Source: an uncultured Gemmatimonadaceae bacterium
GTDB lineage: Bacteria > Gemmatimonadota > Gemmatimonadetes > Gemmatimonadales > Gemmatimonadaceae
NCBI GenBank assembly: GCA_963790305.1
Contig: CAWBOC010000010.1
Span: 1 to 64,000, forward strand
Direction: 5' to 3'
Length of the DNA: 64,000 nucleotides
The translations under genes were made by a program, and so were the position numbers. Positions 1 to 64,000 of this stretch are shown here, one piece after another (positions within the stretch are counted from its first letter, which is position 1; each line of letters begins with the position of its first letter). The notes below the pieces were generated by a model. The model had not been told where the DNA came from and did no database searches. It saw only the letters and a program-made list of their open reading frames with translations.

Positions 1-27
1 CTTCCCCGGGTTTTGTAGACACTGGGG

Positions 28-897
28 TTAACTAGCGCGTTGTAACTCATCTCAGCCTCGACGGGCGTACGATACCCTAACGCGGAATGCCGTCGCTTCC
101 GATTGTACCAGATCTCAATGAACGCGAAGAGCTCACGACTCGCCTGCTCGCGACTGGAGAAGACGCCATCGACGAGCAGTTCCTTCGTCAGTGTCGCAAA
201 GAAACTCTCGGCGACCGCGTTGTCCCAGCAATTACCCACCCGACTCATGCTCGGCGTAAAGCCGGCCGCGCGGAGGAGCGTTTGGTAGGCGCCACTCGCG
301 TATTGCACGCCGCGATCGGAATGATGCAGGCCCCCGCGGGCGCCGCGATGCGTGAGGGCCATGCGGAGCGCGGCGAGCGCGAGCTCCTGGTCCACGCGCG
401 TGCGGAGCGCCCAGCCTACCACGCGGCGCGTCGCCAGATCGAGAATGACGGCGAGATAGAGCCAACCCTCGCGCGTGGCGATGTAGGTGAGGTCCGCCAC
501 CCACACGCGGTCCGGCGCGCCCGCGGCCTCGACCCCGAACTGCCGCGCGAGCACGTTGGGCGCCACCCGCTCGGCGTGATCCGATTGCGTGGTGACGCGA
601 AAGCGCCGCGCACTCTTGGCGCGAATCCCCGCCGCCCGCATCAGCCGCGCGACGCAATGCTTCCCGCACCGAATGCCCAGCGCCCGCAGCTCCTGATGCA
701 CGCGCGGACTCCCGTACGCCCGTGCACCTCCGCATGCACCTGCCGAATCTGTCCCGGAGGCGACGGTCCTCCTGGACCCGCTCCGCGAGCGGACGCGCAC
801 GCCAGGCGTAGTAGCCGGCCCTCGACACCTCCAGCACCCGACACATCGTGGTGATGTGGAAGATGCGGGCGTGCGCGCGGATGAACACGAACCTCAT
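28..897 (-). pseudogene. IS3 transposase OrfB (rve/DDE), frameshifted in this sequence
   Basis: MCRVLEVSRAGYYAW, WVADLTYI, HHSDRGVQYAS, NCWDNAVAESFF and YNRKRRHSALGY motifs, spread over more than one frame. Confidence 0.85.
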
Positions 898-1196
898 CGT
901 GCATCCCTGGCGAAGAAGGCCGTCGCTTTTTTTAGGATGTCGCGCTCCTCGGCGAGCCGGGCGTTCTCCTGCCGCAGCCGGCGATTCTCCTCCTCGAGCG
1001 AGAGCACCCGCGTCGGCGGCACAATCGGCCCGTCGCGATCGGCTTCGGCCCGCCGTCGCCAAATCCGCAAGGATCTCCGGGTTCACCCCGAGGTCGCGCG
1101 CAATATCCGCCAGCTGGTCGGGAGGGCCTCCACGAGTCGCACCGCCTCACGCCGAAACTCGTCCGTGTACGCTGTTCGTCCCCGTTTCTTTTTCAT
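894..1196 (-). pseudogene. IS3 transposase OrfA (HTH + leucine zipper), frameshifted in this sequence
   Basis: GGAGGTG RBS, then MKKKRGRTAYTDEFRREAVRLV...IARDLGV...EENARLRQENARLAEERDILKKATAFFARD, readable only across about two frameshifts (~1120, ~1070). Confidence 0.8.
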
Positions 1197-1273
1197 TTCA
1201 CACCTCCTGCCTCGAATCTCTCTCGAGGCGGTTGAGGTGTCCACTTAAACCGGGGGAAGTCCCCCTCCCCCCA

Positions 1274-1362
1274 ACCTTCGGGTTGCGCGAGGACAGTTTT
1301 TGGCGCCAGGAATAATCCGCCTGATCCGCTGAATCCGCGTCCCAACTTCGAACCTGGATGCC
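1274..1362. repeat. Right half of a ~210-bp MITE-like palindromic element (full copy at 59332-59540)
   Basis: Aligns by eye to 59439-59536 (GCGCGAGG..TTGGCG.CAGGAA..ATCCGCCTGATCCGC..ATCCGCGTCCCAACTT.GAACCTGGATGCC). Confidence 0.85.
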
Positions 1363-1375
1363 GGCCTCAGGATGT

Positions 1376-2504
1376 TCAGCTTTCCCAGGGTAGACTACGG
1401 ACGCCCAAAGTGACCGTAGTTCGTCGTCTCACGATAAATCGGCCGCCGCAGGTCGAGGCGCTCGATGATCGCGTTCGGCCTGAAATCGAATTTGTCGGCG
1501 ACGTACCGCTCGGCCCGCAGTGGATTGCCCGTTCCAAACGTCTCCACGCTGACGGACACCGGCCGCGGACGGCCGATCGCATAGGCCACCTGCACCTCGC
1601 ACCGGTGCGCGAGGCCCTCGCGCACCACCTGTCGGGCGACGTAGCGACCGAAGTACGCGCCGCTCCGATCCACCTTCGACGGATCCTTCCCGCTGAACGC
1701 GCCGCCGCCGTGGCGCGCCGCGCCGCCGTACGTGTCGACGATGATCTTGCGACCGGTGACGCCGCAGTCGGTCGACGGGCCACCCTCTACGAAGCTCCCA
1801 GTGGGGTTGACCAGGATCGCGAGGTTCTCGTGATGCCACTCGCCGAGCACGTCGGGAATGAGCGAGTCGGTGAGGTACTCGCGAATCGCCACCTGCGTCA
1901 CGTCGGGCGCGTGCTGGGCAGACACGAGCACGGTGCGCACCTCGGCGGGGAAGCCTGACGAGTCGTACGCGACCGAGACCTGCGTCTTCGCATCGGGTCG
2001 CAACCAGGGTGCCTTGCCCGACCTCCGGTCTGCCGCCAGTCGGGCCGCCAGCGCGTGCGCAAGCAGAATCGGGAGCGGCATCAGCGCGTCGGTCTCATCG
2101 GTCGCATAGCCGAACATGAGCCCCTGATCGCCGGCGCCGCCGACGTCGACGCCTTGCTTGATCTCCTGCGCCTGGTGCGAGATGAGCTGCGTCACGCGCA
2201 CGCCATCGGCGTGGAACGCCTCAGCGGGGTCGACGTAGCCGATCGAACGGATGGCCGCGCGAGCGAGCTTCTCGTGATCGACGCGCGCGCTCGAGGTGAT
2301 CTCCCCCGCCAGGACGACGTTGCCCGCCTTGCAGAGGACTTCGCACGCGACGCGCGCGGTGGGGTCCTGCTCGAGGTGCGCATCGAGCACGCTGTCGGCG
2401 ATGAAGTCGCACACCTTGTCGGGGTGACCTTCGGAGACCGACTCCGACGTGAAGACATGGAGGGCGGTGCGGGTAGCGGGGCGAGGTCGTGTCGCGATTG
2501 CCAT
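1376..2504 (-). CDS. metK: S-adenosylmethionine synthetase
   Basis: FTSESVSEGHPDK, GAGDQG, GVTGRKI, GGGAFSGKDPSKVDRS and YGHFGR motifs. The ORF stops at 1395, but the usual LPWE tail follows 1 nt out of frame and ends at 1376 (probable 1-nt insertion). Confidence 0.97.
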
Positions 2505-2539
2505 GGATCGTGTCCTTCAGTTGAGGTCCCCCGCCTCAC

Positions 2540-2580
2540 GAGAAAACGGCCTGCGACTCCGAGGAGTCGCAGGCCGTTTC
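2540..2580 (-). terminator. Intrinsic terminator in metK leader (riboswitch expression platform)
   Basis: Minus strand GAAACGGCCTGCGACTCC-TC-GGAGTCGCAGGCCGTTTTCT: long GC-rich stem ending in a U-run, about 35 nt upstream of the metK ATG. Confidence 0.8.
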
Positions 2581-2584
2581 GCCG

Positions 2585-2651
2585 CGACTTAGACGGTTCG
2601 TGCGGGATTGCTCCCGTGCGCGGCCCGTCAAATCGGGGAAATCGCCGCGCA
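2585..2651 (-). ncRNA. SAM-II/SAM-V-like riboswitch aptamer (H-type pseudoknot)
   Basis: P1 TGCGCGG/CCGCGCA; L1 contains GATTT; P2 CGATTTGACGG pairs with CCGTC-T-AAGTCG with one bulged U; CGGGA-GCAA-TCCCG hairpin in L3; lies directly upstream of metK. Confidence 0.72.
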
Positions 2652-2656
2652 TCGGC

Positions 2657-2685
2657 AACATCACTACTCCGGGGCGCCACGTCAA
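2657..2685 (-). promoter_or_regulatory. Putative sigma70 promoter for the riboswitch-metK transcript
   Basis: TTGACG (2685-2680), 17-nt spacer, GATGTT (2662-2657); predicted +1 coincides with the 5' end of the aptamer. Confidence 0.45.
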
Positions 2686-2720
2686 CCCTGGAACGCCCGC
2701 TATTTGCATTATGACCCGAC

Positions 2721-3455
2721 GTGGCGATCAAGCTCGGGATGTGCGGCTTCACCATCGGAGCCGCCGCATACGTCAGGCAGTTCGAGGTCGTGGAGGCGCA
2801 GCAGACCTTCTACGACCCGCCGCCGCCGGCAACCCTCCAGCGGTGGCGGGCGAGGGCGCCCGACCCGTTCGAATTCACGATGAAGGCGTGGCAGGTGATC
2901 ACCCACTTCGGCACCAGCCGCACCTATCGGCGACTGCGGCGGCCGTTCGACGAGCGCGCGAGGGCCGAGGCCGGCGGCTTTCGCGTGAACGAGACGGTCC
3001 TCGGCGCCTGGCGGACGACGCTGGAGGCCGCACGCATTCTTCGGGCGACGGCGATCCTGTTCCAGTGTCCGGCAAGCTTTCGTCAAACGCCAGAGAACAT
3101 TGACGCGATGCGGCGGTTCTTTGCCACGATCGGACGCGAGGAGGGCGTGCGATACCTCTGGGAGCCGCGCGGTCCCTGGGCGGACGACGTCGTGCTCAGC
3201 CTGTGCAGAGATCTGGATCTCGTGCACGCCGTGGACCCGTTCATACGCCCCTCACTGACTCCGGAGCTCACCTACTGGCGTCTGCACGGGAACAAGAGCC
3301 ATTACGCATCGTACACCGATGATGAGCTCGAGCAGATTCGCCGATGGATTCCTGATCGCGGGGAATGCTACATCATGTTCAACAACATTCCGCGCGTCGG
3401 GGACGTGAGGCGCTTTCGGGCCCTGCTGGCGTCGCCCGTACTGTCGAGGGAGTAG
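2721..3455 (+). CDS. DUF72 domain protein
   Basis: LGMCGF, VEAQQTFY, FEFTMKAWQVITH, LFQCPASF, YWRLHG and MFNN motifs. Confidence 0.9.
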   Translation: MAIKLGMCGFTIGAAAYVRQFEVVEAQQTFYDPPPPATLQRWRARAPDPFEFTMKAWQVITHFGTSRTYRRLRRPFDERARAEAGGFRVNETVLGAWRTTLEAARILRATAILFQCPASFRQTPENIDAMRRFFATIGREEGVRYLWEPRGPWADDVVLSLCRDLDLVHAVDPFIRPSLTPELTYWRLHGNKSHYASYTDDELEQIRRWIPDRGECYIMFNNIPRVGDVRRFRALLASPVLSRE

Positions 3456-3521
3456 GCAGCCCCGCGCTCGCGCGATAGTTTCGAGAAGAGCCCGGGTCCA
3501 TTTCCCGCCAAATCACTGCAT

Positions 3522-3788
3522 ATGTGCCGGAACATCAAGACACTCGCCAACTTCGAGCCGCCCGCCACCGAGGATGAGGTCCGCGCGTCGGCGCTCCAGT
3601 TCGTTCGGAAGCTGAGCGGCAGCACGCGGCCATCGAAGGCGAACGAAGCCGCGTTCAATCTCGCCGTCGAAGAGGTGACCGACGCAGCGAATCGCCTCAT
3701 CGCCTCCCTGAAGACGAACGCTCCTCCGCGCAATCGCGACATCGAGGCACAGAAGGCGCGCGAGCGCTCGTTGAAGCGTTTTGCCTAG
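3522..3788 (+). CDS. DUF2277 family protein
   Basis: MCRNIKTL.NFEPPAT...ALQFVRKLSG signature. Confidence 0.9.
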   Translation: MCRNIKTLANFEPPATEDEVRASALQFVRKLSGSTRPSKANEAAFNLAVEEVTDAANRLIASLKTNAPPRNRDIEAQKARERSLKRFA

Positions 3789-3881
3789 AGCGGAAACACG
3801 CCAATGACGTAGCGGCGGCGGGTAGCCAGCAGCGTGTGGGGTGCAACACTCTTGCATCCCCGCTGCCGCCGAGGCGAGACT

Positions 3882-4439
3882 ATGGGCATGGCTGCCCCGT
3901 TGTACCACACCGCTGAGATGGTGCGCGAGCTCATCGACGAGACGCGCCACTGGCCGCGGTACGAGACCGTGCACGGCGAGCTGCTGGTGACGCCCGCGCC
4001 GCGCCTGTGGCACCAGGAGGTTGTCGCTCGCCTTCTCGTCGCGCTCCGGTCCTACGTGGAGCGCGAACGTGTCGGGCACGCGTTCGCCTCCCCCTCCGAC
4101 ATTTCGTGGGGGCCGGACACGCTCGTCCAGCCGGATGTCTTTGTCGTGCCCACCGAGGAAGCGCGCACGCTGAACTGGTCAAAGGTGACGACGCTGCACC
4201 TGGCCATTGAGGTCCTGAGCCCGAGCAGCGTCCGGGCCGACCGGTTCACGAAGCGCCACCTGTACCAGGACGTCGGCGTTCCGCTCTACTGGGTCATCGA
4301 CGCCGAGAATCGCGGCGCCGAGGTCTGGACGCAGGTCGACCTCTTCCCGCGCACGGAGAACGAGTGCCTCGTCTGGAGGCCTAACGGCGCTACCGAGCCG
4401 TTCGAGATGCCACTCGAGGAGCTCTTCCGACCGATCTAG
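3882..4439 (+). CDS. Uma2 family (PD-(D/E)xK-like) putative endonuclease
   Basis: RYE...GEL..TPAP...HQ, VQPDVFV, LAIEVLSPSS...DR..K..LY...GVPLYWVID; start chosen at ATG 3882. Confidence 0.9.
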   Translation: MGMAAPLYHTAEMVRELIDETRHWPRYETVHGELLVTPAPRLWHQEVVARLLVALRSYVERERVGHAFASPSDISWGPDTLVQPDVFVVPTEEARTLNWSKVTTLHLAIEVLSPSSVRADRFTKRHLYQDVGVPLYWVIDAENRGAEVWTQVDLFPRTENECLVWRPNGATEPFEMPLEELFRPI

Positions 4440-4442
4440 CGG

Positions 4443-5177
4443 CTAGGTCCCGGCGTACCACTCGTAGCCCTGATCACTCCAATAGCCGCCGTTGCGCTCC
4501 GGCATGAAGACCACGCGCGTCAGGAACTTCGTGCTCTTGTAGCCGAGCTTGATTGGTGAATGCAGCCGAGCCGGCGCGCCGTGGGCCGGCTCGAGCAGGC
4601 GGCCGTCCATCGCGTACGCGATCAGCGTCTGACGATGGAGCGCGCTGTCGATGTCCCAGCTTTCGTGATAGCCGTCGTCGAACGATTGAAAGTCGACGTA
4701 CTTCGCGTCTGCCGTCACGCCCGCCAGGCGCGCCAGCTCCGATACCCGCACGCCCCCCCACTCGGCGACCGCCGTCCATCCTTCCACGCAGTAGTGGTTC
4801 ACCCGGTGGCGAGTGTGCTTGAGCTTGAGCAAGTCGTCGAGGGAGAGCGCGAGTGGGCGCCTGACGAGTCCACTGACCTGGAGCGCCCACGGGCCCCGCA
4901 CCGATGCGTCCCACACCGGGAGCGTTTTCGACACGTAATACACCGGGAACGCTTCCCCGGCGAGCTTCGCGCCGCTCGAGGCGCGGTCCATCGACGTGTG
5001 TCGAAAGAGCGCGCGCTCGACGCCTTCATTCCTGCCTTCCGCCCACCGCAACACCTTCTGTGCGTCGCCTGGGCCGCGTCCATCGCAGCCGAGCAATGCC
5101 GTGGTCACGGTGGCGCCGGTCAGCTGGATGAATGCCCGGCGATCCAGGAAGCGTGATGCCTCACGATCGTCTTTCAT
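4443..5177 (-). CDS. Molybdopterin-dependent oxidoreductase (sulfite oxidase/MsrP-like), probable Tat substrate
   Basis: DRRAFIQ twin-arginine motif; HYCVEGW Mo-ligand Cys; HGAPARL...LGYKSTK. Confidence 0.88.
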   Translation of the reverse strand: MKDDREASRFLDRRAFIQLTGATVTTALLGCDGRGPGDAQKVLRWAEGRNEGVERALFRHTSMDRASSGAKLAGEAFPVYYVSKTLPVWDASVRGPWALQVSGLVRRPLALSLDDLLKLKHTRHRVNHYCVEGWTAVAEWGGVRVSELARLAGVTADAKYVDFQSFDDGYHESWDIDSALHRQTLIAYAMDGRLLEPAHGAPARLHSPIKLGYKSTKFLTRVVFMPERNGGYWSDQGYEWYAGT

Positions 5178-5932
5178 GGTTGCTCCGGTTGCTCATCCAA
5201 GTCGGCAGCCGAGCTTCGGCGCGGCAAGAGGTGAACGAATGGCCTCGCGTTGCGCGTTTCGGGAGACCACGAGTCCTTATAGCGTCCCGTCACCATGGCG
5301 CGGATCGAGTACGGGTCGACGGCGAGCACCATGAACACGTGCACGACGGACAAGAGAACGAGCACCCAGGTGGCGACGAAGTGCCAGTATCTCGCCCACA
5401 CGTAGCCTCCGAACACCGTTGTGATCAGGCCGAGCTGCACCGGCTTCCAGATCGCCAGTCCGGTGAGCACGAGCACGAGGCCGACGATCGGCATCGCGAA
5501 GTAGGTGCCGCGCTGCAGCGCGTTGTGCTTCCCCTGTCTCGGATGAGTCTTGCGGAGGAACAGATAGAACTTGACCATCTCCCAGGAGTCGCGGCCATGT
5601 CCGCGCCTGGGCACGAGGTCCCGCCACTCGCCGTGCAGATAGATGAACGCGACGTAGATGAGACCGTTCACCACCAGCAGCCACATCGCCGCGAAATGCC
5701 AGTTACGCCCGCCGGCGAGCCAGCCGCCAAATGTCATCCAGGCGGGGACCGGATCGCCTTCGAAGGGATAACAGCAAAAGGTCTCGCCCTTTCGAGCGAA
5801 TCCGGGGTAGGCGTTGAAGATGCGGAGCCCGCTGCCGACCATGAGCACGACGGCGAGCACGTTCACCCAATGGGTGACGCGCACGACCCAGTGATGACGT
5901 GGTCGACTGCCGAGGCCGTGTGAAGGATCCAT
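5174..5932 (-). CDS. Cytochrome b/b6-domain membrane protein (partner of the Mo oxidoreductase)
   Basis: VRVTHWVN, RNWHF, HNALQR, RYWHF and VHVFM heme-His motifs; 4-bp overlap with the downstream gene. Confidence 0.88.
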   Translation of the reverse strand: MDPSHGLGSRPRHHWVVRVTHWVNVLAVVLMVGSGLRIFNAYPGFARKGETFCCYPFEGDPVPAWMTFGGWLAGGRNWHFAAMWLLVVNGLIYVAFIYLHGEWRDLVPRRGHGRDSWEMVKFYLFLRKTHPRQGKHNALQRGTYFAMPIVGLVLVLTGLAIWKPVQLGLITTVFGGYVWARYWHFVATWVLVLLSVVHVFMVLAVDPYSIRAMVTGRYKDSWSPETRNARPFVHLLPRRSSAADLDEQPEQP

Positions 5933-6022
5933 AGGGGTGGATGCCCGAATATGAGCGCCCCGTCACCCGATGCCAGAGGGAAAGCCAGTCAACCGGTTGC
6001 CCTCACCCGCTGTCAAAGCGGT

Positions 6023-7334
6023 ATGCCTACGATACCCGCGAAACTCCGCCTCGTCATCGTCGCCTGTCTGCTCGCGTGCGACGTCGCCGTCGCGCAGCAT
6101 CTCGGACGTGCCCGCCGTGGCGCCGATCGATCGCGTCATTGCCATTCGCGCGTCGGGCCTTCCAGCGGCCGGCGTGGTCCGCGTCGAAACCGCGGTCATC
6201 GACAATGGCGGCCGGCGCTGGACGGCTCACGCGACCTACCGCGCCGATGCACGCGGCACGATCGACCTCGAGCGGGATGTCCCGCTCTCCACGAGCTTCG
6301 GAGACCTCGGTCCCGGTGGCCTCTTCAGCGGCATGCGGGGCGACGGCGACGACGACGATCGCCTCCGATTTCTGACTCGTGAGGCGGCGAGCGTCATTAC
6401 CAGCGTGATCCTGACGGATTCGAGCGGGGCACGGCTCGACTCGGTGTCGATCGAGCGGCCATTTCTGGGACCGGGTGTGCGCGAGTTGGTTGTAAGCGAC
6501 GGAGGGCTGCGCGGGCATCTCTATCTCCCGCCAGCCGCGCCCGCGCCGGCCGTGCTCGTCCTTGGTGGATCGGAGGGTGGATACGCGGACCAGGTTGCGG
6601 CGCTGCTGGCGACCAATGGGTTTGGCGCGCTCAGCCTCGCGTACTTCGGAGTCGACGGCCTTCCGACGCAACTGGGCGAGATTCCGCTCGAGTACTTCGA
6701 GCGCGCTCTCGCCTGGCTCGATTCGCACGCCGAGGTGGCGCGCGGAGGCGTTGCCATTCTCGGAACATCGAAGGGCGCGGAGGCGGCGCTCCTCGTCGCG
6801 AGTCGCTCGCCGCTGGTGAGGGCGGTCGTGGCCTACGCGCCAAGCTCGGTGGCGTGGGACTGCATTTGTTCCGGTGCGTCGCGCTCGTCGTGGACCGCCG
6901 GCGGGAAGGGGATCGTTTCCGTCCCGCAAATGCCCCCAGTCGCGGTCCCCGCCGGCCAGCCCGTTAGGCCGGGCGTCAACTACCTCAATCGGCTTCAGCG
7001 CGCGCCGGAGGGCGCGACGATCGCCGTCGAGCGGATTCGAGGACCATTGCTGTTGGTCGCGGGCGAGGAGGATCAACTCTGGCCCTCGCTGCTCATGGCG
7101 CAGCGAATCATGCAGCGGCGCGGGGAGCGCGGCGGTCACGCGCGCGATCGATTGCTGGCCTACGCCGGCGCTGGCCACCTCATTGGCAAGGCATTTCTCC
7201 CGTCGGGATCCACCCGCATCGCGGGCGGCAGAATCGAGACCGGTGGGACGCCGACCGCGAACGCGCGCGCGCAGGCGGACGCGTGGCCGAAAGTGATTGC
7301 GTTTTTGAAAGAACAGCTCGGTGGGCGGCAATGA
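6023..7334 (+). CDS. Acyl-CoA thioesterase/BAAT-family alpha/beta hydrolase, probably secreted; likely frameshift near 6100
   Basis: LGGSEGG, GTSKGAE nucleophile, GEEDQLWPS, AGHLI. A signal-peptide-like MPTIPAKLRLVIVACLLAC starts at 6023 in another frame than the 5970-7334 ORF. Confidence 0.82.
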
Positions 7335-7369
7335 GGAATGGTGCTCACTCCTCATTCCTCATTCTCATT
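7331..7369. repeat. Short palindrome of 7-nt units (AATGAGG/CCTCATT) between convergent stops
   Basis: AATGAGGAATG...CCTCATTCCTCATTCTCATT; contains the stop codons of both neighbours. Confidence 0.55.
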
Positions 7370-7919
7370 GAGCGATCGCGTACCCGGACAGATGATCCGT
7401 CGTGAACGATATCTTCCGCTGCCCCGGGTCGTTCACGCCGTGCATGTTCTCGAGCAGGATCTTCGTCTGCGTGTCGATGCGCCAGACGGTGAGCGTTTTG
7501 CCTGCGGTGACGCTCGTGGGGCAGCGCGAATAGTCGATCGTGATCGTGACCGCCCTCTGGAAGATGAAGCTCAACAGATTGTCAGCCGTGACGTCGATCT
7601 CCATGTAGATCGACGCAGGCACCGTCACGCGAATGAGCGTCCCGCTCAGTAGCGAGCCGGCGGGAAGCGAGATCGAGCTGCCCGCCGCGGTGACGATACC
7701 TCCCAGCAGTCCAAGCAGGGCAGAGCTGGTCGATGCCTGCATCGTTGGGCACTCGATCAGCCGCCGCTGTCCGATCCCGCTGGTGTCGGGCGGCTGCGCC
7801 GTATCGGGCGTCTGAGTCGTGTCTGGACGGAGGGCGCCCTCCTCGGGGCGGGTGGCTTCAGAGCACCCCATGAGGGCGAAGCCGAAGACCGTCATCGCGA
7901 GCACAAGCCGCTTGTCCAT
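7365..7919 (-). CDS. Hypothetical lipoprotein
   Basis: MDKRLVLAMTVFGFALMGC lipobox; C-terminal FTTDHLSGYAIA; the longer ORF call to 8789 overlaps real plus-strand genes. Confidence 0.7.
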   Translation of the reverse strand: MDKRLVLAMTVFGFALMGCSEATRPEEGALRPDTTQTPDTAQPPDTSGIGQRRLIECPTMQASTSSALLGLLGGIVTAAGSSISLPAGSLLSGTLIRVTVPASIYMEIDVTADNLLSFIFQRAVTITIDYSRCPTSVTAGKTLTVWRIDTQTKILLENMHGVNDPGQRKISFTTDHLSGYAIAQ

Positions 7920-7983
7920 GCCGCCGACCAGTGCAAAATTCGGGCGGCGAAACTCGCGTCCGGGCAACCCCGTCAGGGTACTC

Positions 7984-8469
7984 ATGAATTCGACACGGCC
8001 TCCCTCCCCGCCTGTGCCCGCCTCCGAGCGGGGGCCATCGCCGGTGGTGATCGCCGAGGAGCTCGTGCCCGAGCGACGGGGCGCCGTCGCATTCATGTCG
8101 AGCACCAACCGCGACGGCGACTGGATTCTCCCGCGGACGTTCCGTGCCGTCTCGTTCATGGGGAACGTCGAGCTCGACCTCACCAACGTCCGCCTTGGCG
8201 CCGGCGAATCGCACATCGAGGTCCGATGTCTGTTCGGGAACGTGGAGATCACCGTTCCCCCTGGCATCCGCATCGAGGTCGAAGGCCAACCCTTCATTGG
8301 GATCTTCGAGGTCACGCGGTCCGCGCCGAGCACGACGGCGCCCGAGGCGCCGCTGGTGCGCATCACCGGGTCATCGCACTTCGGCGCGGTGACGGTGAAC
8401 GTCGTCGACCCGGATGCGCCCGGCTGGATCGAGCGCATCCGAACGAAGCTGTCGTCGAGGAAGAGGTAA
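7984..8469 (+). CDS. LiaF-related/DUF1707-associated C-terminal beta-repeat protein
   Basis: FMGNVELDL, CLFGNVEITVPPG and HFGAVTV repeats. Confidence 0.75.
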   Translation: MNSTRPPSPPVPASERGPSPVVIAEELVPERRGAVAFMSSTNRDGDWILPRTFRAVSFMGNVELDLTNVRLGAGESHIEVRCLFGNVEITVPPGIRIEVEGQPFIGIFEVTRSAPSTTAPEAPLVRITGSSHFGAVTVNVVDPDAPGWIERIRTKLSSRKR

Positions 8470-8474
8470 GCGAC

Positions 8475-8738
8475 GTGCTCTACATGGTCATCGAGCGATT
8501 CCGCAATGGCGATGCGGTACCCGTCTATCGCCGCTTTCGCGACCAGGGCCGCCTCGCGCCGGAGGGCCTTCGCTACGTGGGGAGCTGGATCACGCTCGAC
8601 ACGACGCTCTGCTACCAGGTCATGGAAGCCGATGATCCCGCGTTGATCTCGCAGTGGACCGCCCGGTGGAGCGACCTGATCGACTTCGAGGTCATTCCGG
8701 TGAGGACGTCGGCGGAGACGGCGGAGAAGCTGAGGTAG
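8475..8738 (+). CDS. DUF3303-like small protein
   Basis: LYMVIERF...GR..PEGL.Y..SW...C.Q.ME...W...WSDL.DFEV.PV. Confidence 0.8.
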   Translation: MLYMVIERFRNGDAVPVYRRFRDQGRLAPEGLRYVGSWITLDTTLCYQVMEADDPALISQWTARWSDLIDFEVIPVRTSAETAEKLR

Positions 8739-8819
8739 TCGAGGTCGCCGAGGTCGTCGAGGTGGTCCAGGTGAAGTCACCTCGATCACCTCGATCTCCT
8801 GGACGACCTCGACTACCTG
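8732..8819. repeat. Palindromic 9-nt tandem-repeat element, family A (GAGGTNNTC)n-GTGAAGTCAC-(GANNACCTC)n
   Basis: About four units per arm, core GTGAAGTCAC at 8771-8780; between convergent genes. Confidence 0.9.
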
Positions 8820-8822
8820 GTT

Positions 8823-9713
8823 CTACTCAGTCACTCCGGCCAGCTTGATATCGAACGGCCCGATCCCGTGCAGCTGGATCACCGTCTCGCCTTTGGCTCC
8901 GCCATAGTGCGGCTTCTTCGGCGGAATGTAGAGAAAGTCGCCGGGATGATACTCACGCAACGTTCCGCCTTCCTTCTCCCCCATCGACAGCAGGAACGTC
9001 CCCGAGAGCACCGTTAGGTGCTCGGCGTTTGGATGGTAGTGGGCGGGGAACGTGTATCCGGCGGGGAACTTGAGGCGGATGGTGTAGTCGCCCTTGCCAG
9101 ACGGGTCGCCGTGCAGCACGGCCACCTGCATTCCCGACTTGAAGCCGGGCACGTCGAGCGGCTGGAAGGAGAGGCCGGCGGCAGCGTTCATCGTCATGTC
9201 GTCGCCGGCGGGCTCGAGAACGACCACCGTCACCGGCGCGGGCGCCGGCGCTTGTACCTGAAGGTCGCTGTTGAAGATGTCGTGCGCGATCTTCCACTCC
9301 GTGCCGACCTTGCGGAACTGCACCAGGTACTTGCCACGGTCGGTAATCGGCCCCTGGTCGCCGGTGAAGGAGAACGTGTACGTGCCGGCGTCGGTCGCGA
9401 GCTCGCCACTGCTCGCGATGTCGATCTTCGTGGGCGTGAGGCTGAGCGATGCGTTGGGCGAAAGAACCCCCCGCCAGGCTTCTCGGATTGCCGCTTGCCC
9501 GCGGGCGGCGGGCGCGTTCGGAATCATGAAGACGGCATCCGTCGCGTACAGTTGCGCGATGGCGTCCACGTTCCTCGATGCGACTGCTTGCTCCATCTGG
9601 CGATTGATGGCTCTGATCGCCGCATCTTCACTCGCCACGTTCACGCGAGGCGTAGTGGCGCATGCCACAGCGGCGACAACGGCCAGCAAATGGAATGGCT
9701 TTGCCCGAATCAT
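8823..9713 (-). CDS. Lipoprotein: NTF2/SnoaL-like (DUF4440) domain fused to a cupin domain
   Basis: Lipobox VAC; LYATDAVF..P...GQAAIR...GKYL...WKIAHDIFNSD; cupin PAHYHPNAEHLTVLSG...PHY. Confidence 0.85.
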   Translation of the reverse strand: MIRAKPFHLLAVVAAVACATTPRVNVASEDAAIRAINRQMEQAVASRNVDAIAQLYATDAVFMIPNAPAARGQAAIREAWRGVLSPNASLSLTPTKIDIASSGELATDAGTYTFSFTGDQGPITDRGKYLVQFRKVGTEWKIAHDIFNSDLQVQAPAPAPVTVVVLEPAGDDMTMNAAAGLSFQPLDVPGFKSGMQVAVLHGDPSGKGDYTIRLKFPAGYTFPAHYHPNAEHLTVLSGTFLLSMGEKEGGTLREYHPGDFLYIPPKKPHYGGAKGETVIQLHGIGPFDIKLAGVTE

Positions 9714-9911
9714 GACGGGCCTCCAGGAGGAAGGTGCCTTTATCGTGGCTCCTCCCGGGGCCGAAGGCTAGAGTCAGGGTGCACCCTGAGCACCTTGAAC
9801 GCCGGGTGTGATCTGGGGCACTGGAGCAGGTGTAGGGCGACCAACGTCACATAGAACGGAGAGCGGTGGTCGATCGTCATCACTGATACCACTTCCCCCA
9901 CCGTTTCGAGC

Positions 9912-10814
9912 ATGCCCCCCGTCTACGACCCCCTCGCCGCCCGCAACGACATCGATGAAGGCCTGCGCTTCGAGCAGCATGGCGTTCTCGACAGCGCCCT
10001 GACGCATTACCAGCGCGCCGCACGCACGACGAATGACGCCGCACTCATCTCCGAAGCCTTTCGTCGACAAAGCAGCGTGCACCGAACACGATGCGAATGG
10101 GAGCTTGCGGTCGCGTGTGCCGAGCGCGCCATCACGTCCGCTCGTGAGGCACGGCTGGACGATCTCCATTCGGAGGCACTGTCCGCGCTCGCGGCCGTGC
10201 ATCGCAGCCGCGGCGATCTCGACGAGGCCGAGGTGCTGCTCAACGGGGCGCTTCGCATCGCGCACGATGAGCGCGTGCGGGGCATCGTTCTCCAGAACCT
10301 CGGCGGCATTGCCGCCGAGAAGCACGATCTCGATACCGCGCAGCACAAGTTCGTCGAATCGTATGGCTGCTTTCGTCGCTCGGGGTATCGCCGGGGCGAG
10401 GCGTTCGCGCTCAACAACTACGGCCGCGCGCTGCTCGAGGGCGGGAACGAGGCCCAGGCGGCGCGTGTGCTGGCGCAGGCGGTGGCCATCGCCCGCGACG
10501 TCGAAGATGAGGAGCTGGTCGCGCTCGCCACGCTCAACGTGGCTGAGACGCTGTACCTCGTCGGCGACCTAACGAAGGCCGAAAGCCACGTGAGCGAAGC
10601 GCTGGGCTACTTCAATCACACGCAGAACGCCTGGCGCCAGATCGAATGTCTCCGCCTCCTCGGCGACATCACGGTGAAGGCGCAGGAGGCGGCGACGGCG
10701 GTGCACTGCTACGTGCGCGGGATGCAGCTCGCCTTGCGCATCGGGGCGAGGCAGGAGCTGACGGTGCTGGCCGAGTGTCTCACGAAAGTGCGGCCGCTGT
10801 TGGCGGGAGCATAG
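9912..10814 (+). CDS. Tetratricopeptide-repeat protein
   Basis: Helical repeats with NLG/NNYG/NVA and A...Y patterns over the whole length. Confidence 0.8.
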   Translation: MPPVYDPLAARNDIDEGLRFEQHGVLDSALTHYQRAARTTNDAALISEAFRRQSSVHRTRCEWELAVACAERAITSAREARLDDLHSEALSALAAVHRSRGDLDEAEVLLNGALRIAHDERVRGIVLQNLGGIAAEKHDLDTAQHKFVESYGCFRRSGYRRGEAFALNNYGRALLEGGNEAQAARVLAQAVAIARDVEDEELVALATLNVAETLYLVGDLTKAESHVSEALGYFNHTQNAWRQIECLRLLGDITVKAQEAATAVHCYVRGMQLALRIGARQELTVLAECLTKVRPLLAGA

Positions 10815-10836
10815 ATCGTCGTCCGTCCACCCGGAG

Positions 10837-12402
10837 CTACCGCAACGGAAGCACTCTCCCGTCGAGATTCCCAGGAAATCGCACCCCGGCCCAACTGGCC
10901 AACGTCGGCGCGAAATCCACCGTCGATACCCGGTCAGTGAGGCGCCCGGCGCGCACGCCCGGGCCCATGAAGATGATCGGCACGTGACGGTCGTACCAAT
11001 ACATGGAGCCGTGTGTCGTTCCCCGCTCGCCGCCGAGAATGTTGGCACGAAGCCAGGCCTCGACGCCGTCGCGGCTGAACGGTCCGGCCACCCGTCCCGG
11101 GTAGAGTGAGCGACGCATCATCACCGCGAAGGAATCCGACGGCGCGCGTCGCATGAGCTCCTCGATCGTCCAGGCGTCGGCGATCGCGGGCTGCCCCTTG
11201 AGCGCCGCGACGATCCGCGCCGGCGCCGTGGCACGATCGGTCGACACCGCCTCCGTCACGATCTGCTGCCACACCTGCCGCTCGGCAGCCGTTAGGCGGC
11301 GGGAGCCGGGCGTAGCCCGCGAATCCTCTGGGGGCGTCATCACGCCGTGATCGGCGCTGAGCGCGACGATGTACCGTTCGCGCCCTACGGTGCGATCGAG
11401 AAAGGCGAAAAAGGCGCCGAGGCGGCGGTCGAGACGGTAGAGATTGTCGAGCTGCTCCCGACTGAACGGGCCGTACTCGTGGCCGACCGCATCGGTCTGC
11501 GACACGGACACGGCGAGCAGATCGACCGACGCATCGCGGCCGAGCCCGAGCTCGGTCACCATCGCCTCGGCGAAGTCGAGCGTGGCGGCATCGGACAGCG
11601 GGGTGCGCTCCATCCATGCGCGCAGCGTGTTCGTGTCGCGGTTCTGCGAAATGTCGCCGAGTCGATGCGGAAAGAACGTATGAGTCCCGTCGCCTTCGTG
11701 GGCCGCGGTGTCGGGACCGCTCAGGTGCACCATCGACGCCGGCGCGGTGAACGTCCACACCGTGTCGACCATGTAGCGTGTCACGACGTCGCTGTTGAAT
11801 CGCCTCACCCACGCCGGAAGGCTGTCCCGGTAATACGTCAATGTCACGAAGCCGCCGGCGGGCTCGAACCAGTAGACGTGACCCTTCACGTGCGCAGCGG
11901 GGAGAATCGCACCGCGATCCTTTCCTGACACCGACGCGACGAGTGAGCTGGGGCTCGCCGCGACGATCCAGTCGGCGAGGCCGGTAGCCATGAGGTTGCG
12001 CGGTGAAACCCCCGGAAGCCCCGCGCCAACGGTGCGAACGGTCGAGTCGCCAACGTTCGACATTTGCACCCATCGCTCGCCCGAGCGCTCGTACCACCCG
12101 TTGCTGACGATGCCATGCGTGGACGGATGGACACCCGTGGAGAGTGATGCATGCCCCGCCGCGGTGACCGTGCGACCGTGGTCGTACGTGGCGTTGGCGT
12201 AGAACCGGCCCTCACTCAGCAGGCGACGAAACCCGCCCGTCCACACGGCGCGATAGTGATCGAGAAGATCGCCGCGAAGCTGATCGACCGTGATCCAGAC
12301 GATGAGGGGCGGTGGCGCTGCGGGCGCGGGAGGCTCGGGCGCGCGCGCGCAGGCCAGCGCGGCGAGAGCGAGGAGAACAAGAAGTTTTCCGCTGCAGTTC
12401 AT
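10837..12402 (-). CDS. Alkaline phosphatase superfamily (PafA/NPP-like) lipoprotein
   Basis: ITVDQLRGD, TVTAAGHA.LSTG (Thr nucleophile), TDAVGHEYGP, SADHG, THGS.Y.YD.HVP; lipobox LAC; AAGGA RBS before 12402. Confidence 0.9.
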   Translation of the reverse strand: MNCSGKLLVLLALAALACARAPEPPAPAAPPPLIVWITVDQLRGDLLDHYRAVWTGGFRRLLSEGRFYANATYDHGRTVTAAGHASLSTGVHPSTHGIVSNGWYERSGERWVQMSNVGDSTVRTVGAGLPGVSPRNLMATGLADWIVAASPSSLVASVSGKDRGAILPAAHVKGHVYWFEPAGGFVTLTYYRDSLPAWVRRFNSDVVTRYMVDTVWTFTAPASMVHLSGPDTAAHEGDGTHTFFPHRLGDISQNRDTNTLRAWMERTPLSDAATLDFAEAMVTELGLGRDASVDLLAVSVSQTDAVGHEYGPFSREQLDNLYRLDRRLGAFFAFLDRTVGRERYIVALSADHGVMTPPEDSRATPGSRRLTAAERQVWQQIVTEAVSTDRATAPARIVAALKGQPAIADAWTIEELMRRAPSDSFAVMMRRSLYPGRVAGPFSRDGVEAWLRANILGGERGTTHGSMYWYDRHVPIIFMGPGVRAGRLTDRVSTVDFAPTLASWAGVRFPGNLDGRVLPLR

Positions 12403-12450
12403 TGGATCGATGTCCTTCATTGAGAGTCAGCCTGCTCCGCAACGAATTGT

Positions 12451-12598
12451 TAAAAGCGGTAGCACAGAGACACACGGAGACATTCACAGAGACACACGGA
12501 GAACTTCAACTGCCAAAGCTTGTCCAAAGCACTTGCCGTTGATTTCCTCTGTGTGTCTCTGTGTCATGTCTCTGTGTGTCTCTGTGCTACCGCTCTTA
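12451..12598. repeat. Palindromic element with (C)ACAGAGAC-type units, family D
   Basis: AGCGGTAGCACAGAGACACAC...GTGTGTCTCTGTGCTACCGCT long inverted repeat. Confidence 0.85.
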
Positions 12599-12626
12599 CG
12601 GCTCGTTGCGCATCGGAACTCACCGC

Positions 12627-14870
12627 TCATCGACGAAACTGATACGCCACCTTCACGAACAACCCATCCGCCGAGCGGCGCATGCGGGACCAGCTTGCTC
12701 CCGGCTGCGCCTCGAGGGTGCTGCCGTAGCCGAGGAAGGCGACGGTGCCGGGGGTGGGCTCGTAGGAGATGAGCCAGTCGGCGCGCAACGTTCGATCCTC
12801 GAATGCCTCGATCGGTTCCTCATTCTCGAACAGCGGGGCGCCGGTGCGGGCGTCGCGCAGCGCGTCCCGGCGATCGTCGCGCCATTCGCCAATCACACGA
12901 AAGAAGAGTGCGCGCCTGGGCTGATATTCGACCTTGAGGCGCGGGATGATCGTTCGCGCGAATTCCGAGCCGTCGCGATCGCGTTCGATGCGCAGGGCGG
13001 CGGCCAGCGCTTCGAGCCGAATGTTCGGAGTGGGGCGCAGGTTCAGGGCGGCGGTGATGCGCGTCGCGTCGCCCTCCGAGCCCTCGAAGAAGACCGGGGT
13101 GGCGAACGTCGCCGCACCTAACGTCGCCTGCCACTTCGAGAACACCGGTGTCGAAAGGCTGATCGAGTCACCCCACAGATTCGACAGCTCGCGCGGCGCG
13201 TCGTAGGGAGTGAACGTTCCTGGAGTGGTCTCCCGCTGCAGTCCCGCGAACAGCGCGCGGTCGAAGATGACCAGCTGGCGAAACACGCCCCAGTTCAGCC
13301 GCCAGCCGCCGCGGAAGATTGTGTAGCCGCCGAGCTGCTCCCCACCCTCGATCGGAGAGCGCTGCGGGAACGCGCGATACTGCCAGGTTCGCGATGGGCC
13401 ACCAAAGAAGGTGAAGTTTTCGATGAGCGCCCCGCGGCCGCCGTAGAGAGAGAAGCGATTGAAGAAGTGGCCGTCGACGATGCCCGAGCGTGGAACGAAG
13501 CCGGCGTGGCTCCGGAAGTCGTCCTCAATGGCGTTGAGCGCGTAGTTGAATCCCCACGAGCGACCAGTGCGGTCAAGCTCCGCATGCCAGAGCGGCGCGG
13601 GGCGCGTGCTGGATGCGTCGAACCGGGTCCACGATCCTCCCGCCTGTCCTTCGAAGTAGTACAGACGGCCGAAGACGTATCGGACGTCCGCCGCGGCGAC
13701 CGTGTTGTAGGCATCGGATTCGCGCCAATCGGTCAACGCGAGTCCAACCAGCGAGTTGCCGCCGAAGTCCGCGCGCACACGGGCAATGTTGAAGACGGGG
13801 TCGCCACCGCCGAAGTCATCGACCGCGGCGAGGTAGGCGACGCTATAGCGTCCGAGCTTGCCGGTGACTTTCGCGCCACCGATCGGCTGCTCGATTCGAC
13901 GCGTGTAGATGAGCTGGTTGGGCGTGCCAAACAGCTCGATCCCCTCGAGAAAGAATGGCCGCTTTTCTGGAATGAAGAGCGCAAAGCGCTCGTTCACGGT
14001 AATGAGGCCGACGTCCGACTCCACCTGGCTGAAGTCGGGATTGAGCGTGGCGTCGAGGGAGAATTCCGGAAATCCGAAACGCAGATTGGCGCCAGCGTCG
14101 GTCTGGAAGGTACCCCGATTGAACGCTCCGGTGTCGAGGCGCGTCCCGATGCGCGTCAGCGTCACAAACGGCTGGACCTCGGTGACGACGCCGCGCTCGA
14201 CGTTTTCGATGCCCTCCATCGTTCCCGACTGCGCCAGGAAGCTCGCGCTCGCCCGCCGCACATCGGTCCACGTGTCGCGATAGCCCGTGCTCGCGTTGTC
14301 GCGCACAATGTTGATGCCCCAGCGCTGCGGCCCACTGCTCGGGAAGCGCAGGCTCTTGAACGGGATGCGCACCTCGACGACGTAGCCGTCCTTCGTGACC
14401 TGTCCCTTGGAGTCGAACAGATAGTCGGGGTTGAGGTCGATGCTGCCGCCGAAGATGCTGCCCGCGCTCACCGCCCCTTCGGTGCGCACGCCATCTTCCT
14501 GCACGCCTAACGGGTTGACGCCGAACATGAACGCTCGACGCCGGTCATCGAAGGTATCGAGGTAGATGGTGACGCGGTCGTCGGACCCAATGTTGTCCCG
14601 GTCGGCGAGCGTCGCCCGGATGGTCGACGGGTCCTTGGCGCTGGCGATGATCCCGAAGTGAACCGCCCGCGGACTGTAGAAGACGAGGACCTCAGTGCGC
14701 TCCTCGGCGCTCCGGCCATCGACCGGCTCGTACTGATGAAAGTCGGTCAGCCGTGCTGCACTCTGCCATGCCGCTTCGGTCAGGGCGCCGTCGATGGCGA
14801 CGTCGGCGTCGACGCGCGGGACGGTAAAGGTGGTAGCCTGGACCTGGAGGGAGAGCAGAAGTGAAAGCAC
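12627..14870 (-). CDS. CBM9-like + DUF5916 probable outer-membrane protein (paralogue 1)
   Basis: IDGALTEAAW, F.VNPLGVQ.DG, EVRIPFKSLRF, NPDFSQVESD, EKRPFFLEG, C-terminal FVKVAYQFRR; start set at GTG 14870 because the upstream LEHLEH stretch is repeat-encoded. Confidence 0.85.
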   Translation of the reverse strand: MLSLLLSLQVQATTFTVPRVDADVAIDGALTEAAWQSAARLTDFHQYEPVDGRSAEERTEVLVFYSPRAVHFGIIASAKDPSTIRATLADRDNIGSDDRVTIYLDTFDDRRRAFMFGVNPLGVQEDGVRTEGAVSAGSIFGGSIDLNPDYLFDSKGQVTKDGYVVEVRIPFKSLRFPSSGPQRWGINIVRDNASTGYRDTWTDVRRASASFLAQSGTMEGIENVERGVVTEVQPFVTLTRIGTRLDTGAFNRGTFQTDAGANLRFGFPEFSLDATLNPDFSQVESDVGLITVNERFALFIPEKRPFFLEGIELFGTPNQLIYTRRIEQPIGGAKVTGKLGRYSVAYLAAVDDFGGGDPVFNIARVRADFGGNSLVGLALTDWRESDAYNTVAAADVRYVFGRLYYFEGQAGGSWTRFDASSTRPAPLWHAELDRTGRSWGFNYALNAIEDDFRSHAGFVPRSGIVDGHFFNRFSLYGGRGALIENFTFFGGPSRTWQYRAFPQRSPIEGGEQLGGYTIFRGGWRLNWGVFRQLVIFDRALFAGLQRETTPGTFTPYDAPRELSNLWGDSISLSTPVFSKWQATLGAATFATPVFFEGSEGDATRITAALNLRPTPNIRLEALAAALRIERDRDGSEFARTIIPRLKVEYQPRRALFFRVIGEWRDDRRDALRDARTGAPLFENEEPIEAFEDRTLRADWLISYEPTPGTVAFLGYGSTLEAQPGASWSRMRRSADGLFVKVAYQFRR

Positions 14871-14876
14871 GGACGG

Positions 14877-14916
14877 AAGGTGCTCAAGGTGCTCGAGGTG
14901 CTCAAGGTGCTCGAGG
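14877..14916. repeat. Family A half element (AGGTGCTCR)x4
   Basis: Tandem 9-mers; contains the stop codon (14902) of the upstream minus-strand gene. Confidence 0.8.
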
Positions 14917-15675
14917 GGTGCCTCCACTGCGTCGATCTATCGCGGCCAGCCATTGGCGCCTGATGAGAGCGCTGCCAGGGTAGATCAGGCTCCAGTAGCG
15001 GGCAAAGTAACGGCGCGTGGAAGGATCAGTGGCAAACACGCGTGTATCGGTCGTCAGCAGCGATCCACCCCCAGGCTGCGACTCGATACGAAAATTCATC
15101 GCCGCCACCGCGAAGCCAGGAGCGGTGAACGTCCGGAACTCGTCAGGCGTCCGCGGCGTGGATGCACCAGCTGGCGCGATCACCGTCGTTCCAACGACGA
15201 TCTCGCGATTGGTGTCAGCCGCCAGAGAGACGAAGGTCGTGCCAAGCGCTACCTCGAGAATGGGACGGTGCGCCGGCGCATTGAGAATGTCCTCCGGCCC
15301 TGGCCGACCGAATCGCCGAATGGTGGTCAGCGTGCGGAAGAAGCGAATATCTTCTGCCGTGACCTCATGCAGCGCACGCCACACCTCGACCGGTGTTGCT
15401 GCGATGTGCCGCTCGTGATGCTCGGCGAACTGGTAGCGCGGCAGGATCTCATCGAGTCGCGTGGTCCCCGTCGACCGCATCTCGCGAATGGGAAGCGACC
15501 ACGCGAGCAGCACCAGCCCAACCCCCACCGCGACGAGCCCGGCACCGCGCCGCCGTGGCGTGAGGCGGAGCGTCCGGATGGGACGGATGACGGCGATGAG
15601 ACCGACGAGGATCGCGAGGAGGCCGGAGTAGACGGCGAAGGTGCTCGAGGTCGTCAAGGTCGTCGAGGTGATCAA
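14902..15675 (-). CDS. Hypothetical membrane protein; start lies within a family A repeat
   Basis: Two N-terminal TM segments, LDEILPRYQFAEHH, TDTRV, FARYWSLIYPGSALIRR; exact start uncertain (TTG 15675 or a later TTG). Confidence 0.75.
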   Translation of the reverse strand: MITSTTLTTSSTFAVYSGLLAILVGLIAVIRPIRTLRLTPRRRGAGLVAVGVGLVLLAWSLPIREMRSTGTTRLDEILPRYQFAEHHERHIAATPVEVWRALHEVTAEDIRFFRTLTTIRRFGRPGPEDILNAPAHRPILEVALGTTFVSLAADTNREIVVGTTVIAPAGASTPRTPDEFRTFTAPGFAVAAMNFRIESQPGGGSLLTTDTRVFATDPSTRRYFARYWSLIYPGSALIRRQWLAAIDRRSGGTPRAP

Positions 15676-15724
15676 CGTGAAGTCGCCTGGATCACCTCGA
15701 CATCCTCGACCACCTGGACGACCT
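15638..15724. repeat. Family A palindrome
   Basis: Core GTGAAGTCGC at 15677-15686, 9-nt arms. Confidence 0.9.
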
Positions 15725-16547
15725 ATGCTCCCGCGGCGTCCCCCAGCGTCGACTTCCCGCTCTCCGAGAGACGGACTTCCGCCAGCGGGTCCGCGGTGTC
15801 GTGTCCATCGAGAAGTCGATCGAGCTCACGTTTGATGACGCGGTAGCACTCGCATGCCGCGGACTCCAGGCCATGTCGGTCGCGGACGGTAATGCGGCCG
15901 TACGAGTACACAATGTAGCCCTCGCGCTGTAGAGCGCCAGCGACGTCTGTCACCGCCGCCCGGCGAACGCCCAGCATCTGCGCCAGGAACAGCTGCGTCA
16001 GCGGAAACTCGTTGGCGCCGACGCGATCATGCGTCAGCAGCAGCCAGCGCGCGCAGCGCTGTCGCAGCTCGTGCGCGCGACCGCAGGCGGACGACTGCGA
16101 CATGAGCGTAAACAGCGCCTGCGTATAGCGGCCCAGCAGGACGGGGAGGCGCCCGCCGCGAGCGATCGCGCGCCGGAAGTCGTCAGCGGAGAGCGAGACG
16201 GCGTCGCCGGGAATCTGGCAGAACGTCTGCGCCGCCATGCGGTCGGCGCCGAGGAAGATCGGGAGACCGACGAACCCCTCGTTGCCGATGATGGCGCTTT
16301 GGGCGGCCGCGCCACCGCTCATGATCCCGACGATCGAGACCGCGGAGCTCTCGGGGAAGTACACCCGCTCGACCGGCTTGTCGTACTCGTGGATGGTCTG
16401 ACGGAGCTCGAGCTGCTCGCGACGCAGGAGCGGAGCGAGCTGCGCATACTCCGCCTCGGGGAGCGCGGCCAGAAGGCGGTTGCGAGAAGCCACCCGCGTT
16501 CCGTTGAAGAGCGATTGTCGCTGCGCAGACGTTCCGATACCAGGCAT
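15723..16547 (-). CDS. Crp/Fnr family transcriptional regulator
   Basis: NRLLAALP, VYFP, IGNEG, RCARWLLLTHDR, LTQLFLAQMLGVRR HTH, ACECY; GGAG RBS before ATG 16547. Confidence 0.92.
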   Translation of the reverse strand: MPGIGTSAQRQSLFNGTRVASRNRLLAALPEAEYAQLAPLLRREQLELRQTIHEYDKPVERVYFPESSAVSIVGIMSGGAAAQSAIIGNEGFVGLPIFLGADRMAAQTFCQIPGDAVSLSADDFRRAIARGGRLPVLLGRYTQALFTLMSQSSACGRAHELRQRCARWLLLTHDRVGANEFPLTQLFLAQMLGVRRAAVTDVAGALQREGYIVYSYGRITVRDRHGLESAACECYRVIKRELDRLLDGHDTADPLAEVRLSESGKSTLGDAAGA

Positions 16548-16616
16548 CTTGACGTCTCCACCCGTTGCCCGAGATTCAGACAGACCGTCGTCGTCTCGTT
16601 TCACCAAGGAGCTTTC

Positions 16617-17021
16617 ATGCGTGCCATCGTCCTGCTGCTACTCGCCGCGTGTGCCTCCTCGCCTCGTGCGACAGTCCCCGACACCCCGCCCGCGATCCCG
16701 GAGACGCGCGTTACTCCAACACCCGCGGTCAATCCGGTCGGCGAATTCGAGTGGGCGAGCGCGCTCCCTGACGGCACGCCCATCAAGGGCACCGTCGCCA
16801 TCACCGGCAGCCCCGGGGCGTACACCGGCGCGGTCACCGCGGAGGGGCTTGGCATTTTCCCGATCAAGAACGTCGTCGTCACCGGCCAGACCATGGTGAT
16901 CAACGCCGACCATCCCGACGGGCCCCTCGACATCCGCCTGACCTTCGTGGCGAACGACTTCACCGGATCGTGGCAGATCGGCGACAGCACCGGCGAAATG
17001 ACCGGGAAGCGCCGGCTGTAA
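16617..17021 (+). CDS. Hypothetical lipoprotein
   Basis: AAGGAG RBS; MRAIVLLLLAAC lipobox; small beta-rich domain. Confidence 0.75.
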   Translation: MRAIVLLLLAACASSPRATVPDTPPAIPETRVTPTPAVNPVGEFEWASALPDGTPIKGTVAITGSPGAYTGAVTAEGLGIFPIKNVVVTGQTMVINADHPDGPLDIRLTFVANDFTGSWQIGDSTGEMTGKRRL

Positions 17022-17035
17022 CGAATCCCGGCCGC

Positions 17036-17479
17036 TTACCTCGAGAAGAGGAGAATCAGCGGGTACACCGCCGTCTTCTCTGCCGACTCCTCGAAGCGCC
17101 AGCGCCCAATGCGGTTGAGCACGCAGGCTTCGACACCCTTGGCTTTTCCGCGGTCCCACGAGCGCGACTCGACCGCCGCTTCCGTGACGGTGCCGTCGCC
17201 GGCAATGCGCACGTGAATCGTGAGGCGTCCCGCCAGGTCGGGATGCTGCTTGACACCCTCGAGGTAGCAGAACTGGAGCTCGGCGTCGCGAGCACGTGCA
17301 ACGCTGCCGACGACAATGGGATCCCGCGGGCCAAGGTGTGCGCGCGATACCTCGGGAAGCGCAGGCGCGGCGCTCGGCGGCGGGGGCATAGGTGCTGGGC
17401 GGTGCGTGGCGGCCGTGCGCGGGGCACCGCAGGCCGCGAGGCTGGTGGCGAAGGCCACTACTAAGGAAAGGCTTCTCAT
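17036..17479 (-). CDS. Lipoprotein with AgmX/PglI (TonB C-terminal-like) domain
   Basis: LAAC lipobox; LQFCY...P.LAG......I..DG.V...C......W.F...YP. Confidence 0.78.
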   Translation of the reverse strand: MRSLSLVVAFATSLAACGAPRTAATHRPAPMPPPPSAAPALPEVSRAHLGPRDPIVVGSVARARDAELQFCYLEGVKQHPDLAGRLTIHVRIAGDGTVTEAAVESRSWDRGKAKGVEACVLNRIGRWRFEESAEKTAVYPLILLFSR

Positions 17480-17528
17480 ACTGGACTGACTGTTTCCGGG
17501 AGCCCTCTGTCACGTGTGAGGGACGTCA

Positions 17529-17672
17529 CAGGGGTCAGGAGCCAGGAGTCAGGGGTCAGGGGTGGAAAGGCGCGGCAGCAAGGCTGCCGCGCTCATTTGA
17601 TGAGGGCCGCTCGCGCGAAGCGCGGCGGCCCCTTTTCCACCCCTGACCCCTGACTCCTGACTCCTGATTCCT
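17529..17672. repeat. Palindromic element of 7-nt units (GG(G/A)GTCA)n...(TGAC(C/T)CC)n, family C
   Basis: CAGGGGTCAGGAGCCAGGAGTCAGGGGTCAGGGGTGGAAA...TTTCCACCCCTGACCCCTGACTCCTGACTCCTG. Confidence 0.88.
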
Positions 17673-17770
17673 CCATCCACCATTCCCGACAACTTCCCGA
17701 AGCCTGTTTCGGTCCCGCTTCCGGGTCGTCAGCAAGTGAGACGGCGCACACCACTTAACCGGACAGGACC

Positions 17771-19168
17771 ATGTCAACTCGGATTCTCACCCTCACGACA
17801 GCCGTCGTGATCGCGGCCTTCGCCGCGGCGCCTGCCCACGCGCAAGGCGGCGTCGAGTTCGGCGGCTTCGGCAGCTACACGCAGTTCGACACGAGCCTCG
17901 CGCTCAAGGAGCGCGCTGGTGCTGGCGCGCGCCTCTCACTGATCTCGGGCTATGGATGGTCGACGTTCATCCTCGAGGCAGAGGGCGGCTACTCCGAGCA
18001 GAAGCTCGGCCTGATGTCGATCAAGTACATTCCGGCGCGCGCGCGCCTGCTCTATGCCCTTCCGATCGGCTCGACCGCCTCGCTGCTCATCGGCGGCGGC
18101 GGCGTGCGAAACGAATACATGGTCGATTCGACGCACTCGAACGACTGGGGCTACACCGGCCTCGCCGGCCTTCGCGTGAAGCTCGGCAGCTTCATGACGC
18201 TGCGGATCGACGCGGTCGTCGACTACATCGAGAACCCGGTGAACGAATCGGATCTCTTCCCGCGCAACATCAACAAGTCGGCGCACGCCGGCCTGTCGTT
18301 CCCGCTCTGGCGGTCGAATTTCGTTCCGCCGGCGAAGGAGAAGGGGAAGTGGAACGTGACCGAGTCGACGCAGGCGGCTCCGAAGGAAGAGCCGAAGAAG
18401 GAGGAGCCGAAGAAGGAAGAGCCGAAGGAAGAGCGCGAGCCTGCGCCGCAGCAGCCGCCTCCGCACGAGCGCGAGCTGAAGATGGCCGAGCCCGATGCGG
18501 ACCGCGATGCGGTACCCGACTCACGCGATCTCTGCGCTGCCACGTCGCCCGGATCGACGGTCGACGCACAAGGCTGCCAGGTCTATCGCGACACCGACGA
18601 TGATGGCGTAACCGACGTTCGCGATCGCTGCCCGGCGACGCCGCACGGCACGCTGATCGATGGATACGGCTGCCCTGCCAGACCGACCGAGGTCGTGCGC
18701 GAGGCTCCTGCTCGCGACAGCGACGGTGACGGCATCGACGATCCGCGCGACAAGTGCCCCGGCACACCAGCCGGTGTCCATGCCGACGCGTCGGGATGCC
18801 CGATCGTGATTCCGAAGATGGAAGGCCCGCGCACGGTGACGCTGCGTGGCGTGACGTTCATGTCGGGACGTGACGAGCTGTCGCCGTCTTCGCTCGTCGT
18901 GCTCGACGAGGTCGCGAAGCAGCTGGTCGCGGTCCCCGAGCTCAAGATCGAGATCGCTGGTCACACCGATTCGAAGGGCACGCGCATTCGCAACATCAGA
19001 CTCTCGCTCGCCCGTGCTGAAGCGGTGCGCGCGTACCTGGTGATGCAGGGTGTACCAGCCGAGCGTCTCACGGCGCGCGGCTACGGCCCGGATAAGCCGG
19101 TTGCGTCGAACGCGGGACCGAATGGACGGGCGATGAATCGCCGAGTGGAGCTGAGACGCCTCGACTGA
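17771..19168 (+). CDS. OmpA-family protein (beta-barrel + thrombospondin type-3-like repeats + OmpA C-terminal domain)
   Basis: Signal peptide AHA; DxDxDGVxDxxDxCPxT repeats; IAGHTD...N..LS.ARA..V...GYG...NRRVE; KEEPK tandem linker. Confidence 0.92.
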   Translation: MSTRILTLTTAVVIAAFAAAPAHAQGGVEFGGFGSYTQFDTSLALKERAGAGARLSLISGYGWSTFILEAEGGYSEQKLGLMSIKYIPARARLLYALPIGSTASLLIGGGGVRNEYMVDSTHSNDWGYTGLAGLRVKLGSFMTLRIDAVVDYIENPVNESDLFPRNINKSAHAGLSFPLWRSNFVPPAKEKGKWNVTESTQAAPKEEPKKEEPKKEEPKEEREPAPQQPPPHERELKMAEPDADRDAVPDSRDLCAATSPGSTVDAQGCQVYRDTDDDGVTDVRDRCPATPHGTLIDGYGCPARPTEVVREAPARDSDGDGIDDPRDKCPGTPAGVHADASGCPIVIPKMEGPRTVTLRGVTFMSGRDELSPSSLVVLDEVAKQLVAVPELKIEIAGHTDSKGTRIRNIRLSLARAEAVRAYLVMQGVPAERLTARGYGPDKPVASNAGPNGRAMNRRVELRRLD

Positions 19169-19190
19169 GTTGGTCCCGTAAGGCCCAACT

Positions 19191-19288
19191 GCATTTACCA
19201 CAGAGGCACAGAGGATACAGAGAACGGCCAACTGCTACGACAGCAGTTGGCCGTTTCTCTGTGTCCTCTGTGCCTCTGTGGTTATGCC
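19191..19288. repeat. Family D palindrome (CACAGAGG units)
   Basis: ACCACAGAGGCACAGAGGATACAGAGAACGGCCAACTGCT...AGCAGTTGGCCGTTTCTCTGTGTCCTCTGTGCCTCTGTGGT, just after the ompA-like stop. Confidence 0.88.
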
Positions 19289-19456
19289 GTTCTGGCCCTC
19301 CCCACCATAGCTAGGGCCAAGAACGACACGATGATACGCGATTGATACATAGTAGCGGGTAATGTAAGGAAACGGAGGGGACGGCTAGCGCGACGGGGTT
19401 AGGCGGTTGCGTTACGACGAAAGTTGGACAAGAGTGTGCGGAAGCCGACAATATTG

Positions 19457-19545
19457 GACGCGGAATTCCGGAACGCGGATAAACCCTGGAGTGTTGGCTC
19501 CCGTAGGGACGCTGGGTTTGCCGTTGGATCCGCATTCCGCAATCG
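19457..19545. repeat. Degenerate family B palindrome (AATGCGG/CCGCATT)
   Basis: GACGCGGAATTCCGGAACGCGGAT...ATCCGCATTCCGCAAT. Confidence 0.6.
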
Positions 19546-19575
19546 ACCTTCAAGCACCCGCAACTCCCCCCGCGC

Positions 19576-22500
19576 ATGAAGATCTCGGACCTTTCCATCC
19601 GCCGCCCCGTCCTCACGAGCATGCTCGCGGTGGCGCTCGTGCTGTTCGGCGTACTCGGCTACATCAACCTCTCGGTGCGCGAGTATCCCGACGTCAATGC
19701 GCCGGTGATCTCGGTATCGACGTTCCTGCGCGGAGCGAACCCGCGCGTCATGGAATCGGCGGTCACCGACATTCTCGAGGAAGAGCTGAGCACCGTTCCG
19801 GGACTTCGCACGCTCACCAGCTCGAGCGCGGAGCAGTTCAGCAGCATCACGCTCGAGTTCACGCTCGATCGCGATATCGAGACCGTCGCCCAGGACGTTC
19901 GCGACAAGGTCTCTCGCGTGCGCGATCGACTGCCTGACGACATCGAAGAGCCGGTCATCGCCAAGGAGGACGCCGACGCGCAGCCGTTCTACTGGATGGC
20001 GTTGACGTCGGACTCGTACAACCTGCTTCAGCTCTCGGACATCGGCGACCGGCTCGTGAAGCCGCGTCTGCAGACGATCAGCGGTGTGGGGCGCGCACAG
20101 GTGTTTGGCGAACGGCGACTGTCGATGCGCGTCTGGGTGTCGCCGAGCGAGCTGGCGGCGCGCGGCTTGACGGTACAGGACATCTCCTCGGCCATTCAGA
20201 GTCGGAACGTCGAGGTCCCAGCCGGCCGCATCGAGAGCGACCGGCGCGAGTTCACGGTGCGCTCGATGGGCGAGCTCAAGACGCCTGACGAGTTCGGCAA
20301 CATCGTCGTGTCGAACACCGGTGGTCAGATGATCCGCCTCAAGGACATCGCCAAGGTGGAGCTGGGTCCGGAAGACGAGCGGACCACCCTGCGCTACAAC
20401 CAGGTGCCGGCCGTGGCGATCGGTGTCATCAGGCAGTCGAAGGCCAACCTGGTGGATGTCGCCGACGGGGTCAAAGCCGAGTTGCCGGCCATTCAAGCCG
20501 CGTTGCCACCGGGCGTCAAGCTCATCGAGGCCTTCGACGGCTCGATATTCGTCAAGCGCTCGATTCAGGAAGCGGAGGAGACGCTGCTCATCGCCGGCTT
20601 CCTCGTCGTGCTCATCATCTTCGTCTTCCTGCGCAACCTGCGGGCGACGGTGATTCCCGCGCTCGCCATTCCTACGTCGATCGTGGCGACGTTCGGCGTG
20701 ATGTACTTCCTGGGCTTCTCGATCAACAACCTCACGCTCCTCGCGCTCACGCTGGCGATCGGTATCGTCGTCGACGACGCGATCATCGTGCTGGAGAATG
20801 CCTATCGACACCAGGAGGAGCTGAAAGAGAGTCCGGAGGTGGCAGCCGTCAACGGCACGCGCGAGATCGCGTTCGCGGTCATCGCGACGACGATCTCGCT
20901 GATTGCCGTGTTCACGCCGCTGGCGTTCCTGCAGGGCAACACGGGCCGGCTATTCAACGAGTTCGGCATCGCCGTCGCGGGCGCCGTCGCCGTCTCTGGA
21001 TTCGTCGCGTTGACGCTCACCCCAATGCTCTGCGCGAGAATCCTCCGGGTGCCGCCGCGCCACGGCCCGCTGTACCAACGGCTCGAGCGTGGGTTCGAGT
21101 CGCTGGCCTCCGGGTACAAGCGCTCACTGGGCTGGGCGGTCGCGAATCGCCGCATCACCGTCGGCGCGTCGGCGCTCATCATCGTGGCGGCCGTCTTCAT
21201 CTTCCGCGCACTCGAGCGCGAGTTCGTGCCACCCGAGGACCGCGGCTTCTTCTTTACCATCGTCATCGCGCCCGAGGGCTCGTCCCTCGGCTACACCGAT
21301 GGCTACACGAAGCAGGTCGAAGCGATCCTCGGACGCACCAAGGACATCGAGGGCTCGTTCGGCCTCGTCGGCGCCTTCGGGCCGGTGAGCCAGGGAATCG
21401 TCTTCAGCCGCCTCAACGACTGGTCGGATCGCGACCGGTCGGTGCAGGACATCATCAATGAAGTCCAGATGCAGTTCTTCGGAATCCCCGGTGTCTTTGC
21501 CTTCGCCAACAATCCGCCGGCCTTCGGATGGGGAAGCCCGCTGCAATTCGTCGTCAGGCATCCGGACTTCGACTCGTTGACGAAGGGCATGGCGGTGCTG
21601 ACGCAGCGCGCCGCCACCATCAACGGGCTGATCAACATCGATACCGACCTCAAGATCAACAAGCCGGAGCTCAACGTCACCTTCGATCGCGATCGTGCCG
21701 AAGATCTCGGCGTTCCCATTCGCGATATCGCTGGGACGTTAGGTACCATGCTCGGTGGCGGTCGCGTCAGCACGTTCACGATGAACAACAAGCTGTACGA
21801 CGTGATGGTGCAGCTCGCGCCCGAGGAGCGCGCGACGCCGAGCGACATGTCGGGGCTGTACGTGCGTGGCAACGACAATCAGCTCGTTCAGCTCAGTGCG
21901 GTGGCGCGGGTGAACGAGACGGTCGGACCGCAGGGGCTCAACCACTTCAACCGGGTGCGATCGTTCACCCTGAGTGCCGGTCTCGCGCCAGGCTTCACGC
22001 TCGGCGCCGCCCTCGATTCGCTCAACCGGGTCGCTCGTGAGGTTCTTCCCCCCGGCAGCACGATCGAGCTGGCCGGTGAATCGCGCGAGCTCGAGGAGAG
22101 CGGGAGCGCGCTGTACTTCGCGTTCGCGCTGGCCCTCATCGTCGTCTTCATGGTGCTCGCCTCGCAGTTCGAGTCGCTCGTGCATCCCTTGACGGTGCTG
22201 ATGGCGGTGCCGTTGGCGGTGACGGGCGCGCTGGCGACGCTGCTGATCGCGGGGTCGACCCTCAACCTCTATAGCCAGATCGCCATGGTGCTCCTCATCG
22301 GTCTGGTGACGAAGAACTCGATTCTACTCGTCGAGTACGCGAACCAATTGAAGGAGCGCGGGCTTTCGACGATCGAAGCAATCCTGGAATCGGGGCGCGT
22401 ACGGTTGCGGCCGATTCTCATGACGTCGGTGGCGACGATCATGGGTGCGCTGCCGATCGCGCTCGGCCTCGGCGCCGGGTCGGCCAGCCGCCGCCCGTTA

Positions 22501-22674
22501 GGCTACGCGATCGTCGGCGGCCTGCTCTTCTCGACGATCTTGACCCTGTTCCTCGTTCCGGCCGTGTACGTAATGATGGATCTCGCACGCGCCAACGTTC
22601 GCAGCCGGAGCGAGGCCCGGCGGCGGCGGAAGGCGGTGGAAGAGCCTGCTTTGGCAATGGAGGACGCACGGTGA
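19576..22674 (+). CDS. RND efflux permease (AcrB/AcrD/AcrF family)
   Basis: 1032 aa; IRRPV, GIVVDDAIIVLEN, GLVTKNSILLVE, RLRPILMTS. Confidence 0.96.
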   Translation: MKISDLSIRRPVLTSMLAVALVLFGVLGYINLSVREYPDVNAPVISVSTFLRGANPRVMESAVTDILEEELSTVPGLRTLTSSSAEQFSSITLEFTLDRDIETVAQDVRDKVSRVRDRLPDDIEEPVIAKEDADAQPFYWMALTSDSYNLLQLSDIGDRLVKPRLQTISGVGRAQVFGERRLSMRVWVSPSELAARGLTVQDISSAIQSRNVEVPAGRIESDRREFTVRSMGELKTPDEFGNIVVSNTGGQMIRLKDIAKVELGPEDERTTLRYNQVPAVAIGVIRQSKANLVDVADGVKAELPAIQAALPPGVKLIEAFDGSIFVKRSIQEAEETLLIAGFLVVLIIFVFLRNLRATVIPALAIPTSIVATFGVMYFLGFSINNLTLLALTLAIGIVVDDAIIVLENAYRHQEELKESPEVAAVNGTREIAFAVIATTISLIAVFTPLAFLQGNTGRLFNEFGIAVAGAVAVSGFVALTLTPMLCARILRVPPRHGPLYQRLERGFESLASGYKRSLGWAVANRRITVGASALIIVAAVFIFRALEREFVPPEDRGFFFTIVIAPEGSSLGYTDGYTKQVEAILGRTKDIEGSFGLVGAFGPVSQGIVFSRLNDWSDRDRSVQDIINEVQMQFFGIPGVFAFANNPPAFGWGSPLQFVVRHPDFDSLTKGMAVLTQRAATINGLINIDTDLKINKPELNVTFDRDRAEDLGVPIRDIAGTLGTMLGGGRVSTFTMNNKLYDVMVQLAPEERATPSDMSGLYVRGNDNQLVQLSAVARVNETVGPQGLNHFNRVRSFTLSAGLAPGFTLGAALDSLNRVAREVLPPGSTIELAGESRELEESGSALYFAFALALIVVFMVLASQFESLVHPLTVLMAVPLAVTGALATLLIAGSTLNLYSQIAMVLLIGLVTKNSILLVEYANQLKERGLSTIEAILESGRVRLRPILMTSVATIMGALPIALGLGAGSASRRPLGYAIVGGLLFSTILTLFLVPAVYVMMDLARANVRSRSEARRRRKAVEEPALAMEDAR

Positions 22675-23954
22675 TCGTCGGACTTTCATTGGTGCTGCAA
22701 ATCGCGGCCGCGGGAGATTCCCTCCCGCGGGTCACGCTGGCCGAGGTACTGCAACGCTCGGCACGGCTCGACCCTCAGTACGTCGCGGCGCGCGGCGACG
22801 TGGACAACGCCGTGTGGTCGCGACGGGCGGCGTGGTACGCCATCACCACCCCTCAAGTGCGACTCGCGAGCGACCTCGCGCAGTTCTCGACGCCCACCTT
22901 CGTCCTGGGCGCGGATCAGCCGCAGGACCGCTCGGTCACGGCCCGTGCGGAAGCGTTCTACGAGATCTTCAGCGGGGGGCGAAAGTTCGCCGAGCTGAGC
23001 CGCAGCCGGGCGCTGCTGGCGGCGACGGAAGCGATCGAGGTTCGGGAGCGCTTCGACGCCGAGCTCCGGGGCGAATCCGATTACTACCAGGTGCTGGCCG
23101 ACCAGGAGCTCACCCGCGTCGCGGGAGAGCGGGTGCGACGGGCCCGTGAGCAATTGGGTGTGGCACGCGCCCGCGTGATCTCCGGCGCCGCCGTCTCGAC
23201 CGACTCGTTGCAGCTGCTGCTCGAGCTCAACCGCGCGCGGGTAGCGGAGTTGCGGCAGGTCGCCGCACTCCGCGTCTCGCGCCTGCAGCTGGGACGCCGC
23301 ATCGGGATGGATGGTCCCGTGGACGCCACCCCGCTGGGGGATGCGCGCTCCCCGGAGCTGACGCTTTCCCTCTTCGATGCCGTAGCCGAAGCGGGGCGGA
23401 CGGGCCCGTCCGCGGTCGGGGCCCGGGCGTTCGAGGACGCGGCCGAGGCTCTGGTCAAGGCGCAGCGCGGCTCGTATCTTCCCAGCCTGACGTTAGGCGC
23501 GACCTCGGCGACCTACGACACGCGGTTCTTTCCCGACGCGACCTCGCGCACCTCGCTCGTCTTTTCGGCGACGCTGCCGATCTGGAACGGGGGACAGCGC
23601 GAGGTGCTCATGTCTCAGGCCCGTGTGCAGCGCGAGATCGCTCGCGTGACGCGGCTCGATGCGGAGCGTGCGGTTGCACGTGACGTCACCGAAACGTACG
23701 AAGGCTACACCACCGCGCGCGCGACGACGCAGCTCGCGGAGGAAGCAGTCCTGGTCGCCCGGGAGAACTATCGCGTGCAAGACACGCGATATCGCGCCGG
23801 AGCGACGACCATCCTCGACCTGATCGAGGCGCAGATTCGATTGACCGAGGCGGAAGCGGAGTTCGTGCAGTCACGATACGCGACGCGGCTGGCGCTGGGA
23901 CGGTTCGAGGCGCAGCTGGGGCGACGGCTCTTCAACAATGGGGCGCGACAGTGA
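22671..23954 (+). CDS. TolC-family outer membrane efflux protein
   Basis: Two helical OEP repeats; YLPSL, LPIWNGG, RYRAG..TILDL..AQ. Confidence 0.9.
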   Translation: MIVGLSLVLQIAAAGDSLPRVTLAEVLQRSARLDPQYVAARGDVDNAVWSRRAAWYAITTPQVRLASDLAQFSTPTFVLGADQPQDRSVTARAEAFYEIFSGGRKFAELSRSRALLAATEAIEVRERFDAELRGESDYYQVLADQELTRVAGERVRRAREQLGVARARVISGAAVSTDSLQLLLELNRARVAELRQVAALRVSRLQLGRRIGMDGPVDATPLGDARSPELTLSLFDAVAEAGRTGPSAVGARAFEDAAEALVKAQRGSYLPSLTLGATSATYDTRFFPDATSRTSLVFSATLPIWNGGQREVLMSQARVQREIARVTRLDAERAVARDVTETYEGYTTARATTQLAEEAVLVARENYRVQDTRYRAGATTILDLIEAQIRLTEAEAEFVQSRYATRLALGRFEAQLGRRLFNNGARQ

Positions 23955-25078
23955 GAACGGTATTGGGAGTGGTGCTCACCGTGGCGGTGCTCGCCGCGTG
24001 TGGCGGTGGGGAGGAGGCGGATTCAGCGCAGGGCGGCACCGCGCTGGAGACGGCGAACGGCGAGAGCGCAGGCGCTGACAGTACGAAGGCCGCCGCGGCG
24101 CCCGAAGCGCCGCCGCCCGGTGGCGGAATGCCCGCGATGCCCGTCGAGGTCGCGGTGGCGAAGAGCGAGACTGTGATCGATGAGATCCAGGCCACCGGAA
24201 CGGTCGAGGCGGTGCAGAGCATCGAGCTGCGTCCGGAAGCCGAGGGCCGGCTCGTGCAGATCTACGTGCGCGAAGGGAGTGTCGTCGGCCGCGGCGCGCC
24301 GCTGTTCAAGATCGATGACCAGGCACTCCGGGCGCAGGTAGCGCGTGCGGAGGCCGAGCGCGATCTCGCGCAACAGGCGCTGACACGCACGCGGCAGCTG
24401 CTGCAGCAGAACGCGACCAGCGCCAGCGAGCTCGAGCGCGCGGAAGCGACGGCGCGCAGCACACAGGCCTCACTCGATCTGCTGCAGCTGTCGCTGACGC
24501 GGACGACGGTACGTGCGCCGTTCGGGGGTGTCGCCGGGAGACGTCTCGTGTCGTTAGGTGACTACGTGACACCGCAGCGGGCCCTCATCTCGCTGCAGAC
24601 GTTCAATCCACAGCGCGCGGTCTTCCAGGTTCCCGAGCGCTTCGCCGACCGGGTCGGAAACGGGCAACGCGTGCAATTCAACGTGGCCGCGCTTCCCGGC
24701 AAGACCTTCACCGGCGTCGTGGACTTCGTCGACCCGGTGGTGCAGCTGCCCGGCCGCACGGTGCTCGTGAAAGCGAGCGTCCCCAACCCGCGCCGCGAGC
24801 TGCAGGCCGGCATGTTCATCGAAGCGAGCCTCGCGACCTCGACGCGGCCGAACGCCGTGGTCGTTCCGGAGGATGCGGTGCTGACCTCCCTCAATCAGCG
24901 CGTGACGTGGGTGGTGCTGCCCGACAACAAGGTCGACCGGCGAGAAGTGACGATCGGTGTCCGCCGCGCCGGCTTCGTCGAAATCACGCAGGGCGTGAAG
25001 GCCGGGGAGAAGGTCGTCGTCGGTGGGGCGGAGCGGCTGCAGCCAGGGGCGGCAGTCATGCCGGTGGAGAGAACGTAA
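23951..25078 (+). CDS. RND periplasmic adaptor (MFP) lipoprotein
   Basis: LAAC lipobox; VRAPFGGV, LQAGMF, VVPEDAV, G.K.GEKVV. Confidence 0.93.
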   Translation: MRTVLGVVLTVAVLAACGGGEEADSAQGGTALETANGESAGADSTKAAAAPEAPPPGGGMPAMPVEVAVAKSETVIDEIQATGTVEAVQSIELRPEAEGRLVQIYVREGSVVGRGAPLFKIDDQALRAQVARAEAERDLAQQALTRTRQLLQQNATSASELERAEATARSTQASLDLLQLSLTRTTVRAPFGGVAGRRLVSLGDYVTPQRALISLQTFNPQRAVFQVPERFADRVGNGQRVQFNVAALPGKTFTGVVDFVDPVVQLPGRTVLVKASVPNPRRELQAGMFIEASLATSTRPNAVVVPEDAVLTSLNQRVTWVVLPDNKVDRREVTIGVRRAGFVEITQGVKAGEKVVVGGAERLQPGAAVMPVERT

Positions 25079-25082
25079 AACG

Positions 25083-25134
25083 AAATGCGGAATGCGGAAT
25101 GCGGGATCAAGATCCGCATTCCGCATTCCGCATC
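25083..25134. repeat. Family B palindrome (AATGCGG)3-GATCAAGAT-(CCGCATT)3
   Basis: Direct reading; between convergent stops 25078 and 25140. Confidence 0.9.
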
Positions 25135-25139
25135 CGTCC

Positions 25140-27553
25140 TCATCTCACCAGCCAGTACAGCATACCATTCACATCCGCCGCCCCGATGCTCCCCATCCAT
25201 CGGCGGCCGCGAAGGGCTGGGCGTACGCCCTCGGGTAACAGCCGAACGCTCAGCCTGAACTTTCCCATCAGCAGGTAGGCGACGAGCTCGGCGCCCAGCC
25301 GGTCCTCGAAGCTCGGGAACCGATATTGGTTCTCGTGCGTCACGACCGACGACACGCTGAGGTGCATGGCGCTCAGCGCGAATGACTGGCGTCGCAGATG
25401 CAGACCGAGACCCGCTGAGCCGAAGATCTCGTGTCGATCGCCTGGCGAGTCGAAGGCGGCGATGTCCATCGGCAGTACGAGCCCCCAGCGGCGTCCCATG
25501 TACCATGTCGGGCGCCAGCCCCCCTCGGTACTGCTGTTGCCGAGTCCACCGACCATGTAATACGGCAGCAGAGCGAACAGCCCCCACGCCCTCCCGTTCT
25601 CGGTGTCGGGAATCGTCGACGGGTCCTTCTCCAGCTTCCGGCGATGATGCTCCGATGTGGATCGATAGAGGAAGTGCGTGGCCTTCACCGCCTGGTGTTT
25701 CGAGGCGACGATGGTGTCGCCCTGGCCGCGGTAGCGCTCGACTTCCCACGCCTGGCGCAAGAGACGGTCGGTGAGCCCGTTGAGGTAGCGCTCGCGCCCC
25801 TTGAGGAGCTGCACGACCGAGTTGTCGGCCGAGCATTCGTCGCGCGCGATGCCGAGTGAGTCGCAGGTGCGTTGCATGCCCTCGAGCAGACGACGGACGC
25901 TGTCTCGATCGAACCCGCTCAGCACGCGATCGAAGCCGCTGCGGCAGAAGAATTGATCGACCATGTTGCCATTCGGGCAACGCGGCTCGAAGGCGAAGAG
26001 CTCCGCATTGGCCTCGGCGAGCCAGCGCATGAGACGTGATCGTTCGGCGTCGGCTGCGCTGAGTGGAGCGACCGGCGCGGTGGGAACGCGCCAAAATCTT
26101 CGCGGAACAGTGCGCTCAGCACTTCCCGTGAGGCGGGACTCACGATGATGTGCGCGCCGCCGAGAAACTCCTCCATGCGATTGCGCAGGCACGCAGCCCC
26201 GCCCGCCGGCGCGAGTGCGCAGAGATGCTCGCCGGCGAGGAAGAACATCCCATCGTACACGCCGGAGAAGAAGTCGTACTCGCGAAAGGGACGACCCAGG
26301 AAGCCCGCGAACGATCCGAGATGCTCGCCAATGACCGGATAGGCCCGGCTCGTTGGCCGAACCCAGACGGAATCGACGCGGTCGGCGGCGGGCACGGAGA
26401 GCGCTCGACCAAAGGAGAACAGCTCGTACTTGCGAGCGGATGGAACGGCGCCGCGTGCTACGCGTGTCACGGCATCCAGCCCATACGCGATCGGCTCATT
26501 CTGCCGCTCAGCGCGTGCCTGCTGCAGCCGGCCGCGAAGAAGCCCCGGATCGACGAAGACGAGCGTGAGCGGGTCCCGTACCGTGCGCGGGCGGGTGCGT
26601 TGATACATCCCGATCGTGAGCGACATCGGGATGTTGTCGAAGACTCCGCCATCGATGAACTGACTTTGCCGATGCTTGGCGCACACGCCGTTCTCCATCG
26701 GGCAGGCACCGCCCCGTTGGAGCATGTCGGCGTAATAGTAGCGAAGCTGGCGCGGAGCGAATGCGACGGGGAATGCTGACGACGCCTCCACGATCGCGAG
26801 CACACTGTCGTGCGGAATGGAACCCGGGTCCTCGGAGACCGGAGCAATGAGCACACCGAGCGCGCGTGCGGCGCGCACGGTGTCGCGTGCCTGCGCGAAG
26901 CGGATGCCGTGCGGGCCAGGTTTCCCGACGAGTCGAAAGATCAATGCGAACCGTTGAATCGGGACGCTGATCCTTGGCTGCACGGCGAACGAGTCGGGAT
27001 ACACGCGCGTGAGCGTGATTCCGATGGGCACATCACACTCGGTCGCCGTGTTGGTGCGAAGCTCCCGCGCGATCTCGCCGTAGAGGTGGTCGCGGAAGAA
27101 GGCACGGCGGAAGAGGCCGCGGTCCTCGCTTCGGGCGAGATCGCGCGACGTCGCGAGAAGCTGCTCGATGCCCACGCGTACCCAGATGCTCCAGTAGAGA
27201 CTCTGCTCGGGAGCGCGAGGCGGCCTTCCGCTGCACCACTCGATCGCCGAGAGAACGGCGTTGATGTTGCCGGCCGACGCACCGGCGATCGAAGCGAGCG
27301 AGAACCGCGGGAGATGATGGCGGCGCGCGTACGCGGTATCGAGCGTCGCGCGTCGATAGAACTCGATCATCGCCCACGTCACCCCGGACTGATAGCTGCC
27401 GAGACTGGCGCCACCGCTGATGGCCATGGCGAGCTGGACGACGCTGTCGCGGCGCGCGCCGGCTTCGGGTGGGGTGAGCGAGATCGCTTGCGTCGCCGCG
27501 CGGGCCGGCATCACCGCAAGGACGGCTGCGAAAACCAGGGAACGAGAAGCCAT
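25140..27553 (-). CDS. Secreted patatin-like phospholipase with C-terminal extension; one frameshift near 26075
   Basis: Signal peptide; SGGASLGSY, GASAG, ASSAFP and DGG motifs; ORFs 25919-27610 and 25140-26192 overlap and join. Confidence 0.8.
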
Positions 27554-27608
27554 GGAGGCCTCGGAGGCGGGCGTTCCGTATTCACGGCGGCGTCGCCGGT
27601 GTCCTAAC

Positions 27609-27685
27609 AAGGTGGTCGAGGTCGTCGAGGATGTCGAGGTGATCGAGGTGAAGTCACCTCGACGACCTCGACGACCTCGACCACC
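27609..27685. repeat. Family A palindrome
   Basis: Core GTGAAGTCAC at 27648-27657; divergent intergenic region. Confidence 0.9.
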
Positions 27686-27782
27686 AGTCGACGTTCAGGT
27701 TTCGTATCCCCCCTCGCGGAACATCCTCCGCCTACCCATTGTCCTATAGAGACACCAGAACCCCTCCAGAGGCAGGAAATCC

Positions 27783-29789
27783 ATGCACGTTCTTCCGTTC
27801 GCACTCCTCCTGCTGGCTCAGCAGGGGGCGCAGCCGGCGTCGCAGGCCACCGCGCAGCCGAGCCCCATCTCCCGCATCGTCATCTCGCCCGCGACGCGCA
27901 GCGTTCGCGCGGGTGATACCATTCGGTTCACCGCGCAGGCCTACGACGCGAGTGGAGCGGTCCTGCAGAACGTGAGCGTCCGATTTGGTGGCGGCGGCTC
28001 GGGGTCGATCGACTCGGCCGGGACTGTCGTCGCCAGCGCCATCGGCAAGATGCCGATCGTGGCGGTGGCGACAGTGCCAGGCGCGAAGCCGTTCGTCGAG
28101 CGCCGGGAGATCGAGATTGTCCCGGCCGCGGCGGCGCGCGTAGACATTCGGGTCGCACCGGCGAAGTTGGTCGTCGGCCAGCAGGCGCGGGTCGAGGCGG
28201 TCGGCTACTCGCCCGCCAACGATCGCGCGATCGAGCCCATTCAGTGGACCTCGAGCGCCCCCCGGATCGTGCGAGCCGAGAATGGTCTCATCACCGCGGT
28301 CGCCGCGGGGCGGGCGACGCTGACGGCGACGGCCGGCACGGCAAAGGCGACGGTCAACGTTCAGGTAGTGCCGAACACGATCACGTCACTGACGATCGCG
28401 CCTGCACGTCCCAAGGTGCGCACCGGCGATGTGGTCAAGTTCACCGCGCGTGCCCGCTCCTCGTCAGGTGACGTCAGCGGCCTCGCGCCGACGTGGGCCA
28501 TGCAAGGCAACGGCGTCATCGATGCCGAGGGTGTCTTCGTGGCCTACGAGCCCGGGCCGATCGTCGTGACCGCGACGTTAGGCAATCGCTCGGCGTCGAC
28601 GATCGTCGATGTGGAGGCGCGCGACATTCGCCGTCCCGTCTCGATCGTCGGACGTCTCCCACGCACGGAATTCACGACGGCCGAGGTCTGGGTGCACCCG
28701 AACGGCAAGGTCGCCTACCTGGGCACGCACGGTGGCGGCGACCGCGTGTACGCCATCGACATCTCGAATCCTGCCTCACCGACGGTCGTCGATTCGCTGG
28801 TGCTGAACACGCGGCTGGTGAACGACGTCATGACGGACAAGGCCGGCACCGTACTGGTCATGACGCGCGAAGGCGCGGCGGACCGCAAGAACGGCATCGT
28901 CATCGCTTCGCTCGCGGATCCACTCCATCCGAAGGTGATCTCGGAGTTCACCGAAGGCGTGACGGCCGGCGTGCACTCGGCCTTCGTGTACACGCAGCCC
29001 AAGCACGGGACGCACATCTATCTCACCAATGACGGCACCGGCGCCGTGCACGTCATCGACATCAACGACCCGAAGAATCCCAAGGAAGTCGCCCAGTGGC
29101 GGACGACCAACCGTCCCGATGCCGGCCGCTACGTGCACGACATCGACGTGCAGGACGGGCTGCTGTACGCCAGCTATTGGGATGACGGGCTCGTCGTCCT
29201 CGACGTCGGGAAGGGGATCAAGGGCGGCTCGCCGGCGAATCCGAAGATCGTGACGCAGTTCAAGTACAATCTCGATTCGCTGTATCGACAGGTAGAGGCG
29301 GAATCGGGACCGGGCTTCACGCGAGGGACGCACACCGCCTGGCGCCACAAGAACTATGTCTTCATCGCCGACGAGGTGTACCGCGCGAGCCCGGTGAAGG
29401 GCGCGCAGGACGAAGCGGCCGATCGCATGTACGGCACACTGCAGGTGCTCGACGTCAGCGACATCGAGGCGCCGAAGTCGGTCGCCTGGTACACGCCCGA
29501 GAACGGCGGCGTGCATAACGTGTGGATCGCGGGAGACACCCTCTACATGGGTGCGTACGACGGTGGGTTCCGCGTGTTCGACATTGCCGGTGAGCTGAAG
29601 GGCGACCTGCGCGCGCAGGGCCGGGAGATCGCGTTCGTGAGCACGGCCGACATGCAGGGCAAGATCCAGAACCAGGCGATGACCTGGGGCGTGGTGGTGA
29701 ATCCGGCCGATGGGCTCGCCTACGTGAACGACTTCTACAACGGACTCTGGATCGTGCGCGTGGAGCCCAAGGCGCCGCCGGTGCCTTGA
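27783..29789 (+). CDS. Secreted Ig-like domain + LVIVD-repeat (beta-propeller) protein
   Basis: Big_2-like segments (WTSSAP, ATLTATAG); YAIDISNP, VIDINDP, VLDV..P repeats; His motifs GVHS, YVHD, GTHT, GVHN. Confidence 0.85.
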   Translation: MHVLPFALLLLAQQGAQPASQATAQPSPISRIVISPATRSVRAGDTIRFTAQAYDASGAVLQNVSVRFGGGGSGSIDSAGTVVASAIGKMPIVAVATVPGAKPFVERREIEIVPAAAARVDIRVAPAKLVVGQQARVEAVGYSPANDRAIEPIQWTSSAPRIVRAENGLITAVAAGRATLTATAGTAKATVNVQVVPNTITSLTIAPARPKVRTGDVVKFTARARSSSGDVSGLAPTWAMQGNGVIDAEGVFVAYEPGPIVVTATLGNRSASTIVDVEARDIRRPVSIVGRLPRTEFTTAEVWVHPNGKVAYLGTHGGGDRVYAIDISNPASPTVVDSLVLNTRLVNDVMTDKAGTVLVMTREGAADRKNGIVIASLADPLHPKVISEFTEGVTAGVHSAFVYTQPKHGTHIYLTNDGTGAVHVIDINDPKNPKEVAQWRTTNRPDAGRYVHDIDVQDGLLYASYWDDGLVVLDVGKGIKGGSPANPKIVTQFKYNLDSLYRQVEAESGPGFTRGTHTAWRHKNYVFIADEVYRASPVKGAQDEAADRMYGTLQVLDVSDIEAPKSVAWYTPENGGVHNVWIAGDTLYMGAYDGGFRVFDIAGELKGDLRAQGREIAFVSTADMQGKIQNQAMTWGVVVNPADGLAYVNDFYNGLWIVRVEPKAPPVP

Positions 29790-29833
29790 GGTCGAGGTGC
29801 TCGAGGTAGTCGAGGTGCTCGAGGTGCTCAAGG
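29788..29833. repeat. Family A half element at a head-to-tail junction
   Basis: (GAGGTGCTC)n; overlaps the upstream TGA and provides the candidate GTG starts of the next gene. Confidence 0.8.
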
Positions 29834-30900
29834 GGAGGGGCTCGGCTGTTGCCGGCCCCTCGTTCCTTTCGTTGTTGGCGACGCTTGTGCTATCCGCACC
29901 GGCGGTGGCGCAGCAGGCGCAGCCTCCCCGCACCCGATCGCTCAATCCCGCCGTCCTTCGACCGGCGTTCGATCGCGCGGCCGAGCTGCCGAAGCTGCGC
30001 AGCCTGCTGATCGCGGTCGAGGGGAGCGTCGTCGGCGAACGGTATTTCCGGGGTGCGACGCGCGCACGCACCGCCAACGTGAAATCCGTTTCCAAGAGCA
30101 TCATCTCGGCGCTCGTCGGGATCGCGATTGCCGAGGGGAAGCTGAAGAGCGTCGATCAGCCCATCGGGGAATTCTTCCGGCGGGAGCTCGGCGACAGCGC
30201 GGCCGCGGAGAAGCGCGAGATCACCATTGCCGATCTTTTGTCGATGCGAGCCGGACTCGAGTCGACCAGCTTCGACGGATACGGGCGATGGGTCACCAGC
30301 GCAAACTGGGTGCGCTCGGCGCTCGCCCGCCCGGTCGTCGCACCACGTGGCGGTCCAATGATCTACAGCACGGGCAACACGCACCTGCTGTCGGCGATCC
30401 TGACGAAGGCGACGGGCTCGAGCACCTGGGCTTACGCCCGCCGGAAGCTGGGAGTGCCGTTAGGCATCGACATCCCCGGATGGCCGCGCGACCCCCAGGG
30501 CATCTATTTCGGCGGCAACGACATGCGGCTCACCCCGCGCGCGATGGTGGCCATTGGTGAGCTCTACCGCAATGGCGGACGAGTCGGGCGGCGGCAGATC
30601 GTTCCGGAATGGTGGGTGGACAGCTCCTTCGTCGTTCGCACGCACTCGCCATTCAACGGCCACGGCTACGGCTGGGGATGGTGGACGCGCAACGCGGTGG
30701 ACTATCGCGTGAACTTCGCCTGGGGCTATGGCGGGCAGTTCATCTTCATCATCCCCGCGTTGCGCGCGACGGTGGTGATGACGTCGGACGCGGAGGGACG
30801 GCGCGAGTGGGGCCATCTCGATGCGATCCACGAGCTGGTCGACACGCACGTGATCCCGGTACTCGAGAACTATCGCTGCGAGAAGATGGGGGCATGCTGA
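29797..30900 (+). CDS. Serine hydrolase, beta-lactamase-related (class C/NylB-like)
   Basis: KSVSKS (SxxK), LLSMRAG, YSTGN, AWGYGGQ; true start is probably one of the repeat-encoded GTGs (29797-29824). Confidence 0.88.
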   Translation: MLEVVEVLEVLKGRGSAVAGPSFLSLLATLVLSAPAVAQQAQPPRTRSLNPAVLRPAFDRAAELPKLRSLLIAVEGSVVGERYFRGATRARTANVKSVSKSIISALVGIAIAEGKLKSVDQPIGEFFRRELGDSAAAEKREITIADLLSMRAGLESTSFDGYGRWVTSANWVRSALARPVVAPRGGPMIYSTGNTHLLSAILTKATGSSTWAYARRKLGVPLGIDIPGWPRDPQGIYFGGNDMRLTPRAMVAIGELYRNGGRVGRRQIVPEWWVDSSFVVRTHSPFNGHGYGWGWWTRNAVDYRVNFAWGYGGQFIFIIPALRATVVMTSDAEGRREWGHLDAIHELVDTHVIPVLENYRCEKMGAC

Positions 30901-30904
30901 GAAA

Positions 30905-30968
30905 CGAATGCGGAATGCGGAAGGCGGAGGTTCATCACGATGAATCCGCATTCCGCCTTCCGCATTCG
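30905..30968. repeat. Family B palindrome
   Basis: CGAATGCGGAATGCGGAAGGCGGA...TCCGCATTCCGCCTTCCGCATTCG between convergent genes. Confidence 0.9.
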
Positions 30969-30974
30969 CAATAG

Positions 30975-31580
30975 TCACCGCCGAGCTCGTTGATTTGCGA
31001 CTATCGCCTTCCAGCGCTCGGCGCGCTCGCGAGGCGAGAGCGCGAGCGCTTCGTCCCATGCTCGCGGATACGGCCCACGGCGGCGCTTCTCGACCAGCAC
31101 CTGCGCGTCGGCGAACTCCTTTCCGTAGAGAGCGACCCACACATCGTAGAGCCAGAGGAAGAGCGGGCCGTGCTCCTCGTCCTGCTGGCGAAAGAGCGGT
31201 GACTGGAGTCGATGCCCAAGCTCGTGGATGAGCGTTGCCTTCTTCGTGTCGAGCGGGTAGCTGGCGCGAAGACGCATGGGGGTGTCGCGGAAGCCTGACG
31301 AGCTCACGCCTTCGAACACGATGGCGGTGACCGCCGTGTCGGTGAACGTGAGTCCCGACACGTCTTGCATGGTACGGACGATGCGCGCGGCGTCAGCGGT
31401 CCAGATGCGCTCGTACTCGCCGACGGCCGCCGCGAACGTCTCCGAGGCGGGCACGAACTCGAGACGGGGAACGCGGAGCGCGCCTGGAGAGTTGGGCGGT
31501 GGGTTCGAGCTACACGCGCCGGCGAGGAGCAACAACAATGCGGAATGCGGAATGCGGACTAAGGGCGTAAGCGCTTTCAT
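30975..31580 (-). CDS. Hypothetical lipoprotein with HExxH motif (possible zincin)
   Basis: LAGAC lipobox; LIHELGHRL; start uncertain (31580 or 31619). Confidence 0.7.
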   Translation of the reverse strand: MKALTPLVRIPHSALLLLLAGACSSNPPPNSPGALRVPRLEFVPASETFAAAVGEYERIWTADAARIVRTMQDVSGLTFTDTAVTAIVFEGVSSSGFRDTPMRLRASYPLDTKKATLIHELGHRLQSPLFRQQDEEHGPLFLWLYDVWVALYGKEFADAQVLVEKRRRGPYPRAWDEALALSPRERAERWKAIVANQRARR

Positions 31581-31610
31581 GCAGTTGATCCGCATTCCGC
31601 ATTCCGCAAT
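31537..31610. repeat. Family B palindrome overlapping a gene start
   Basis: (AATGCGG)3...(CCGCATT)3; one arm encodes RIPHSA in the signal peptide. Confidence 0.88.
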
Positions 31611-31623
31611 CATTCTCACCCCA

Positions 31624-32484
31624 TCATGTAACCGTAAACTGTCTCACCATGCCGTGCTCGTAATGCGGCTTGCCGTCCTTGGTGTCCGGCACGAAGCAGA
31701 TGGCGAGGTACTCACCAGCCGTGAGGTCGACCTCGAAGTAGTTCGTCGTCCCGGGCTTCATGCCCGCGATGCCGCCGATCGCCCGTCCAGGCGGAGGACC
31801 GGACATCTTGGCGATCCATTGCTGCATGTCGGCGGCGGTCTTGCCGGGCGCGAGCTGAATCAACTGAATTTCGTGATTCTGCGCTGCGGGATTCGTCACC
31901 TTGATCGTGTGACGACCGGCGGTCAGCGGCTTGTCGAAGTTGAAGACGTAGTCCTCGAGCACGAGGTTGACGTCGGGCGTGGGGGCCATGGCGTTGCTCG
32001 ACGCTCCGGTGACGGTGAACCCGTGCACCATTCCTTTCGCGAAGTGCGGCACCTTGTCCGGCGTGTCGACGAAGCAGATGAGCGCATAGTTCCCGGGCGC
32101 CAGATCGACCGTCGCATTGGCCTCCGCACCTGGATCGGGGACGTTCGGGCCGCCGATGAAGGTCACCCATGTCGGCGGCGGGCCCGGTGTCTTGAACGCC
32201 GCCTGGAGGTCGGCGGCGGTCTTGCCGTCATCCAGCCTGGCGATCGTTGCATGATGGATCTGCTGTCCGGCTCCCTTGAGCACGAACTTCGTGAGTCCAG
32301 CCGGAATCTGCGCCGGTGCGTCGAACTTGTAATCGTTGGCGACGACCGTGACGACGTTGGGCATCGCATGCCCCGCGTGCTCGGCCGCGGAATCGGCGGT
32401 GGCGGCCTGGTCGGTCTCGCTCATGACGCAGGCGCCAAGGACCGCGGCCGCGGCGGCGGCAGCGAGAAGTGAACGGATGTGCAT
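31624..32484 (-). CDS. Lipoprotein with two tandem cupredoxin-like domains
   Basis: LGAC lipobox; internal duplication with H...CFVDTPDKVPHFAKGM and H...CFVPDTKDGKPHYEHGM (type-1 Cu ligand pattern). Confidence 0.75.
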   Translation of the reverse strand: MHIRSLLAAAAAAAVLGACVMSETDQAATADSAAEHAGHAMPNVVTVVANDYKFDAPAQIPAGLTKFVLKGAGQQIHHATIARLDDGKTAADLQAAFKTPGPPPTWVTFIGGPNVPDPGAEANATVDLAPGNYALICFVDTPDKVPHFAKGMVHGFTVTGASSNAMAPTPDVNLVLEDYVFNFDKPLTAGRHTIKVTNPAAQNHEIQLIQLAPGKTAADMQQWIAKMSGPPPGRAIGGIAGMKPGTTNYFEVDLTAGEYLAICFVPDTKDGKPHYEHGMVRQFTVT

Positions 32485-32556
32485 GGTCTGGTCTTGGGGT
32501 TGGTTGGGTTGGAGGGTTCTGGTCGAACATCAATACGGGTGCGGGTTTCACTCGGC

Positions 32557-32666
32557 AAGGTTGTCTAGGTCGTCGAGGTCGTCGAGGTCGTCGAGGTGAT
32601 CAAGGGAAGGTGGTCAAGGTGTTACCTGGACCACATCGACATCCTCGATGACCTCGACGACCTCGA
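32557..32666. repeat. Family A palindrome
   Basis: (GAGGTCGTC)n...(GACGACCTC)n in a divergent intergenic region. Confidence 0.88.
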
Positions 32667-32719
32667 AGTTCGGCACACCCATTGCCCCCGCACGGTAGCG
32701 TACCCTTTCGGAGTCTTAA

Positions 32720-32971
32720 ATGGACATCCTCACCTGGATCATCGTCGGGCTGGTCGCCGGAGTGCTCGCGTCGCTTGTCGTGGGCGGCGGCTTCGGAATC
32801 ATCGCTGACATCGTCATCGGGATCGTCGGTGCGTTCGTCGGCGCCTGGCTGTTCCGCACACTGGGCGTGAACAGCCCCTTCGGCGGAATGGCGGGGACGA
32901 TTTTCATCGCCTTCGTGGGCGCGTGTGTGCTGTTGCTGATTCTGAGAGCGTTTCGCCGGCGCAGCGTCTAG
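32720..32971 (+). CDS. GlsB/YeaQ/YmgE family (transglycosylase-associated) membrane protein
   Basis: WIIVGLVAG.LA...DIVIGIVGAFVG...AFVGA.VLL. Confidence 0.93.
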   Translation: MDILTWIIVGLVAGVLASLVVGGGFGIIADIVIGIVGAFVGAWLFRTLGVNSPFGGMAGTIFIAFVGACVLLLILRAFRRRSV

Positions 32972-32976
32972 CGCCA

Positions 32977-33063
32977 AAGGGTGTCGAGGGTGTGGAGGTG
33001 ATCGAGGAGAAGCAACGAATTTCCCTCGATCACCTCGACACCCTCGACATCCTGGACGACCTC
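32977..33063. repeat. Family A palindrome
   Basis: 9-nt arms; between convergent stops 32971 and 33068. Confidence 0.88.
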
Positions 33064-33067
33064 TGCC

Positions 33068-34111
33068 TCACTGATACGGCCTCAAATTCCACTCCAGGAA
33101 CGCCCACGTGCGGTTCCAGGAGTCGCGCTGCTCCGGGGTGTCCTCCCGCTCGAGCGTCTCCCGATTCACGCGGCGCGAAAAGCTGTGACCGCTCGGCGGA
33201 TCGACATACACCTTCGTCTCCGCCAGGTCGGGCTTCTTCGCCCGCAGCGCGCTGATGATCTGCTCGCCTTCGACGAAGTTCACGTCGTCGTCATTTGTCG
33301 CCACGTGCACCAGCAGCGGCACTTGCAGCTTGTCGACGTGGTAGAGCGGTGAGCGCTCGACGTAAATCTCCCGTTTCTCGAAGGGCAGCCCGCCAATGCG
33401 GCGTTGCGTGGCAAAGTTGCGCTGATAGTTGGGACCCTTGTACGAGAGCCGGAAGATGAGATTGGTGACCGGCACGATCGCCACGCCGGCCTTGAAGGGA
33501 TGCGACTCCCGGAAGAGCAGGAGATTCGTGATGTAGCCGCCGTGGCTCCAGCCCATGATGCCGATGCGAGCCGGATCGACGTGTGGGAGCCGCTTCAGGT
33601 AATCGACCGCCGTCAGCACATCGTCGAGCTCGTACCCGCCGTAGTCGATCGCATTGTGAAACTCGCGGCCGTATCCCGTGCTCCCACGGTAGTCGGGGGC
33701 GATCACGACGTACCCGCGCTCAACCGCCTCGCGCACGAAGGGCCAGGCCGTCTCCGTCCAGCTTCCGTGCACACCGCCGTGTACCCACACCATCGCCGCG
33801 TGTCGCCGAGGGCCGCGCTTGTTGAGTGGCTGAAAGACGTACGCCGGGATGTCCATGTCGCCGACGCTGCTACGGTATGTCACCTTCTGATAGTCGACGA
33901 CCCCGCGAGTACGCGCGCGATAAATGCTGTCTGTGCGCGCCTTGGCCGCCATGTCACGAGCGAAATCGCGCGGAGGGTGGTCCTCCCAATTGTCGCTGAC
34001 GTAGAGAGAATCGGCACGAGTCACTGGGCGGGCTCGCTGCCCGTCCTGCGCCGGTGCGATGTTGACGCAGGAGATCAGGACGGCAGTGCCGAGCAGGAAT
34101 GCAAGCCTCAT
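33068..34111 (-). CDS. S9 (prolyl oligopeptidase-like) serine peptidase, secreted
   Basis: VHGG, DYRGSTGYG, GWSHGG nucleophile, catalytic D and H (NDDDV, GHSF); start moved to ATG 34111 outside the repeat. Confidence 0.9.
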   Translation of the reverse strand: MRLAFLLGTAVLISCVNIAPAQDGQRARPVTRADSLYVSDNWEDHPPRDFARDMAAKARTDSIYRARTRGVVDYQKVTYRSSVGDMDIPAYVFQPLNKRGPRRHAAMVWVHGGVHGSWTETAWPFVREAVERGYVVIAPDYRGSTGYGREFHNAIDYGGYELDDVLTAVDYLKRLPHVDPARIGIMGWSHGGYITNLLLFRESHPFKAGVAIVPVTNLIFRLSYKGPNYQRNFATQRRIGGLPFEKREIYVERSPLYHVDKLQVPLLVHVATNDDDVNFVEGEQIISALRAKKPDLAETKVYVDPPSGHSFSRRVNRETLEREDTPEQRDSWNRTWAFLEWNLRPYQ

Positions 34112-34121
34112 TCGTGAGCTC

Positions 34122-34161
34122 CAGGTCATCGAGGTCGTCGAGGTTGTCCAGGTGGTCAAGG
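34122..34161. repeat. Family A half element
   Basis: CAGGTCATCGAGGTCGTCGAGGTTGTCCAGGTGGTCAAGG. Confidence 0.8.
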
Positions 34162-34230
34162 CCACTTCCTCAATTCTGGGTCCTGCGTCATGATGTGTCA
34201 TCCGTCCCACACAAAGGCAACCCGGTTTCC

Positions 34231-35823
34231 ATGCGTCCTCTTGCGTTGCTCATCGGCGTCCTCGCGGCGTGTGCACCTCCCGCGACCGTTCGCACGACCA
34301 CTCCTGCCTACGACCTGCTGATCGCCGGCGGCACGGTCATCGATGGCACCGGTGCCGCCCGCTATCGAGCCGACGTGGCGATCAGCGGCGGTCGCGTCGC
34401 TCTCGTCTCCCGCACCACACTCGCGCCCTCCACCGCACGGCGGACAATCGATGCGACGGGCCTCATCGTCGCTCCCGGGTTCATCGACTTGCATGCGCAC
34501 CTCGAGCCGCTCCTGCAAATGCCGGATGCGGAGAGCCACCTTCGCCAAGGCGTGACCACCGCGCTCGGCGGCCCCGACGGAGGCGGCCCATGGCCGCTGG
34601 CCGCCTACCTCGACTCGGCCCAGTCGTTAGGTATGGGTATGAACGTCGCCTTCCTGATCGGCCACAACACCGTCCGGCGCAACGTCATGCACCTTGCCGA
34701 TCGCGACCCGACGGCGGCCGAGCTCGAGCAGATGCGTGCGATGGTCGCGCAGGGGATGCACGAAGGGGCGTTCGGACTTTCAACCGGGTTGCGCTACCTC
34801 CCCGGCACGTTCTCCAAGACGGACGAAGTCGTCGCGCTGTCCAAGGCGGCCGCCGACTCGGGCGGCATCTACACGTCGCACCTGCGCGCCGAAGGCCTCG
34901 GCGTCATCGAGGGTGTGGCCGAGGCGATCGAGATCGGCCGTCGGGCGGGCATTACGGTGGTACTGACGCATCACAAGGTGATCGGGAAGGAGATGTGGGG
35001 CCAAAGCGTGCGCACCTTGGCGATGGTCGACAGCGCGCGCAATGCCGGCGTCGATGTGCGCATCGATCAGTATCCGTACACGGCGACATCGACGGGGATT
35101 GGCGTTCTCGTGCCGACGTGGGCGCTCGCCGGCGGCGATACCGCCTTCGAGCGGCGCCTGAAGGACTCGGCGCTTCGCGACAGCATATCACGCGGAATCG
35201 TGGAGCTCCTGCTCACCGATCGCGGAGGCGGCGATCTCGCTCGTGTGCAGTTCGCCGGCGTTTCGTGGCAGCGCTCGCTCGAAGGACGCACGCTCAAGGA
35301 CTGGGCTGTCGAGCGAGGTCTATCGCCGACGCCACAGGCCGGCGCAGAGCTCGTGATCGAGGCGGTGCAGCGCGGCGGTGCCTCCGCGATCTATCACGTG
35401 CTCGATGAGCCCGACGTCGAGCGCATCATGCGGCACCCGCAGACGATGATCGCCTCCGATGGCCGGCTCTCACGGCTTGGCAGCGGTCATCCGCATCCGC
35501 GTAACTACGGCACGTTCCCGCGTGTGCTCGGGCGGTACGTTCGCGAGCGCAAGATCCTCACGCTCGAGAGCGCCATCCAGAAGATGACGGGAATGCCTGC
35601 GGCGGCGCTTCGACTCAACGACATTGGCCTAGTGCGCGTCGGCGCACGCGCCGACCTGGCGATCTTCAACGCGGACTCGGTCGCCGATCTCGCCACCTTC
35701 CAGGAGCCGCATCAGTATCCGGCAGGCATTCCGTACGTGATCGTGAACGGCACGGTCGCCGTTGACGGTGGCCGGTTCACCGGCGCTCGTGCGGGTCGCG
35801 TACTGAGGCGGGGACGTCCATGA
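34231..35823 (+). CDS. N-acyl-D-amino-acid deacylase family amidohydrolase (lipoprotein)
   Basis: DGTG, PGFIDLHAH, STGL.Y.PG, SHLR.E, DQYPY, ASDG, HPRNYGTFPR. Confidence 0.92.
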   Translation: MRPLALLIGVLAACAPPATVRTTTPAYDLLIAGGTVIDGTGAARYRADVAISGGRVALVSRTTLAPSTARRTIDATGLIVAPGFIDLHAHLEPLLQMPDAESHLRQGVTTALGGPDGGGPWPLAAYLDSAQSLGMGMNVAFLIGHNTVRRNVMHLADRDPTAAELEQMRAMVAQGMHEGAFGLSTGLRYLPGTFSKTDEVVALSKAAADSGGIYTSHLRAEGLGVIEGVAEAIEIGRRAGITVVLTHHKVIGKEMWGQSVRTLAMVDSARNAGVDVRIDQYPYTATSTGIGVLVPTWALAGGDTAFERRLKDSALRDSISRGIVELLLTDRGGGDLARVQFAGVSWQRSLEGRTLKDWAVERGLSPTPQAGAELVIEAVQRGGASAIYHVLDEPDVERIMRHPQTMIASDGRLSRLGSGHPHPRNYGTFPRVLGRYVRERKILTLESAIQKMTGMPAAALRLNDIGLVRVGARADLAIFNADSVADLATFQEPHQYPAGIPYVIVNGTVAVDGGRFTGARAGRVLRRGRP

Positions 35824-37085
35824 TGTTCTATTTGCTGCTGATCGCGCTTGCATCGGCACTGGCGGCGTGCGTCGGCGCGCAGACGCCGACGGCTCCATCC
35901 CCGGCGACGATCGCCACACGGCCCGCCGTGCGCGCCGCCCTCGACAAGCTCCGGGCCGACAATGCCTGGACGCTCGAGCAGCAGGTCTCGATCTGTGAGA
36001 TCCCCGCACCGCCGTTCGCGGAGGCGAAGCGCGCCGAGGAGTTTCGCCGCCGCCTCCTCGCGCTCGGCCTGACTGATGCGCGCATAGACGCGGAGGGGAA
36101 CGTCATTGCGAGGCGACGTGGCGCGGCACGCCATCCGGCGGTGGTTCTCTCGGGTCACCTCGACACCGTGTTTCCCGAGAGCACGAACGTCAGTGTCACG
36201 CGTCAGGGAATGCTCTTCAAAGGGCCGGGCATTGGCGACGATTGTCGCGGTCTGGCTGTTCTGTTGACGGTGGCCCGCGCTCTTGGCAGCGCGGGGGTAC
36301 AGACGCAAGGCGACATTCTCTTCGTCGGCACGGTCGGCGAGGAAGGGCCGGGCAACCTGCGCGGCGTCCGTCATCTTTTCACCAAGGAAATGAAGGATTC
36401 GATCGACTACTTCATTTCCGTCGACGGGACCGGGCTGGGCCTAACGAATCGTGCCGTGGGAAGTCATCGCTATCGCGTGACCTACGAGGGGCCGGGCGGC
36501 CACAGCTACGGCGAGTTCGGGATGCCGAACCCGGCGCACGCGCTTGGCCGCGCGATCGCGGGAATCGCCGAGCTCCGCGTTCCCCAGGATCCGAAGACGA
36601 CGTTCAACGTCGGCGTGATCGACGGTGGAACGTCGGTGAACTCGATTCCAGCGGCGGCGGCAATGGATGTCGACCTGCGGTCCGTGTCTCCCGCCGCGCT
36701 CGACTCGCTCGATGCCGGTTTCCGCCTCGCGCTGCGTCACGCCCTGGACGCCGAGCATGCGCGGTGGCCCGAGTCGCGTGTCCGGCTGCGGATGCGGATC
36801 GATACGACCGGCATTCGTCCAGCCGGATCACAGGCCGACACCGCCCGTATCGTGCGGGCCGGGCGGGAAGCCGCGCGCGCGCTGGGCTTTACGAGCGAGC
36901 TCGCCGCCGGCAGCACCGATGCCAACCTCCCGATGAGCCTTGGCGTTCCCGCGATCACGATCGACGGGGGCGGTACGGGGCGCGGCGCGCATTCACTCGC
37001 GGAGGAGTACGACGACGGCGAGCGAGGATGGCTGGGGCCGCAGTGGGCGGCGCTTTTAGTGCTGAGTCTGGTGGGAGTACGATGA
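35820..37085 (+). CDS. M20/M25/M40 family metallohydrolase
   Basis: GHLDTVFP, PGIGDD, VGEEG.G.LRG, GPGGHS, GSTDAN, HSLAE. Confidence 0.9.
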   Translation: MMFYLLLIALASALAACVGAQTPTAPSPATIATRPAVRAALDKLRADNAWTLEQQVSICEIPAPPFAEAKRAEEFRRRLLALGLTDARIDAEGNVIARRRGAARHPAVVLSGHLDTVFPESTNVSVTRQGMLFKGPGIGDDCRGLAVLLTVARALGSAGVQTQGDILFVGTVGEEGPGNLRGVRHLFTKEMKDSIDYFISVDGTGLGLTNRAVGSHRYRVTYEGPGGHSYGEFGMPNPAHALGRAIAGIAELRVPQDPKTTFNVGVIDGGTSVNSIPAAAAMDVDLRSVSPAALDSLDAGFRLALRHALDAEHARWPESRVRLRMRIDTTGIRPAGSQADTARIVRAGREAARALGFTSELAAGSTDANLPMSLGVPAITIDGGGTGRGAHSLAEEYDDGERGWLGPQWAALLVLSLVGVR

Positions 37086-37134
37086 GAACGCGGAATGCGG
37101 ATTACTGATTCCGCATTCCGCATTCCGTATTCTC
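37084..37134. repeat. Family B palindrome
   Basis: GAGAACGCGGAATGCGGA...TCCGCATTCCGCATTCCGTATTCTC between convergent genes. Confidence 0.88.
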
Positions 37135-37137
37135 TTC

Positions 37138-38018
37138 TCACCCCGCCTTCCGAATCTCCGCCCCGCCGCTGCCGGACACGATCGTGATCCGGCGTCCACC
37201 GCCACCGATCGTAGCGCGGAGACGGCGCGGGTCGAGACGACCCTCCACGCGAAGCGGGAAATCGCTTTCGAGGCGACCGTTGGGGAGGCGAGCGTCGATC
37301 TCGCCCTCGAAGTTCGCGGGAAGTGAAACGACGACGTCGCCATTGCCGGTTCGGAACGCCATGTCCGCCACGCCCGTCAGCGACGCCATGCGCGCATCAA
37401 TACTGCCGTTGCCCGTGGAGGCGGAGACTGGACCGCTGCGCGTCGTCACGCGGATGTCGCCGTTGCCGCTGCGTGCCGTGACCTCGCCGCCGGCCTCGCT
37501 GACCTCGATATCGCCATTGCCTGACGAGGCCGAGACCGGGCCCCCGCTCGAATGCCACACTCACCGCGCCGTTTCCGGATGCGGCGTGCACCTGCGCCGT
37601 CGCGCCGCTGATCAACACCTCACCGTTGCCGGACAGCGCCCGAATCTTCACGCCCCTCGGCAAACGCACCTCGAAGTCGACGCTTCCCTCGCCATCGTGG
37701 CTCCACTTCCGGGAGGAGCGAACGCCCTCGGCGTCGCACTGCGAGCCCTCGAAGTAAGCACAGAATGGTGACGTCGTCGCCGTTTCGCAGTGTCGTGATG
37801 CGAAGGTCGGCCGCATCGTCGCCGCTCTTGCGGCCAATGACCTCGACCTGGTCGCCCGAGGCCGCGGTGACCCGAATGTCGCCGTGAGTAGAATGCACGC
37901 GAAGCCACGCACCGGACGGTACGCGCTCGCTGAATCTGAAATCACGATCCCGTTCCTGCGCTCCCGCGATGGCGGGCATGGCGAGTGCAGTTACGAGGAG
38001 GATGACGCTCTGACGCAT
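37138..38018 (-). CDS. DUF4097 (adhesin-like beta-strand repeat) secreted protein; two apparent frameshifts (~37762, ~37555)
   Basis: Signal peptide MRQSVILLVTALAMPAIAGAQ; SGNG.I/V repeats continue across three ORFs. Confidence 0.8.
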
Positions 38019-38178
38019 GGACAACTCCGTGAACGGTCGCAGATGTGACAGCGAGAACAGGGCCGGGGTTTGAACCACCTGGCGCATCGGCATCTACGTC
38101 AGAGGCATGATGGAGTTAGCACCCGTTCCACGGCAACTACGCAGGTTCCCTCGACAACCGAACCAGAGGATTCCTCCC

Positions 38179-38361
38179 ATGGCACAGGACAAGAAGCTCA
38201 CCTGCGAGGCGTGCGGCACCGAGTTCAGCTCGCCCGAGCAGCTCGACCAGCACAACCGCCGCGAGCACTCGCACGAGGCCCAGCCCAAGTCGCCGCTTTC
38301 GACGGAGACATCGTCCCCCCGTCGCGAGGACCGCACGGCGGGACCGGAATCGGTCGAGTAA
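38179..38361 (+). CDS. 60-aa protein with a single C2H2 zinc finger
   Basis: AGAGGA RBS; CEAC-x3-F-x5-L-x2-H-x4-H. Confidence 0.75.
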   Translation: MAQDKKLTCEACGTEFSSPEQLDQHNRREHSHEAQPKSPLSTETSSPRREDRTAGPESVE

Positions 38362-38376
38362 GGCCGGCTCGGCCCT

Positions 38377-38946
38377 CTAGCGGTCGCCTGAGCCGGCTTC
38401 GAACTCAGGCGCGTCGACGCGGCGGACGTCGCCGAGCTCCACGCGTCCGCCCGTCGCCATCGCCTTCATCACCTTGAACAAGGCGATGACGCGAGGGGTG
38501 TCGGATTTCATGTACGTCGCCTCCCTCGCCTCGATCTCGATCAGCAGGATGCGCGGATCGTCGGGGCCTCCGTCCCGCTCGCCACCTTCATCACCCAGGT
38601 ACGCCTTCCAATCCTTCTGGTAGACCTCGTGAATCAGCGCGCGGTCGCTGGAAAGAGTCGCGATACCGCTCACCGAGACCCATTCGCGGGACTTGTTGTT
38701 GTAGTATGCGATGTTGACCTGCGGGTGGCGCCTCAAGACGTCGGCCTTGTGTGTCTCGGTGCTGGTCATGAACCACAGGTCCACGCCATCGCGACGCTTC
38801 TGTGTGGCCATGGGACGGGAAGTCAACATTCCATCGGCCTCGATGGTCGTCAACATGGCGATCTCGATCCCCTCGATGAGCTCATAGAGCTCGTCGAGCT
38901 TCTTGTCGGACGAAACGGAATCGGCAAGAGGCTTTTGCTGCGGCAT
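38377..38946 (-). CDS. Pyridoxamine 5'-phosphate oxidase-like general stress protein (GSP26-like)
   Basis: AMLTT, SRPMATQ, LWF, WVSVSG.A, DP...L. Confidence 0.88.
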   Translation of the reverse strand: MPQQKPLADSVSSDKKLDELYELIEGIEIAMLTTIEADGMLTSRPMATQKRRDGVDLWFMTSTETHKADVLRRHPQVNIAYYNNKSREWVSVSGIATLSSDRALIHEVYQKDWKAYLGDEGGERDGGPDDPRILLIEIEAREATYMKSDTPRVIALFKVMKAMATGGRVELGDVRRVDAPEFEAGSGDR

Positions 38947-39000
38947 GGGTATCTCAATTTGAATTAGGTAGTTCTGGAAAAGGCGATTCCTGTGCCACCT

Positions 39001-39085
39001 CAGGTTGTCGAGGTCGGCGAGGATGTCGAGGTGATCCACGTGAAGTCACCTCGACCACCTCGACATCCTCGACGACCTGGACAAC
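39001..39085. repeat. Family A palindrome
   Basis: Core GTGAAGTCAC at 39040-39049. Confidence 0.9.
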
Positions 39086-39094
39086 TCTTTTGAA

Positions 39095-40315
39095 ATGATT
39101 CCCTCCGCCCTCGCGCTATTCGCTCTGACGTTCGCCGTCCCGCAAGCGTCGCCTGCTCCCGCGGCCGCGGTCAGCCCGGGGGTCGAGCAATTCCTCGCCG
39201 ACGTTCCCTCGGTGATCCGAGGCAAGCGGGTGGGACTCATCACGAATCACACCGGCGTCGACGCACGTGGCGTCAGCATCATCGACCGCCTGTTCGCATC
39301 CCGGGATGTGAAGCTGGTCGCCCTCTTCGCGCCGGAGCACGGGATCCGCGGCACCGCCGCCGACGGAGCGAAGATCTCATCAGGCGTCGATCGCAAGACC
39401 GGCCTGCCGATCTTCTCGCTCTACGGAGATGTGCGCCGGCCGACGCCACGCATGCTCGCCAACGTCGATGCGCTGCTATTCGACATGCAGGACGTCGGTG
39501 CTCGGCCCTACACCTACATCTCGACAATGGGGCTGGCGATGCGCGCGGCAAAGGAGAAGGGAATTCCCTTCGTCGTGCTCGATCGCCCCAACCCGATCGG
39601 CGGGCACATCGTCGAGGGAAGCATTCTCGACACCGCGTTCAGGTCCTTCACCGGGATGTACCCGATCGCGCTGCGACACGGAATGACCATCGGCGAGCTC
39701 GCGCAAATGTTCAACGACCGATTCGATATTCGCGCCCAGCTGATCGTCGTTCCAATGCTCGGCTGGAAGCGCGAGATGTGGTTCGATGAGACGGGGCTGC
39801 CGTGGGTGAATCCATCGCCGAACATTCGCCGCCTCGAGACGGCGATTCACTATCCCGGTACCGTCTTCGTCGAGGCGACCAATCTGTCGGAAGGGCGGGG
39901 CACGGACCGGCCGCTCGAGCAGGCGGGTGCGCCATGGCTTCGCGCACGGGCTGTCGCCGACTCGATGAACGCGATGGCCCTCCCCGGCGTCCGTTTCGAG
40001 GCGACGCGATTGACGTCGGTGCGAGGCACGGCGAAGTACGGTGGTCTTGCGATACCGGCCGTGCGATTCGTCATCACCGATCGTGAGGCATACCGCCCGG
40101 TGCGCACGGCCCTCCAGCTCATCGACCTCGTCAGACGCATGCATCCGGGCACCTTTCGGTGGCAGGAGCGTGGCGCCGGCGTCGATCGCCTGGCGGGAAC
40201 GGGCGAGCTCCGGAGATCGATCGAGCAGGGCCGGCTAGTGCGACTGCTCGGCGACTGGGAGGCAGAGGCGCGGGAGTTTCTCGCTCTGAGGCGGGAGTAC
40301 CTCCTTTACGAGTGA
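39095..40315 (+). CDS. namZ: Exo-beta-N-acetylmuramidase NamZ (DUF1343/YbbC family)
   Basis: GLITNHTG, LFAPEHG, FDMQDVG.R.YTY, LDRPNP, RHGMTIGELA, PSPN, SEGRGT. Confidence 0.9.
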   Translation: MIPSALALFALTFAVPQASPAPAAAVSPGVEQFLADVPSVIRGKRVGLITNHTGVDARGVSIIDRLFASRDVKLVALFAPEHGIRGTAADGAKISSGVDRKTGLPIFSLYGDVRRPTPRMLANVDALLFDMQDVGARPYTYISTMGLAMRAAKEKGIPFVVLDRPNPIGGHIVEGSILDTAFRSFTGMYPIALRHGMTIGELAQMFNDRFDIRAQLIVVPMLGWKREMWFDETGLPWVNPSPNIRRLETAIHYPGTVFVEATNLSEGRGTDRPLEQAGAPWLRARAVADSMNAMALPGVRFEATRLTSVRGTAKYGGLAIPAVRFVITDREAYRPVRTALQLIDLVRRMHPGTFRWQERGAGVDRLAGTGELRRSIEQGRLVRLLGDWEAEAREFLALRREYLLYE

Positions 40316-40408
40316 CGGGGAGGACGAACGCGAGCCCGGGTGTACGGGTTTGGTGAGTTGTCCCCAGCCTGGCTGGCCTGTGACACGAAAAATTCGCACT
40401 TTGTTGAC

Positions 40409-42760
40409 ATGCTCGTTCCCCTCCTGTTGTTCGCGCAGCTGCAGACCGCCGCGAACATCGCACCGCCCGCCATCCATTCCGGACGAGACGATCGCACCGC
40501 CGTCCGCCCACCGCGCGCCGAGTTGTCGGTGTCGATCGACGGCGTGCTGGACGAGCCGGTATGGGCGCAGGCCGTCGTGCTGTCTGGCTTCTCGCAGTTC
40601 GCTCCCGTCGACGGCGTCCCGGCCAACGACTCCACGCAGGTCCTCGTGTGGTACTCGCCGACGGCGATCCATTTCGGCATTCGCGCGTTCGAGGCGCATG
40701 GAGCGGTACACGCCACGCTCGCCGATCGCGACCGCATCTTCGCCGACGACCACGTCCAGATCCTCCTCGGCACCTTCGACGACGGTCGTCAGGCCACCGT
40801 GTTCGCCGTGAATCCGCTGGGGGTGCAAGCGGACGGCGCTCTCGTCGAGCAAGGTGGGACACGAGCGGGCTCGTTCAGCGCCGCGCAGGTGGCGCGCGAG
40901 AGCGCGGACCTCAATCCGGACTTCGTATTCCAGTCCAAGGGACGCGTGACCGAGCAGGGCTACGAGATCGAGATCCGCATCCCGTTCAAGACGCTGCGCT
41001 ACCAGTCGCGTCCGGAGCAGCGGTGGGGACTGCATATCCTGCGACGGGTCCAGCACTCCGGATACGAGGACTCGTGGGTTCCGGCGAAGCGTGACGCGGC
41101 CTCCTTTCTGGCGCAGTCGGGCCACATCGAGGGACTCACTGGCCTTCGCCGCGGACTCGTGCTCGATGTGAATCCGGAAGTGACGGCGCGCACCGTTGGC
41201 GGCCGTGCGTCAGACGGGACGTGGGGCTCCGACACGGAGAATCCAGAGCTCGGCGGCAATGTGCGGTGGGGTATCACGAACAACCTGACGATGAACGGGA
41301 CCGTCAATCCCGACTTCTCCCAGATCGAGGCGGACGCCGGGCAGCTCGCTTTCGACCCACGCGCGGCGCTCTTCTTCTCCGAGAAGCGGCCGTTCTTTCT
41401 CGATGGAAGCGAGCAATTCAGGACGCCGAGCAACCTCATCTACACGCGCCGCATCGTGCAGCCGTTAGGTGCGGTGAAGCTGGCGGGCAAGCTATCCGGG
41501 ACCGACATCGCGTTTCTCACCGCGGTCGACGACGATCTGCCCACGACCAACGGTCACCGCCCGCGCTTCGTCATTGGGCGCGTGCAGCGCGACGTGGGCG
41601 CGCAGTCGCGAGTCGGGCTCGCGTACACGGATCGCGGCGTCGGTGACGAATGGAATCGCGTCGCCAACGCCGACGCGCGTGTCGTCTTCGGAAAGATCTA
41701 CGATGCGCGCGTCCAATGGGCGCACAGCTTCACCAACGAGCGCGGGCGCGAATGGAACGCGCCGCTGTGGGACGCCCGCTTCGCCCGCAACGGACGGCGG
41801 TTCGGCATTCGCTACAGCATCAACGCCATCGATCCCGAGTTCGTCACGCGCAGCGGGTTCATCTCGCGGCCCGGGATCACCAACGCGGGATTCTCGCATC
41901 GCCTCACCACCTTCGGAGCGCGAGGCTCGCTCGTCGAGACCTTCAGCACCGAGCTGAATCTGCTGGGCACCTGGCAGTATGACGTCTTCACGCGCGGCGG
42001 CGATGCGCAGGACAAGAAAGCGCATCTCAACACGACGACCACGTTCCGCGGAGGGTGGTCGCTCGGCGCCTCGCTGCTCGTCGAAACGTTCGGATACGAT
42101 CCTGGCCTGTATTCTGGCATTCTCATCGAGGCACCGAGGCCGGCCGGCGGCGTCGACACGATTCCGTTCACCGGCACTCCCGATCTTCCGAATCTCGACT
42201 ACGTCCTCACGATTGGCACGCCCGAATGGAAGCGCGGATCGGCAAGCCTCTTCGTCGTATGGGGGAAGGACGAGAATTTCGACGAATGGTCCTCCGCCGA
42301 CATCCTCATCGGGACGCTGGAGGGCGATTGGCGGCCCACCGAGAAGATGCGCGTGAACGCGACGTACAACATGCAGAAGTACAACCGCCGCACCGATGGC
42401 AGCACGGTGCGCGTCCGTCGCATTCCCAGGCTCAAGCTCGAGTACCAGATCGCGCGCCCGCTGTTCGTGCGATTGGTCGGTGAATACGACGCTGAGGACG
42501 TTGACGCGCTGCGCGATGACTCGCGCACCAACGGCGTGCTGTTGATCCCGAACGGCGACGGGACCTACTCGCCGTCCCAGCCCTCCTCGGCCAACGTCTT
42601 CCGCGGCGATTTCCTGTTCTCCTACCAGCCGCTGCCCGGAACGGTGGTCTTCGCGGGTTATGGAAGCGTCATGGACGAGCCCTTGGCCTTCCGCTTCGGG
42701 GACCTCGAGCGGCGGACGGACGGGTTTTTCATCAAGGCGTCGTATTTGTTCCGGCTGTAG
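40409..42760 (+). CDS. CBM9-like + DUF5916 probable outer-membrane protein (paralogue 2)
   Basis: IDGVLDEPVW, VNPLGVQADG, NPDFSQIEAD, EKRPFFLDG, C-terminal FIKASYLFRL. Confidence 0.88.
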   Translation: MLVPLLLFAQLQTAANIAPPAIHSGRDDRTAVRPPRAELSVSIDGVLDEPVWAQAVVLSGFSQFAPVDGVPANDSTQVLVWYSPTAIHFGIRAFEAHGAVHATLADRDRIFADDHVQILLGTFDDGRQATVFAVNPLGVQADGALVEQGGTRAGSFSAAQVARESADLNPDFVFQSKGRVTEQGYEIEIRIPFKTLRYQSRPEQRWGLHILRRVQHSGYEDSWVPAKRDAASFLAQSGHIEGLTGLRRGLVLDVNPEVTARTVGGRASDGTWGSDTENPELGGNVRWGITNNLTMNGTVNPDFSQIEADAGQLAFDPRAALFFSEKRPFFLDGSEQFRTPSNLIYTRRIVQPLGAVKLAGKLSGTDIAFLTAVDDDLPTTNGHRPRFVIGRVQRDVGAQSRVGLAYTDRGVGDEWNRVANADARVVFGKIYDARVQWAHSFTNERGREWNAPLWDARFARNGRRFGIRYSINAIDPEFVTRSGFISRPGITNAGFSHRLTTFGARGSLVETFSTELNLLGTWQYDVFTRGGDAQDKKAHLNTTTTFRGGWSLGASLLVETFGYDPGLYSGILIEAPRPAGGVDTIPFTGTPDLPNLDYVLTIGTPEWKRGSASLFVVWGKDENFDEWSSADILIGTLEGDWRPTEKMRVNATYNMQKYNRRTDGSTVRVRRIPRLKLEYQIARPLFVRLVGEYDAEDVDALRDDSRTNGVLLIPNGDGTYSPSQPSSANVFRGDFLFSYQPLPGTVVFAGYGSVMDEPLAFRFGDLERRTDGFFIKASYLFRL

Positions 42761-42762
42761 CT

Positions 42763-42892
42763 TAGGGGTCAGGGGTCAGGAGTCAGGGATCAGGGGGTGT
42801 CGGGGTAGAGGTTCGAGGAGAACGGCTTTGCACTCTCCTGAAACCTTCGCCCTGACACCCCCTGATCCCTGACCCCTGACTCCTGACCCCTA
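42763..42892. repeat. Family C palindrome
   Basis: TAGGGGTCAGGGGTCAGGAGTCAGGGATCAGGGGGTGTC...GACACCCCCTGATCCCTGACCCCTGACTCCTGACCCCTA. Confidence 0.9.
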
Positions 42893-42952
42893 GGCTGTAC
42901 GAATTCCGTAAGCCCTATTGCTCCCCACGCGCGGGCACCCGACCCTTTACAA

Positions 42953-44707
42953 GTGTCCATCTTCAGACTCCGCCATTCGTTACGGGCTCAGCCGCGGTCC
43001 GCGATCACCGTCGCGCTCCTGCTGTTCGCGCTCGTCCTGACCGCGCTGCTCGCGCAACAGGCGCAGGTGGCGGCGGCCTCGCATCGGAAGACGGCCGAGC
43101 AGGCGCTCCTCGATTACGCATCGCTCGCGGCCTGGGAGTTTACGCGCCACGCCGAGGCGGACGTCCAGGCGACGCTCATGTCCGCCTTCGTTCCCTCGCT
43201 GCTTCGCCTCCCCGACGGCGATCCAACGAAAGGCCAGATCACACCGGAGAACCTTGCCAAGGCCGCGATGTGGCGCACGCAGTTCTGCGCGTGCATGGAT
43301 TCGGCGCGGTTCTTCTTCCGCTACGACTTCCGGGATTCGACGCTGGCCACGAGCGGGTTCGTGGTGTCGACCGAGCTGGCAGCATGGGTGCGCGACACCA
43401 TTGCCGGTCATTTCACGGCGACCGAGGTCGCTGGCGAGCCCGTGCGAACCGTGTACGGCTCGGTGGATGGACGCACGGAGATGTCGATCGTCCTCACCAA
43501 CGACGCCTACATCACGATCGTGGCGCGCTCGGCTGGCGCTCTGCGGCTGCTCGGATATGTCCTGACGCGCGACATGGAGGGACATCCGGTCGCCGCCTAC
43601 GGGTTCGAGAGCGATCCGGCGCATTTCACCAAACCGATTTTTGGCGAGATCGTCGCGCGTCAGGTGCTTCTGCCACCGTCGCTGCTGAAGGGGCTGCGCG
43701 GTGATTCCGTGCTCTCGATCGCGGTCCACGACCCGGCGGGCGAGGAGATCTACCGTTCCTCGGCGCGCTTTGCGCCTCGTTATGCGCGGGAAGACACCCT
43801 CGACGGGCGCTTCGGCAGCCTGCACGTGCGGGTCGCGATTCGCCCCGAGCTGGCCGGACAGCTCGTCGTCGGTGGCCTGCCGAGCTCGCGAATGCCGATG
43901 CTGCTCGCCCTGTTCATTCTCACGTCCGGTCTGCTGTTGATCGCGCTACTCAATCTCCGTCGTCAGCAGGAGCTGGCGCGACTGCGCACGGATTTCGTGT
44001 CGAGCGTCTCGCACGAGCTACGAACGCCGCTGGCGCAGATCCGCCTGTTCGCAGAGCTCCTCACGATGGACAAGCTGCGCTCCGACGATGAGCGGCGTCG
44101 CTCGGCGCGGATCATCGATCAGGAAGCGCGGCGTCTGACCTATCTGGTGGAGAACGTGCTCAACTTCGCCAGATCGGAGCGTCGCGCGAACCGCCTGCGA
44201 CTGGAGGACACCGAGGTCGCTCGCGAGATCAGCGACGTGCTCGACACCTTCGCGCCGCTCACGCGCGCGAAAGACGTGACATTGCACGCCGAGCTCACCG
44301 ATGGTCTGGTGGCGAGCGTCGATCGTTCCGCGCTGCATCAGATCCTGCTCAATCTGCTGGACAATGCGGTGAAATACGGCCCTGCCGGCCAGACGATCAC
44401 CGTGCGCGCGCGCGCAGCGGCCGATCGCCTGCTCATCGAAGTCATCGACGAGGGCGCCGGAATTCCCGCTGAGGAGCGTGAACGAATCTGGGAGCCGTAC
44501 CATCGGCTCGAGCGCGATGCGAAGTCGGTGGCCGGCAGCGGCATTGGCCTCGCCGTCGCGCGCGAGCTCGTCGATCTGCATGGAGGTCGCGCCTGGGTCG
44601 AGGATGCTCGCCCTCGCGGTGCGCGATTCATCGTCGCGCTGCCTCTCGCTGGTACCGTGGCGACGCCGTCACGTGAACCTGCGCCCGCTGAACCCGTGTC
44701 CATCTGA
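42953..44707 (+). CDS. Sensor histidine kinase (2 TM, HisKA + HATPase)
   Basis: SHELRTPL, NLLDNAVKY, DEGAGI, GSGIGL. Confidence 0.95.
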   Translation: MSIFRLRHSLRAQPRSAITVALLLFALVLTALLAQQAQVAAASHRKTAEQALLDYASLAAWEFTRHAEADVQATLMSAFVPSLLRLPDGDPTKGQITPENLAKAAMWRTQFCACMDSARFFFRYDFRDSTLATSGFVVSTELAAWVRDTIAGHFTATEVAGEPVRTVYGSVDGRTEMSIVLTNDAYITIVARSAGALRLLGYVLTRDMEGHPVAAYGFESDPAHFTKPIFGEIVARQVLLPPSLLKGLRGDSVLSIAVHDPAGEEIYRSSARFAPRYAREDTLDGRFGSLHVRVAIRPELAGQLVVGGLPSSRMPMLLALFILTSGLLLIALLNLRRQQELARLRTDFVSSVSHELRTPLAQIRLFAELLTMDKLRSDDERRRSARIIDQEARRLTYLVENVLNFARSERRANRLRLEDTEVAREISDVLDTFAPLTRAKDVTLHAELTDGLVASVDRSALHQILLNLLDNAVKYGPAGQTITVRARAAADRLLIEVIDEGAGIPAEERERIWEPYHRLERDAKSVAGSGIGLAVARELVDLHGGRAWVEDARPRGARFIVALPLAGTVATPSREPAPAEPVSI

Positions 44708-44710
44708 CCT

Positions 44711-45394
44711 ATGACGCAGATCCTCATCGTCGAAGACAACGCGGACCTGGCGTTCGGACTCAGTACGAGTCTCGAGGTAGAAGGCTATGAGGTTGCCGTC
44801 GCCAACGACGGACCGACGGGGCTCACCGCCGCGCGCGACCGCAACCCCGACGTCATCATTCTCGACCTGATGCTTCCGGGGCTCGACGGCTACCGCGTGC
44901 TGCGGACACTGCGCGAGGAAGGCCGCGAGATGCCGGTGCTCATCCTCACCGCGCGCGGCGAGGAAGCCGACAAGGTGCTCGGCTTCCGCCTCGGTGCCGA
45001 CGATTACGTGACGAAGCCCGTTGGCGTGCTCGAGCTGTTGGCGCGCGTGAACGCGCTGCTCCGCCGCGCGCGGGCACCCGAGAAGAAGGAGACGACGAAC
45101 GAGAAGTTTGGCAGCGTGGAGATCATTCCGTCGTCGCGTACCGTTCTCCGGAACGGCTCCCAGGTGGCGCTGACTCCCAAGGAGTTCGACCTTCTGCTCG
45201 CTCTGGTTCGGCGTCGGGGCGCGGTCGCCTCACGATTCGAGCTGCTCAAGGAGGTCTGGGGGCACCGGACGGCCGTCATGACGCGCACGGTGGATATCCA
45301 CATCCGTGAGCTCCGTCGCAAGCTGGAGGACAATCCCGCCGAGCCGCGGCACATCCTGACGGTGTGGAAGGCAGGGTATCGGCTGGAGGCCTGA
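44711..45394 (+). CDS. OmpR/PhoB-family response regulator
   Basis: VED, LDLMLPG.DG, LTA, GADDYVTKP, C-terminal wHTH (LTPKEFDLL, RTVD.HI..LRRKLE, GYR). Confidence 0.96.
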   Translation: MTQILIVEDNADLAFGLSTSLEVEGYEVAVANDGPTGLTAARDRNPDVIILDLMLPGLDGYRVLRTLREEGREMPVLILTARGEEADKVLGFRLGADDYVTKPVGVLELLARVNALLRRARAPEKKETTNEKFGSVEIIPSSRTVLRNGSQVALTPKEFDLLLALVRRRGAVASRFELLKEVWGHRTAVMTRTVDIHIRELRRKLEDNPAEPRHILTVWKAGYRLEA

Positions 45395-45405
45395 AGGGCT
45401 AAAGG

Positions 45406-45474
45406 CTGCGAACGGCGAGCTGCGAACTGGAGCCGACTTGTTTGGCTTTGGTTCGCAGTTCGCCGTTCGCAGTC
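45406..45474. repeat. Palindrome of 7-nt units (GCGAACT/AGTTCGC), family E
   Basis: CTGCGAACGGCGAGCTGCGAAC...GTTCGCAGTTCGCCGTTCGCAG. Confidence 0.85.
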
Positions 45475-45560
45475 GTTTCTTTACACTTCCGTCATGCCAT
45501 GAAGCAAACCCTCCTTCACTCTCGTAGTGTCGAACCACGAGGAAACCAGAGAGTGACGTC

Positions 45561-46138
45561 ATGGCCATCGCATTCACGGAGTACTCGTTGCGACGTGCGA
45601 ACGACGAGTCATCCAACGGAAATCGTCAGCCCGGAGCCGCGTCGGTGCTGCCCTTCACCTCGTCCCTCGATCGAGCCTCTCAAGCCCCGCTCGTAAGGTT
45701 CGCCCTTACGTTGAATGAGCTCGAGCTCCATCGCGTGGTTCAGCTGCTTCAGCGGGGCGGTGTCGATATCTCCCGTGCGAACGTCGAAGAGGTGCGCGAG
45801 ACTCCTTCAGGCGCCGAATTGCCGCGTGAGGACATGCCTCTGCCCTGAGCTTCGGCGCGATCGAGGTGAACCTCGGCGCCCGTACCGTTCGGCGCGACGG
45901 CGTCGATGTGCACCTCGCCCCGAAGGAATTCGATCTGCTCGTCGCGCTGCTCCGCCGCGAAGGCGCCGCCGCCTCGCGCGAAGAGCTGGCGCATGAAGTA
46001 TGGGGCAGCGAGGTGGCGGCCTCCGGGCGCACCATCGATACGCACGTGTGTGCGCTGCGCCGGAAGCTGGAGGAAGATCAGCGGCGCCCGCGTCACATCC
46101 GAGTGGTCTCCAAGGTGGGGTATCGGCTCGAGCGGTAG
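45561..46138 (+). CDS. Orphan OmpR-type winged-helix protein without receiver domain; apparent frameshift near 45830
   Basis: LAPKEFDLL..L, RTIDTHV..LRRKLE, GYRL; the upstream ORF 45561-45848 joins it with one added base. Confidence 0.72.
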
Positions 46139-46241
46139 AGCGACCAACAACTGCGAACTGCGTACTCCGAACCAAAACCCTCGGGAAGCTACCGCCGCCA
46201 CTGGTAGCCTCCCGAGGGTTTAGTTCGCAGTTCGCAGTCGC
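46139..46241. repeat. Family E palindrome
   Basis: ACTGCGAACTGCG...AAACCCTCGGGAAGCTACC/GGTAGCCTCCCGAGGGTTT...TTCGCAGTTCGCAGT between convergent genes. Confidence 0.85.
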
Positions 46242-46243
46242 CT

Positions 46244-49200
46244 CTAGCTCCGAGCGATCTCGACGATCACCATGTGCGGCTGACCGTCATCGATGAGTGG
46301 AATGCCGCCGACGCCGACGGTTCGACCATCGGCTGTGATGCGCGTCGCCTCACGAGGAGCACCGTGCGTGATCCTCACGTCGATCGTGTACTGACTGGAC
46401 CCATACCGGTACTCGATGGTGAATCCCGGCCACTCACTCGGCACGCTCGGATCGATTATCACTGTCTCGCCAGTCTTGCGGAAGCCGAGGATCGCTTCGA
46501 GCGCGACCCGATACATCCAGCTCGCCGAGCCCGTGTACCAGGTCCAACCCCCGCGGCCGACGTGTCCCTCGGCGGTGTAGACGTCTGCCGCCACGACATA
46601 GGGCTCGACCTTGTACGTCTCCACCCCGACAGCGTCGCTCGTGTGCGAGAGCGGATTGATCATCTGCCAGAGCGCGAGCGAACGCTCATCATTGCCCATC
46701 ATCGCCGTTGCCAGCACGACCCACAGCGCGGCATGTGTGTACTGCGCCCCGTTCTCGCGCACGCCGGGGAGGTATCCCTTGATGTAGCCGGGATCGTTGG
46801 GTGTCTTGTCGAACGCCGGGGTCAGCAGCTTGATGATGCCGTGCTGGTTGTCGACGAGATGCGTCTCCAGCGACGACATTGCCGTGCGCGCACGGTCAGG
46901 ATCGGCGGCACCGGAGATCACCCCCCACGTCTGTGCCAGCGAATCGATCTTGCACTCGTCGTTCGCGTGCGATCCCAGCGGCGTGCCGTCGTCGAAGTAC
47001 GCCCGGCGATACCATTCACCATCCCAGGATGTCTCCTCCACCGCGGCGACGTACTCCTTCGCGGTGGACTCGAGCCATTCCCATACTCCCGCGTGACCGC
47101 GCTCTCGCGCATACCCGGCGAACGACCGCATGATCGTGGCGAGGAACCATCCCATCCACACACTCTCGCCCTTGCCCTCGATCCCGACGCGGTTCATGCC
47201 ATCGTTCCAGTCGCCGATCCCGATCAGTGGGAGCCCGTGATCACCCTTCGTCGCCGCGCGGCGCAGCGCGCGCAAGCAGTGCTCGTAGACGGTCGCGTGC
47301 TCCGATGACACGCGCGGCAGATCGAACACTTCGTGCTCGTCAGGCGCGAGCGGCCGCATCTCGAGGAAGGGGACGCTCTCATCGAGCACGCTGGCATCGC
47401 CCGTGACGCGCACGTAGTGGTCGACGACGAGCGGAAGCCAGGCAAGGTCGTCCGAGAAGCGCGTGCGAATCCCGCGTCCCTCGGGTGGGTGCCACCAATG
47501 CTGCACATCGCCTTCGACGAATTGGCGCGACGTGGCGCGGAGAATGTGCGCGCGCGCAATCGCGGGCTCGGCGTAGACGAGCGCCATCACGTCCTGGAGC
47601 TGATCCCGGAAGCCGTACGCACCACTCGACTGATAGACGGCCGATCGTCCCCAGATCCGGCACGCGAGCGCCTGATAGAGGAGCCACCGGTTCACCATGA
47701 CATCGAAGCCGGGATCCGGCGTCTTCACGACCACCGCCGAGAGCAATCGGTCCCACGAGGCCACCTGACGGTCGAGCTCCGCCGTTGCTTGCTGCGGAGT
47801 GCGATGACGACCCAGCAACTCTCGAACGCTCGCCTCGCCATGATCGGCACCGAGCAGGGCGATGATCTCACGCGTCTCGCCGGGCTTGAGGTCCACCACG
47901 CATTGAAGCGCCGCGCACGGATCGAGGGCCGGGCCGGCCGCTTCATGCAGCAGGGAACCGGGCTCGCGCAGCGCCGCCGGATCGCTGGCGTCGCCATGGC
48001 GACCCAGGAATTCGCGGCGATCCGCCGTCCACGTATGCACGCGCTCGCTCAGCGCCGCGAACGCCACCATCCCCGCGAACGGGGCATCGGTCGTGTTGCG
48101 AGCGAGAATGGCGCCGAGCTTCCGATCGTAATCGGTCACCACCTGATGCTGGGTGTGCTCCCGCAGGACGCCGAGCGTCCACTCGGCGAAGTAGGTGACC
48201 GTTAGGCGCTTCTTCTTGCGCCCGCGATTGGTGAGACGCAGGCGCGTGATCTTCACCGGATCACGCTCGGCCACGCCCACGTGCAGGACGGACTCGATAT
48301 CGCGGTGGAGATGCTGAAAGGTGCTGAAGCCGGCGCCGTGCGTCACCACGTACTCGGTCTCGTGACGAATGGGCGTCGGCGTCGGCGTCCAGAGCGTACC
48401 GCTGTCCTCCTCGCGGAGGTAGAGGACCTCGCCCGGAGGATCGGTCACCGGGTCGTTGTACCACGGCGTGAGACGGAAGTACTGCGAATTGTCCACCCAC
48501 GCGCAGCCCGCACCGGCCTCGGTGATGTAGAACCCTGCTCGCTCGTTGGCGACCACGTTCGCCCACGGGGCCGGAGGAAGCGCATCCCCGCGCAGGGTCA
48601 TGCGGTAGTTGCCCTTGTCGTCGAAATGGTGCTCGAGCGGGGTCGGCGCTTGCAGGGCCTTCTGGATAGGGCGTTCGGCGTAGGCCGCCCGCTCCGATCG
48701 GGCGACCGACGTCCCGCGCAGCCCGGTCTCCGGGAGGTCCAGCACGCTGTCGAGACGAGTGCCGTCGCAGCGCACGTGCACGCGTGCGACCCCACGGACC
48801 ACTGCCCAGTCCTCTTCGCTGATCAGATCGCGACGGCGGATGTGAACGCCTCCGGCTCGGTCGAGGAGGCCCGCCTCGGGCGATGACATCACCGTCGTCG
48901 TGATGGCATCGTTGAGCTCCTGCAGGTAGGAGGCAGGCCGCGTGTTGACCAGCACGAGGTCGAACGTCATTCCCTTGAGCCGGAGGTACTGGTGCGCATC
49001 GAGCAGCTGCCTAACGGTCGGCAGGCCCTCCGGTGCCTCGATGAGCGCGAGGAGGATCGGCCAGTCTCCCGACAGTCCCATCGCCCAGAGCGTCTGGAGC
49101 GAGCCCTTCGACGTCGTGGTGCCCGGGGGCGACGGTCGCAGCGCGGGGTGGCCGTGCAGGAGATGGCCGGCCAACTCCTGGTAGAGCGCGGCATCGGCGG

Positions 49201-52200
49201 GGGTGATGCCGAGGTCGCGCAGCTCGACCTGCGTGCGGGTCCAGGAGAGGTCCAGGGCGCGCTGCGCCGCGTACGGTTCATCGTATCGATCCACCAGCTC
49301 GATGGCGCGCTCGCGACTGTCCGCCATCAGTGTGGTGAACGCCACACGCGCCGAGCCGCCGGCGGGAATCGTGACGCGCACGCGCAACGCGAAGATGGGA
49401 TCGAGCACGGCCCCGGTGGTGTTCGACAGAGGCCCCGGCGCCTCGAGCGCAGCGGGGACGCGTGGGGTGCGGCCTCGGCCCAGGAATCGCGCGCGATCGG
49501 TCTCGCAGCTGATCGCGGAGCGCAGGTGTGACTCGACGGCGAGGACGTGCGCTCCCCAGAGCGGCTTCTCCGTGGAGCCTCGCGGGCGCCGGCTCGCCAG
49601 GATCGCGGAGTGCTCGGGACGCCATTCCGTCTGCACGAACAGATTCGCGAACGCGGGATGCGCGCGGTCGCCCACGATCGATCCGATCACGACTTCGGAG
49701 TAGCTCGTGAGCTCCACCTGGCGTTCCTCGCCGGACCGATTGGTGACGATCACGCGACGCACTTCCGCGCCGTCGTCGGGCACGACCGCGATCTCGGTGG
49801 TCGTCTCGAGATCGCCATCCTGCCGGTGGAACACCACGCGATCGAGCGCGAACACCACGTTGTAACTGTCAGCCGGGGCGGCGAGTGGCTGGTGGCCCAC
49901 CGACCAGGTGAGGTCCGAGGCGAGATCGCGCACGTAACAGAATTGCCCGTAGTTATCGCGCGTCCCATCGTTGCGCCACCGCGTGACGGCGAGACCGTTG
50001 GCGCGCGAATAGCCGCACCCCGCCGCGGTGATCATGATCGCGTACGGCACGTTGCCGAGCAGCGCGATGCGCGGCTGCGGCGTGTCGGGAGAGGTGAACT
50101 CTCGCACGGCGGGCCGCTCGGATTCGCCCGGTGTTCGCACGCCCTCGACTTGCGGCTGCTGTGCCTCCTGCCAAACGAATCGACGTGGGATGCGCTCGAA
50201 GAGCAGCAGCTCGGCGGCGCGCACCATGGGGTCACGGTGGAAACGCTGCTGCCACCGGAGGTGTGTCAGCATGTTGGTCAACGACGCCAGGCCCATTCCC
50301 AAATGATGCGCCATGAAGGCATGGACGACGCCAAAGCGGCCACCTTCCGGGCGCGTCCAATCGAGTGCGTCACGGAAGCCGAAGCTGCCGAGCGCGCCGA
50401 GCTCCTCGAGCGCCGCCGCGTTGCGGAGGGCGGCATGGGGCTCCACATGCATCGCGAGCAGCGAGGCGTAGGGCGCGACGACGAGATCTTTCGCCAGACC
50501 TCGTTTGAGCGCGAGGTCGGGAACGCCGAAGGCGCGGTACTGGTACGTGCCGATCCGATCTCGCAGGTTGTACGCCGATTCGGAGATGCCCCAGGGTACG
50601 CCGCGCTCGTGTGCGTACGTCATGTGGCGGCGCACCGCGCCCTGGTACGTCTGATCGAGCAACGTGAAGGGATACGAGCGCATGACGAGCAGCGGCATGA
50701 GATACTCGAACATGCTCCCGCTCCAGGACACGAGCGCCGTCGCGCCAGACCGCCGCGTGAGGGTGCGCCCCAGCCGGAACCAATGTTCGACGGGCACGTC
50801 GTTCTTGGCAATGGCGATGAAGCTGGCGAGCCTGGCCTCCGATGCGAGGAGATCGTAGAACGAGTTGTCGAGACCGCCGCGCGATACGTCATACCCGATC
50901 GAGAACAGCTTCCGGCGGTTGTCGAAGAGAAACCGGAAGTCCATCTCCATCGCGTAGTCGTGGGCCCGGTTGGCCAGCACGCCGAGACGCCCGACTTGCT
51001 CGGAGAGGAACGCGGAGTCAGGCGCGACGGTTCGAATCGGCGCTCTCATCGATGATGGCTTCGCGTCGAGTGCCACGAGCTCCGCGCGGTGGCGCTCGGC
51101 GAGGGCGGTTGCCCAATCGAGCCATGCGACCGCTTTCGACAGCGTCTCACGCGATGCGCCCGCCCGGCGTAGCGCGTCCGCCGTTTCGCGAGTCTCCCTA
51201 ACGACGCGCTCCAGCAGCGGCAACGGAGCGTCCGCCGTCGCTTCCTTGGCGATCGTCGCGCGAAGGGCGCGTGCCCACCGAGTGGCATCGGTTACGGCGC
51301 GCCATGCGACCGGATCTCCAACGCGTCCGGCAGACAAGGGCTCCTTGGCGGCGTCTTCGGCAAGCATCAACGCAGCCTGCAGCGCTTCATGCACGCGCGT
51401 ATCGACGATCGGCTCGTCCGAGACGTGGAGACAGGCCTGCTTCAGCGCCAACATGCATCCGGCGAGATTGCCACTGTCGACGGTGGAGACGTAGGCAGGC
51501 TCGAGGACGCGAAGGTCGGTCAGCTCATACCAGTTGTAGAAGTGACCACGGAACCGACGCATACGCTCGAGCGAGCGGAACGTGCCTTCCAGGCCGTCGA
51601 TCATCTCGCTGCGCGTGATGAAGCCCAGGTCGTACGCACTGACGATCGAGAGCAGCTGCAAGCCCGATGTTCGTCGGCGACGTGCGTTTGGCGACGACGG
51701 GCTCCGGATCCTCCTGAAAATTGTCCGGCGCGAGCCAGTGCGTCGCCTCGGTGACGAACCGCTCGAAGAACCGCCAATGGAGGAGCGCGTATCGCATCGA
51801 CTGTGAGCGCTCCTCGGCGCTCAGACGCAGCTCGCGCCGTACGGCGGGAGCACTGGACGCATGCGCCACGTGCGGTGCGCCGATCCATCCCGCCACGAGC
51901 GGAACGGTACAGACGAGGAACAGCAGCCACGCGCCTGCGCTGCCGCCGGCGCGGGCGCCGGCGAACGACGGTACGTACGGCGGCATTCCGACGGCCGCGA
52001 TTGCCAGCACGAGCGCGCTGACCATCACCGCGATGGCAACTGCCGAGGCCATGCGCTTCCAGACTTCGAGGCTGGCGCGGGAGGTCGAGCGCTCGGTCTG
52101 TGACGCTGTCTGCCACTCGAGCAGGTTGCGGCGGGAGATGAGCAGTCGCCACAACGTGCGGGCGATCGCGTCGGCCGAGACGCCCGCCTGGTGCGGAAGG

Positions 52201-54935
52201 AATACGAGCGCGAGCCCCAGCTGATGCAGGCTCGTCACGGTGTCGCGTCCCACGGCCGCGTAATACGCGCGCCAGGATGTGCCGCGCGGGGGACGGACGA
52301 GCGCGAGGAGCGTCGAGAACACCCACGGAAACGCGATCGTCGTCAGGGCGATCATCGTCCACAGCCACGGCGAGCCGGGCAGGACCACCCAGCCAAGGAG
52401 CAGCAGCGCGAGCTGCGCGATCTCGACCGTAGAGCGCCGCAAATTGTCGAAGATCTTCCAGCGCTGAATGGCTCCAAGAACGTTGCCCGCGCGGCCGTCG
52501 GCGGTCGGCACGCGTTGGGAACAGCCAGGGCAAGAGCTGCCAATCCCCGCGAATCCAGCGATGCTTGCGACGCGTGTACGTGAGGTAGCGCGTCGGATAG
52601 TCGTCGAAGACCTCGACATCGGTCACGAGCGCGGCGCGCGCATATGCGCTCTCGATGAGGTCGTGGCTCAACAGGGCGTTCTCGGGAAACCGCCCGTGAG
52701 TCGCGCGGTCGAACGCGTCGACATCGTAGATGCCCTTGCCGGTGAAGCTCCCCTCGCCGAACAGGTCCTGGTAGACGTCCGACACCGCCGTCGTATACGG
52801 ATCGACGCCCGGATGGCCGGAGTGAATGGCCGCGAAGCGCGAGCGGTGCGCACTCGTGAGGCTCACGCCCACCCGTGGCTGCAGGATGGCGTACCCTTGC
52901 TCGACGACGCCCCGCGACTCGTCGAACACCGGGCGATTCAGCGGATGCGCGAGGGTCCCGATGAGAATCTGCGCCGCGTCGTGCGGCAGGACGGTGTCGG
53001 AGTCGAGCGTGAGGACGAAGCGCGCTTGCCGCAGCGGGTCGACATCGCCCACGATCGTGGCGAAGGCGTCCTGCGCACCCCCGCGCAGGAATGCGTTGAA
53101 CTCGCGCGAGCTTCCCACGCTTGCGCTCCCAGCCCATCCACACGCCGCTGGCTCTGATTCCACTTGCGAGGGCGATGAAAGAGATAGAACACATCGTCGG
53201 CGCCGCCGGCGTAGCGTGTGTTGAGCTCGCGCACACCCTCCACGGCGGCGGCGACGATCGCTTCGTCCCCGGGGAGCGTCTCGCTTGCCGCGTCGGTGAA
53301 ATCGGAGAGCAGCGCGAAGTGCAAGCGCGGGTCGCGGTTCGCGAGATACTGAATCTCGAGGTGCTCGAGCGCCTCGCGCGCGGCGTCGATCGATGGCAAC
53401 AGCGTGGGGACGACGACCGCCGTGCGGTACTCCGGTGGAACTCCCGTGCTCGCGCATGTCCAGCTTCGGCACAATGCGCGGCGCGACGATCCATGTAACG
53501 AGCTGATTGACGGCCCCCACCGCCATCTCACTGGCCGGAACCATCGCCACGAGCGACGACGGCCAGCATCGACTCCCGCGCTGGCCGGTGGGAGGACGGA
53601 AACGAGAAGCGCGAGACCAGCCAGCATCAACAGGAGAATCGAGCCGAAGTACACCGCCTTGGCGTGCGAGAGCACCCCGCGATACAGGCGCTCGCCGGCC
53701 GTCGGCACGTACGCGGTGCCATGCTCGAGCTCCCGCGCCCCATCACCGATGAGGTAATAGCCCACGTGCGTTCTGCGCTCGTCATCAGGCGCGCGGTCCG
53801 CGGCGTCGCGAGCGAGCGCGATCGCTGCGCGTGCGACGTCAGCCTCCGCCAGGCGAGTTCGCTTCGCGATGCGCTCAACGACGTGCCGATACCGGTCGCG
53901 CGTCTCGAACGTCATGAGGCTGTGGACGCCGGCCGGGTCCTCACGGAGGACCTGCTCGACGACGCTTTGCGATTCAACGAAGCCTTGCCAGTCGAGACGC
54001 GCGATGGCGCGCAGGCTCGTGATGCTGTTCGCGACGGTGATCTGCGTGATGGCGAGCCGCTGGTTCGAGCTCGCCGCCGCCGCTTCGTGGCTCATGCCGT
54101 CTTCGGCCATCCACTGCTCGAGCCAGAGCAGCGGGGTGAAGTCGGTCTGGTACGAGCGGATCTGCTGGAGGAAGCGCGTGACGAACGCCGGCGTCAGCGG
54201 CGGATGACTGTCCACGAACGCGGCCAGATCATCAGCGAGCGCCTGGGGCGTGCGCTCCGACGCATCGCGCAGCCGGCGCGCCCAGTCGTCGGCGAGCTCG
54301 ACTTCGCGCGTACGCGCCATGACGCGCAACGCCATCCGGCGAATGTTCTCGACCAGTCCGAGTCGGAACATCGTCGGAATGGCCCAAAGCTCTCCGACCG
54401 TAAGAACCGAGACGCGCTGAAACTCACGCGTGAAGAGATCGATCGTCGCGAGCTCGAGGTGCCCTTCGGTATGCGCGATGAGCTCGATGGCGAGCTCGTA
54501 TACGCGCGGATATCCCGCCAGCGGCCCGGAGGCGAGCTTCGGCAGCTCCCGATAGAACCCGCGCGGCATGCTCGCGCCGATCTCCCGGATGTGCTCGAGG
54601 ATCACGTACCAGTTGTCGAGCAGCCATTCGCCAGCGGGCGAGATGTCGACACTCCGGTCGCTCGCCAGTGCCAGCTCGTGGCGTGCTTCGTCGAGGATGC
54701 GCCGGGATTCGGCGAGACGAGAGAGGAGGGGTCCCGGCCCGAGCGTTAGGCGGCTCGGCCCCTCGACGAGCCGTTGGCCGCGCGCGATCGCGCGCGCGTG
54801 CTCGGCGAGCCGCTCGGCGCCGAAGAGCTCGCCGCGGATGGGTCCGACGAGTGGTGGCGCGCCGCCGTCGCCTCCGAGCGATCGGAGACGTGCGAGAATT
54901 CGCCGAGTCCGGGTCGGGGGAGAGGCGGTCGCCAT
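46244..54935 (-). CDS. ndvB: Cyclic beta-1,2-glucan synthase (Cgs/NdvB-like; glycosyltransferase, glycoamylase-like and GH94 regions); about six frameshifts in this sequence
   Basis: EWLLDN, MGWERKRGK, LDSDT, LSHDL.E, RWIRGDWQ, TSPTNIG, SWSGSMFEYLMP, QSSGAYGFRDQLQD, DWNDG, GVRENG.QYTH, GGWTWYTGSA; breaks near 53570, 53445, 53150, 53107, 52518 and 51662. Confidence 0.9.
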
Positions 54936-54976
54936 ATTCGTGCGCGCGGCTGCGTCGACGGCGCGTGGCCGTGACC

Positions 54977-55204
54977 TTACGGCTTCTCGGACTCCTGCAC
55001 TGCTTGCTCCGCGCCCTTGAATCCAATCCTGGAATGCGTCGCGTCGCAGAACGGCTTCTTCATTGAGCCACCGCAGCGACACAGCGAGACGCGTTTCCCG
55101 GGCGTGGTGGGGATGACGGTGCCCTCGTGGTCCACGAGGCGGAAGTCCCCGGTGACCTGATAGGGACCGTTTTCGACGACTCGGATGACGGTTGGTTCGA
55201 TCAT
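54977..55204 (-). CDS. CDGSH iron-sulfur domain protein
   Basis: NGPY...LCRCG.S.KKPFCDATH. Confidence 0.92.
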   Translation of the reverse strand: MIEPTVIRVVENGPYQVTGDFRLVDHEGTVIPTTPGKRVSLCRCGGSMKKPFCDATHSRIGFKGAEQAVQESEKP

Positions 55205-55255
55205 GGGGGCGCGGGGTGCAAGATGTTGGCCCGGTAGCGCGGTCGAGTGGCTCCC

Positions 55256-55705
55256 CTAGGCCCGCGCCTCGAGCGCGTGACGCTTGAGGCGCGCAACGAT
55301 TGCGTTCAGCCCCACCTCGCGCGCGCCAAGACCAATGTTCGACATCACGGTGCTCACGAAGTCCGGGGGCAAGGCGAGGGTCGTCTCCGGTGGGTGGTCG
55401 TTCACCGCAGTGAACACGATGGCGAGGAACGCGGCGACCGTCGGAGATTGCCGTGTATCGACGTCGGCGTAGAAGTGGAGCTTGCCGTCACGCATTTCCG
55501 GGATGATGTCGACCGGTGTTTGACATTCGTGGACGTGGAACGCCGCCCGGTCGACGGCCCGGAAGCGGTCAGGGAGCGGCTCGAGCTTCCGGGAATACGC
55601 GAGGAGCGTCTGCATCTTGTCCTCGCGGGAGAGATTGGCGAAGCGCTTGAGAGTCTTGCTGATGGGGTCGGGGGTGGCCGAGCCGGGCGAGGTGGAGTCG
55701 GGCAT
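55256..55705 (-). CDS. sufE: SufE family sulfur-acceptor protein
   Basis: L..Y.RKL..LP, VHECQTPV (conserved Cys), LG..R..GL.A. Confidence 0.82.
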   Translation of the reverse strand: MPDSTSPGSATPDPISKTLKRFANLSREDKMQTLLAYSRKLEPLPDRFRAVDRAAFHVHECQTPVDIIPEMRDGKLHFYADVDTRQSPTVAAFLAIVFTAVNDHPPETTLALPPDFVSTVMSNIGLGAREVGLNAIVARLKRHALEARA

Positions 55706-55733
55706 GCCGGATTGTAGCGGAATCGCATACGAC

Positions 55734-55762
55734 TTGCCTTCTGTTAACTAAATGATTAATTA
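55734..55762 (+). promoter_or_regulatory. Putative promoter with overlapping TetR operator
   Basis: TTGCCT-17-TAATTA; AT-rich imperfect palindrome TTAACTAAATGATTAA (55744-55759). Confidence 0.6.
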
Positions 55763-55768
55763 GTGCCC

Positions 55769-56407
55769 ATGACCTCGGTAGCCCCGGCCACCAGCCGTGA
55801 CGCGATCCTGGACGCCGCCATTCGCTGCTTCGCAGCACAGGGATTCGCCGCGACAACCATCAAGGACCTCGCGGCGGAGGCGGACGTGAACTCGGCGTTG
55901 CTGTACTACTACTTCACCGACAAGCAGACGCTCTATCGCGAAACGCTCCGCCACGTCGCGCAGCGACTCTCGGACTCGGCCGGCCGGCGTCTCGACGAGG
56001 ATCTTCCTCCCGACGAAGTCGTGCGGCGCTTCGTACAGCAGCAGGCGGAGTTCCTGATCGCGAATCCCCACGTTCCGCGGTTGATGCTCCGCGAGATGCT
56101 CGAGCACACTGGCCGCCACGCCGAAGAGGCGATCGTGTCGCTGATCGGCGGCGTCTTCACGACGCTATGCAACGTCATCCGTCGCGGGCAGGAGCAGGGC
56201 ATGTTTCGCCCCGATGTGAATCCCAAGTACGCGGCGATCTCGACGGTATCGCTCGTCGCGTATTTCGTGATTGCGCGACCCGTCGTCGGGGTCGCGCTCG
56301 GCGATGGCCTCACGGGCCCGACCGAAGAGCGCACGCGCGAGTACGGGCGCCATGCGGCCGAGTTCGCGTTGGCGGCGCTGGCCTCTCGCGGAAGGCGCGC
56401 CGTATGA
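55769..56407 (+). CDS. TetR/AcrR family transcriptional regulator
   Basis: ILDAA...FA..GF..TT..DLA..A.VN..LLYYYF..K..LY. Confidence 0.95.
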   Translation: MTSVAPATSRDAILDAAIRCFAAQGFAATTIKDLAAEADVNSALLYYYFTDKQTLYRETLRHVAQRLSDSAGRRLDEDLPPDEVVRRFVQQQAEFLIANPHVPRLMLREMLEHTGRHAEEAIVSLIGGVFTTLCNVIRRGQEQGMFRPDVNPKYAAISTVSLVAYFVIARPVVGVALGDGLTGPTEERTREYGRHAAEFALAALASRGRRAV

Positions 56408-57412
56408 AGGTTTCCCTTTTCTCGCCGGTGATCGGTCTCCTCGCGACGCTCTTCGGAGCGTGCTCACGCGATGACGCCGACGCCATCGAGGCCGTCGGCA
56501 CGGTCGAGATTCGCGAGCACGACGTCGCGCCAATGACGGCAGCGCGTGTCGTGCGCCTGCTGGTCGACGAAGGCGCGGCGGTCGAGGCGGGCGATACCGT
56601 CGCCATACTTTCGATGTCGACTTTGGCCGCCGACATTGAGCAGGCGCGGGCGCGCCTCGCGACCGCGCAGGCCGTGCTGCGCGAGGCGGAGGCTGGCCCC
56701 CGGTCTGCCGAGATCGAGCGGGCGGAAGCGGACCTTCGCGCCGCCGGAGCGGAAGCCGATCGCGCGGCCAAGGACCTGGTGCGCATTCAGGCGCTGACGG
56801 AAAGCGGCGCTCTCGCCGAGCAGCAGCTCGATGCGGCACGCACGGTTGCGACCACGACCGCCAATCGGCGCGACGCCCTGCGCGAGACGCTGGGACTTCT
56901 CCGCCAGGGAACGCGTCCGGAGCGAATCGCCGGCGCGCGGGCGGAGGTGGCGACCGCACAGGCGGTGCTCGCCGCCGCGCAGGCGACGCGCTCCGACCTG
57001 GTCCTGCTCGCGCCGGCGAACGGCATCGTGCTGGGCCGGCACGCGGAGGCGGGTGAAGTCGTCCCGCCGGGAACTCCGGTGATGACGGTCGGCGAGTCGT
57101 CGAAGCCGTGGGTGCGCGTCTACGTTTCCCCGGCCGACGCCGCGCGCCTAACGGTGGGCGGCGCCGCGGTGGCGTCTCTGGACGATCTCCCCGACCGGGA
57201 GTTCCCGGGCCGCATCGTATCCCTGGCGACGAAAGCCGAATTCACTCCGCGGGTCGCCCTGACGGAAGACGAGCGCGCCGACCTGCTGTTTGCGGTGCGA
57301 GTGGAGCTGGAGGATTCGAGCGGAACGCTGAAGCCGGGATTGCCGGTCATCGTGAGATTTCTCGCGAATGCGGAACGGCGGAATGCGAAACGCGACGGGT
57401 TCGCGTCCATGA
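56404..57412 (+). CDS. HlyD-family membrane fusion protein (reads through into the ATPase in this sequence)
   Basis: Lipobox-like FGAC; coiled coil; LAPANG.V, AEFTP, LKPGLP; the 3' end assumes the TGA of the ATGA overlap at 57409-57412. Confidence 0.85.
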
Positions 57413-57433
57413 GCGATTCTGTCGCGCATTCCG
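57364..57433. repeat. Degenerate family B palindrome at the HlyD/ATPase junction
   Basis: GCGAATGCGGAACGGCGGAATGCG...CGCGAC...GTCGCGCATTCCG. Confidence 0.6.
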
Positions 57434-58170
57434 ACGTCGCCGTATCCACCAGCCGCCTCAGAAAGACCTTCGGCTCCCTCGTCGCGGTCGAGTCGCTCGA
57501 TCTCCAGATCCAGCGCGGCGAGGTGTTCGGGCTGCTCGGGCCCAACGGCTCCGGTAAGACGACGACCATTCGCATGCTCACCGGTCTCATGCAACCGACA
57601 TCGGGAGAGGCGACGGTGGTCGGGTATGATGTGCGGCGGGAGTCGGAGGCGATTCGACGCAACATCGGCTACATGTCGCAGCGGTTCGGTCTCTACGACG
57701 ATCTCACGATCGCCGAGAACATTCGCTTTTACGCCGGCGTGTACGGCCTGATCGGGGCCGAGCGCGACGCTCGCATGGACGAGCTCATGAGGGAGCTCGG
57801 ACTCGCCGAGCGTGCGCATCAGCTCGCTGGAACACTCTCGGGAGGGTGGAAGCAGCGGCTCGCGCTGGCGTGCGCCACGGCGCACCGGCCCGCCATGCTG
57901 TTCCTCGACGAGCCGACGGCCGGCGTCGATCCAGCCGCCCGACGCCGCTTCTGGGAGACCATCTATCTCCTGGCGTCGAAAGGGACGACGATCCTCGTGA
58001 CAACGCACTACATGGACGAGGCGGAGCGGTGCCAACGCCTCGCGTTCCTCTCCCGTGGCCACCTGATCGGTGTGGGGACTGGGCAGCAAATCCTCGACCA
58101 GTTCAAGATGCCGTCCATCGAGGACGTGTTCATCGAGCTGCAGCGTCGCGACGAAGGAGCGGCCGCGTGA
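57409..58170 (+). CDS. ABC transporter ATP-binding protein
   Basis: GPNGSGKT, LSGG, FLDEPT, TTH. Confidence 0.93.
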   Translation: MSDSVAHSDVAVSTSRLRKTFGSLVAVESLDLQIQRGEVFGLLGPNGSGKTTTIRMLTGLMQPTSGEATVVGYDVRRESEAIRRNIGYMSQRFGLYDDLTIAENIRFYAGVYGLIGAERDARMDELMRELGLAERAHQLAGTLSGGWKQRLALACATAHRPAMLFLDEPTAGVDPAARRRFWETIYLLASKGTTILVTTHYMDEAERCQRLAFLSRGHLIGVGTGQQILDQFKMPSIEDVFIELQRRDEGAAA

Positions 58171-59300
58171 GCCTCGTCGACCGACTCCGCCGCGCGTCGT
58201 TCTGGCCGATGCTCCGCAAGGAGTTCATCGAGATGCGGCGCGACCGGTTCACGCTGGCGATGCTGATCGGCATCCCTGCGGTGCAGCTGGTCTTGTTCGG
58301 CTACGCCGTGCAGACGGACGTTCGGAACGTTCCGACGGTCGTGCTCGACGAATCCCGCACGTCACAGAGCCGCCGCCTCATCGACATGATGGCGAACACG
58401 CGCAATTTCCGGATCGTCGGGACGGCGGCCAATCGCGACCAGGTTCGCGAGGCCATCGAGCGCGGCAATGCAGCGGCCGCGATCATCATCCCGCCGGAGT
58501 TCGCGAGCGACCTCAAGCGGGGGAAAAGTGCCCAGGCACAGGTCATCGTCGACGCCGCGGACCCGCTGTCCTCCCAGGCGGCGATCGGCGCGGCAGCGCT
58601 CGCCGGTGCGCGGTCCGGTCCGGAGCTGACGTCGCGTCCGATACCAACGATCGCGGCGCCGGTGGAGATTCGTGTGCGCCCCTGGTACAACCCCGAGGGA
58701 CGGAACTCGCCCTACATCGTGCCTGGGATCATCGGCATCCTGCTGACGATGACGATGGTATCGATCACCGGAGCGGCGATCGTCCGCGAGCGCGAGCGCG
58801 GAACGCTGGAGCAGCTCGTCGTCACGCCGATCGGGAAGACGAGCCTCATGCTCGGCAAGACGATTCCGTTCGCCGTCGTGGGCTATCTCCAGGTGACGGT
58901 GATTCTGCTGCTCGGCAAGCTGCTGTTCGACGTGCCGATGCGGGGAAGTCTCGTCCTGCTCTACCTGCTCATCGCGCCGTTCATCATCGCGAGCCTTGGC
59001 ATGGGCCTCTTCATCTCGGCGGTGACGAAGACGCAGATCCAGGCGATGCAGCTGAGCTTCTTTTTCATTCTGCCGAACATCCTGCTTTCCGGCTTCATCT
59101 TTCCGCGTTCCGCAATGCCCGAGCCCGCGCAATGGGTCGGCGCCGCGCTCCCGTTGACCTACTTCCTGACCGTGATGCGCAGCGTTCTGCTCAAGGGCGT
59201 CGAGTTCGGCGACGTGTGGCGACAGGCGCTCGTGCTGACGGGATTCGCCGTGTTGCTCGTCGGGATGTCGGTGAGGAAGTTCTCAAAGACCGTGGAGTAA
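58167..59300 (+). CDS. ABC-2 type transporter permease (YbhR/YbhS-like)
   Basis: KEF..M.RD, WYNP, VPGI, VRERERGTLEQL.VTP, LLSGF.FP. Confidence 0.93.
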   Translation: MSLVDRLRRASFWPMLRKEFIEMRRDRFTLAMLIGIPAVQLVLFGYAVQTDVRNVPTVVLDESRTSQSRRLIDMMANTRNFRIVGTAANRDQVREAIERGNAAAAIIIPPEFASDLKRGKSAQAQVIVDAADPLSSQAAIGAAALAGARSGPELTSRPIPTIAAPVEIRVRPWYNPEGRNSPYIVPGIIGILLTMTMVSITGAAIVRERERGTLEQLVVTPIGKTSLMLGKTIPFAVVGYLQVTVILLLGKLLFDVPMRGSLVLLYLLIAPFIIASLGMGLFISAVTKTQIQAMQLSFFFILPNILLSGFIFPRSAMPEPAQWVGAALPLTYFLTVMRSVLLKGVEFGDVWRQALVLTGFAVLLVGMSVRKFSKTVE

Positions 59301-59331
59301 GCGCTGGCATCCACGTTCGTCGGAGCAGTAT

Positions 59332-59540
59332 GACTGGCATCCAGGTTCAAAGTTGGGACGCGGATCACGCGATTCAACGGAAACGGCCGGATCGTTCCTG
59401 GCGCATTCGTCCCTCATCTACCGCAACAAAAAAACAAGACCTTTGGGCGGCGCGAGGAGCGTTCTTGGCGACAGGAACGATCCGCCTGATCCGCGGCATC
59501 CGCGAAATCCGCGTCCCAACTTTGAACCTGGATGCCAGTC
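59332..59540. repeat. MITE-like element with perfect 34-bp terminal inverted repeats and internal 9-nt ATCCGC units
   Basis: GACTGGCATCCAGGTTCAAAGTTGGGACGCGGAT (59332-59365) and its exact reverse complement (59507-59540); inner IR GATCGTTCCTG/CAGGAACGATC. Confidence 0.88.
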
Positions 59541-59610
59541 GCGAGCCCCGTCCCGGCCCCCGGCAGGCTGACCAGATTTACTTGGGCGAAGATCTCAAAC
59601 CGGAGCACGA

Positions 59611-60036
59611 ATGCCAACGCGGAAATCCAGCGCCGCCTGGGAAGGCGGACTCAAGGGCGGGAAAGGCAGCTTCAAGGGCGAATCGGGCCTGAGCGGTGCC
59701 TACTCGTTCGGGTCGAGATTCGAGAATGCCCCGCAGTCCAACCCGGAGGAGCTCCTCGCGGCGGCGCTGGCCGCGTGCTACAGCATGGCGCTCAGCGGGG
59801 GGCTCGAGAAGAACGGCACCCCGCCGACGCGCATCGCCACCGATGTCGCATGCACCATCGACAAGGTCGGCGAGGGCTTCAAGATCACCAAAATGCATCT
59901 GACCGTCCGCGGCAAGGTGCCTAACGTCAATGCCGCGACGTTCGACAAGATCGCCCAGGCGACCAAGGATGGCTGCCCGGTGTCCCAGGTGTTCAAGGGG
60001 AACGTGCCGATGACGCTGGAGGCGCGGCTGGAGTAG
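59611..60036 (+). CDS. osmC: OsmC family peroxiredoxin
   Basis: W.G.LK.GKG, SRFE, NPEELL.AA.AAC.SMALS, CPVS. Confidence 0.93.
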   Translation: MPTRKSSAAWEGGLKGGKGSFKGESGLSGAYSFGSRFENAPQSNPEELLAAALAACYSMALSGGLEKNGTPPTRIATDVACTIDKVGEGFKITKMHLTVRGKVPNVNAATFDKIAQATKDGCPVSQVFKGNVPMTLEARLE

Positions 60037-60129
60037 AGGTGCTCGAGGTGCGTCGAGGTGCGTCTAGGAAATCGAGGCGACTGCCAGCACTTGATCACCT
60101 CGAGCACCTCGAGCATCCTCGAGCGACCT
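60036..60129. repeat. Family A palindrome (degenerate)
   Basis: Fills the interval from the osmC stop to the next ATG. Confidence 0.82.
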
Positions 60130-61155
60130 ATGTACAGCACCTGCCTCTTCTGCCACTCGTCGCTCGGCGCCAACGAGGCGATCGAGCATTTTCCCGTCGG
60201 CCGCCGGCTCGCGTTCGATGCGACGAAGGGCCGCCTGTGGGTGGTCTGCCGCACCTGCGAGCGCTGGAACCTCTCGCCGCTCGACGAGCGGTGGGAGGCG
60301 ATCGAGGAATGCGAGCGCGGGTTCGAGGGGACGCGCATGCGCGCGTCGACCGACAACATTGGCCTCGCGAAGTTGAAGGAGGGGCTCGAGCTCGTTAGGA
60401 TCGGGCCCGCGCTGCGGCCGGAGTTCGCGGCGTGGCGATATGGGGACCAGTTTGGCCGTCGCCGCCGACGGACGATCCTCCGGGCGGGGCTGGGCTTGGG
60501 CGCGCTCGGCGCCGTCGCCGCCGGTGGGATGGCCGCAGGTGTCGGTATTGGAGGTTTCGGCTGGATGATGGTCCAGTACGCGCGCTTCATCATCGACGGG
60601 AATCCGCGAACCGTCGTCGGCGAGGTGCTGGGCCCCGACGGAAAGCCTGTCGCCGTCCGTCGCCTGCACCTGAAGCACACGCGCTGGCAGATCGACCCAA
60701 CCAGCGGCGAGCACCGCCTCGCCATCGGGTTCAAGCGCGCCGGTACCATCACACTCGTCGGGGAGGAGGCACGCCGAAAAGCGGGCATCCTCGTCGTTCA
60801 CGCCAACCGGCGTGGCGGCACGCGGTCCGAAGTGCAGAGCGCCGTGGACCACGTACAGGAGGCGGGCAGTGCGGAGGCCCTCGTCACGCAAATGGCCACG
60901 ACGAACCAACCGCTCCCCGTGTGGCGGAAGGAGAGTCAGGTGCGGAAGGTCGACGCGTTCGGCATGAGTCGCGAGCGACGCCTGGCCTTCGAGATGGCCC
61001 TTCACGAAGAGCAGGAGCGCCGCGCCCTTCAGGGCGAGCTGCTCGCCCTCGAGCAGGCGTGGCGGGAGGCCGAGGACATCGCAAAGATCGCCGACAACCT
61101 CCTCGTGCCCAAGTCCGACGAAGAATGGCTGCGCAAGCACCGCGGGGAGGAGTGA
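60130..61155 (+). CDS. Hypothetical membrane protein with N-terminal CxxC...CxxC
   Basis: MYSTCLFC...VVCRTCERWNL; central Gly-rich hydrophobic segment; C-terminal coiled coil. Confidence 0.8.
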   Translation: MYSTCLFCHSSLGANEAIEHFPVGRRLAFDATKGRLWVVCRTCERWNLSPLDERWEAIEECERGFEGTRMRASTDNIGLAKLKEGLELVRIGPALRPEFAAWRYGDQFGRRRRRTILRAGLGLGALGAVAAGGMAAGVGIGGFGWMMVQYARFIIDGNPRTVVGEVLGPDGKPVAVRRLHLKHTRWQIDPTSGEHRLAIGFKRAGTITLVGEEARRKAGILVVHANRRGGTRSEVQSAVDHVQEAGSAEALVTQMATTNQPLPVWRKESQVRKVDAFGMSRERRLAFEMALHEEQERRALQGELLALEQAWREAEDIAKIADNLLVPKSDEEWLRKHRGEE

Positions 61156-61553
61156 GCCGCGCCGCGATCTGCCTAACGCTGGCGGTCCTCATCGGCGCCT
61201 GTCGGGACGAGGACGCTCGGGCGCGTGCCCCACGCTCGGACACCGTGGCGCCAATCGGCACCGGGACCGAGCTCCTGCTCACTCGCGAGCGTCTCGCGCT
61301 GATCGAAGAGTGGATTCACGCCTCGATCGCGCGAGATGGAGAAGCGCCCACCTCGCTCGACGACGTGCGCCCCCCTGAGGCCGACGCGGCCCGCTACGCC
61401 CCGCTCGAACGGTTCCTGCGCGATGGGTGGGGGAGAGCGATCGAGTACGACTACATGCCTGCGACGCGATCCTTCGAGCTGCGCTCTCCAGGGGAGGACG
61501 GAGCGGTCGGGACAGCGGATGACGTATCGAGGGTGTCGAGGTCGTCGAGGTGA
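61152..61553 (+). CDS. Lipoprotein with GspG/T2SSG-like C-terminal motif
   Basis: LIGAC lipobox; DGWGR...Y...LRSPGEDG..GTADD; 4-bp overlap with the upstream gene. Confidence 0.72.
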   Translation: MSRAAICLTLAVLIGACRDEDARARAPRSDTVAPIGTGTELLLTRERLALIEEWIHASIARDGEAPTSLDDVRPPEADAARYAPLERFLRDGWGRAIEYDYMPATRSFELRSPGEDGAVGTADDVSRVSRSSR

Positions 61554-61614
61554 TCGAGGCGGCTTCACCCTTGATCACCTCGCCATCCTGGACGACCTCG
61601 ACTACCTCGACCTC
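61527..61614. repeat. Family A palindrome containing both convergent stop codons
   Basis: TGA 61551-61553 (+) and TAG 61604-61602 (-) lie inside the arms. Confidence 0.88.
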
Positions 61615-62159
61615 TTCGGCATCCCCGTGACGCCCCCCGACACAATGAACGCCATCACCGCGGCGCTATCCACCGCCAGCGGCGTCACGCGCTCGCTCGG
61701 CACCAGCAGCAGGTTCCCCGCGAAGTTGTACGATTGGGGGAAGTAGACGGCGACGTGCTCTTCGATCCCCAGCTGGTCGAGCGCCCGCATCGTCACGAAG
61801 CCGAGCGCTTTCGCCCCGCCGTCGGCGGTCACCGCGACGACCACCGGACTGTCGAAGCGTCGCTTTTCTCCAACGAACGCGTCGAGGAGATCCTTGGTCG
61901 ACGTGTACAGGAGCCTGATGAAGGGCAGCTTCGTCATCAGCCGCTCGAGGAGGGACACCAAGCTGATCGCGAGCAGGTTGGACGCGAGAAAGCCGACCAG
62001 CGTGATCACCACCAGCGTCAGCACGAACCCAAGTCCCGGAATGGGCAGGCCCAGGAGCCCGTCGATGCTGCGGAAGATCCACACGCAGACGTATACCGTA
62101 ATCGCCACCGGCGCGATCACGACGAGACCGCGAAGGAAATACTGGGCGAAGCGTTTCAT
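61602..62159 (-). CDS. DUF502 membrane protein
   Basis: FLRGL...P..IT, LP.IR.LY...K, GFVT, VYFPQSYNFAG, FIVSGG. Confidence 0.9.
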   Translation of the reverse strand: MKRFAQYFLRGLVVIAPVAITVYVCVWIFRSIDGLLGLPIPGLGFVLTLVVITLVGFLASNLLAISLVSLLERLMTKLPFIRLLYTSTKDLLDAFVGEKRRFDSPVVVAVTADGGAKALGFVTMRALDQLGIEEHVAVYFPQSYNFAGNLLLVPSERVTPLAVDSAAVMAFIVSGGVTGMPKRSR

Positions 62160-62331
62160 GGATGCCTGACGATGGGAGGTAATGAGGGTCGAAGAGGGGA
62201 TGACCTGGACCCGTCTTGTCAGCGACCGTGTCAACGGTAAGTTAGGGCTCCCGGACCTCCGGGATAGCTGAGCCTGGACCCTAGCCAGGCAGCTGGTCCT
62301 GCGCCTGGGCCCTCAACCACAGGAGTTGCCG

Positions 62332-63222
62332 ATGCGCCTGTCCTCGTTCCTCTCGGTTACATGCGGGCTCTTGGTGTTGGCGTCGTGCTATGAGAAGGAC
62401 CTGGAGGGACCAGAGCCAGTGAGCGTTTTCTCGATCGCCACGTCGGTACCGACGATGACACTGCGTCCCGACAGCGTGACGAGCTTTACCGTGGCAGTGC
62501 GAAATGAAACCAGAAACCAGGCGGTGTCGGCCATCGGTTCCTTCGCGGAGAGCGACGCGCCGTCCATTGTGAGAGTGGAGACGACGACGCGGCCCGACAG
62601 CTTCAAGGTCACCGCGGTCGATGGCGGAACGGCCCGGATCATCGTCGGATACACCGGCACCACGGGAAGCGCCCGGGATACGATCCTGGTGACCGCCACC
62701 CCGCGCCCCGTCGCCACCGTTTCACTGACACCAGACTCCACGGGCGTTTTCGTCGGAGCGACGACGACACTGCGCGCGGCATTGCTCGACGCGGCCGGTG
62801 ACACGATCCGTCAGCGCACAGCCACGTTCAGCAGTGTCGACACCACGCTCGCGACCGTCAGCGCAACCGGGGTCGTCACAGGGGTCCGCGTCGGACGGGC
62901 GAGGATCGTCGCCGCGCGCGAGGGAAGAGCAGATACGTCGACGGTCACGGTCACGCTTCGGCCGGTGAACACCGTCACCGTCGCTCCGGCTGATACGACC
63001 GTGCGCGTGGGCAATACCGTGCAGCTCACGGCGACGCTCCGTGCCGCGAACAACGCGGTGCTTACCGGCCGAACGGTCACCTGGGCCAGCTCGGATACCA
63101 CGATCGCCCGAGTGAATGGAAGCGGGCTCGTGACGGGAGTCGCGGCCAACGCTCAGTTCGTCACGATCACGGCGACGTCGGAAGGAAGGAGCGGAAACGG
63201 GCGAGTGATCGTCGTGCCGTAA
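62332..63222 (+). CDS. Lipoprotein with tandem bacterial Ig-like (Big_2) domains
   Basis: AGGAG RBS; LASC lipobox; TWASSDTTIA.V...G.VTGV repeats. Confidence 0.88.
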   Translation: MRLSSFLSVTCGLLVLASCYEKDLEGPEPVSVFSIATSVPTMTLRPDSVTSFTVAVRNETRNQAVSAIGSFAESDAPSIVRVETTTRPDSFKVTAVDGGTARIIVGYTGTTGSARDTILVTATPRPVATVSLTPDSTGVFVGATTTLRAALLDAAGDTIRQRTATFSSVDTTLATVSATGVVTGVRVGRARIVAAREGRADTSTVTVTLRPVNTVTVAPADTTVRVGNTVQLTATLRAANNAVLTGRTVTWASSDTTIARVNGSGLVTGVAANAQFVTITATSEGRSGNGRVIVVP

Positions 63223-63223
63223 G

Positions 63224-63278
63224 AGCGATTGCCGACTGCGGATTGCGGATCGGGCTGTAGCTCGATCCGCAATTCGCT
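63224..63278. repeat. Family B-like palindrome (ATTGCGG/CCGCAAT)
   Basis: GCGATTGCCGACTGCGGATTGCGGATCG...CGATCCGCAATTCGC between convergent stops. Confidence 0.75.
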
Positions 63279-64000
63279 ATTTGACTTCGATCGGCACCCA
63301 CGCTTCACGATCGTCCCACCGCAGTCGAAGCACTGCGCCCGGCTCCTTTGGCTCCAGGCTGATCGTGAATTGCTCTTCCGTCGTTTCGGGCGCCTCGTCG
63401 TGCATCTCGACGCGGGCGATGTCCTGAGCGGAATCGTAGATGGTGCCCCACTGGCCCGTCTGCTTGTTGACGATGAGCGTCCAGCCCTCGGGCTTCGGAA
63501 TCGTCCACAGCGTGTAGGTTCCCGCGGGGACGGCGGCGCCACCGATCACAAGGTTCTTGTCGGTGTGAAAATGCGTTGCTTCGTTCGCACCGGTACGCCA
63601 GACCTCGCCCCAGGGAACGATCCCGCCGAAGACGACACGGCTGCGCTTCACGGGGCGAGAGTACGTGACGGTGAAATTCGCGCCAGCGATGTTCGTCCGC
63701 AGAGTGTCCCGTGGCGACAGCTGCGGAATCGCCGTCATCATCGCGATGGGCGTGAGATCCGTCATCGCCCCGCGCGTCACCACGACCTTGAAGGTCGAGC
63801 CAAGGGCGTGGGCACCCTGGATGCGGCCGGCCGCGTCGACGCGCGCATACATTGTTCCGAAAGGCGCAACGATCTTCATCGTATCGGCGTTGACGCGAAC
63901 GACGCTGACGACGTCGGTGCGCTGAGCACCGACCGCCCAGGTGGGGATCTGCAGGCTATCCACTCCGGAACGGGCGAGGTGGCGCGTGAGGATTCCGTAC
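63277..64000 (-). CDS. DUF2911 domain protein (5' end beyond window)
   Basis: SPRD, YSRP, FG..VPWG.VWRTGANEAT, AGTY.LWTIP, QWG..YD. Confidence 0.9.
   Translation of the reverse strand, partial: YGILTRHLARSGVDSLQIPTWAVGAQRTDVVSVVRVNADTMKIVAPFGTMYARVDAAGRIQGAHALGSTFKVVVTRGAMTDLTPIAMMTAIPQLSPRDTLRTNIAGANFTVTYSRPVKRSRVVFGGIVPWGEVWRTGANEATHFHTDKNLVIGGAAVPAGTYTLWTIPKPEGWTLIVNKQTGQWGTIYDSAQDIARVEMHDEAPETTEEQFTISLEPKEPGAVLRLRWDDREAWVPIEVK

Follow-up and report, generated by a model that had tools for sequence, protein, structure and literature searches.

A short asymmetric DNA word iterated within the genes of a Gemmatimonadaceae bacterium and scattered relatives

Several kinds of short, iterated DNA words have been described in bacteria. 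The uptake words of the Neisseriaceae (DUS, with the receptor ComP) and the Pasteurellaceae (USS) are short and asymmetric, occupy both strands, lie mostly in genes, are evenly spaced and common to relatives, and are accompanied by one-off variants; they are stable across whole families, where they vary as dialects. HIP1 of cyanobacteria (GCGATCGC) is a palindrome linked to a methylase, hyper-iterated in coding sequence and patchy among relatives, and its cause is unsettled. The genome-wide chromosomal words Chi (GCTGGTGG) and KOPS/AIMS are polar, being skewed to the leading strand. In integrons, the core of attC and attI (the R' box) follows GTTRRRY, with GTTAGGC as its canonical form. Here we describe a soil bacterium and scattered relatives in which the word CGTTAGGC is written hundreds to thousands of times in genes, against their own codon habits. 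Literature searches found no paper on this word.

The word was noticed in a 64,000-nucleotide stretch (the window) of the genome of an uncultured Gemmatimonadaceae bacterium (G000). The window holds 25 copies of CGTTAGG, 14 on the + and 11 on the - strand, each at the coordinate listed by the initial annotation. In 100 dinucleotide-preserving shuffles of the window the mean was 2.58 (S.D. 1.68, largest 7), and none reached 25. The annotation's count of 22 copies extended to CGTTAGGY was recovered (15 with C and 7 with T), as was its observation that over half of the TTAG/CTAA tetramers fall within the word (25 of 40); its figure of about 68% GC was too high, the measured value being 65.9%. It had placed every copy inside a gene and in differing frames. 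The frames did differ (xCG TTA GG in 11, C CTA ACG in 7, C GTT AGG in 4, and CCT AAC G in 2), and 24 copies were inside rough gene calls, but the one at 61172..61178 (-, CGTTAGGC) was outside called genes, 17 nt past the end of the call at 60058-61155.

A - strand gene reads the first copy (76..82, -, CGTTAGGG) as xCG TTA GGG. The Uma2-family gene at 3834-4439 (+) carries 4380..4386 (-, CGTTAGGC) with the sense CCT AAC G, and a BAAT/acyl-CoA thioesterase-like gene reads 6962..6968 (+, CGTTAGGC) as C GTT AGG. The sense is C CTA ACG in gene 8823-9713 (-) at 9012..9018 (+, CGTTAGGT), in the TPR gene 9912-10814 (+) at 10568..10574 (-, CGTTAGGT), and in a phosphodiesterase-family gene (-) at 11290..11296 (+, CGTTAGGC). 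The DUF5916 gene at 12627-14927 (-) reads 13117..13123 (-, CGTTAGGT) as xCG TTA GGT and 14506..14512 (-, CGTTAGGC) as xCG TTA GGC, and the DUF5916 gene at 40340-42760 reads 41463..41469 (+, CGTTAGGT) as xCG TTA GGT. GH94 coding sequence on the - strand has the sense C CTA ACG at 48200..48206 (+, CGTTAGGC), and C GTT AGG at both 49010..49016 (-, CGTTAGGC) and 51197..51203 (-, CGTTAGGG). C CTA ACG recurs in gene 52938-55082 (-) at 54744..54750 (+, CGTTAGGC) and in an HlyD-ABC fusion gene (+) at 57147..57153 (-, CGTTAGGC). An OsmC gene (+) has CCT AAC G at 59920..59926 (-, CGTTAGGC), and gene 60058-61155 has C GTT AGG at 60393..60399 (+, CGTTAGGA).

Genome-wide, CGTTAGG occurs 1229 times (601 forward, 628 reverse) and on all 13 contigs, at 0.19-0.43 per kb. 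The expected counts were 187, 106, and 138 under Markov models of order 1, 2, and 3 respectively, and the excess was put at 9-12 times the Markov expectation. Called genes contained 898 copies, compared with 119.6 ± 10.4 (largest 145) in 50 within-gene synonymous-codon shuffles, a 7.5-fold excess, and 89.5 ± 10.6 in 30 codon-order shuffles. The enrichment was therefore confirmed as real against shuffled, Markov, and codon-shuffled nulls. The 8-mer CGTTAGGC ranks first among the words of the genome (855 copies versus 39.9 expected, z 129), and a weaker twin, CGTTATGC, is also enriched (253 versus 36.7). Information in G000 is limited to eight contiguous bases and, weakly, their flanks; another genus (G016) shows the same flank preferences. 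The base that follows the word is most often G, then A and C, with T the rarest. No longer repeat was found in the flanks of the genome-wide copies, so they are independent occurrences rather than repeats of one element. Around them is a halo of one-off variants that rises with richness, TGTTAGG occurring at 142 per Mb in G016, 32 in G000, and 3.9 in G010.

Since the word occurs in four different reading frames, in stop codons (95 fall within it in G000), in spacers, and in genes of unrelated families, it is a DNA word and not a protein or RNA feature, and it overrides codon habit. In G000, xCG TTA GGy encodes 409 of the 3025 [SPTA]-Leu-Gly tripeptides, and CCT AAC G encodes 199 of the 845 Pro-Asn-[VADEG].

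The absence of strand bias noted in the window held for the whole genome. Orientation was independent of GC skew, with + copies divided 277/324 and - copies 270/358 between positive and negative skew, and neighbouring copies were on the same strand in 615 of 1216 cases. Spacing in G000 was more even than random: 91 gaps were shorter than 500 bp versus 164 ± 11 expected, and 23 were shorter than 200 bp versus 69 ± 8. Fifteen pairs lay within 150 bp, only two of them in the '-+' arrangement. In G016, with 1.7 copies per kb, the gap CV was 0.73, and 18 gaps were shorter than 100 bp versus 69 expected. Such over-even spacing is predicted by a benefit of one copy per fragment, but not by mutation or repair bias acting at each site separately. 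The longest stretch without the word is a polysaccharide cluster of low GC that contains broken genes and looks like imported DNA; a 29-kb native-looking housekeeping stretch also has no copy.

All nine genomes of the genus carry the 8-mer, at 382-1006 copies each. Of 54 orthologous positions compared within the genus, 39 retained the word, against 28.5% for other coding 7-mers, and the alternative alleles were synonymous CTC/CTG without indels. The word is thus maintained at synonymous sites within the genus. Window copies retained in 7 of 7 aligned genus orthologues were those in an outer-membrane efflux gene (23491..23497), gene 27783-29789 (28576..28582), and a beta-lactamase-fold gene (30458..30464), all + and CGTTAGGC. 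Retention was 6 of 7 in an HlyD-family gene (24552..24558, +, CGTTAGGT), 4 of 6 in an amidohydrolase gene (34625..34631, +, CGTTAGGT), and 3 of 6 in an M20 peptidase gene on the + strand (36440..36446, -, CGTTAGGC; sense C CTA ACG), where two of the six orthologues had CTG in place of CTA. AcrB-family coding sequence had CCG TTA GGC at 22496..22502 (+, CGTTAGGC), retained in 4 of 7, and ACG TTA GGT at 21737..21743 (+, CGTTAGGT), where 6 of 7 had ACG CTC/CTG GGy. Among genera of one order the word is on or off, with copy numbers from 6 to 6360, and the GTDB genus g44 is internally split (3896 and 4141 versus 66 copies). In rpoB, the same proto-sites (xCG CTS GGy) were converted in several genera, and CGCTCGG or CGCTGGG was retained in word-poor relatives. 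No replacement word was found in a 225-kb sample of the word-poor G010. The initial annotation had proposed a DNA-level signal under selection or biased creation, comparable to HIP1 or uptake sequences; this proposal is supported by the nulls, the codon override, the lack of polarity, the conservation among orthologues, and the enrichment in relatives.

We tentatively favour the possibility, to which we give somewhat less than an even chance, that the word is a fragment-level tag like DUS and USS, spread by biased DNA exchange. As in those systems, the word is short and asymmetric, is present in hundreds to thousands of copies, is equal on both strands and mostly inside genes in any protein-tolerated frame, and is over-evenly spaced, common to relatives, and surrounded by one-off variants. 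CGTTAGGC and its weaker twin would form a DNA-level 'self' word, read in either orientation by a sequence-specific protein on double- or single-stranded DNA. When kin exchange DNA horizontally, fragments with at least one copy would be favoured, be it at uptake, in survival after entry, or in donor-side packaging, so that word-bearing alleles would replace word-less alleles and the word would accumulate in every protein-tolerated frame. The force would be biased transfer rather than direct selection on chromosomal function, and the word would have a dedicated reader. G000 encodes an uptake core of ComEC, DprA, a PilQ-like secretin, and eight pilin-like ORFs; for ComEA, TIGR00426 gave no match, and HHH_3 gave a marginal 28.9 bits and a contig-edge fragment. 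All 41 relatives had ComEC and 38 of the 41 had the PilQ-like secretin, whether word-poor or word-rich, so this machinery does not account for the on/off pattern. Of the eight pilin-like ORFs, two GspH/FimT-like minor pilins were tested, and their matches were only 24-34% identical in rich and poor genomes alike. No reader was found among the candidates examined: ComEC, the PilQ-like secretin, the integron integrase, RecC, Uma2, two methylases, and the two pilin-like ORFs did not track richness. Unlike DUS and USS, the word carries information at only 8 bases, does not occur as terminator pairs (given its 15 close pairs), and coincides with an integron recombination box, a letter-for-letter identity that an uptake tag leaves unexplained. 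Its all-or-nothing occurrence among genera, in place of family-wide dialects, also counts against an uptake tag. Natural transformation has not, to our knowledge, been reported in this phylum, and literature searches found no account of it.

Direct selection on a cis-acting chromosomal site, such as one where a nucleoid, condensin-type, or repair protein loads or binds, is an unlikely explanation. Such a protein would need one site per few hundred to few thousand bases, and the over-even spacing, the use of both orientations, the maintenance within the genus, and the stable differences in density between lineages would all fit. However, the benefit per site would be tiny across 1200-6400 sites, related genera have neither the word nor a replacement, no candidate protein was found, and the present word lacks the polarity of KOPS and Chi.

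Distinctly unlikely, in our estimate, is that the integron integrase IntI, or some other tyrosine recombinase sharing its half-site preference, reads the word, the genome copies being lone R boxes that act as secondary or decoy sites or as cassette-recruitment handles. The initial annotation had pointed to the core GTTRRRY, and the match extends further: the whole of CGTTAGGC, with the C before GTT, is the R' crossover box of attC in cassette arrays of this order. It is invariant in 21 aligned attCs of G027 and G025 and serves as R' box also in G032, G026, G009, G018, G302, and G239. The following base shows the same preference in arrays as genome-wide (G over A and C, T rarest), the twin CGTTATGC is the R box of the putative attI and of 5 of the 14 attCs in G000, an integrase is encoded there (C9:694984-695919, 449 bits), and all word-rich genomes fall in the one order where integrons with this R' box were seen. 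Nevertheless, the attCs of G000 itself carry GTTCTGC or GTTATGC R' boxes; GTTCTGC is found in 9 of 14 and is only 1.2-fold, hence not enriched, genome-wide, and GTTAGGC is found in none. Unlike attC and attI, the genome copies stand alone in conserved genes away from the integrase, without an inverse core (only the two '-+' pairs), L boxes in the flanks, or a hairpin, and orthologues show that they arose by substitution without insertion scars. An integrase above the family cut-off was present in 28 of 41 relatives, including word-poor ones (G009, G010, G011, G013, G014, and G018), but was not found in word-rich G005, G012, G020, and G022 and was only a fragment in G016; word-poor G291 had three matches, two above the cut-off. 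In a tree of 21 IntI sequences rich and poor genomes were interleaved, and no alignment column separated them. Moreover, no mechanism is known for multiplying a recombinase half-site.

It is improbable that the word is a DNA methyltransferase target whose mark labels self for uptake, defence, or repair. Eco57I/MmeI-type enzymes recognise short asymmetric words, and the candidate in G000 is an N6-adenine methylase-like protein of this type (1021 aa, C7:233022-236087), followed directly by an SNF2/ResIII (SNF2-type) helicase gene. Among 37 DPPY-motif candidates, only this gene and one other are DNA-methylase-like; it is vertically inherited (87% identity within the genus, 50-61% in the family, and 36-41% in sister families). 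It was confined to families f1-f5 (188 of 205 sampled genomes, G000 not counted, versus 0 of 92 in f6-f12), a range that takes in every word-rich lineage. All 17 word-rich genomes of one copy-count survey have it, which is unremarkable because nearly all word-poor genomes of the order have it as well, and no residue cleanly separated 8 rich from 8 poor orthologues. The other methylase, of the D12 class, is absent from the very rich G016 and G302. In addition, genomes usually avoid restriction targets rather than accumulate them.

We consider it very improbable that biased mismatch repair, or mutation specific to certain contexts, yields the word as a by-product, in the manner of very-short-patch (VSP) repair or as proposed for HIP1. 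Like HIP1, the word is a hyper-iterated octamer on coding sequence and patchy among relatives, and a mobile gene for repair or methylation would be consistent with its on/off distribution. Unlike HIP1, it is asymmetric, and the candidate methylases gave no such link; no C5 methylase motifs were found by regex. The change from CGCTSGG to CGTTAGG requires C to T and S to A, which VSP-type repair, converting T:G to C:G, cannot make. Repair acting autonomously at each site would not be expected to give over-even spacing, and one-off neighbours are enriched instead of cleared. Uma2-family nucleases were not found in rich G006, G007, G022, G023, and G036, and numbered 8-12 in poor G011, G014, and G018.

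That the word is a Chi- or KOPS-type polar signal for recombination or segregation is already disfavoured and retains almost no probability: the word resembles Chi and KOPS/AIMS as an over-represented asymmetric 8-mer at about 1 per 4 kb, and its length and density (1 per 3.5 kb) match E. coli Chi, but the search for RecC gave a match in just one of the 41 relatives and none in G000, and the word has no leading-strand skew or link to GC skew, the 1.02-Mb contig C9, with monotonic skew, carrying 129 forward versus 145 reverse copies.

The initial annotation had drawn attention to the heptamer CGTTAGG (hereafter the word, with CGTTAGGC as its fuller 8-mer form), and all 25 copies claimed for the window were recovered in place, 14 on the forward and 11 on the reverse strand. 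Dinucleotide-preserving shuffles of the window gave 2.58 ± 1.68 copies, with a maximum of 7 in 100 shuffles. As had been described, a pyrimidine followed the heptamer in 22 of the 25 copies (15 C and 7 T), the copies made up over half (25 of 40) of the TTAG/CTAA tetramers, and they were read in varied frames (11 as xCG TTA GG, 4 as C GTT AGG, 2 as CCT AAC G, and 7 as C CTA ACG). The statement that every copy lies inside a gene held for 24 of them within rough gene calls, the other one lying 17 nt beyond such a call, and the G+C content, put at about 68%, was measured as 65.9%. The host genes in the window belonged to unrelated families, AcrB, OEP, HlyD, GH94, amidohydrolase, OsmC, and Uma2 among them.

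The window's genome (G000; 4.31 Mb in 13 contigs, the window being C10:1-64000) contained 1229 copies of the heptamer, 601 forward and 628 reverse, on all 13 contigs at 0.19-0.43 per kb. Markov and codon-shuffled nulls had been proposed as checks, and the word exceeded both. The Markov expectation was 187, 106, and 138 copies at orders 1, 2, and 3 respectively. A self-trained codon model yielded 3394 genes (81% coding), and these carried 898 copies compared with 119.6 ± 10.4 in 50 within-gene synonymous-codon shuffles (maximum 145) and 89.5 ± 10.6 when codon order was permuted. The excess was 9-12 times the Markov expectation and 7.5 times the codon shuffle, and the latter null was conservative because the rare codons brought in by the word itself are retained in it. 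The shuffle, Markov, and codon nulls, together with the unrelated host families, ruled out chance, codon usage, or a protein motif as the origin of the word.

The informative length was 8 bases, with C following the heptamer in 70% and T in 16% of the G000 copies, and no 8-mer in the genome was more over-represented than CGTTAGGC (855 versus 39.9 expected). Since the flanks were at background composition beyond -2 and +9, the word is not part of a longer repeat; a REP/MITE-type dispersed element was rejected as well, there being no conserved sequence beyond the core and 72% of the copies lying inside gene calls. The other 347 copies (28%) fell outside or across gene calls, in 19% of the DNA. 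Occupancy of suitable peptides in G000 was striking: 199 of 845 Pro-Asn-[VADEG] tripeptides were written CCT AAC G and 409 of 3025 [SPTA]-Leu-Gly tripeptides xCG TTA GGy, the latter accounting for about two fifths of the 1059 TTA codons, with 184 of 5678 x-Leu-Thr and 80 of 7752 x-Val-Arg also written with the word. In 95 genes the stop codon lay within it (51 of 883 TAG and 44 of 458 TAA stops). The word thereby forces the rare codons TTA, CTA, AGG, and CCT into hundreds of genes, which makes it a strong lineage marker for binning, the detection of imported DNA, and studies of codon usage.

The absence of strand bias reported for the window was borne out across the genome. Of 1216 adjacent pairs, 615 had both copies on one strand, so that orientation was random with respect to neighbours, and it was random with respect to GC skew too (positive/negative skew: 277/324 for + copies and 270/358 for - copies). 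A polar signal of the Chi or KOPS type was therefore excluded, and a search for RecC (PF04257) gave no match in G000 and a match in just 1 of 41 relatives. An iterated palindrome of the HIP1 type was also dismissed, as CGTTAGGC differs from its own reverse complement. Spacing, another of the proposed checks, was more even than random: gaps in G000 were near-exponential overall (mean 3444 bp), with short gaps scarce relative to simulations (91 versus 164 ± 11 below 500 bp; 23 versus 69 ± 8 below 200 bp), and in the relative G016 the coefficient of variation of the gaps was 0.73. The longest word-free stretch, 37 kb at C13:206818-244255 with 63.2% G+C, was a surface-polysaccharide cluster with split genes, and the second longest, C3:54640-83694, held ordinary housekeeping genes. 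The low-GC stretch on C13 carried polysaccharide biosynthesis genes, a TIR-domain fusion, AcrB in three pieces, a split GFO/IDH oxidoreductase, and Flp-pilus genes, and looks like imported DNA.

Conservation at synonymous sites, which had likewise been put forward as a check, was measured in window 19001-39000, a region syntenic in 8 genus members at 79-87% identity. The eight G000 copies there were kept at 39 of 54 aligned orthologous positions, the comparisons not being phylogenetically independent, against a retention of 28.5% for all other coding 7-mers and 31.8% for same-phase 7-mers in the same alignments. Orthologues lacking the word used the preferred synonymous codon instead (xCG CTC/CTG GGy), with no indel; the copies therefore arose by substitution, and integron insertion scars were rejected as their source. 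When rpoB was aligned across 27 other genomes, a few recurrent proto-sites were seen to carry the word in several genera. Position 1711 carried the word in genus g1, genus g44, G302, G016, and G321, and position 3505 in 3 of 4 g1 genomes (G003, the exception, reads CGCTCGG), g44, G302, G016, G321, G165, and G040 of family f3. Four genomes with few copies of the word (word-poor; G010, G013, G291, and G027) read CGCTCGG or CGCTGGG at these proto-sites. On the single-gene rpoB tree, genomes rich in the word and word-poor ones interleaved, and the pattern may reflect either shared ancestry with losses or convergence on a limited set of convertible sites. The rpoC match of G000 (C9:421854-426027) was in two pieces in different frames, covering model positions 15-863 and 858-1145, a pattern suggestive of a split gene, a frameshift, or misassembly.

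No more than 0.12 of the sampled words were present in any of 22 public sequencing runs, always as contigs, and four of the runs were compared. None of the 40 differences inspected among 1625 fell inside the eight word copies of 19001-39000, and at 21744 the base after the word changed from T to C in 3 runs, observations that come with no statistics and carry no weight. Soil and root metagenome contigs joined across window 27647-33024, skipping 2.8-5.4 kb, with joints at low likeness; this suggests a segment that is variable among relatives, and the joints may come from other organisms. Two intergenic repeats, one of about 110 bp at 19182-19298 matching both strands (palindromic) and one of about 80 bp at 27610-27693, had many copies of 82-92% identity across G000 and its genus, and look like REP/MITE-type elements.

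Among the relatives, to which the initial annotation had looked for confirmation, richness in the word varied. In a comparison of 41 relatives, all 9 genomes of the window's genus had 382-1006 copies of the 8-mer, and other genera of the same family ranged from 6 to 6360, with 6 of 16 genomes outside the window's genus word-rich. Word-rich genomes numbered 3 of 8 in family f3 and none of 8 in family f2, where the copies were in same-strand clusters instead. The unpublished genomes G015, G084, G123, and G202 entered these tallies solely as word-poor members. Sampling 301 genomes across the phylum showed balanced counts of at least 150 in 12 of 71 genomes of f1, in 5 of 125 of f2 (all of genus g72), and in none of 102 of families f4-f12. 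Even within one GTDB genus, g44, two species had 3896 and 4141 copies and a third had 66. A 260-kb sample of G016 contained 447 heptamers (1.7 per kb, 25 times the order-2 expectation) with the same flank preferences as in G000. A 225-kb sample of word-poor G010 had 4 copies versus 6.1 expected and no other hyper-represented word that could serve as a replacement or dialect, so that, as far as one poor genome shows, the trait is the presence or absence of one word and not a set of dialects.

A weaker twin, CGTTATGC, was enriched 6.9-fold in G000 (253 versus 36.7), and CGTTAGGT and CGTTAGGG were enriched 9.6-fold and 5.9-fold respectively. Across the 41 relatives CGTTATGC co-varied with the main word, reaching 708 copies in G016 and falling to 5-73 in word-poor genomes, from which we infer that the protein recognizing the word (its reader) accepts CGTTAKGC. 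The share of the twin relative to the main word differed by lineage, from 0.11 in G016 to about 0.9 in G023 and G036. Other one-off variants formed a halo that scaled with richness, TGTTAGG occurring at 142, 32, and 3.9 per Mb in G016, G000, and G010 respectively.

That a sequence-specific force acts on the DNA is evident from how large and exact the word is, from its indifference to frame, gene, and strand, and from its retention at synonymous sites. Close pairs are scarce, most of all at the highest density, and this indicates a benefit that levels off within each stretch of DNA. Such saturation fits a fragment-level process, for example one in which exchanged DNA is taken up, survives, or is packaged, and it also fits a loading site required once in each interval. 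With thousands of sites to account for, transmission bias (molecular drive) is the more economical force. The same argument has been made for DUS and USS, the DNA uptake sequences of the Neisseriaceae and Pasteurellaceae, and on that ground we rank first, tentatively and at somewhat less than even chances, the reading of the word as a DUS/USS-like exchange tag. The likeness lies in the over-representation, the equal use of both orientations without polarity, and a spacing evener than random. Unlike DUS and USS, of which the same or a dialect word is present family-wide, the word is abundant in only some genomes of the family. Four points speak against an exchange tag: the on/off pattern among genera, the universality of the competence genes tested, the lack of a receptor among the candidates tested, and the coincidence with an integron box, which it leaves unaccounted for.

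A study of soil populations (PMC7305173) describes homologous recombination as common and associated with ComEC loci. ComEC was present in G000 and in 41 of 41 relatives, and a PilQ-like secretin, which is below the family cut-off in G000, in 38 of 41; being near-universal in word-rich and word-poor genomes alike, both were rejected as the on/off switch. The secretin gave two near-identical matches in G000 (C3:186339-187694 and C11:41993-43348; 253.2 and 252.7 bits, 662-aa frames), with the C3 copy near a contig end, and the pair probably stems from overlap in the assembly, not from real duplication. G000 encodes DprA and had no clear match to ComEA. It has 8 pilin-like ORFs, including two GspH/FimT-like minor pilins whose matches were just 24-34% identical in rich and poor genomes; such weak matches everywhere did not point to a receptor. 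The copy number of the Uma2 nuclease was unrelated to richness. Among 37 G000 proteins with a DPPY-type motif, two resembled DNA methylases. One, of the D12 class, was rejected as reader because it is missing from G016 and G302. The other, a 1021-aa Eco57I/MmeI-type N6-adenine methylase-like gene followed by an SNF2/ResIII helicase gene (G000:C7:233022-238370), was vertically inherited in 38 of 41 relatives. Across the class it was confined to families f1-f5 (188 of 205 genomes versus 0 of 92 in f6-f12), an inheritance so narrow and vertical that it is unusual for an apparent restriction or defence module. It occurred in rich and poor genomes with no residue cleanly splitting the two classes, and was rejected as the switch. 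No reader was thus found among ComEC, the secretin, the integron integrase, Uma2, the two methylases, and the two minor pilins.

The integron box is the point on which a second reading turns, namely that the reader is an integrase-type protein. The annotated match to the integron core GTTRRRY stood: judged by sequence, the word carries this attC/attI core, in which integron sites have their crossover at G|TT, and the GTTAGGC within it is identical to the R' core box of 21 aligned attC sites. The same-strand clusters of the f2 genomes were cassette arrays, with GCCTAAC/GTTAGGC pairs 82-125 bp apart about every 550 bp. CGTTAGGC was invariant as the R' box in the alignment of 21 such attCs, and the base after it was mostly G, then A or C, the same ranking as for word copies genome-wide. 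Chance is an unlikely explanation of the identity, which includes the preceding C and the preference at the next base. A hairpin search near integrases, at which many contigs end and so cut off most of the arrays, found the same R' box in word-poor G032, G026, G009, and G018 and, mixed with other boxes, in word-rich G302, G239, G321, and G040. The presence of integrases was out of step with richness: they were above the family cut-off in 28 of 41 relatives, several word-poor ones included (G291 had three matches, two above the cut-off), and none was found in word-rich G005, G012, G020, and G022. A tree of 21 integrases interleaved rich with poor genomes, no alignment column separated the two, and neither presence nor allele was supported as the on/off switch. 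We consider an integrase-type reader unlikely. The integrase tree (loci L005 and L169-L188) was also at odds with the genome families, mixing f1, f2, and f3, which suggests that integrons have been transferred within the order.

The integron of G000 itself used other boxes. Its integrase (C9:694984-695919, 449 bits) was followed downstream by an array of at least 14 same-strand attC sites of about 135 nt each (C9:696603-711895), with R' boxes GCGTTCTGC in 9 (GTTCTGC) and GCGTTATGC in 5 (GTTATGC), R'' boxes GCAGAAC/GCATAAC, and a putative attI reading GCAGAATAGGCGTTATGCC near 696140. The cassettes of G000 therefore do not have the main word as their crossover box, and the second word is one of their boxes; GTTCTGC was not enriched in G000 (1.2-fold). 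That word-rich genomes avoid GTTAGGC in their own attCs was true of G000 and refuted as a rule by G302, G239, G321, and G040. An attC site has an inverse core R'' 50-150 nt upstream and L boxes, and folds into an imperfect hairpin. The word copies of G000 had an inverse core upstream in just 2 '-+' pairs within 150 bp genome-wide, had unconserved flanks, and were dispersed on all 13 contigs and not in an array. The array was found by direct search of 36 kb around the integrase, an attC covariance model run on the whole genome having given no match among the 150 scored of 4004 first-look candidates. The chromosomal integron spans C9:694912-711895, with the integrase gene oriented toward the array and not away from it.

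A bolder form of the exchange-tag reading, which we hold to be improbable, would cast the word as a tag for DNA exchange and as the first DUS-type system beyond the Proteobacteria, with a specificity seeded by, and still shared with, the integron R' box. Lineages reading the word would then preferentially import kin DNA, and would also preferentially import cassette arrays, because arrays hold one word every 0.5-1 kb. If true, these abundant soil bacteria, which are uncultured, would have natural transformation coupled to the movement of integron cassettes. Site-autonomous mutation or repair does not fit the deficit of close pairs, and VSP-type repair is further excluded because the changes needed (C to T and S to A) run in the wrong direction.

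A limited literature collection yielded nothing on the word, or on uptake sequences in this phylum. Hyper-represented "self" words are, to our knowledge, known in few bacterial groups, namely the Neisseriaceae, the Pasteurellaceae, and the cyanobacteria with HIP1, and such words are central to the debate on why bacteria take up DNA. The present case adds such a signal from a soil phylum that is abundant and poorly studied, and its density among close genera runs from baseline to 1.7 copies per kb. This on/off density series offers a natural means to find the word-reading protein, and allows molecular drive to be tested against selection as the builder of such words. Identity with the integron crossover box raises the testable prospect that genome-wide drive of the word is linked to the exchange, or even the origin, of gene cassettes, a long-standing question. 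Words unrelated to the main one were also over-represented in G000: AATGCGGA/TCCGCATT occurred 628 times versus 113 expected and TAGCGCCTCT/AGAGGCGCTA 166 times versus 53, and TGACTCCTGA-type words were likewise prominent.

Follow-up and report, generated by a model that had tools for sequence, protein, structure and literature searches.

The stretch of DNA analysed here, referred to as the window, comprises 64,000 nucleotides from an uncultured Gemmatimonadaceae bacterium. Within the window, a DUF72 gene and metK, both called with Pfam, are divergently oriented, and the element described here is located in the 206-base gap between them, on the minus strand. The metK gene (2504-1395, minus strand) encodes an S-adenosylmethionine synthetase of 369 amino acids (Pfam S-AdoMet_synt_N/M/C, E values of 3e-36 to 3e-58). 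A putative sigma-70-like promoter, read by eye on the minus strand, comprises TTGACG at 2685-2680, a 17-nt spacer and GATGTT at 2662-2657, and relatives exhibit TTGAC-N17-GATACT at an equal distance 5' of helix P1. Transcription probably starts at about 2652-2650, just before P1. A consensus scan gave no promoter or terminator call in the leader. As the first U residues of the terminator described below pair with AAA at the base of its stem, its U tract was probably hidden from such a simple scan.

The aptamer is an H-type pseudoknot (2651-2585, minus strand) comprising P1, a U-rich third strand, P2 and a hairpin, P3. The 5' strand of P1, UGCGCGGC (2651-2644), pairs with its 3' strand, GCCGCGCA (2624-2617). 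L1, which consists of GAUUUC (2643-2638) followed by CC up to 2636, is the presumed third strand of a triplex. The 5' strand of P2, CGAUUUGACGG (2635-2625), lies within the loop of P1 and pairs with the 3' strand, CCGUC-U-AAGUCG (2596-2585), in which the bulged U is U2591. L3 contains P3, CGGGA-GCAA-UCCCG (2616-2603), which is closed by a GCAA loop, and a linker, CACGAA (2602-2597), which leads from P3 to P2. P1, L1, P2 with its bulged U and the GCAA hairpin had been proposed in a first-pass annotation of this DNA, and all of them are present on the minus strand where it had placed them. From the 3' end of P2 (2585) to the start codon of metK (2504), there are 81 nt, which contain an intrinsic terminator with a stem at 2579-2544 and a U tract at 2547-2541 (minus strand, -33.9 kcal/mol). 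An alternative pairing, the antiterminator, associates AGUCGCGGC (2589-2581) with GCCUGCGACU (2574-2565) on the same strand (-14.6 kcal/mol), and the antiterminator and upper P2 have AGUCG in common. The fold of the whole leader has a z score of -4.65, and none of 200 shuffled sequences folds as well.

A blastn search with the leader found the element in 16 of 41 genomes, namely the genome under study and 40 relatives, one genome having two copies. Across the 16 aligned sequences found in this way, GCGCGG-Y-GAUUUC, UUG, GGGCCGCG and CUAAGUCG are invariant, including the GAUUUC of L1 (16/16), whereas the distal part of P2 exhibits paired changes, with GACGG/CCGUC, GGUGG/CCACC, GAAGG/CCUUC and GAUGG/CCAUC all being represented. 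A motif scan covering one genome per prokaryotic species yielded at least 119 loci, and these loci and the relatives were combined into an alignment (A2) of 124 distinct aptamers from 135 occurrences. The pattern used in the scan fixed GAUUUC, G-R-Y-UUG, GGG and CUAAGUCG, so these letters are invariant in A2 by virtue of the pattern itself and only the free columns of A2 carry weight; the invariance of the fixed letters was judged solely from the 16 blastn-found sequences and from covariance-model matches. One locus, labelled Chloroflexia (L075), is a chance match that lacks P1, and it is still included in A2 and in the counts. Another (L011), from an unpublished genome (G015), contributes one row each to alignments A1 and A2, and no result rests on it.

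The pseudoknot is supported by covariation in both P1 and P2, the helices for which the first-pass annotation had proposed a covariation check on homologous leaders. Among the 124 distinct homologues of A2, 95.7% of the cells of the pseudoknot are paired, and 8 of its 19 pairs have changed on both sides. None of 500 shuffles matches the alignment on any of five measures, and pairing amounts to 29-48% in a control in which the partner was slid by 1-3 columns. In P1, columns 5-36 comprise 96 CG and 15 UA pairs, and columns 4-37 comprise 100 GC and 7 AU pairs. In P2, columns 28-78 exhibit UA (65), CG (47) and UG (8), columns 27-79 exhibit AU (116) and GC (4), and columns 23-84 exhibit CG (92) and UG (32). 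P3 has at least four pairs in 115 of the 124 homologues and is very variable in sequence and length; the hairpin has fewer than three pairs in 6 of the 124, which have a short L3 of 11-14 nt. The mean minimum free energy of the L3 hairpin is -9.6 kcal/mol, compared with -4.4 kcal/mol in shuffles, and the last five nucleotides of L3 hold at least one A in 111 of the 124.

As CGAUUU occurs twice in the leader, a pairing of AAGUCG with the first copy, in L1, was also considered and rejected. The second copy is the preferred partner because its natural variants keep the pairing (A to G opposite U, and U to C opposite G), and L1 was rejected as the partner because its variant GAGUUC, observed in one locus (L157), would break it.

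With regard to the expression platform, a hairpin of -10 kcal/mol or below followed by a T tract is found within about 100 nt in 117 of 128 leaders, compared with 14 and 17 of 128 in shuffled leaders. An exact complement of at least 5 nt to the 3' strand of P2 is present in 98/128 leaders (7/128 and 9/128 in two shuffles). This complement is located inside the 5' arm of the terminator in 90 leaders, and in none of the 128 in either shuffle. The alternative pairing between the 3' strand of P2 and the 5' arm of the terminator, which the first-pass annotation had described, is both present at this locus and widely kept. With regard to transcription of such leaders, no sequencing run searched contained half of the query words, the shares in RNA runs being 0.05-0.12. 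A search at 88% likeness found one 249-nt contig from RNA libraries that spans 2449-2650, across the terminator and into metK. It was found in two soil metatranscriptome runs from two studies, with identical differences, and corresponds to a relative at about 92% identity. The end of this contig at 2650 gives a weak hint on the transcript start. As contigs show neither transcript ends nor levels, this one at most hints at transcription of such leaders, with a leader and the start of metK sharing a single assembled RNA-library contig.

The hosts of the element belong to the Gemmatimonadales and to the acidobacterial Vicinamibacteria. Among the motif-scan matches listed (at least 119), 49 are Gemmatimonad* by record title (including one Roseisolibacter, and Gemmatimonas), 63 are Acidobacteri* or Vicinamibacter*, and 7 bear other titles, one of them being the chance match mentioned above. 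The distribution is patchy inside both lineages. Among 151 genomes sampled evenly across the phylum, a covariance model built from A2 (R1) detected the element in 12, which belong to two families of a single order. The element is also present in 18 of 121 genomes from the class to which one acidobacterial host belongs. Three copies are found on a chromosome titled Gemmatimonas sp., and one copy on an acidobacterial chromosome.

The gene context of the element supports a role in methionine and SAM metabolism. The N-terminal motif of MetK is found at most 700 nt downstream of 88 of the 124 distinct aptamers (98 of 135 loci). In one locus (L070), the element precedes metH, as identified with Pfam, and a gene for a Cys/Met PLP enzyme (Cys_Met_Meta_PP) lies downstream in five others (L072, L092, L101, L157 and L170). 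An operon encoding a 1-Cys peroxiredoxin, an OsmC protein and a Cys/Met PLP enzyme follows the element in other loci; it is complete in L043, L082 and L097, and L136 and L137, which are short loci, include only its peroxiredoxin gene. For several proteins encoded downstream of the element, no Pfam match was found.

In several leaders, the element and its own terminator are followed, about 100 nt further on, by a canonical SAM aptamer. Scans for a second aptamer gave 3 matches in 20 loci and, in another scan at E <= 0.01, 7 matches in 18 loci, the other 11 loci of this latter scan exhibiting none at that threshold. SAM-I was found in L010 at 47.9 bits, above the gathering score, and just below the cut-off of 44.4 bits in L027 and L152/L074 (41-43 bits). 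L101, L011, L157 and L170 have a SAM_alpha match above the gathering score, and L015 and L069 have one slightly under the cut-off of 36 bits (33-34 bits). SAM-I-like sequences were also seen by eye downstream of the element in L013, L025, L059, L103, L109, L128, L129, L161 and L163; these were left uncounted because they have no Rfam match at E <= 0.01.

None of the curated models recognizes the element. The whole window has no match to Rfam 15 at gathering scores, and a search of 2450-2760 at E <= 10 found no SAM or SAH family, including RF01727; its six matches are to microRNA-type models on the terminator hairpin and similar ones. In the whole genome, the SAM-II model (RF00521) identifies two canonical aptamers, at 42 and 40.4 bits, one before metH (L145) and one before a gene for an ATP-grasp protein (L144), and the metK leader is absent from the five places that this model finds at E <= 10 (threshold of 36 bits). 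The SAM-V model (RF01826, threshold of 41 bits) has no match in the genome at E <= 10. The model for SAM-II with long loops (RF01726, threshold of 44 bits) has no match on the metK leader, its best scores in the genome being 20.7 bits, on a canonical SAM-II aptamer, and 15.2 bits elsewhere. These are the three models against which the first-pass annotation had suggested checking its candidate variant, and the absence of a match on the leader agrees with a variant beyond Rfam. With R1, the metK leader reaches 81.3 bits and is the sole credible copy in the genome, the score of both canonical SAM-II aptamers being about 5 bits. An 18-bit match of R1 elsewhere in the genome (G000:C5:44569-44632) was rejected, as it is without the motif.

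The structural comparison relies on SAM-V (Rfam RF01826), as represented by the metY riboswitch of 'Candidatus Pelagibacter ubique' (PDB 6FZ0), and positions were mapped on the metY sequence with the numbering given by Huang & Lilley 2018 (PMC6061858). The third strand of SAM-V, G5-G11, which sits in the major groove of P2 (PMC6061858), corresponds to about 2644-2638, and its uridines U8-U10 correspond to 2641-2639. U19, U20 and G21, in the 5' strand of P2 at the ligand site, correspond to 2631-2629. U47, the partner of the SAM adenine, is equivalent to the bulged U2591, and A48 and A49, which form the triples flanking the sulfonium, are equivalent to A2590 and A2589. As judged from this mapping, the nucleotides of SAM-II and SAM-V that contact the adenine and the sulfonium are kept in the element. 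P3 of SAM-V corresponds to 2616-2603 and is followed by an A-containing linker in both. The CACGAA linker is located where SAM-V has its A-minor adenines, A40-A42, and, by analogy, may play an A-minor role.

One difference from SAM-V is observed at the position of A50. In PMC6061858, the Watson-Crick edge of A50 is described as binding the amine and carboxylate of SAM, with A50 facing A18, and the replacement of A50 by inosine as severely reducing SAM binding. In the element, A50 is replaced by G2588, which is paired, and A18 by C/U. This G is present in all 16 blastn-found homologues and is paired with C in 92 and with U in 32 of the 124 aptamers of A2. As the residue equivalent to A50 is a G, the way in which SAM-V holds the amino-acid end of its ligand cannot apply as such. 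Upper P2 is continuous Watson-Crick in the element (A-U, G-C, C-G), in contrast to the A:A and trans-Hoogsteen U:A pairs of SAM-V. Lower P2, below the bulged U, has five pairs, compared with four in the metY SAM-V; as GAUUU starts directly after P1, three nucleotides must span five levels here, instead of four in SAM-V. P1 has 7-8 pairs in the element and 4 in SAM-V. Moreover, SAM-V has a bistable P2a of 2 bp that holds the Shine-Dalgarno sequence and acts on translation, whereas the element uses an intrinsic terminator. The hosts differ as well, being soil Gemmatimonadales and Vicinamibacteria for the element and marine bacteria for SAM-V.

With SAM-II (RF00521), the element shares the fold, the Met/SAM regulon and a mostly transcriptional mode of control. 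In the SAM_alpha consensus, P1 is likewise closed by a Y-G pair, and GAUUU, UUG and CUAA with the bulged U follow. In contrast, SAM-II has CUAAA, is without P3 and exhibits a separate, stable, GC-rich P2a, whereas P2 of the element is one helix with a single bulged U. The SAM-II aptamers of this genome precede metH and an ATP-grasp gene, and the element precedes metK. SAM-II with long loops (RF01726), which its authors present as expanding the SAM-II riboswitches (PMC2864571), has been reported from Bacteroidetes and marine sequences, unlike the element. The SAM/SAH riboswitch (RF01727) is also an H-type pseudoknot before metK, in which the adenine, paired with a uridine, is stacked in the helix (PMC7367207). 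However, it is without a GAUUU triplex strand, controls translation, occurs in Rhodobacterales and is without sulfonium discrimination.

The first-pass annotation had listed four features as pointing to a new variant, and two of these do not stand as novelties. An 'extra' hairpin in L3 is not new because P3 is described in PMC6061858 as general in SAM-V, although absent from SAM-II. Nor is a transcriptional platform, because the same paper states that the majority of SAM-II riboswitches are transcriptional (PMC6061858); another paper predicts transcription termination for one SAM-II riboswitch (PMC9373788). The other two are real differences: the CUAAG variant, the G being present in 16/16 homologues compared with CUAAA in canonical SAM-II, and the host lineage, Gemmatimonadales/Vicinamibacteria. 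Judged from its sequence, the element is a separate subclass, characterized by a paired G at the adenine site, a fully Watson-Crick upper P2 and a lower P2 that is longer by one pair. What is new here is this paired-G, longer-P2 variant outside all curated families; the fold itself is known. Full-text searches, whose coverage did not extend to subscription-only journals, found no description of the variant.

With its covarying helices, its conserved platform, its gene context and its tandem arrangement with known SAM aptamers, the core of the first-pass reading, a SAM-II/SAM-V-like pseudoknot coupled to an antiterminator/terminator OFF platform before metK, holds. The element probably acts in cis, as a riboswitch with the SAM-II/SAM-V fold, and would sense S-adenosylmethionine and switch metK off by transcription termination. 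In the mechanism that we infer with regard to ligand, triplex and kinetics, the transcript would start just 5' of P1, P1 would form, and the strong lower P2 (GACGG/CCGUC) would give an H-type pseudoknot that is pre-organised. Intercalation of SAM would take place opposite the bulged U2591, with the uridines of L1 placed in the major groove against the U-A pairs of upper P2. Upper P2 (CGAUUU/AAGUCG), which is weak by itself, would thereby be stabilised, and AGUCG would be sequestered. In the presence of SAM, the antiterminator (2589-2581 with 2574-2565) would be blocked, so that the terminator (2579-2544) could form and the polymerase would stop before metK. In its absence, the 5' arm of the terminator would be engaged by AGUCGCGGC, and read-through would follow. 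The calculated energies fit a pre-formed pseudoknot whose upper part needs the ligand to beat the antiterminator: as a duplex by itself, upper P2 amounts to -3.1 kcal/mol and lower P2 to -6.2 kcal/mol, and upper P2 needs extra stabilisation because -3.1 kcal/mol compares with -14.6 kcal/mol for the antiterminator. The terminator, at -33.9 kcal/mol, exceeds the antiterminator in stability by a wide margin, so that read-through must depend on kinetics.

A tentative extension, which we consider possible but less likely to be right than wrong, is that the element represents a separate class of SAM riboswitch derived from the SAM-II/SAM-V fold, which would read the amino-acid end of the ligand in a new way, through the G-C/G-U pair. 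If this were true, the affinity or the selectivity could be altered, for example with a tolerance for adenosyl-sulfonium compounds with a modified tail, or the set-point could be different, and the series with SAM-I or SAM-II could constitute a two-threshold or two-ligand gate.

The replaced contact also raises the question of whether the same fold could bind another or a broader ligand, such as SAH, SAM and SAH together, or another adenosyl compound, which appears unlikely to us. The residue that contacts the amine and carboxylate in SAM-V, A50 (PMC6061858), is here G2588, with C or U as its partner, and metK is the dominant gene, as it is for SAM/SAH riboswitches (PMC2864571, PMC7367207). 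A tandem with a canonical SAM aptamer could, in addition, be a two-ligand gate. However, U9, U20 and the A48 triple, which flank the sulfonium in SAM-V, have conserved equivalents in the element, which argues for discrimination between SAM and SAH. Neither RF01727 nor any SAH family was matched on the leader at E <= 10, and an OFF logic on metK, metH and sulfhydrylase genes corresponds to the usual SAM regulon. As regards the tandems, SAM-II and SAM-V stand in tandem in Pelagibacter, where two classes serve the same ligand, and this arrangement would provide a precedent for stacking on a single metabolite.

It is quite unlikely that the element is an ordinary, diverged member of SAM-II/SAM-V, with neutral drift as the origin of the G-for-A replacement and of the longer P2, and with narrow seed alignments as the sole reason for the Rfam misses. 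The topology and most pocket nucleotides are indeed the same, and the Rfam models cannot score the pseudoknot and penalise the insertion of P3. Nevertheless, SAM-II aptamers with CUAAA and elements with CUAAG coexist within single genomes, sometimes within a single leader, and no intermediates between CUAAA and CUAAG were seen in these genomes. Two further points stand against it: the R1 score is 81 bits for the leader but about 5 bits for either canonical SAM-II aptamer of this genome, and the residue that differs is one that contacts the ligand directly in SAM-V (PMC6061858). Control of the leader by a protein, a small RNA, Mg2+ or temperature, rather than by a metabolite, is highly improbable: the terminator is very stable on its own, but the single-stranded and bulged nucleotides of the element hardly vary and agree with the SAM pocket of SAM-II/SAM-V, the regulon is restricted to Met/SAM genes, and the element stands in tandem with SAM-I and SAM-II aptamers.

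The element adds a conserved and easily recognised subclass to the SAM-II/SAM-V fold, in two poorly studied soil phyla in which the metK leader is blank under current annotation (Rfam 15). As the pocket residue that has changed touches the ligand directly in SAM-V, the element could serve as a natural experiment on the recognition of the methionine end of SAM, and its tandems with SAM-I and SAM-II offer a system for asking why two sensors are stacked for what is probably one metabolite. For annotation, the following rule can be used: P1, Y-GAUUUC, then G-R-Y-UUG, then CUAAGUCG, then a terminator with CGCGAC in its 5' arm.

Some variation of L1 is also observed among the homologues. Four genomes of one genus exhibit GAGUUC, GGUUUC, GAUUUU or GGUUUU at this position, and in these genomes the element is in tandem with SAM-II before a gene for a Cys/Met PLP enzyme. 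Separately, two deviant copies, L161 and L164:1501-1571 (CCAAG), look decayed or re-specified.

At L167, L169, L080 and L098, four loci carrying homologues of the variant riboswitch, the gene downstream of the element encodes a conserved protein of ~265-280 aa without a Pfam match (L167:1575-2492, L169:1659-2492, L080:1563-2483 and L098:1649-2482, all on the plus strand). At L080 and L098, it is followed by a dual-specificity-phosphatase-like gene, and two copies of the riboswitch with the Pfam-less gene are found ~31 kb apart on one chromosome titled Gemmatimonas. The regulation of this protein suggests a link to SAM. The variant riboswitch is also located upstream of an operon encoding a 1-Cys peroxiredoxin and an OsmC-like protein together with a Cys/Met PLP enzyme (seen at L043:785-1498, L082:787-1500 and L097:786-1499, all on the minus strand); at the short loci L136 and L137, the peroxiredoxin is the only gene of this operon that is visible. 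Peroxide-defence genes being coupled to SAM control in this way is unexpected.

Tandem leaders, in which the variant aptamer and its own terminator precede a second aptamer, are also observed. The second aptamer is a canonical SAM-II in L157 (1501-1575 with 1673-1744), L170 (1501-1576 with 1677-1752) and L101 (1501-1563 with 1666-1741), and a SAM-I in L010 (1518-1575 with 1676-1782). These leaders are followed by a Cys/Met PLP enzyme gene or by a protein without a Pfam match, and the arrangement is kept across four genomes of one genus.

The source genome itself exhibits, outside the window, two canonical SAM-II aptamers matching RF00521 with 42 and 40.4 bits (L144:1501-1572, i.e. G000:C10:423813-423884, and L145:1501-1575, i.e. 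G000:C9:977838-977912), each with a terminator-like hairpin downstream. One is upstream of metH; the other is upstream of an ATP-grasp (LysX-like) protein gene, which is unusual for a SAM riboswitch.

A second variant copy in L164 (1501-1571, minus strand), ~900 nt from the standard copy, exhibits CCAAG in place of CUAAG, the adenine-pairing U being replaced by C, and an L1 of AUCUU in place of GAUUU. This copy retains P1, P2 and P3 and reaches 45 bits; it appears to be either decaying or changed in specificity. The subgroup comprising L068, L103 and L129 has a P1 3' strand shorter by one C and a short L3 (13 nt) without P3.

Good copies are also present in L073, L094 (with a compensatory P1) and L120, whose records bear the titles cyanobacterium, Cyanobium and Acidimicrobiia; these placements, two of which (L094 and L120) are on contigs <3 kb, may reflect binning errors, labelling errors or transfers.

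In the window, an IS3-type transposase gene (rve integrase core and HTH_21; 3-800, minus strand) lies ~600 bases downstream of metK and runs off the contig start.
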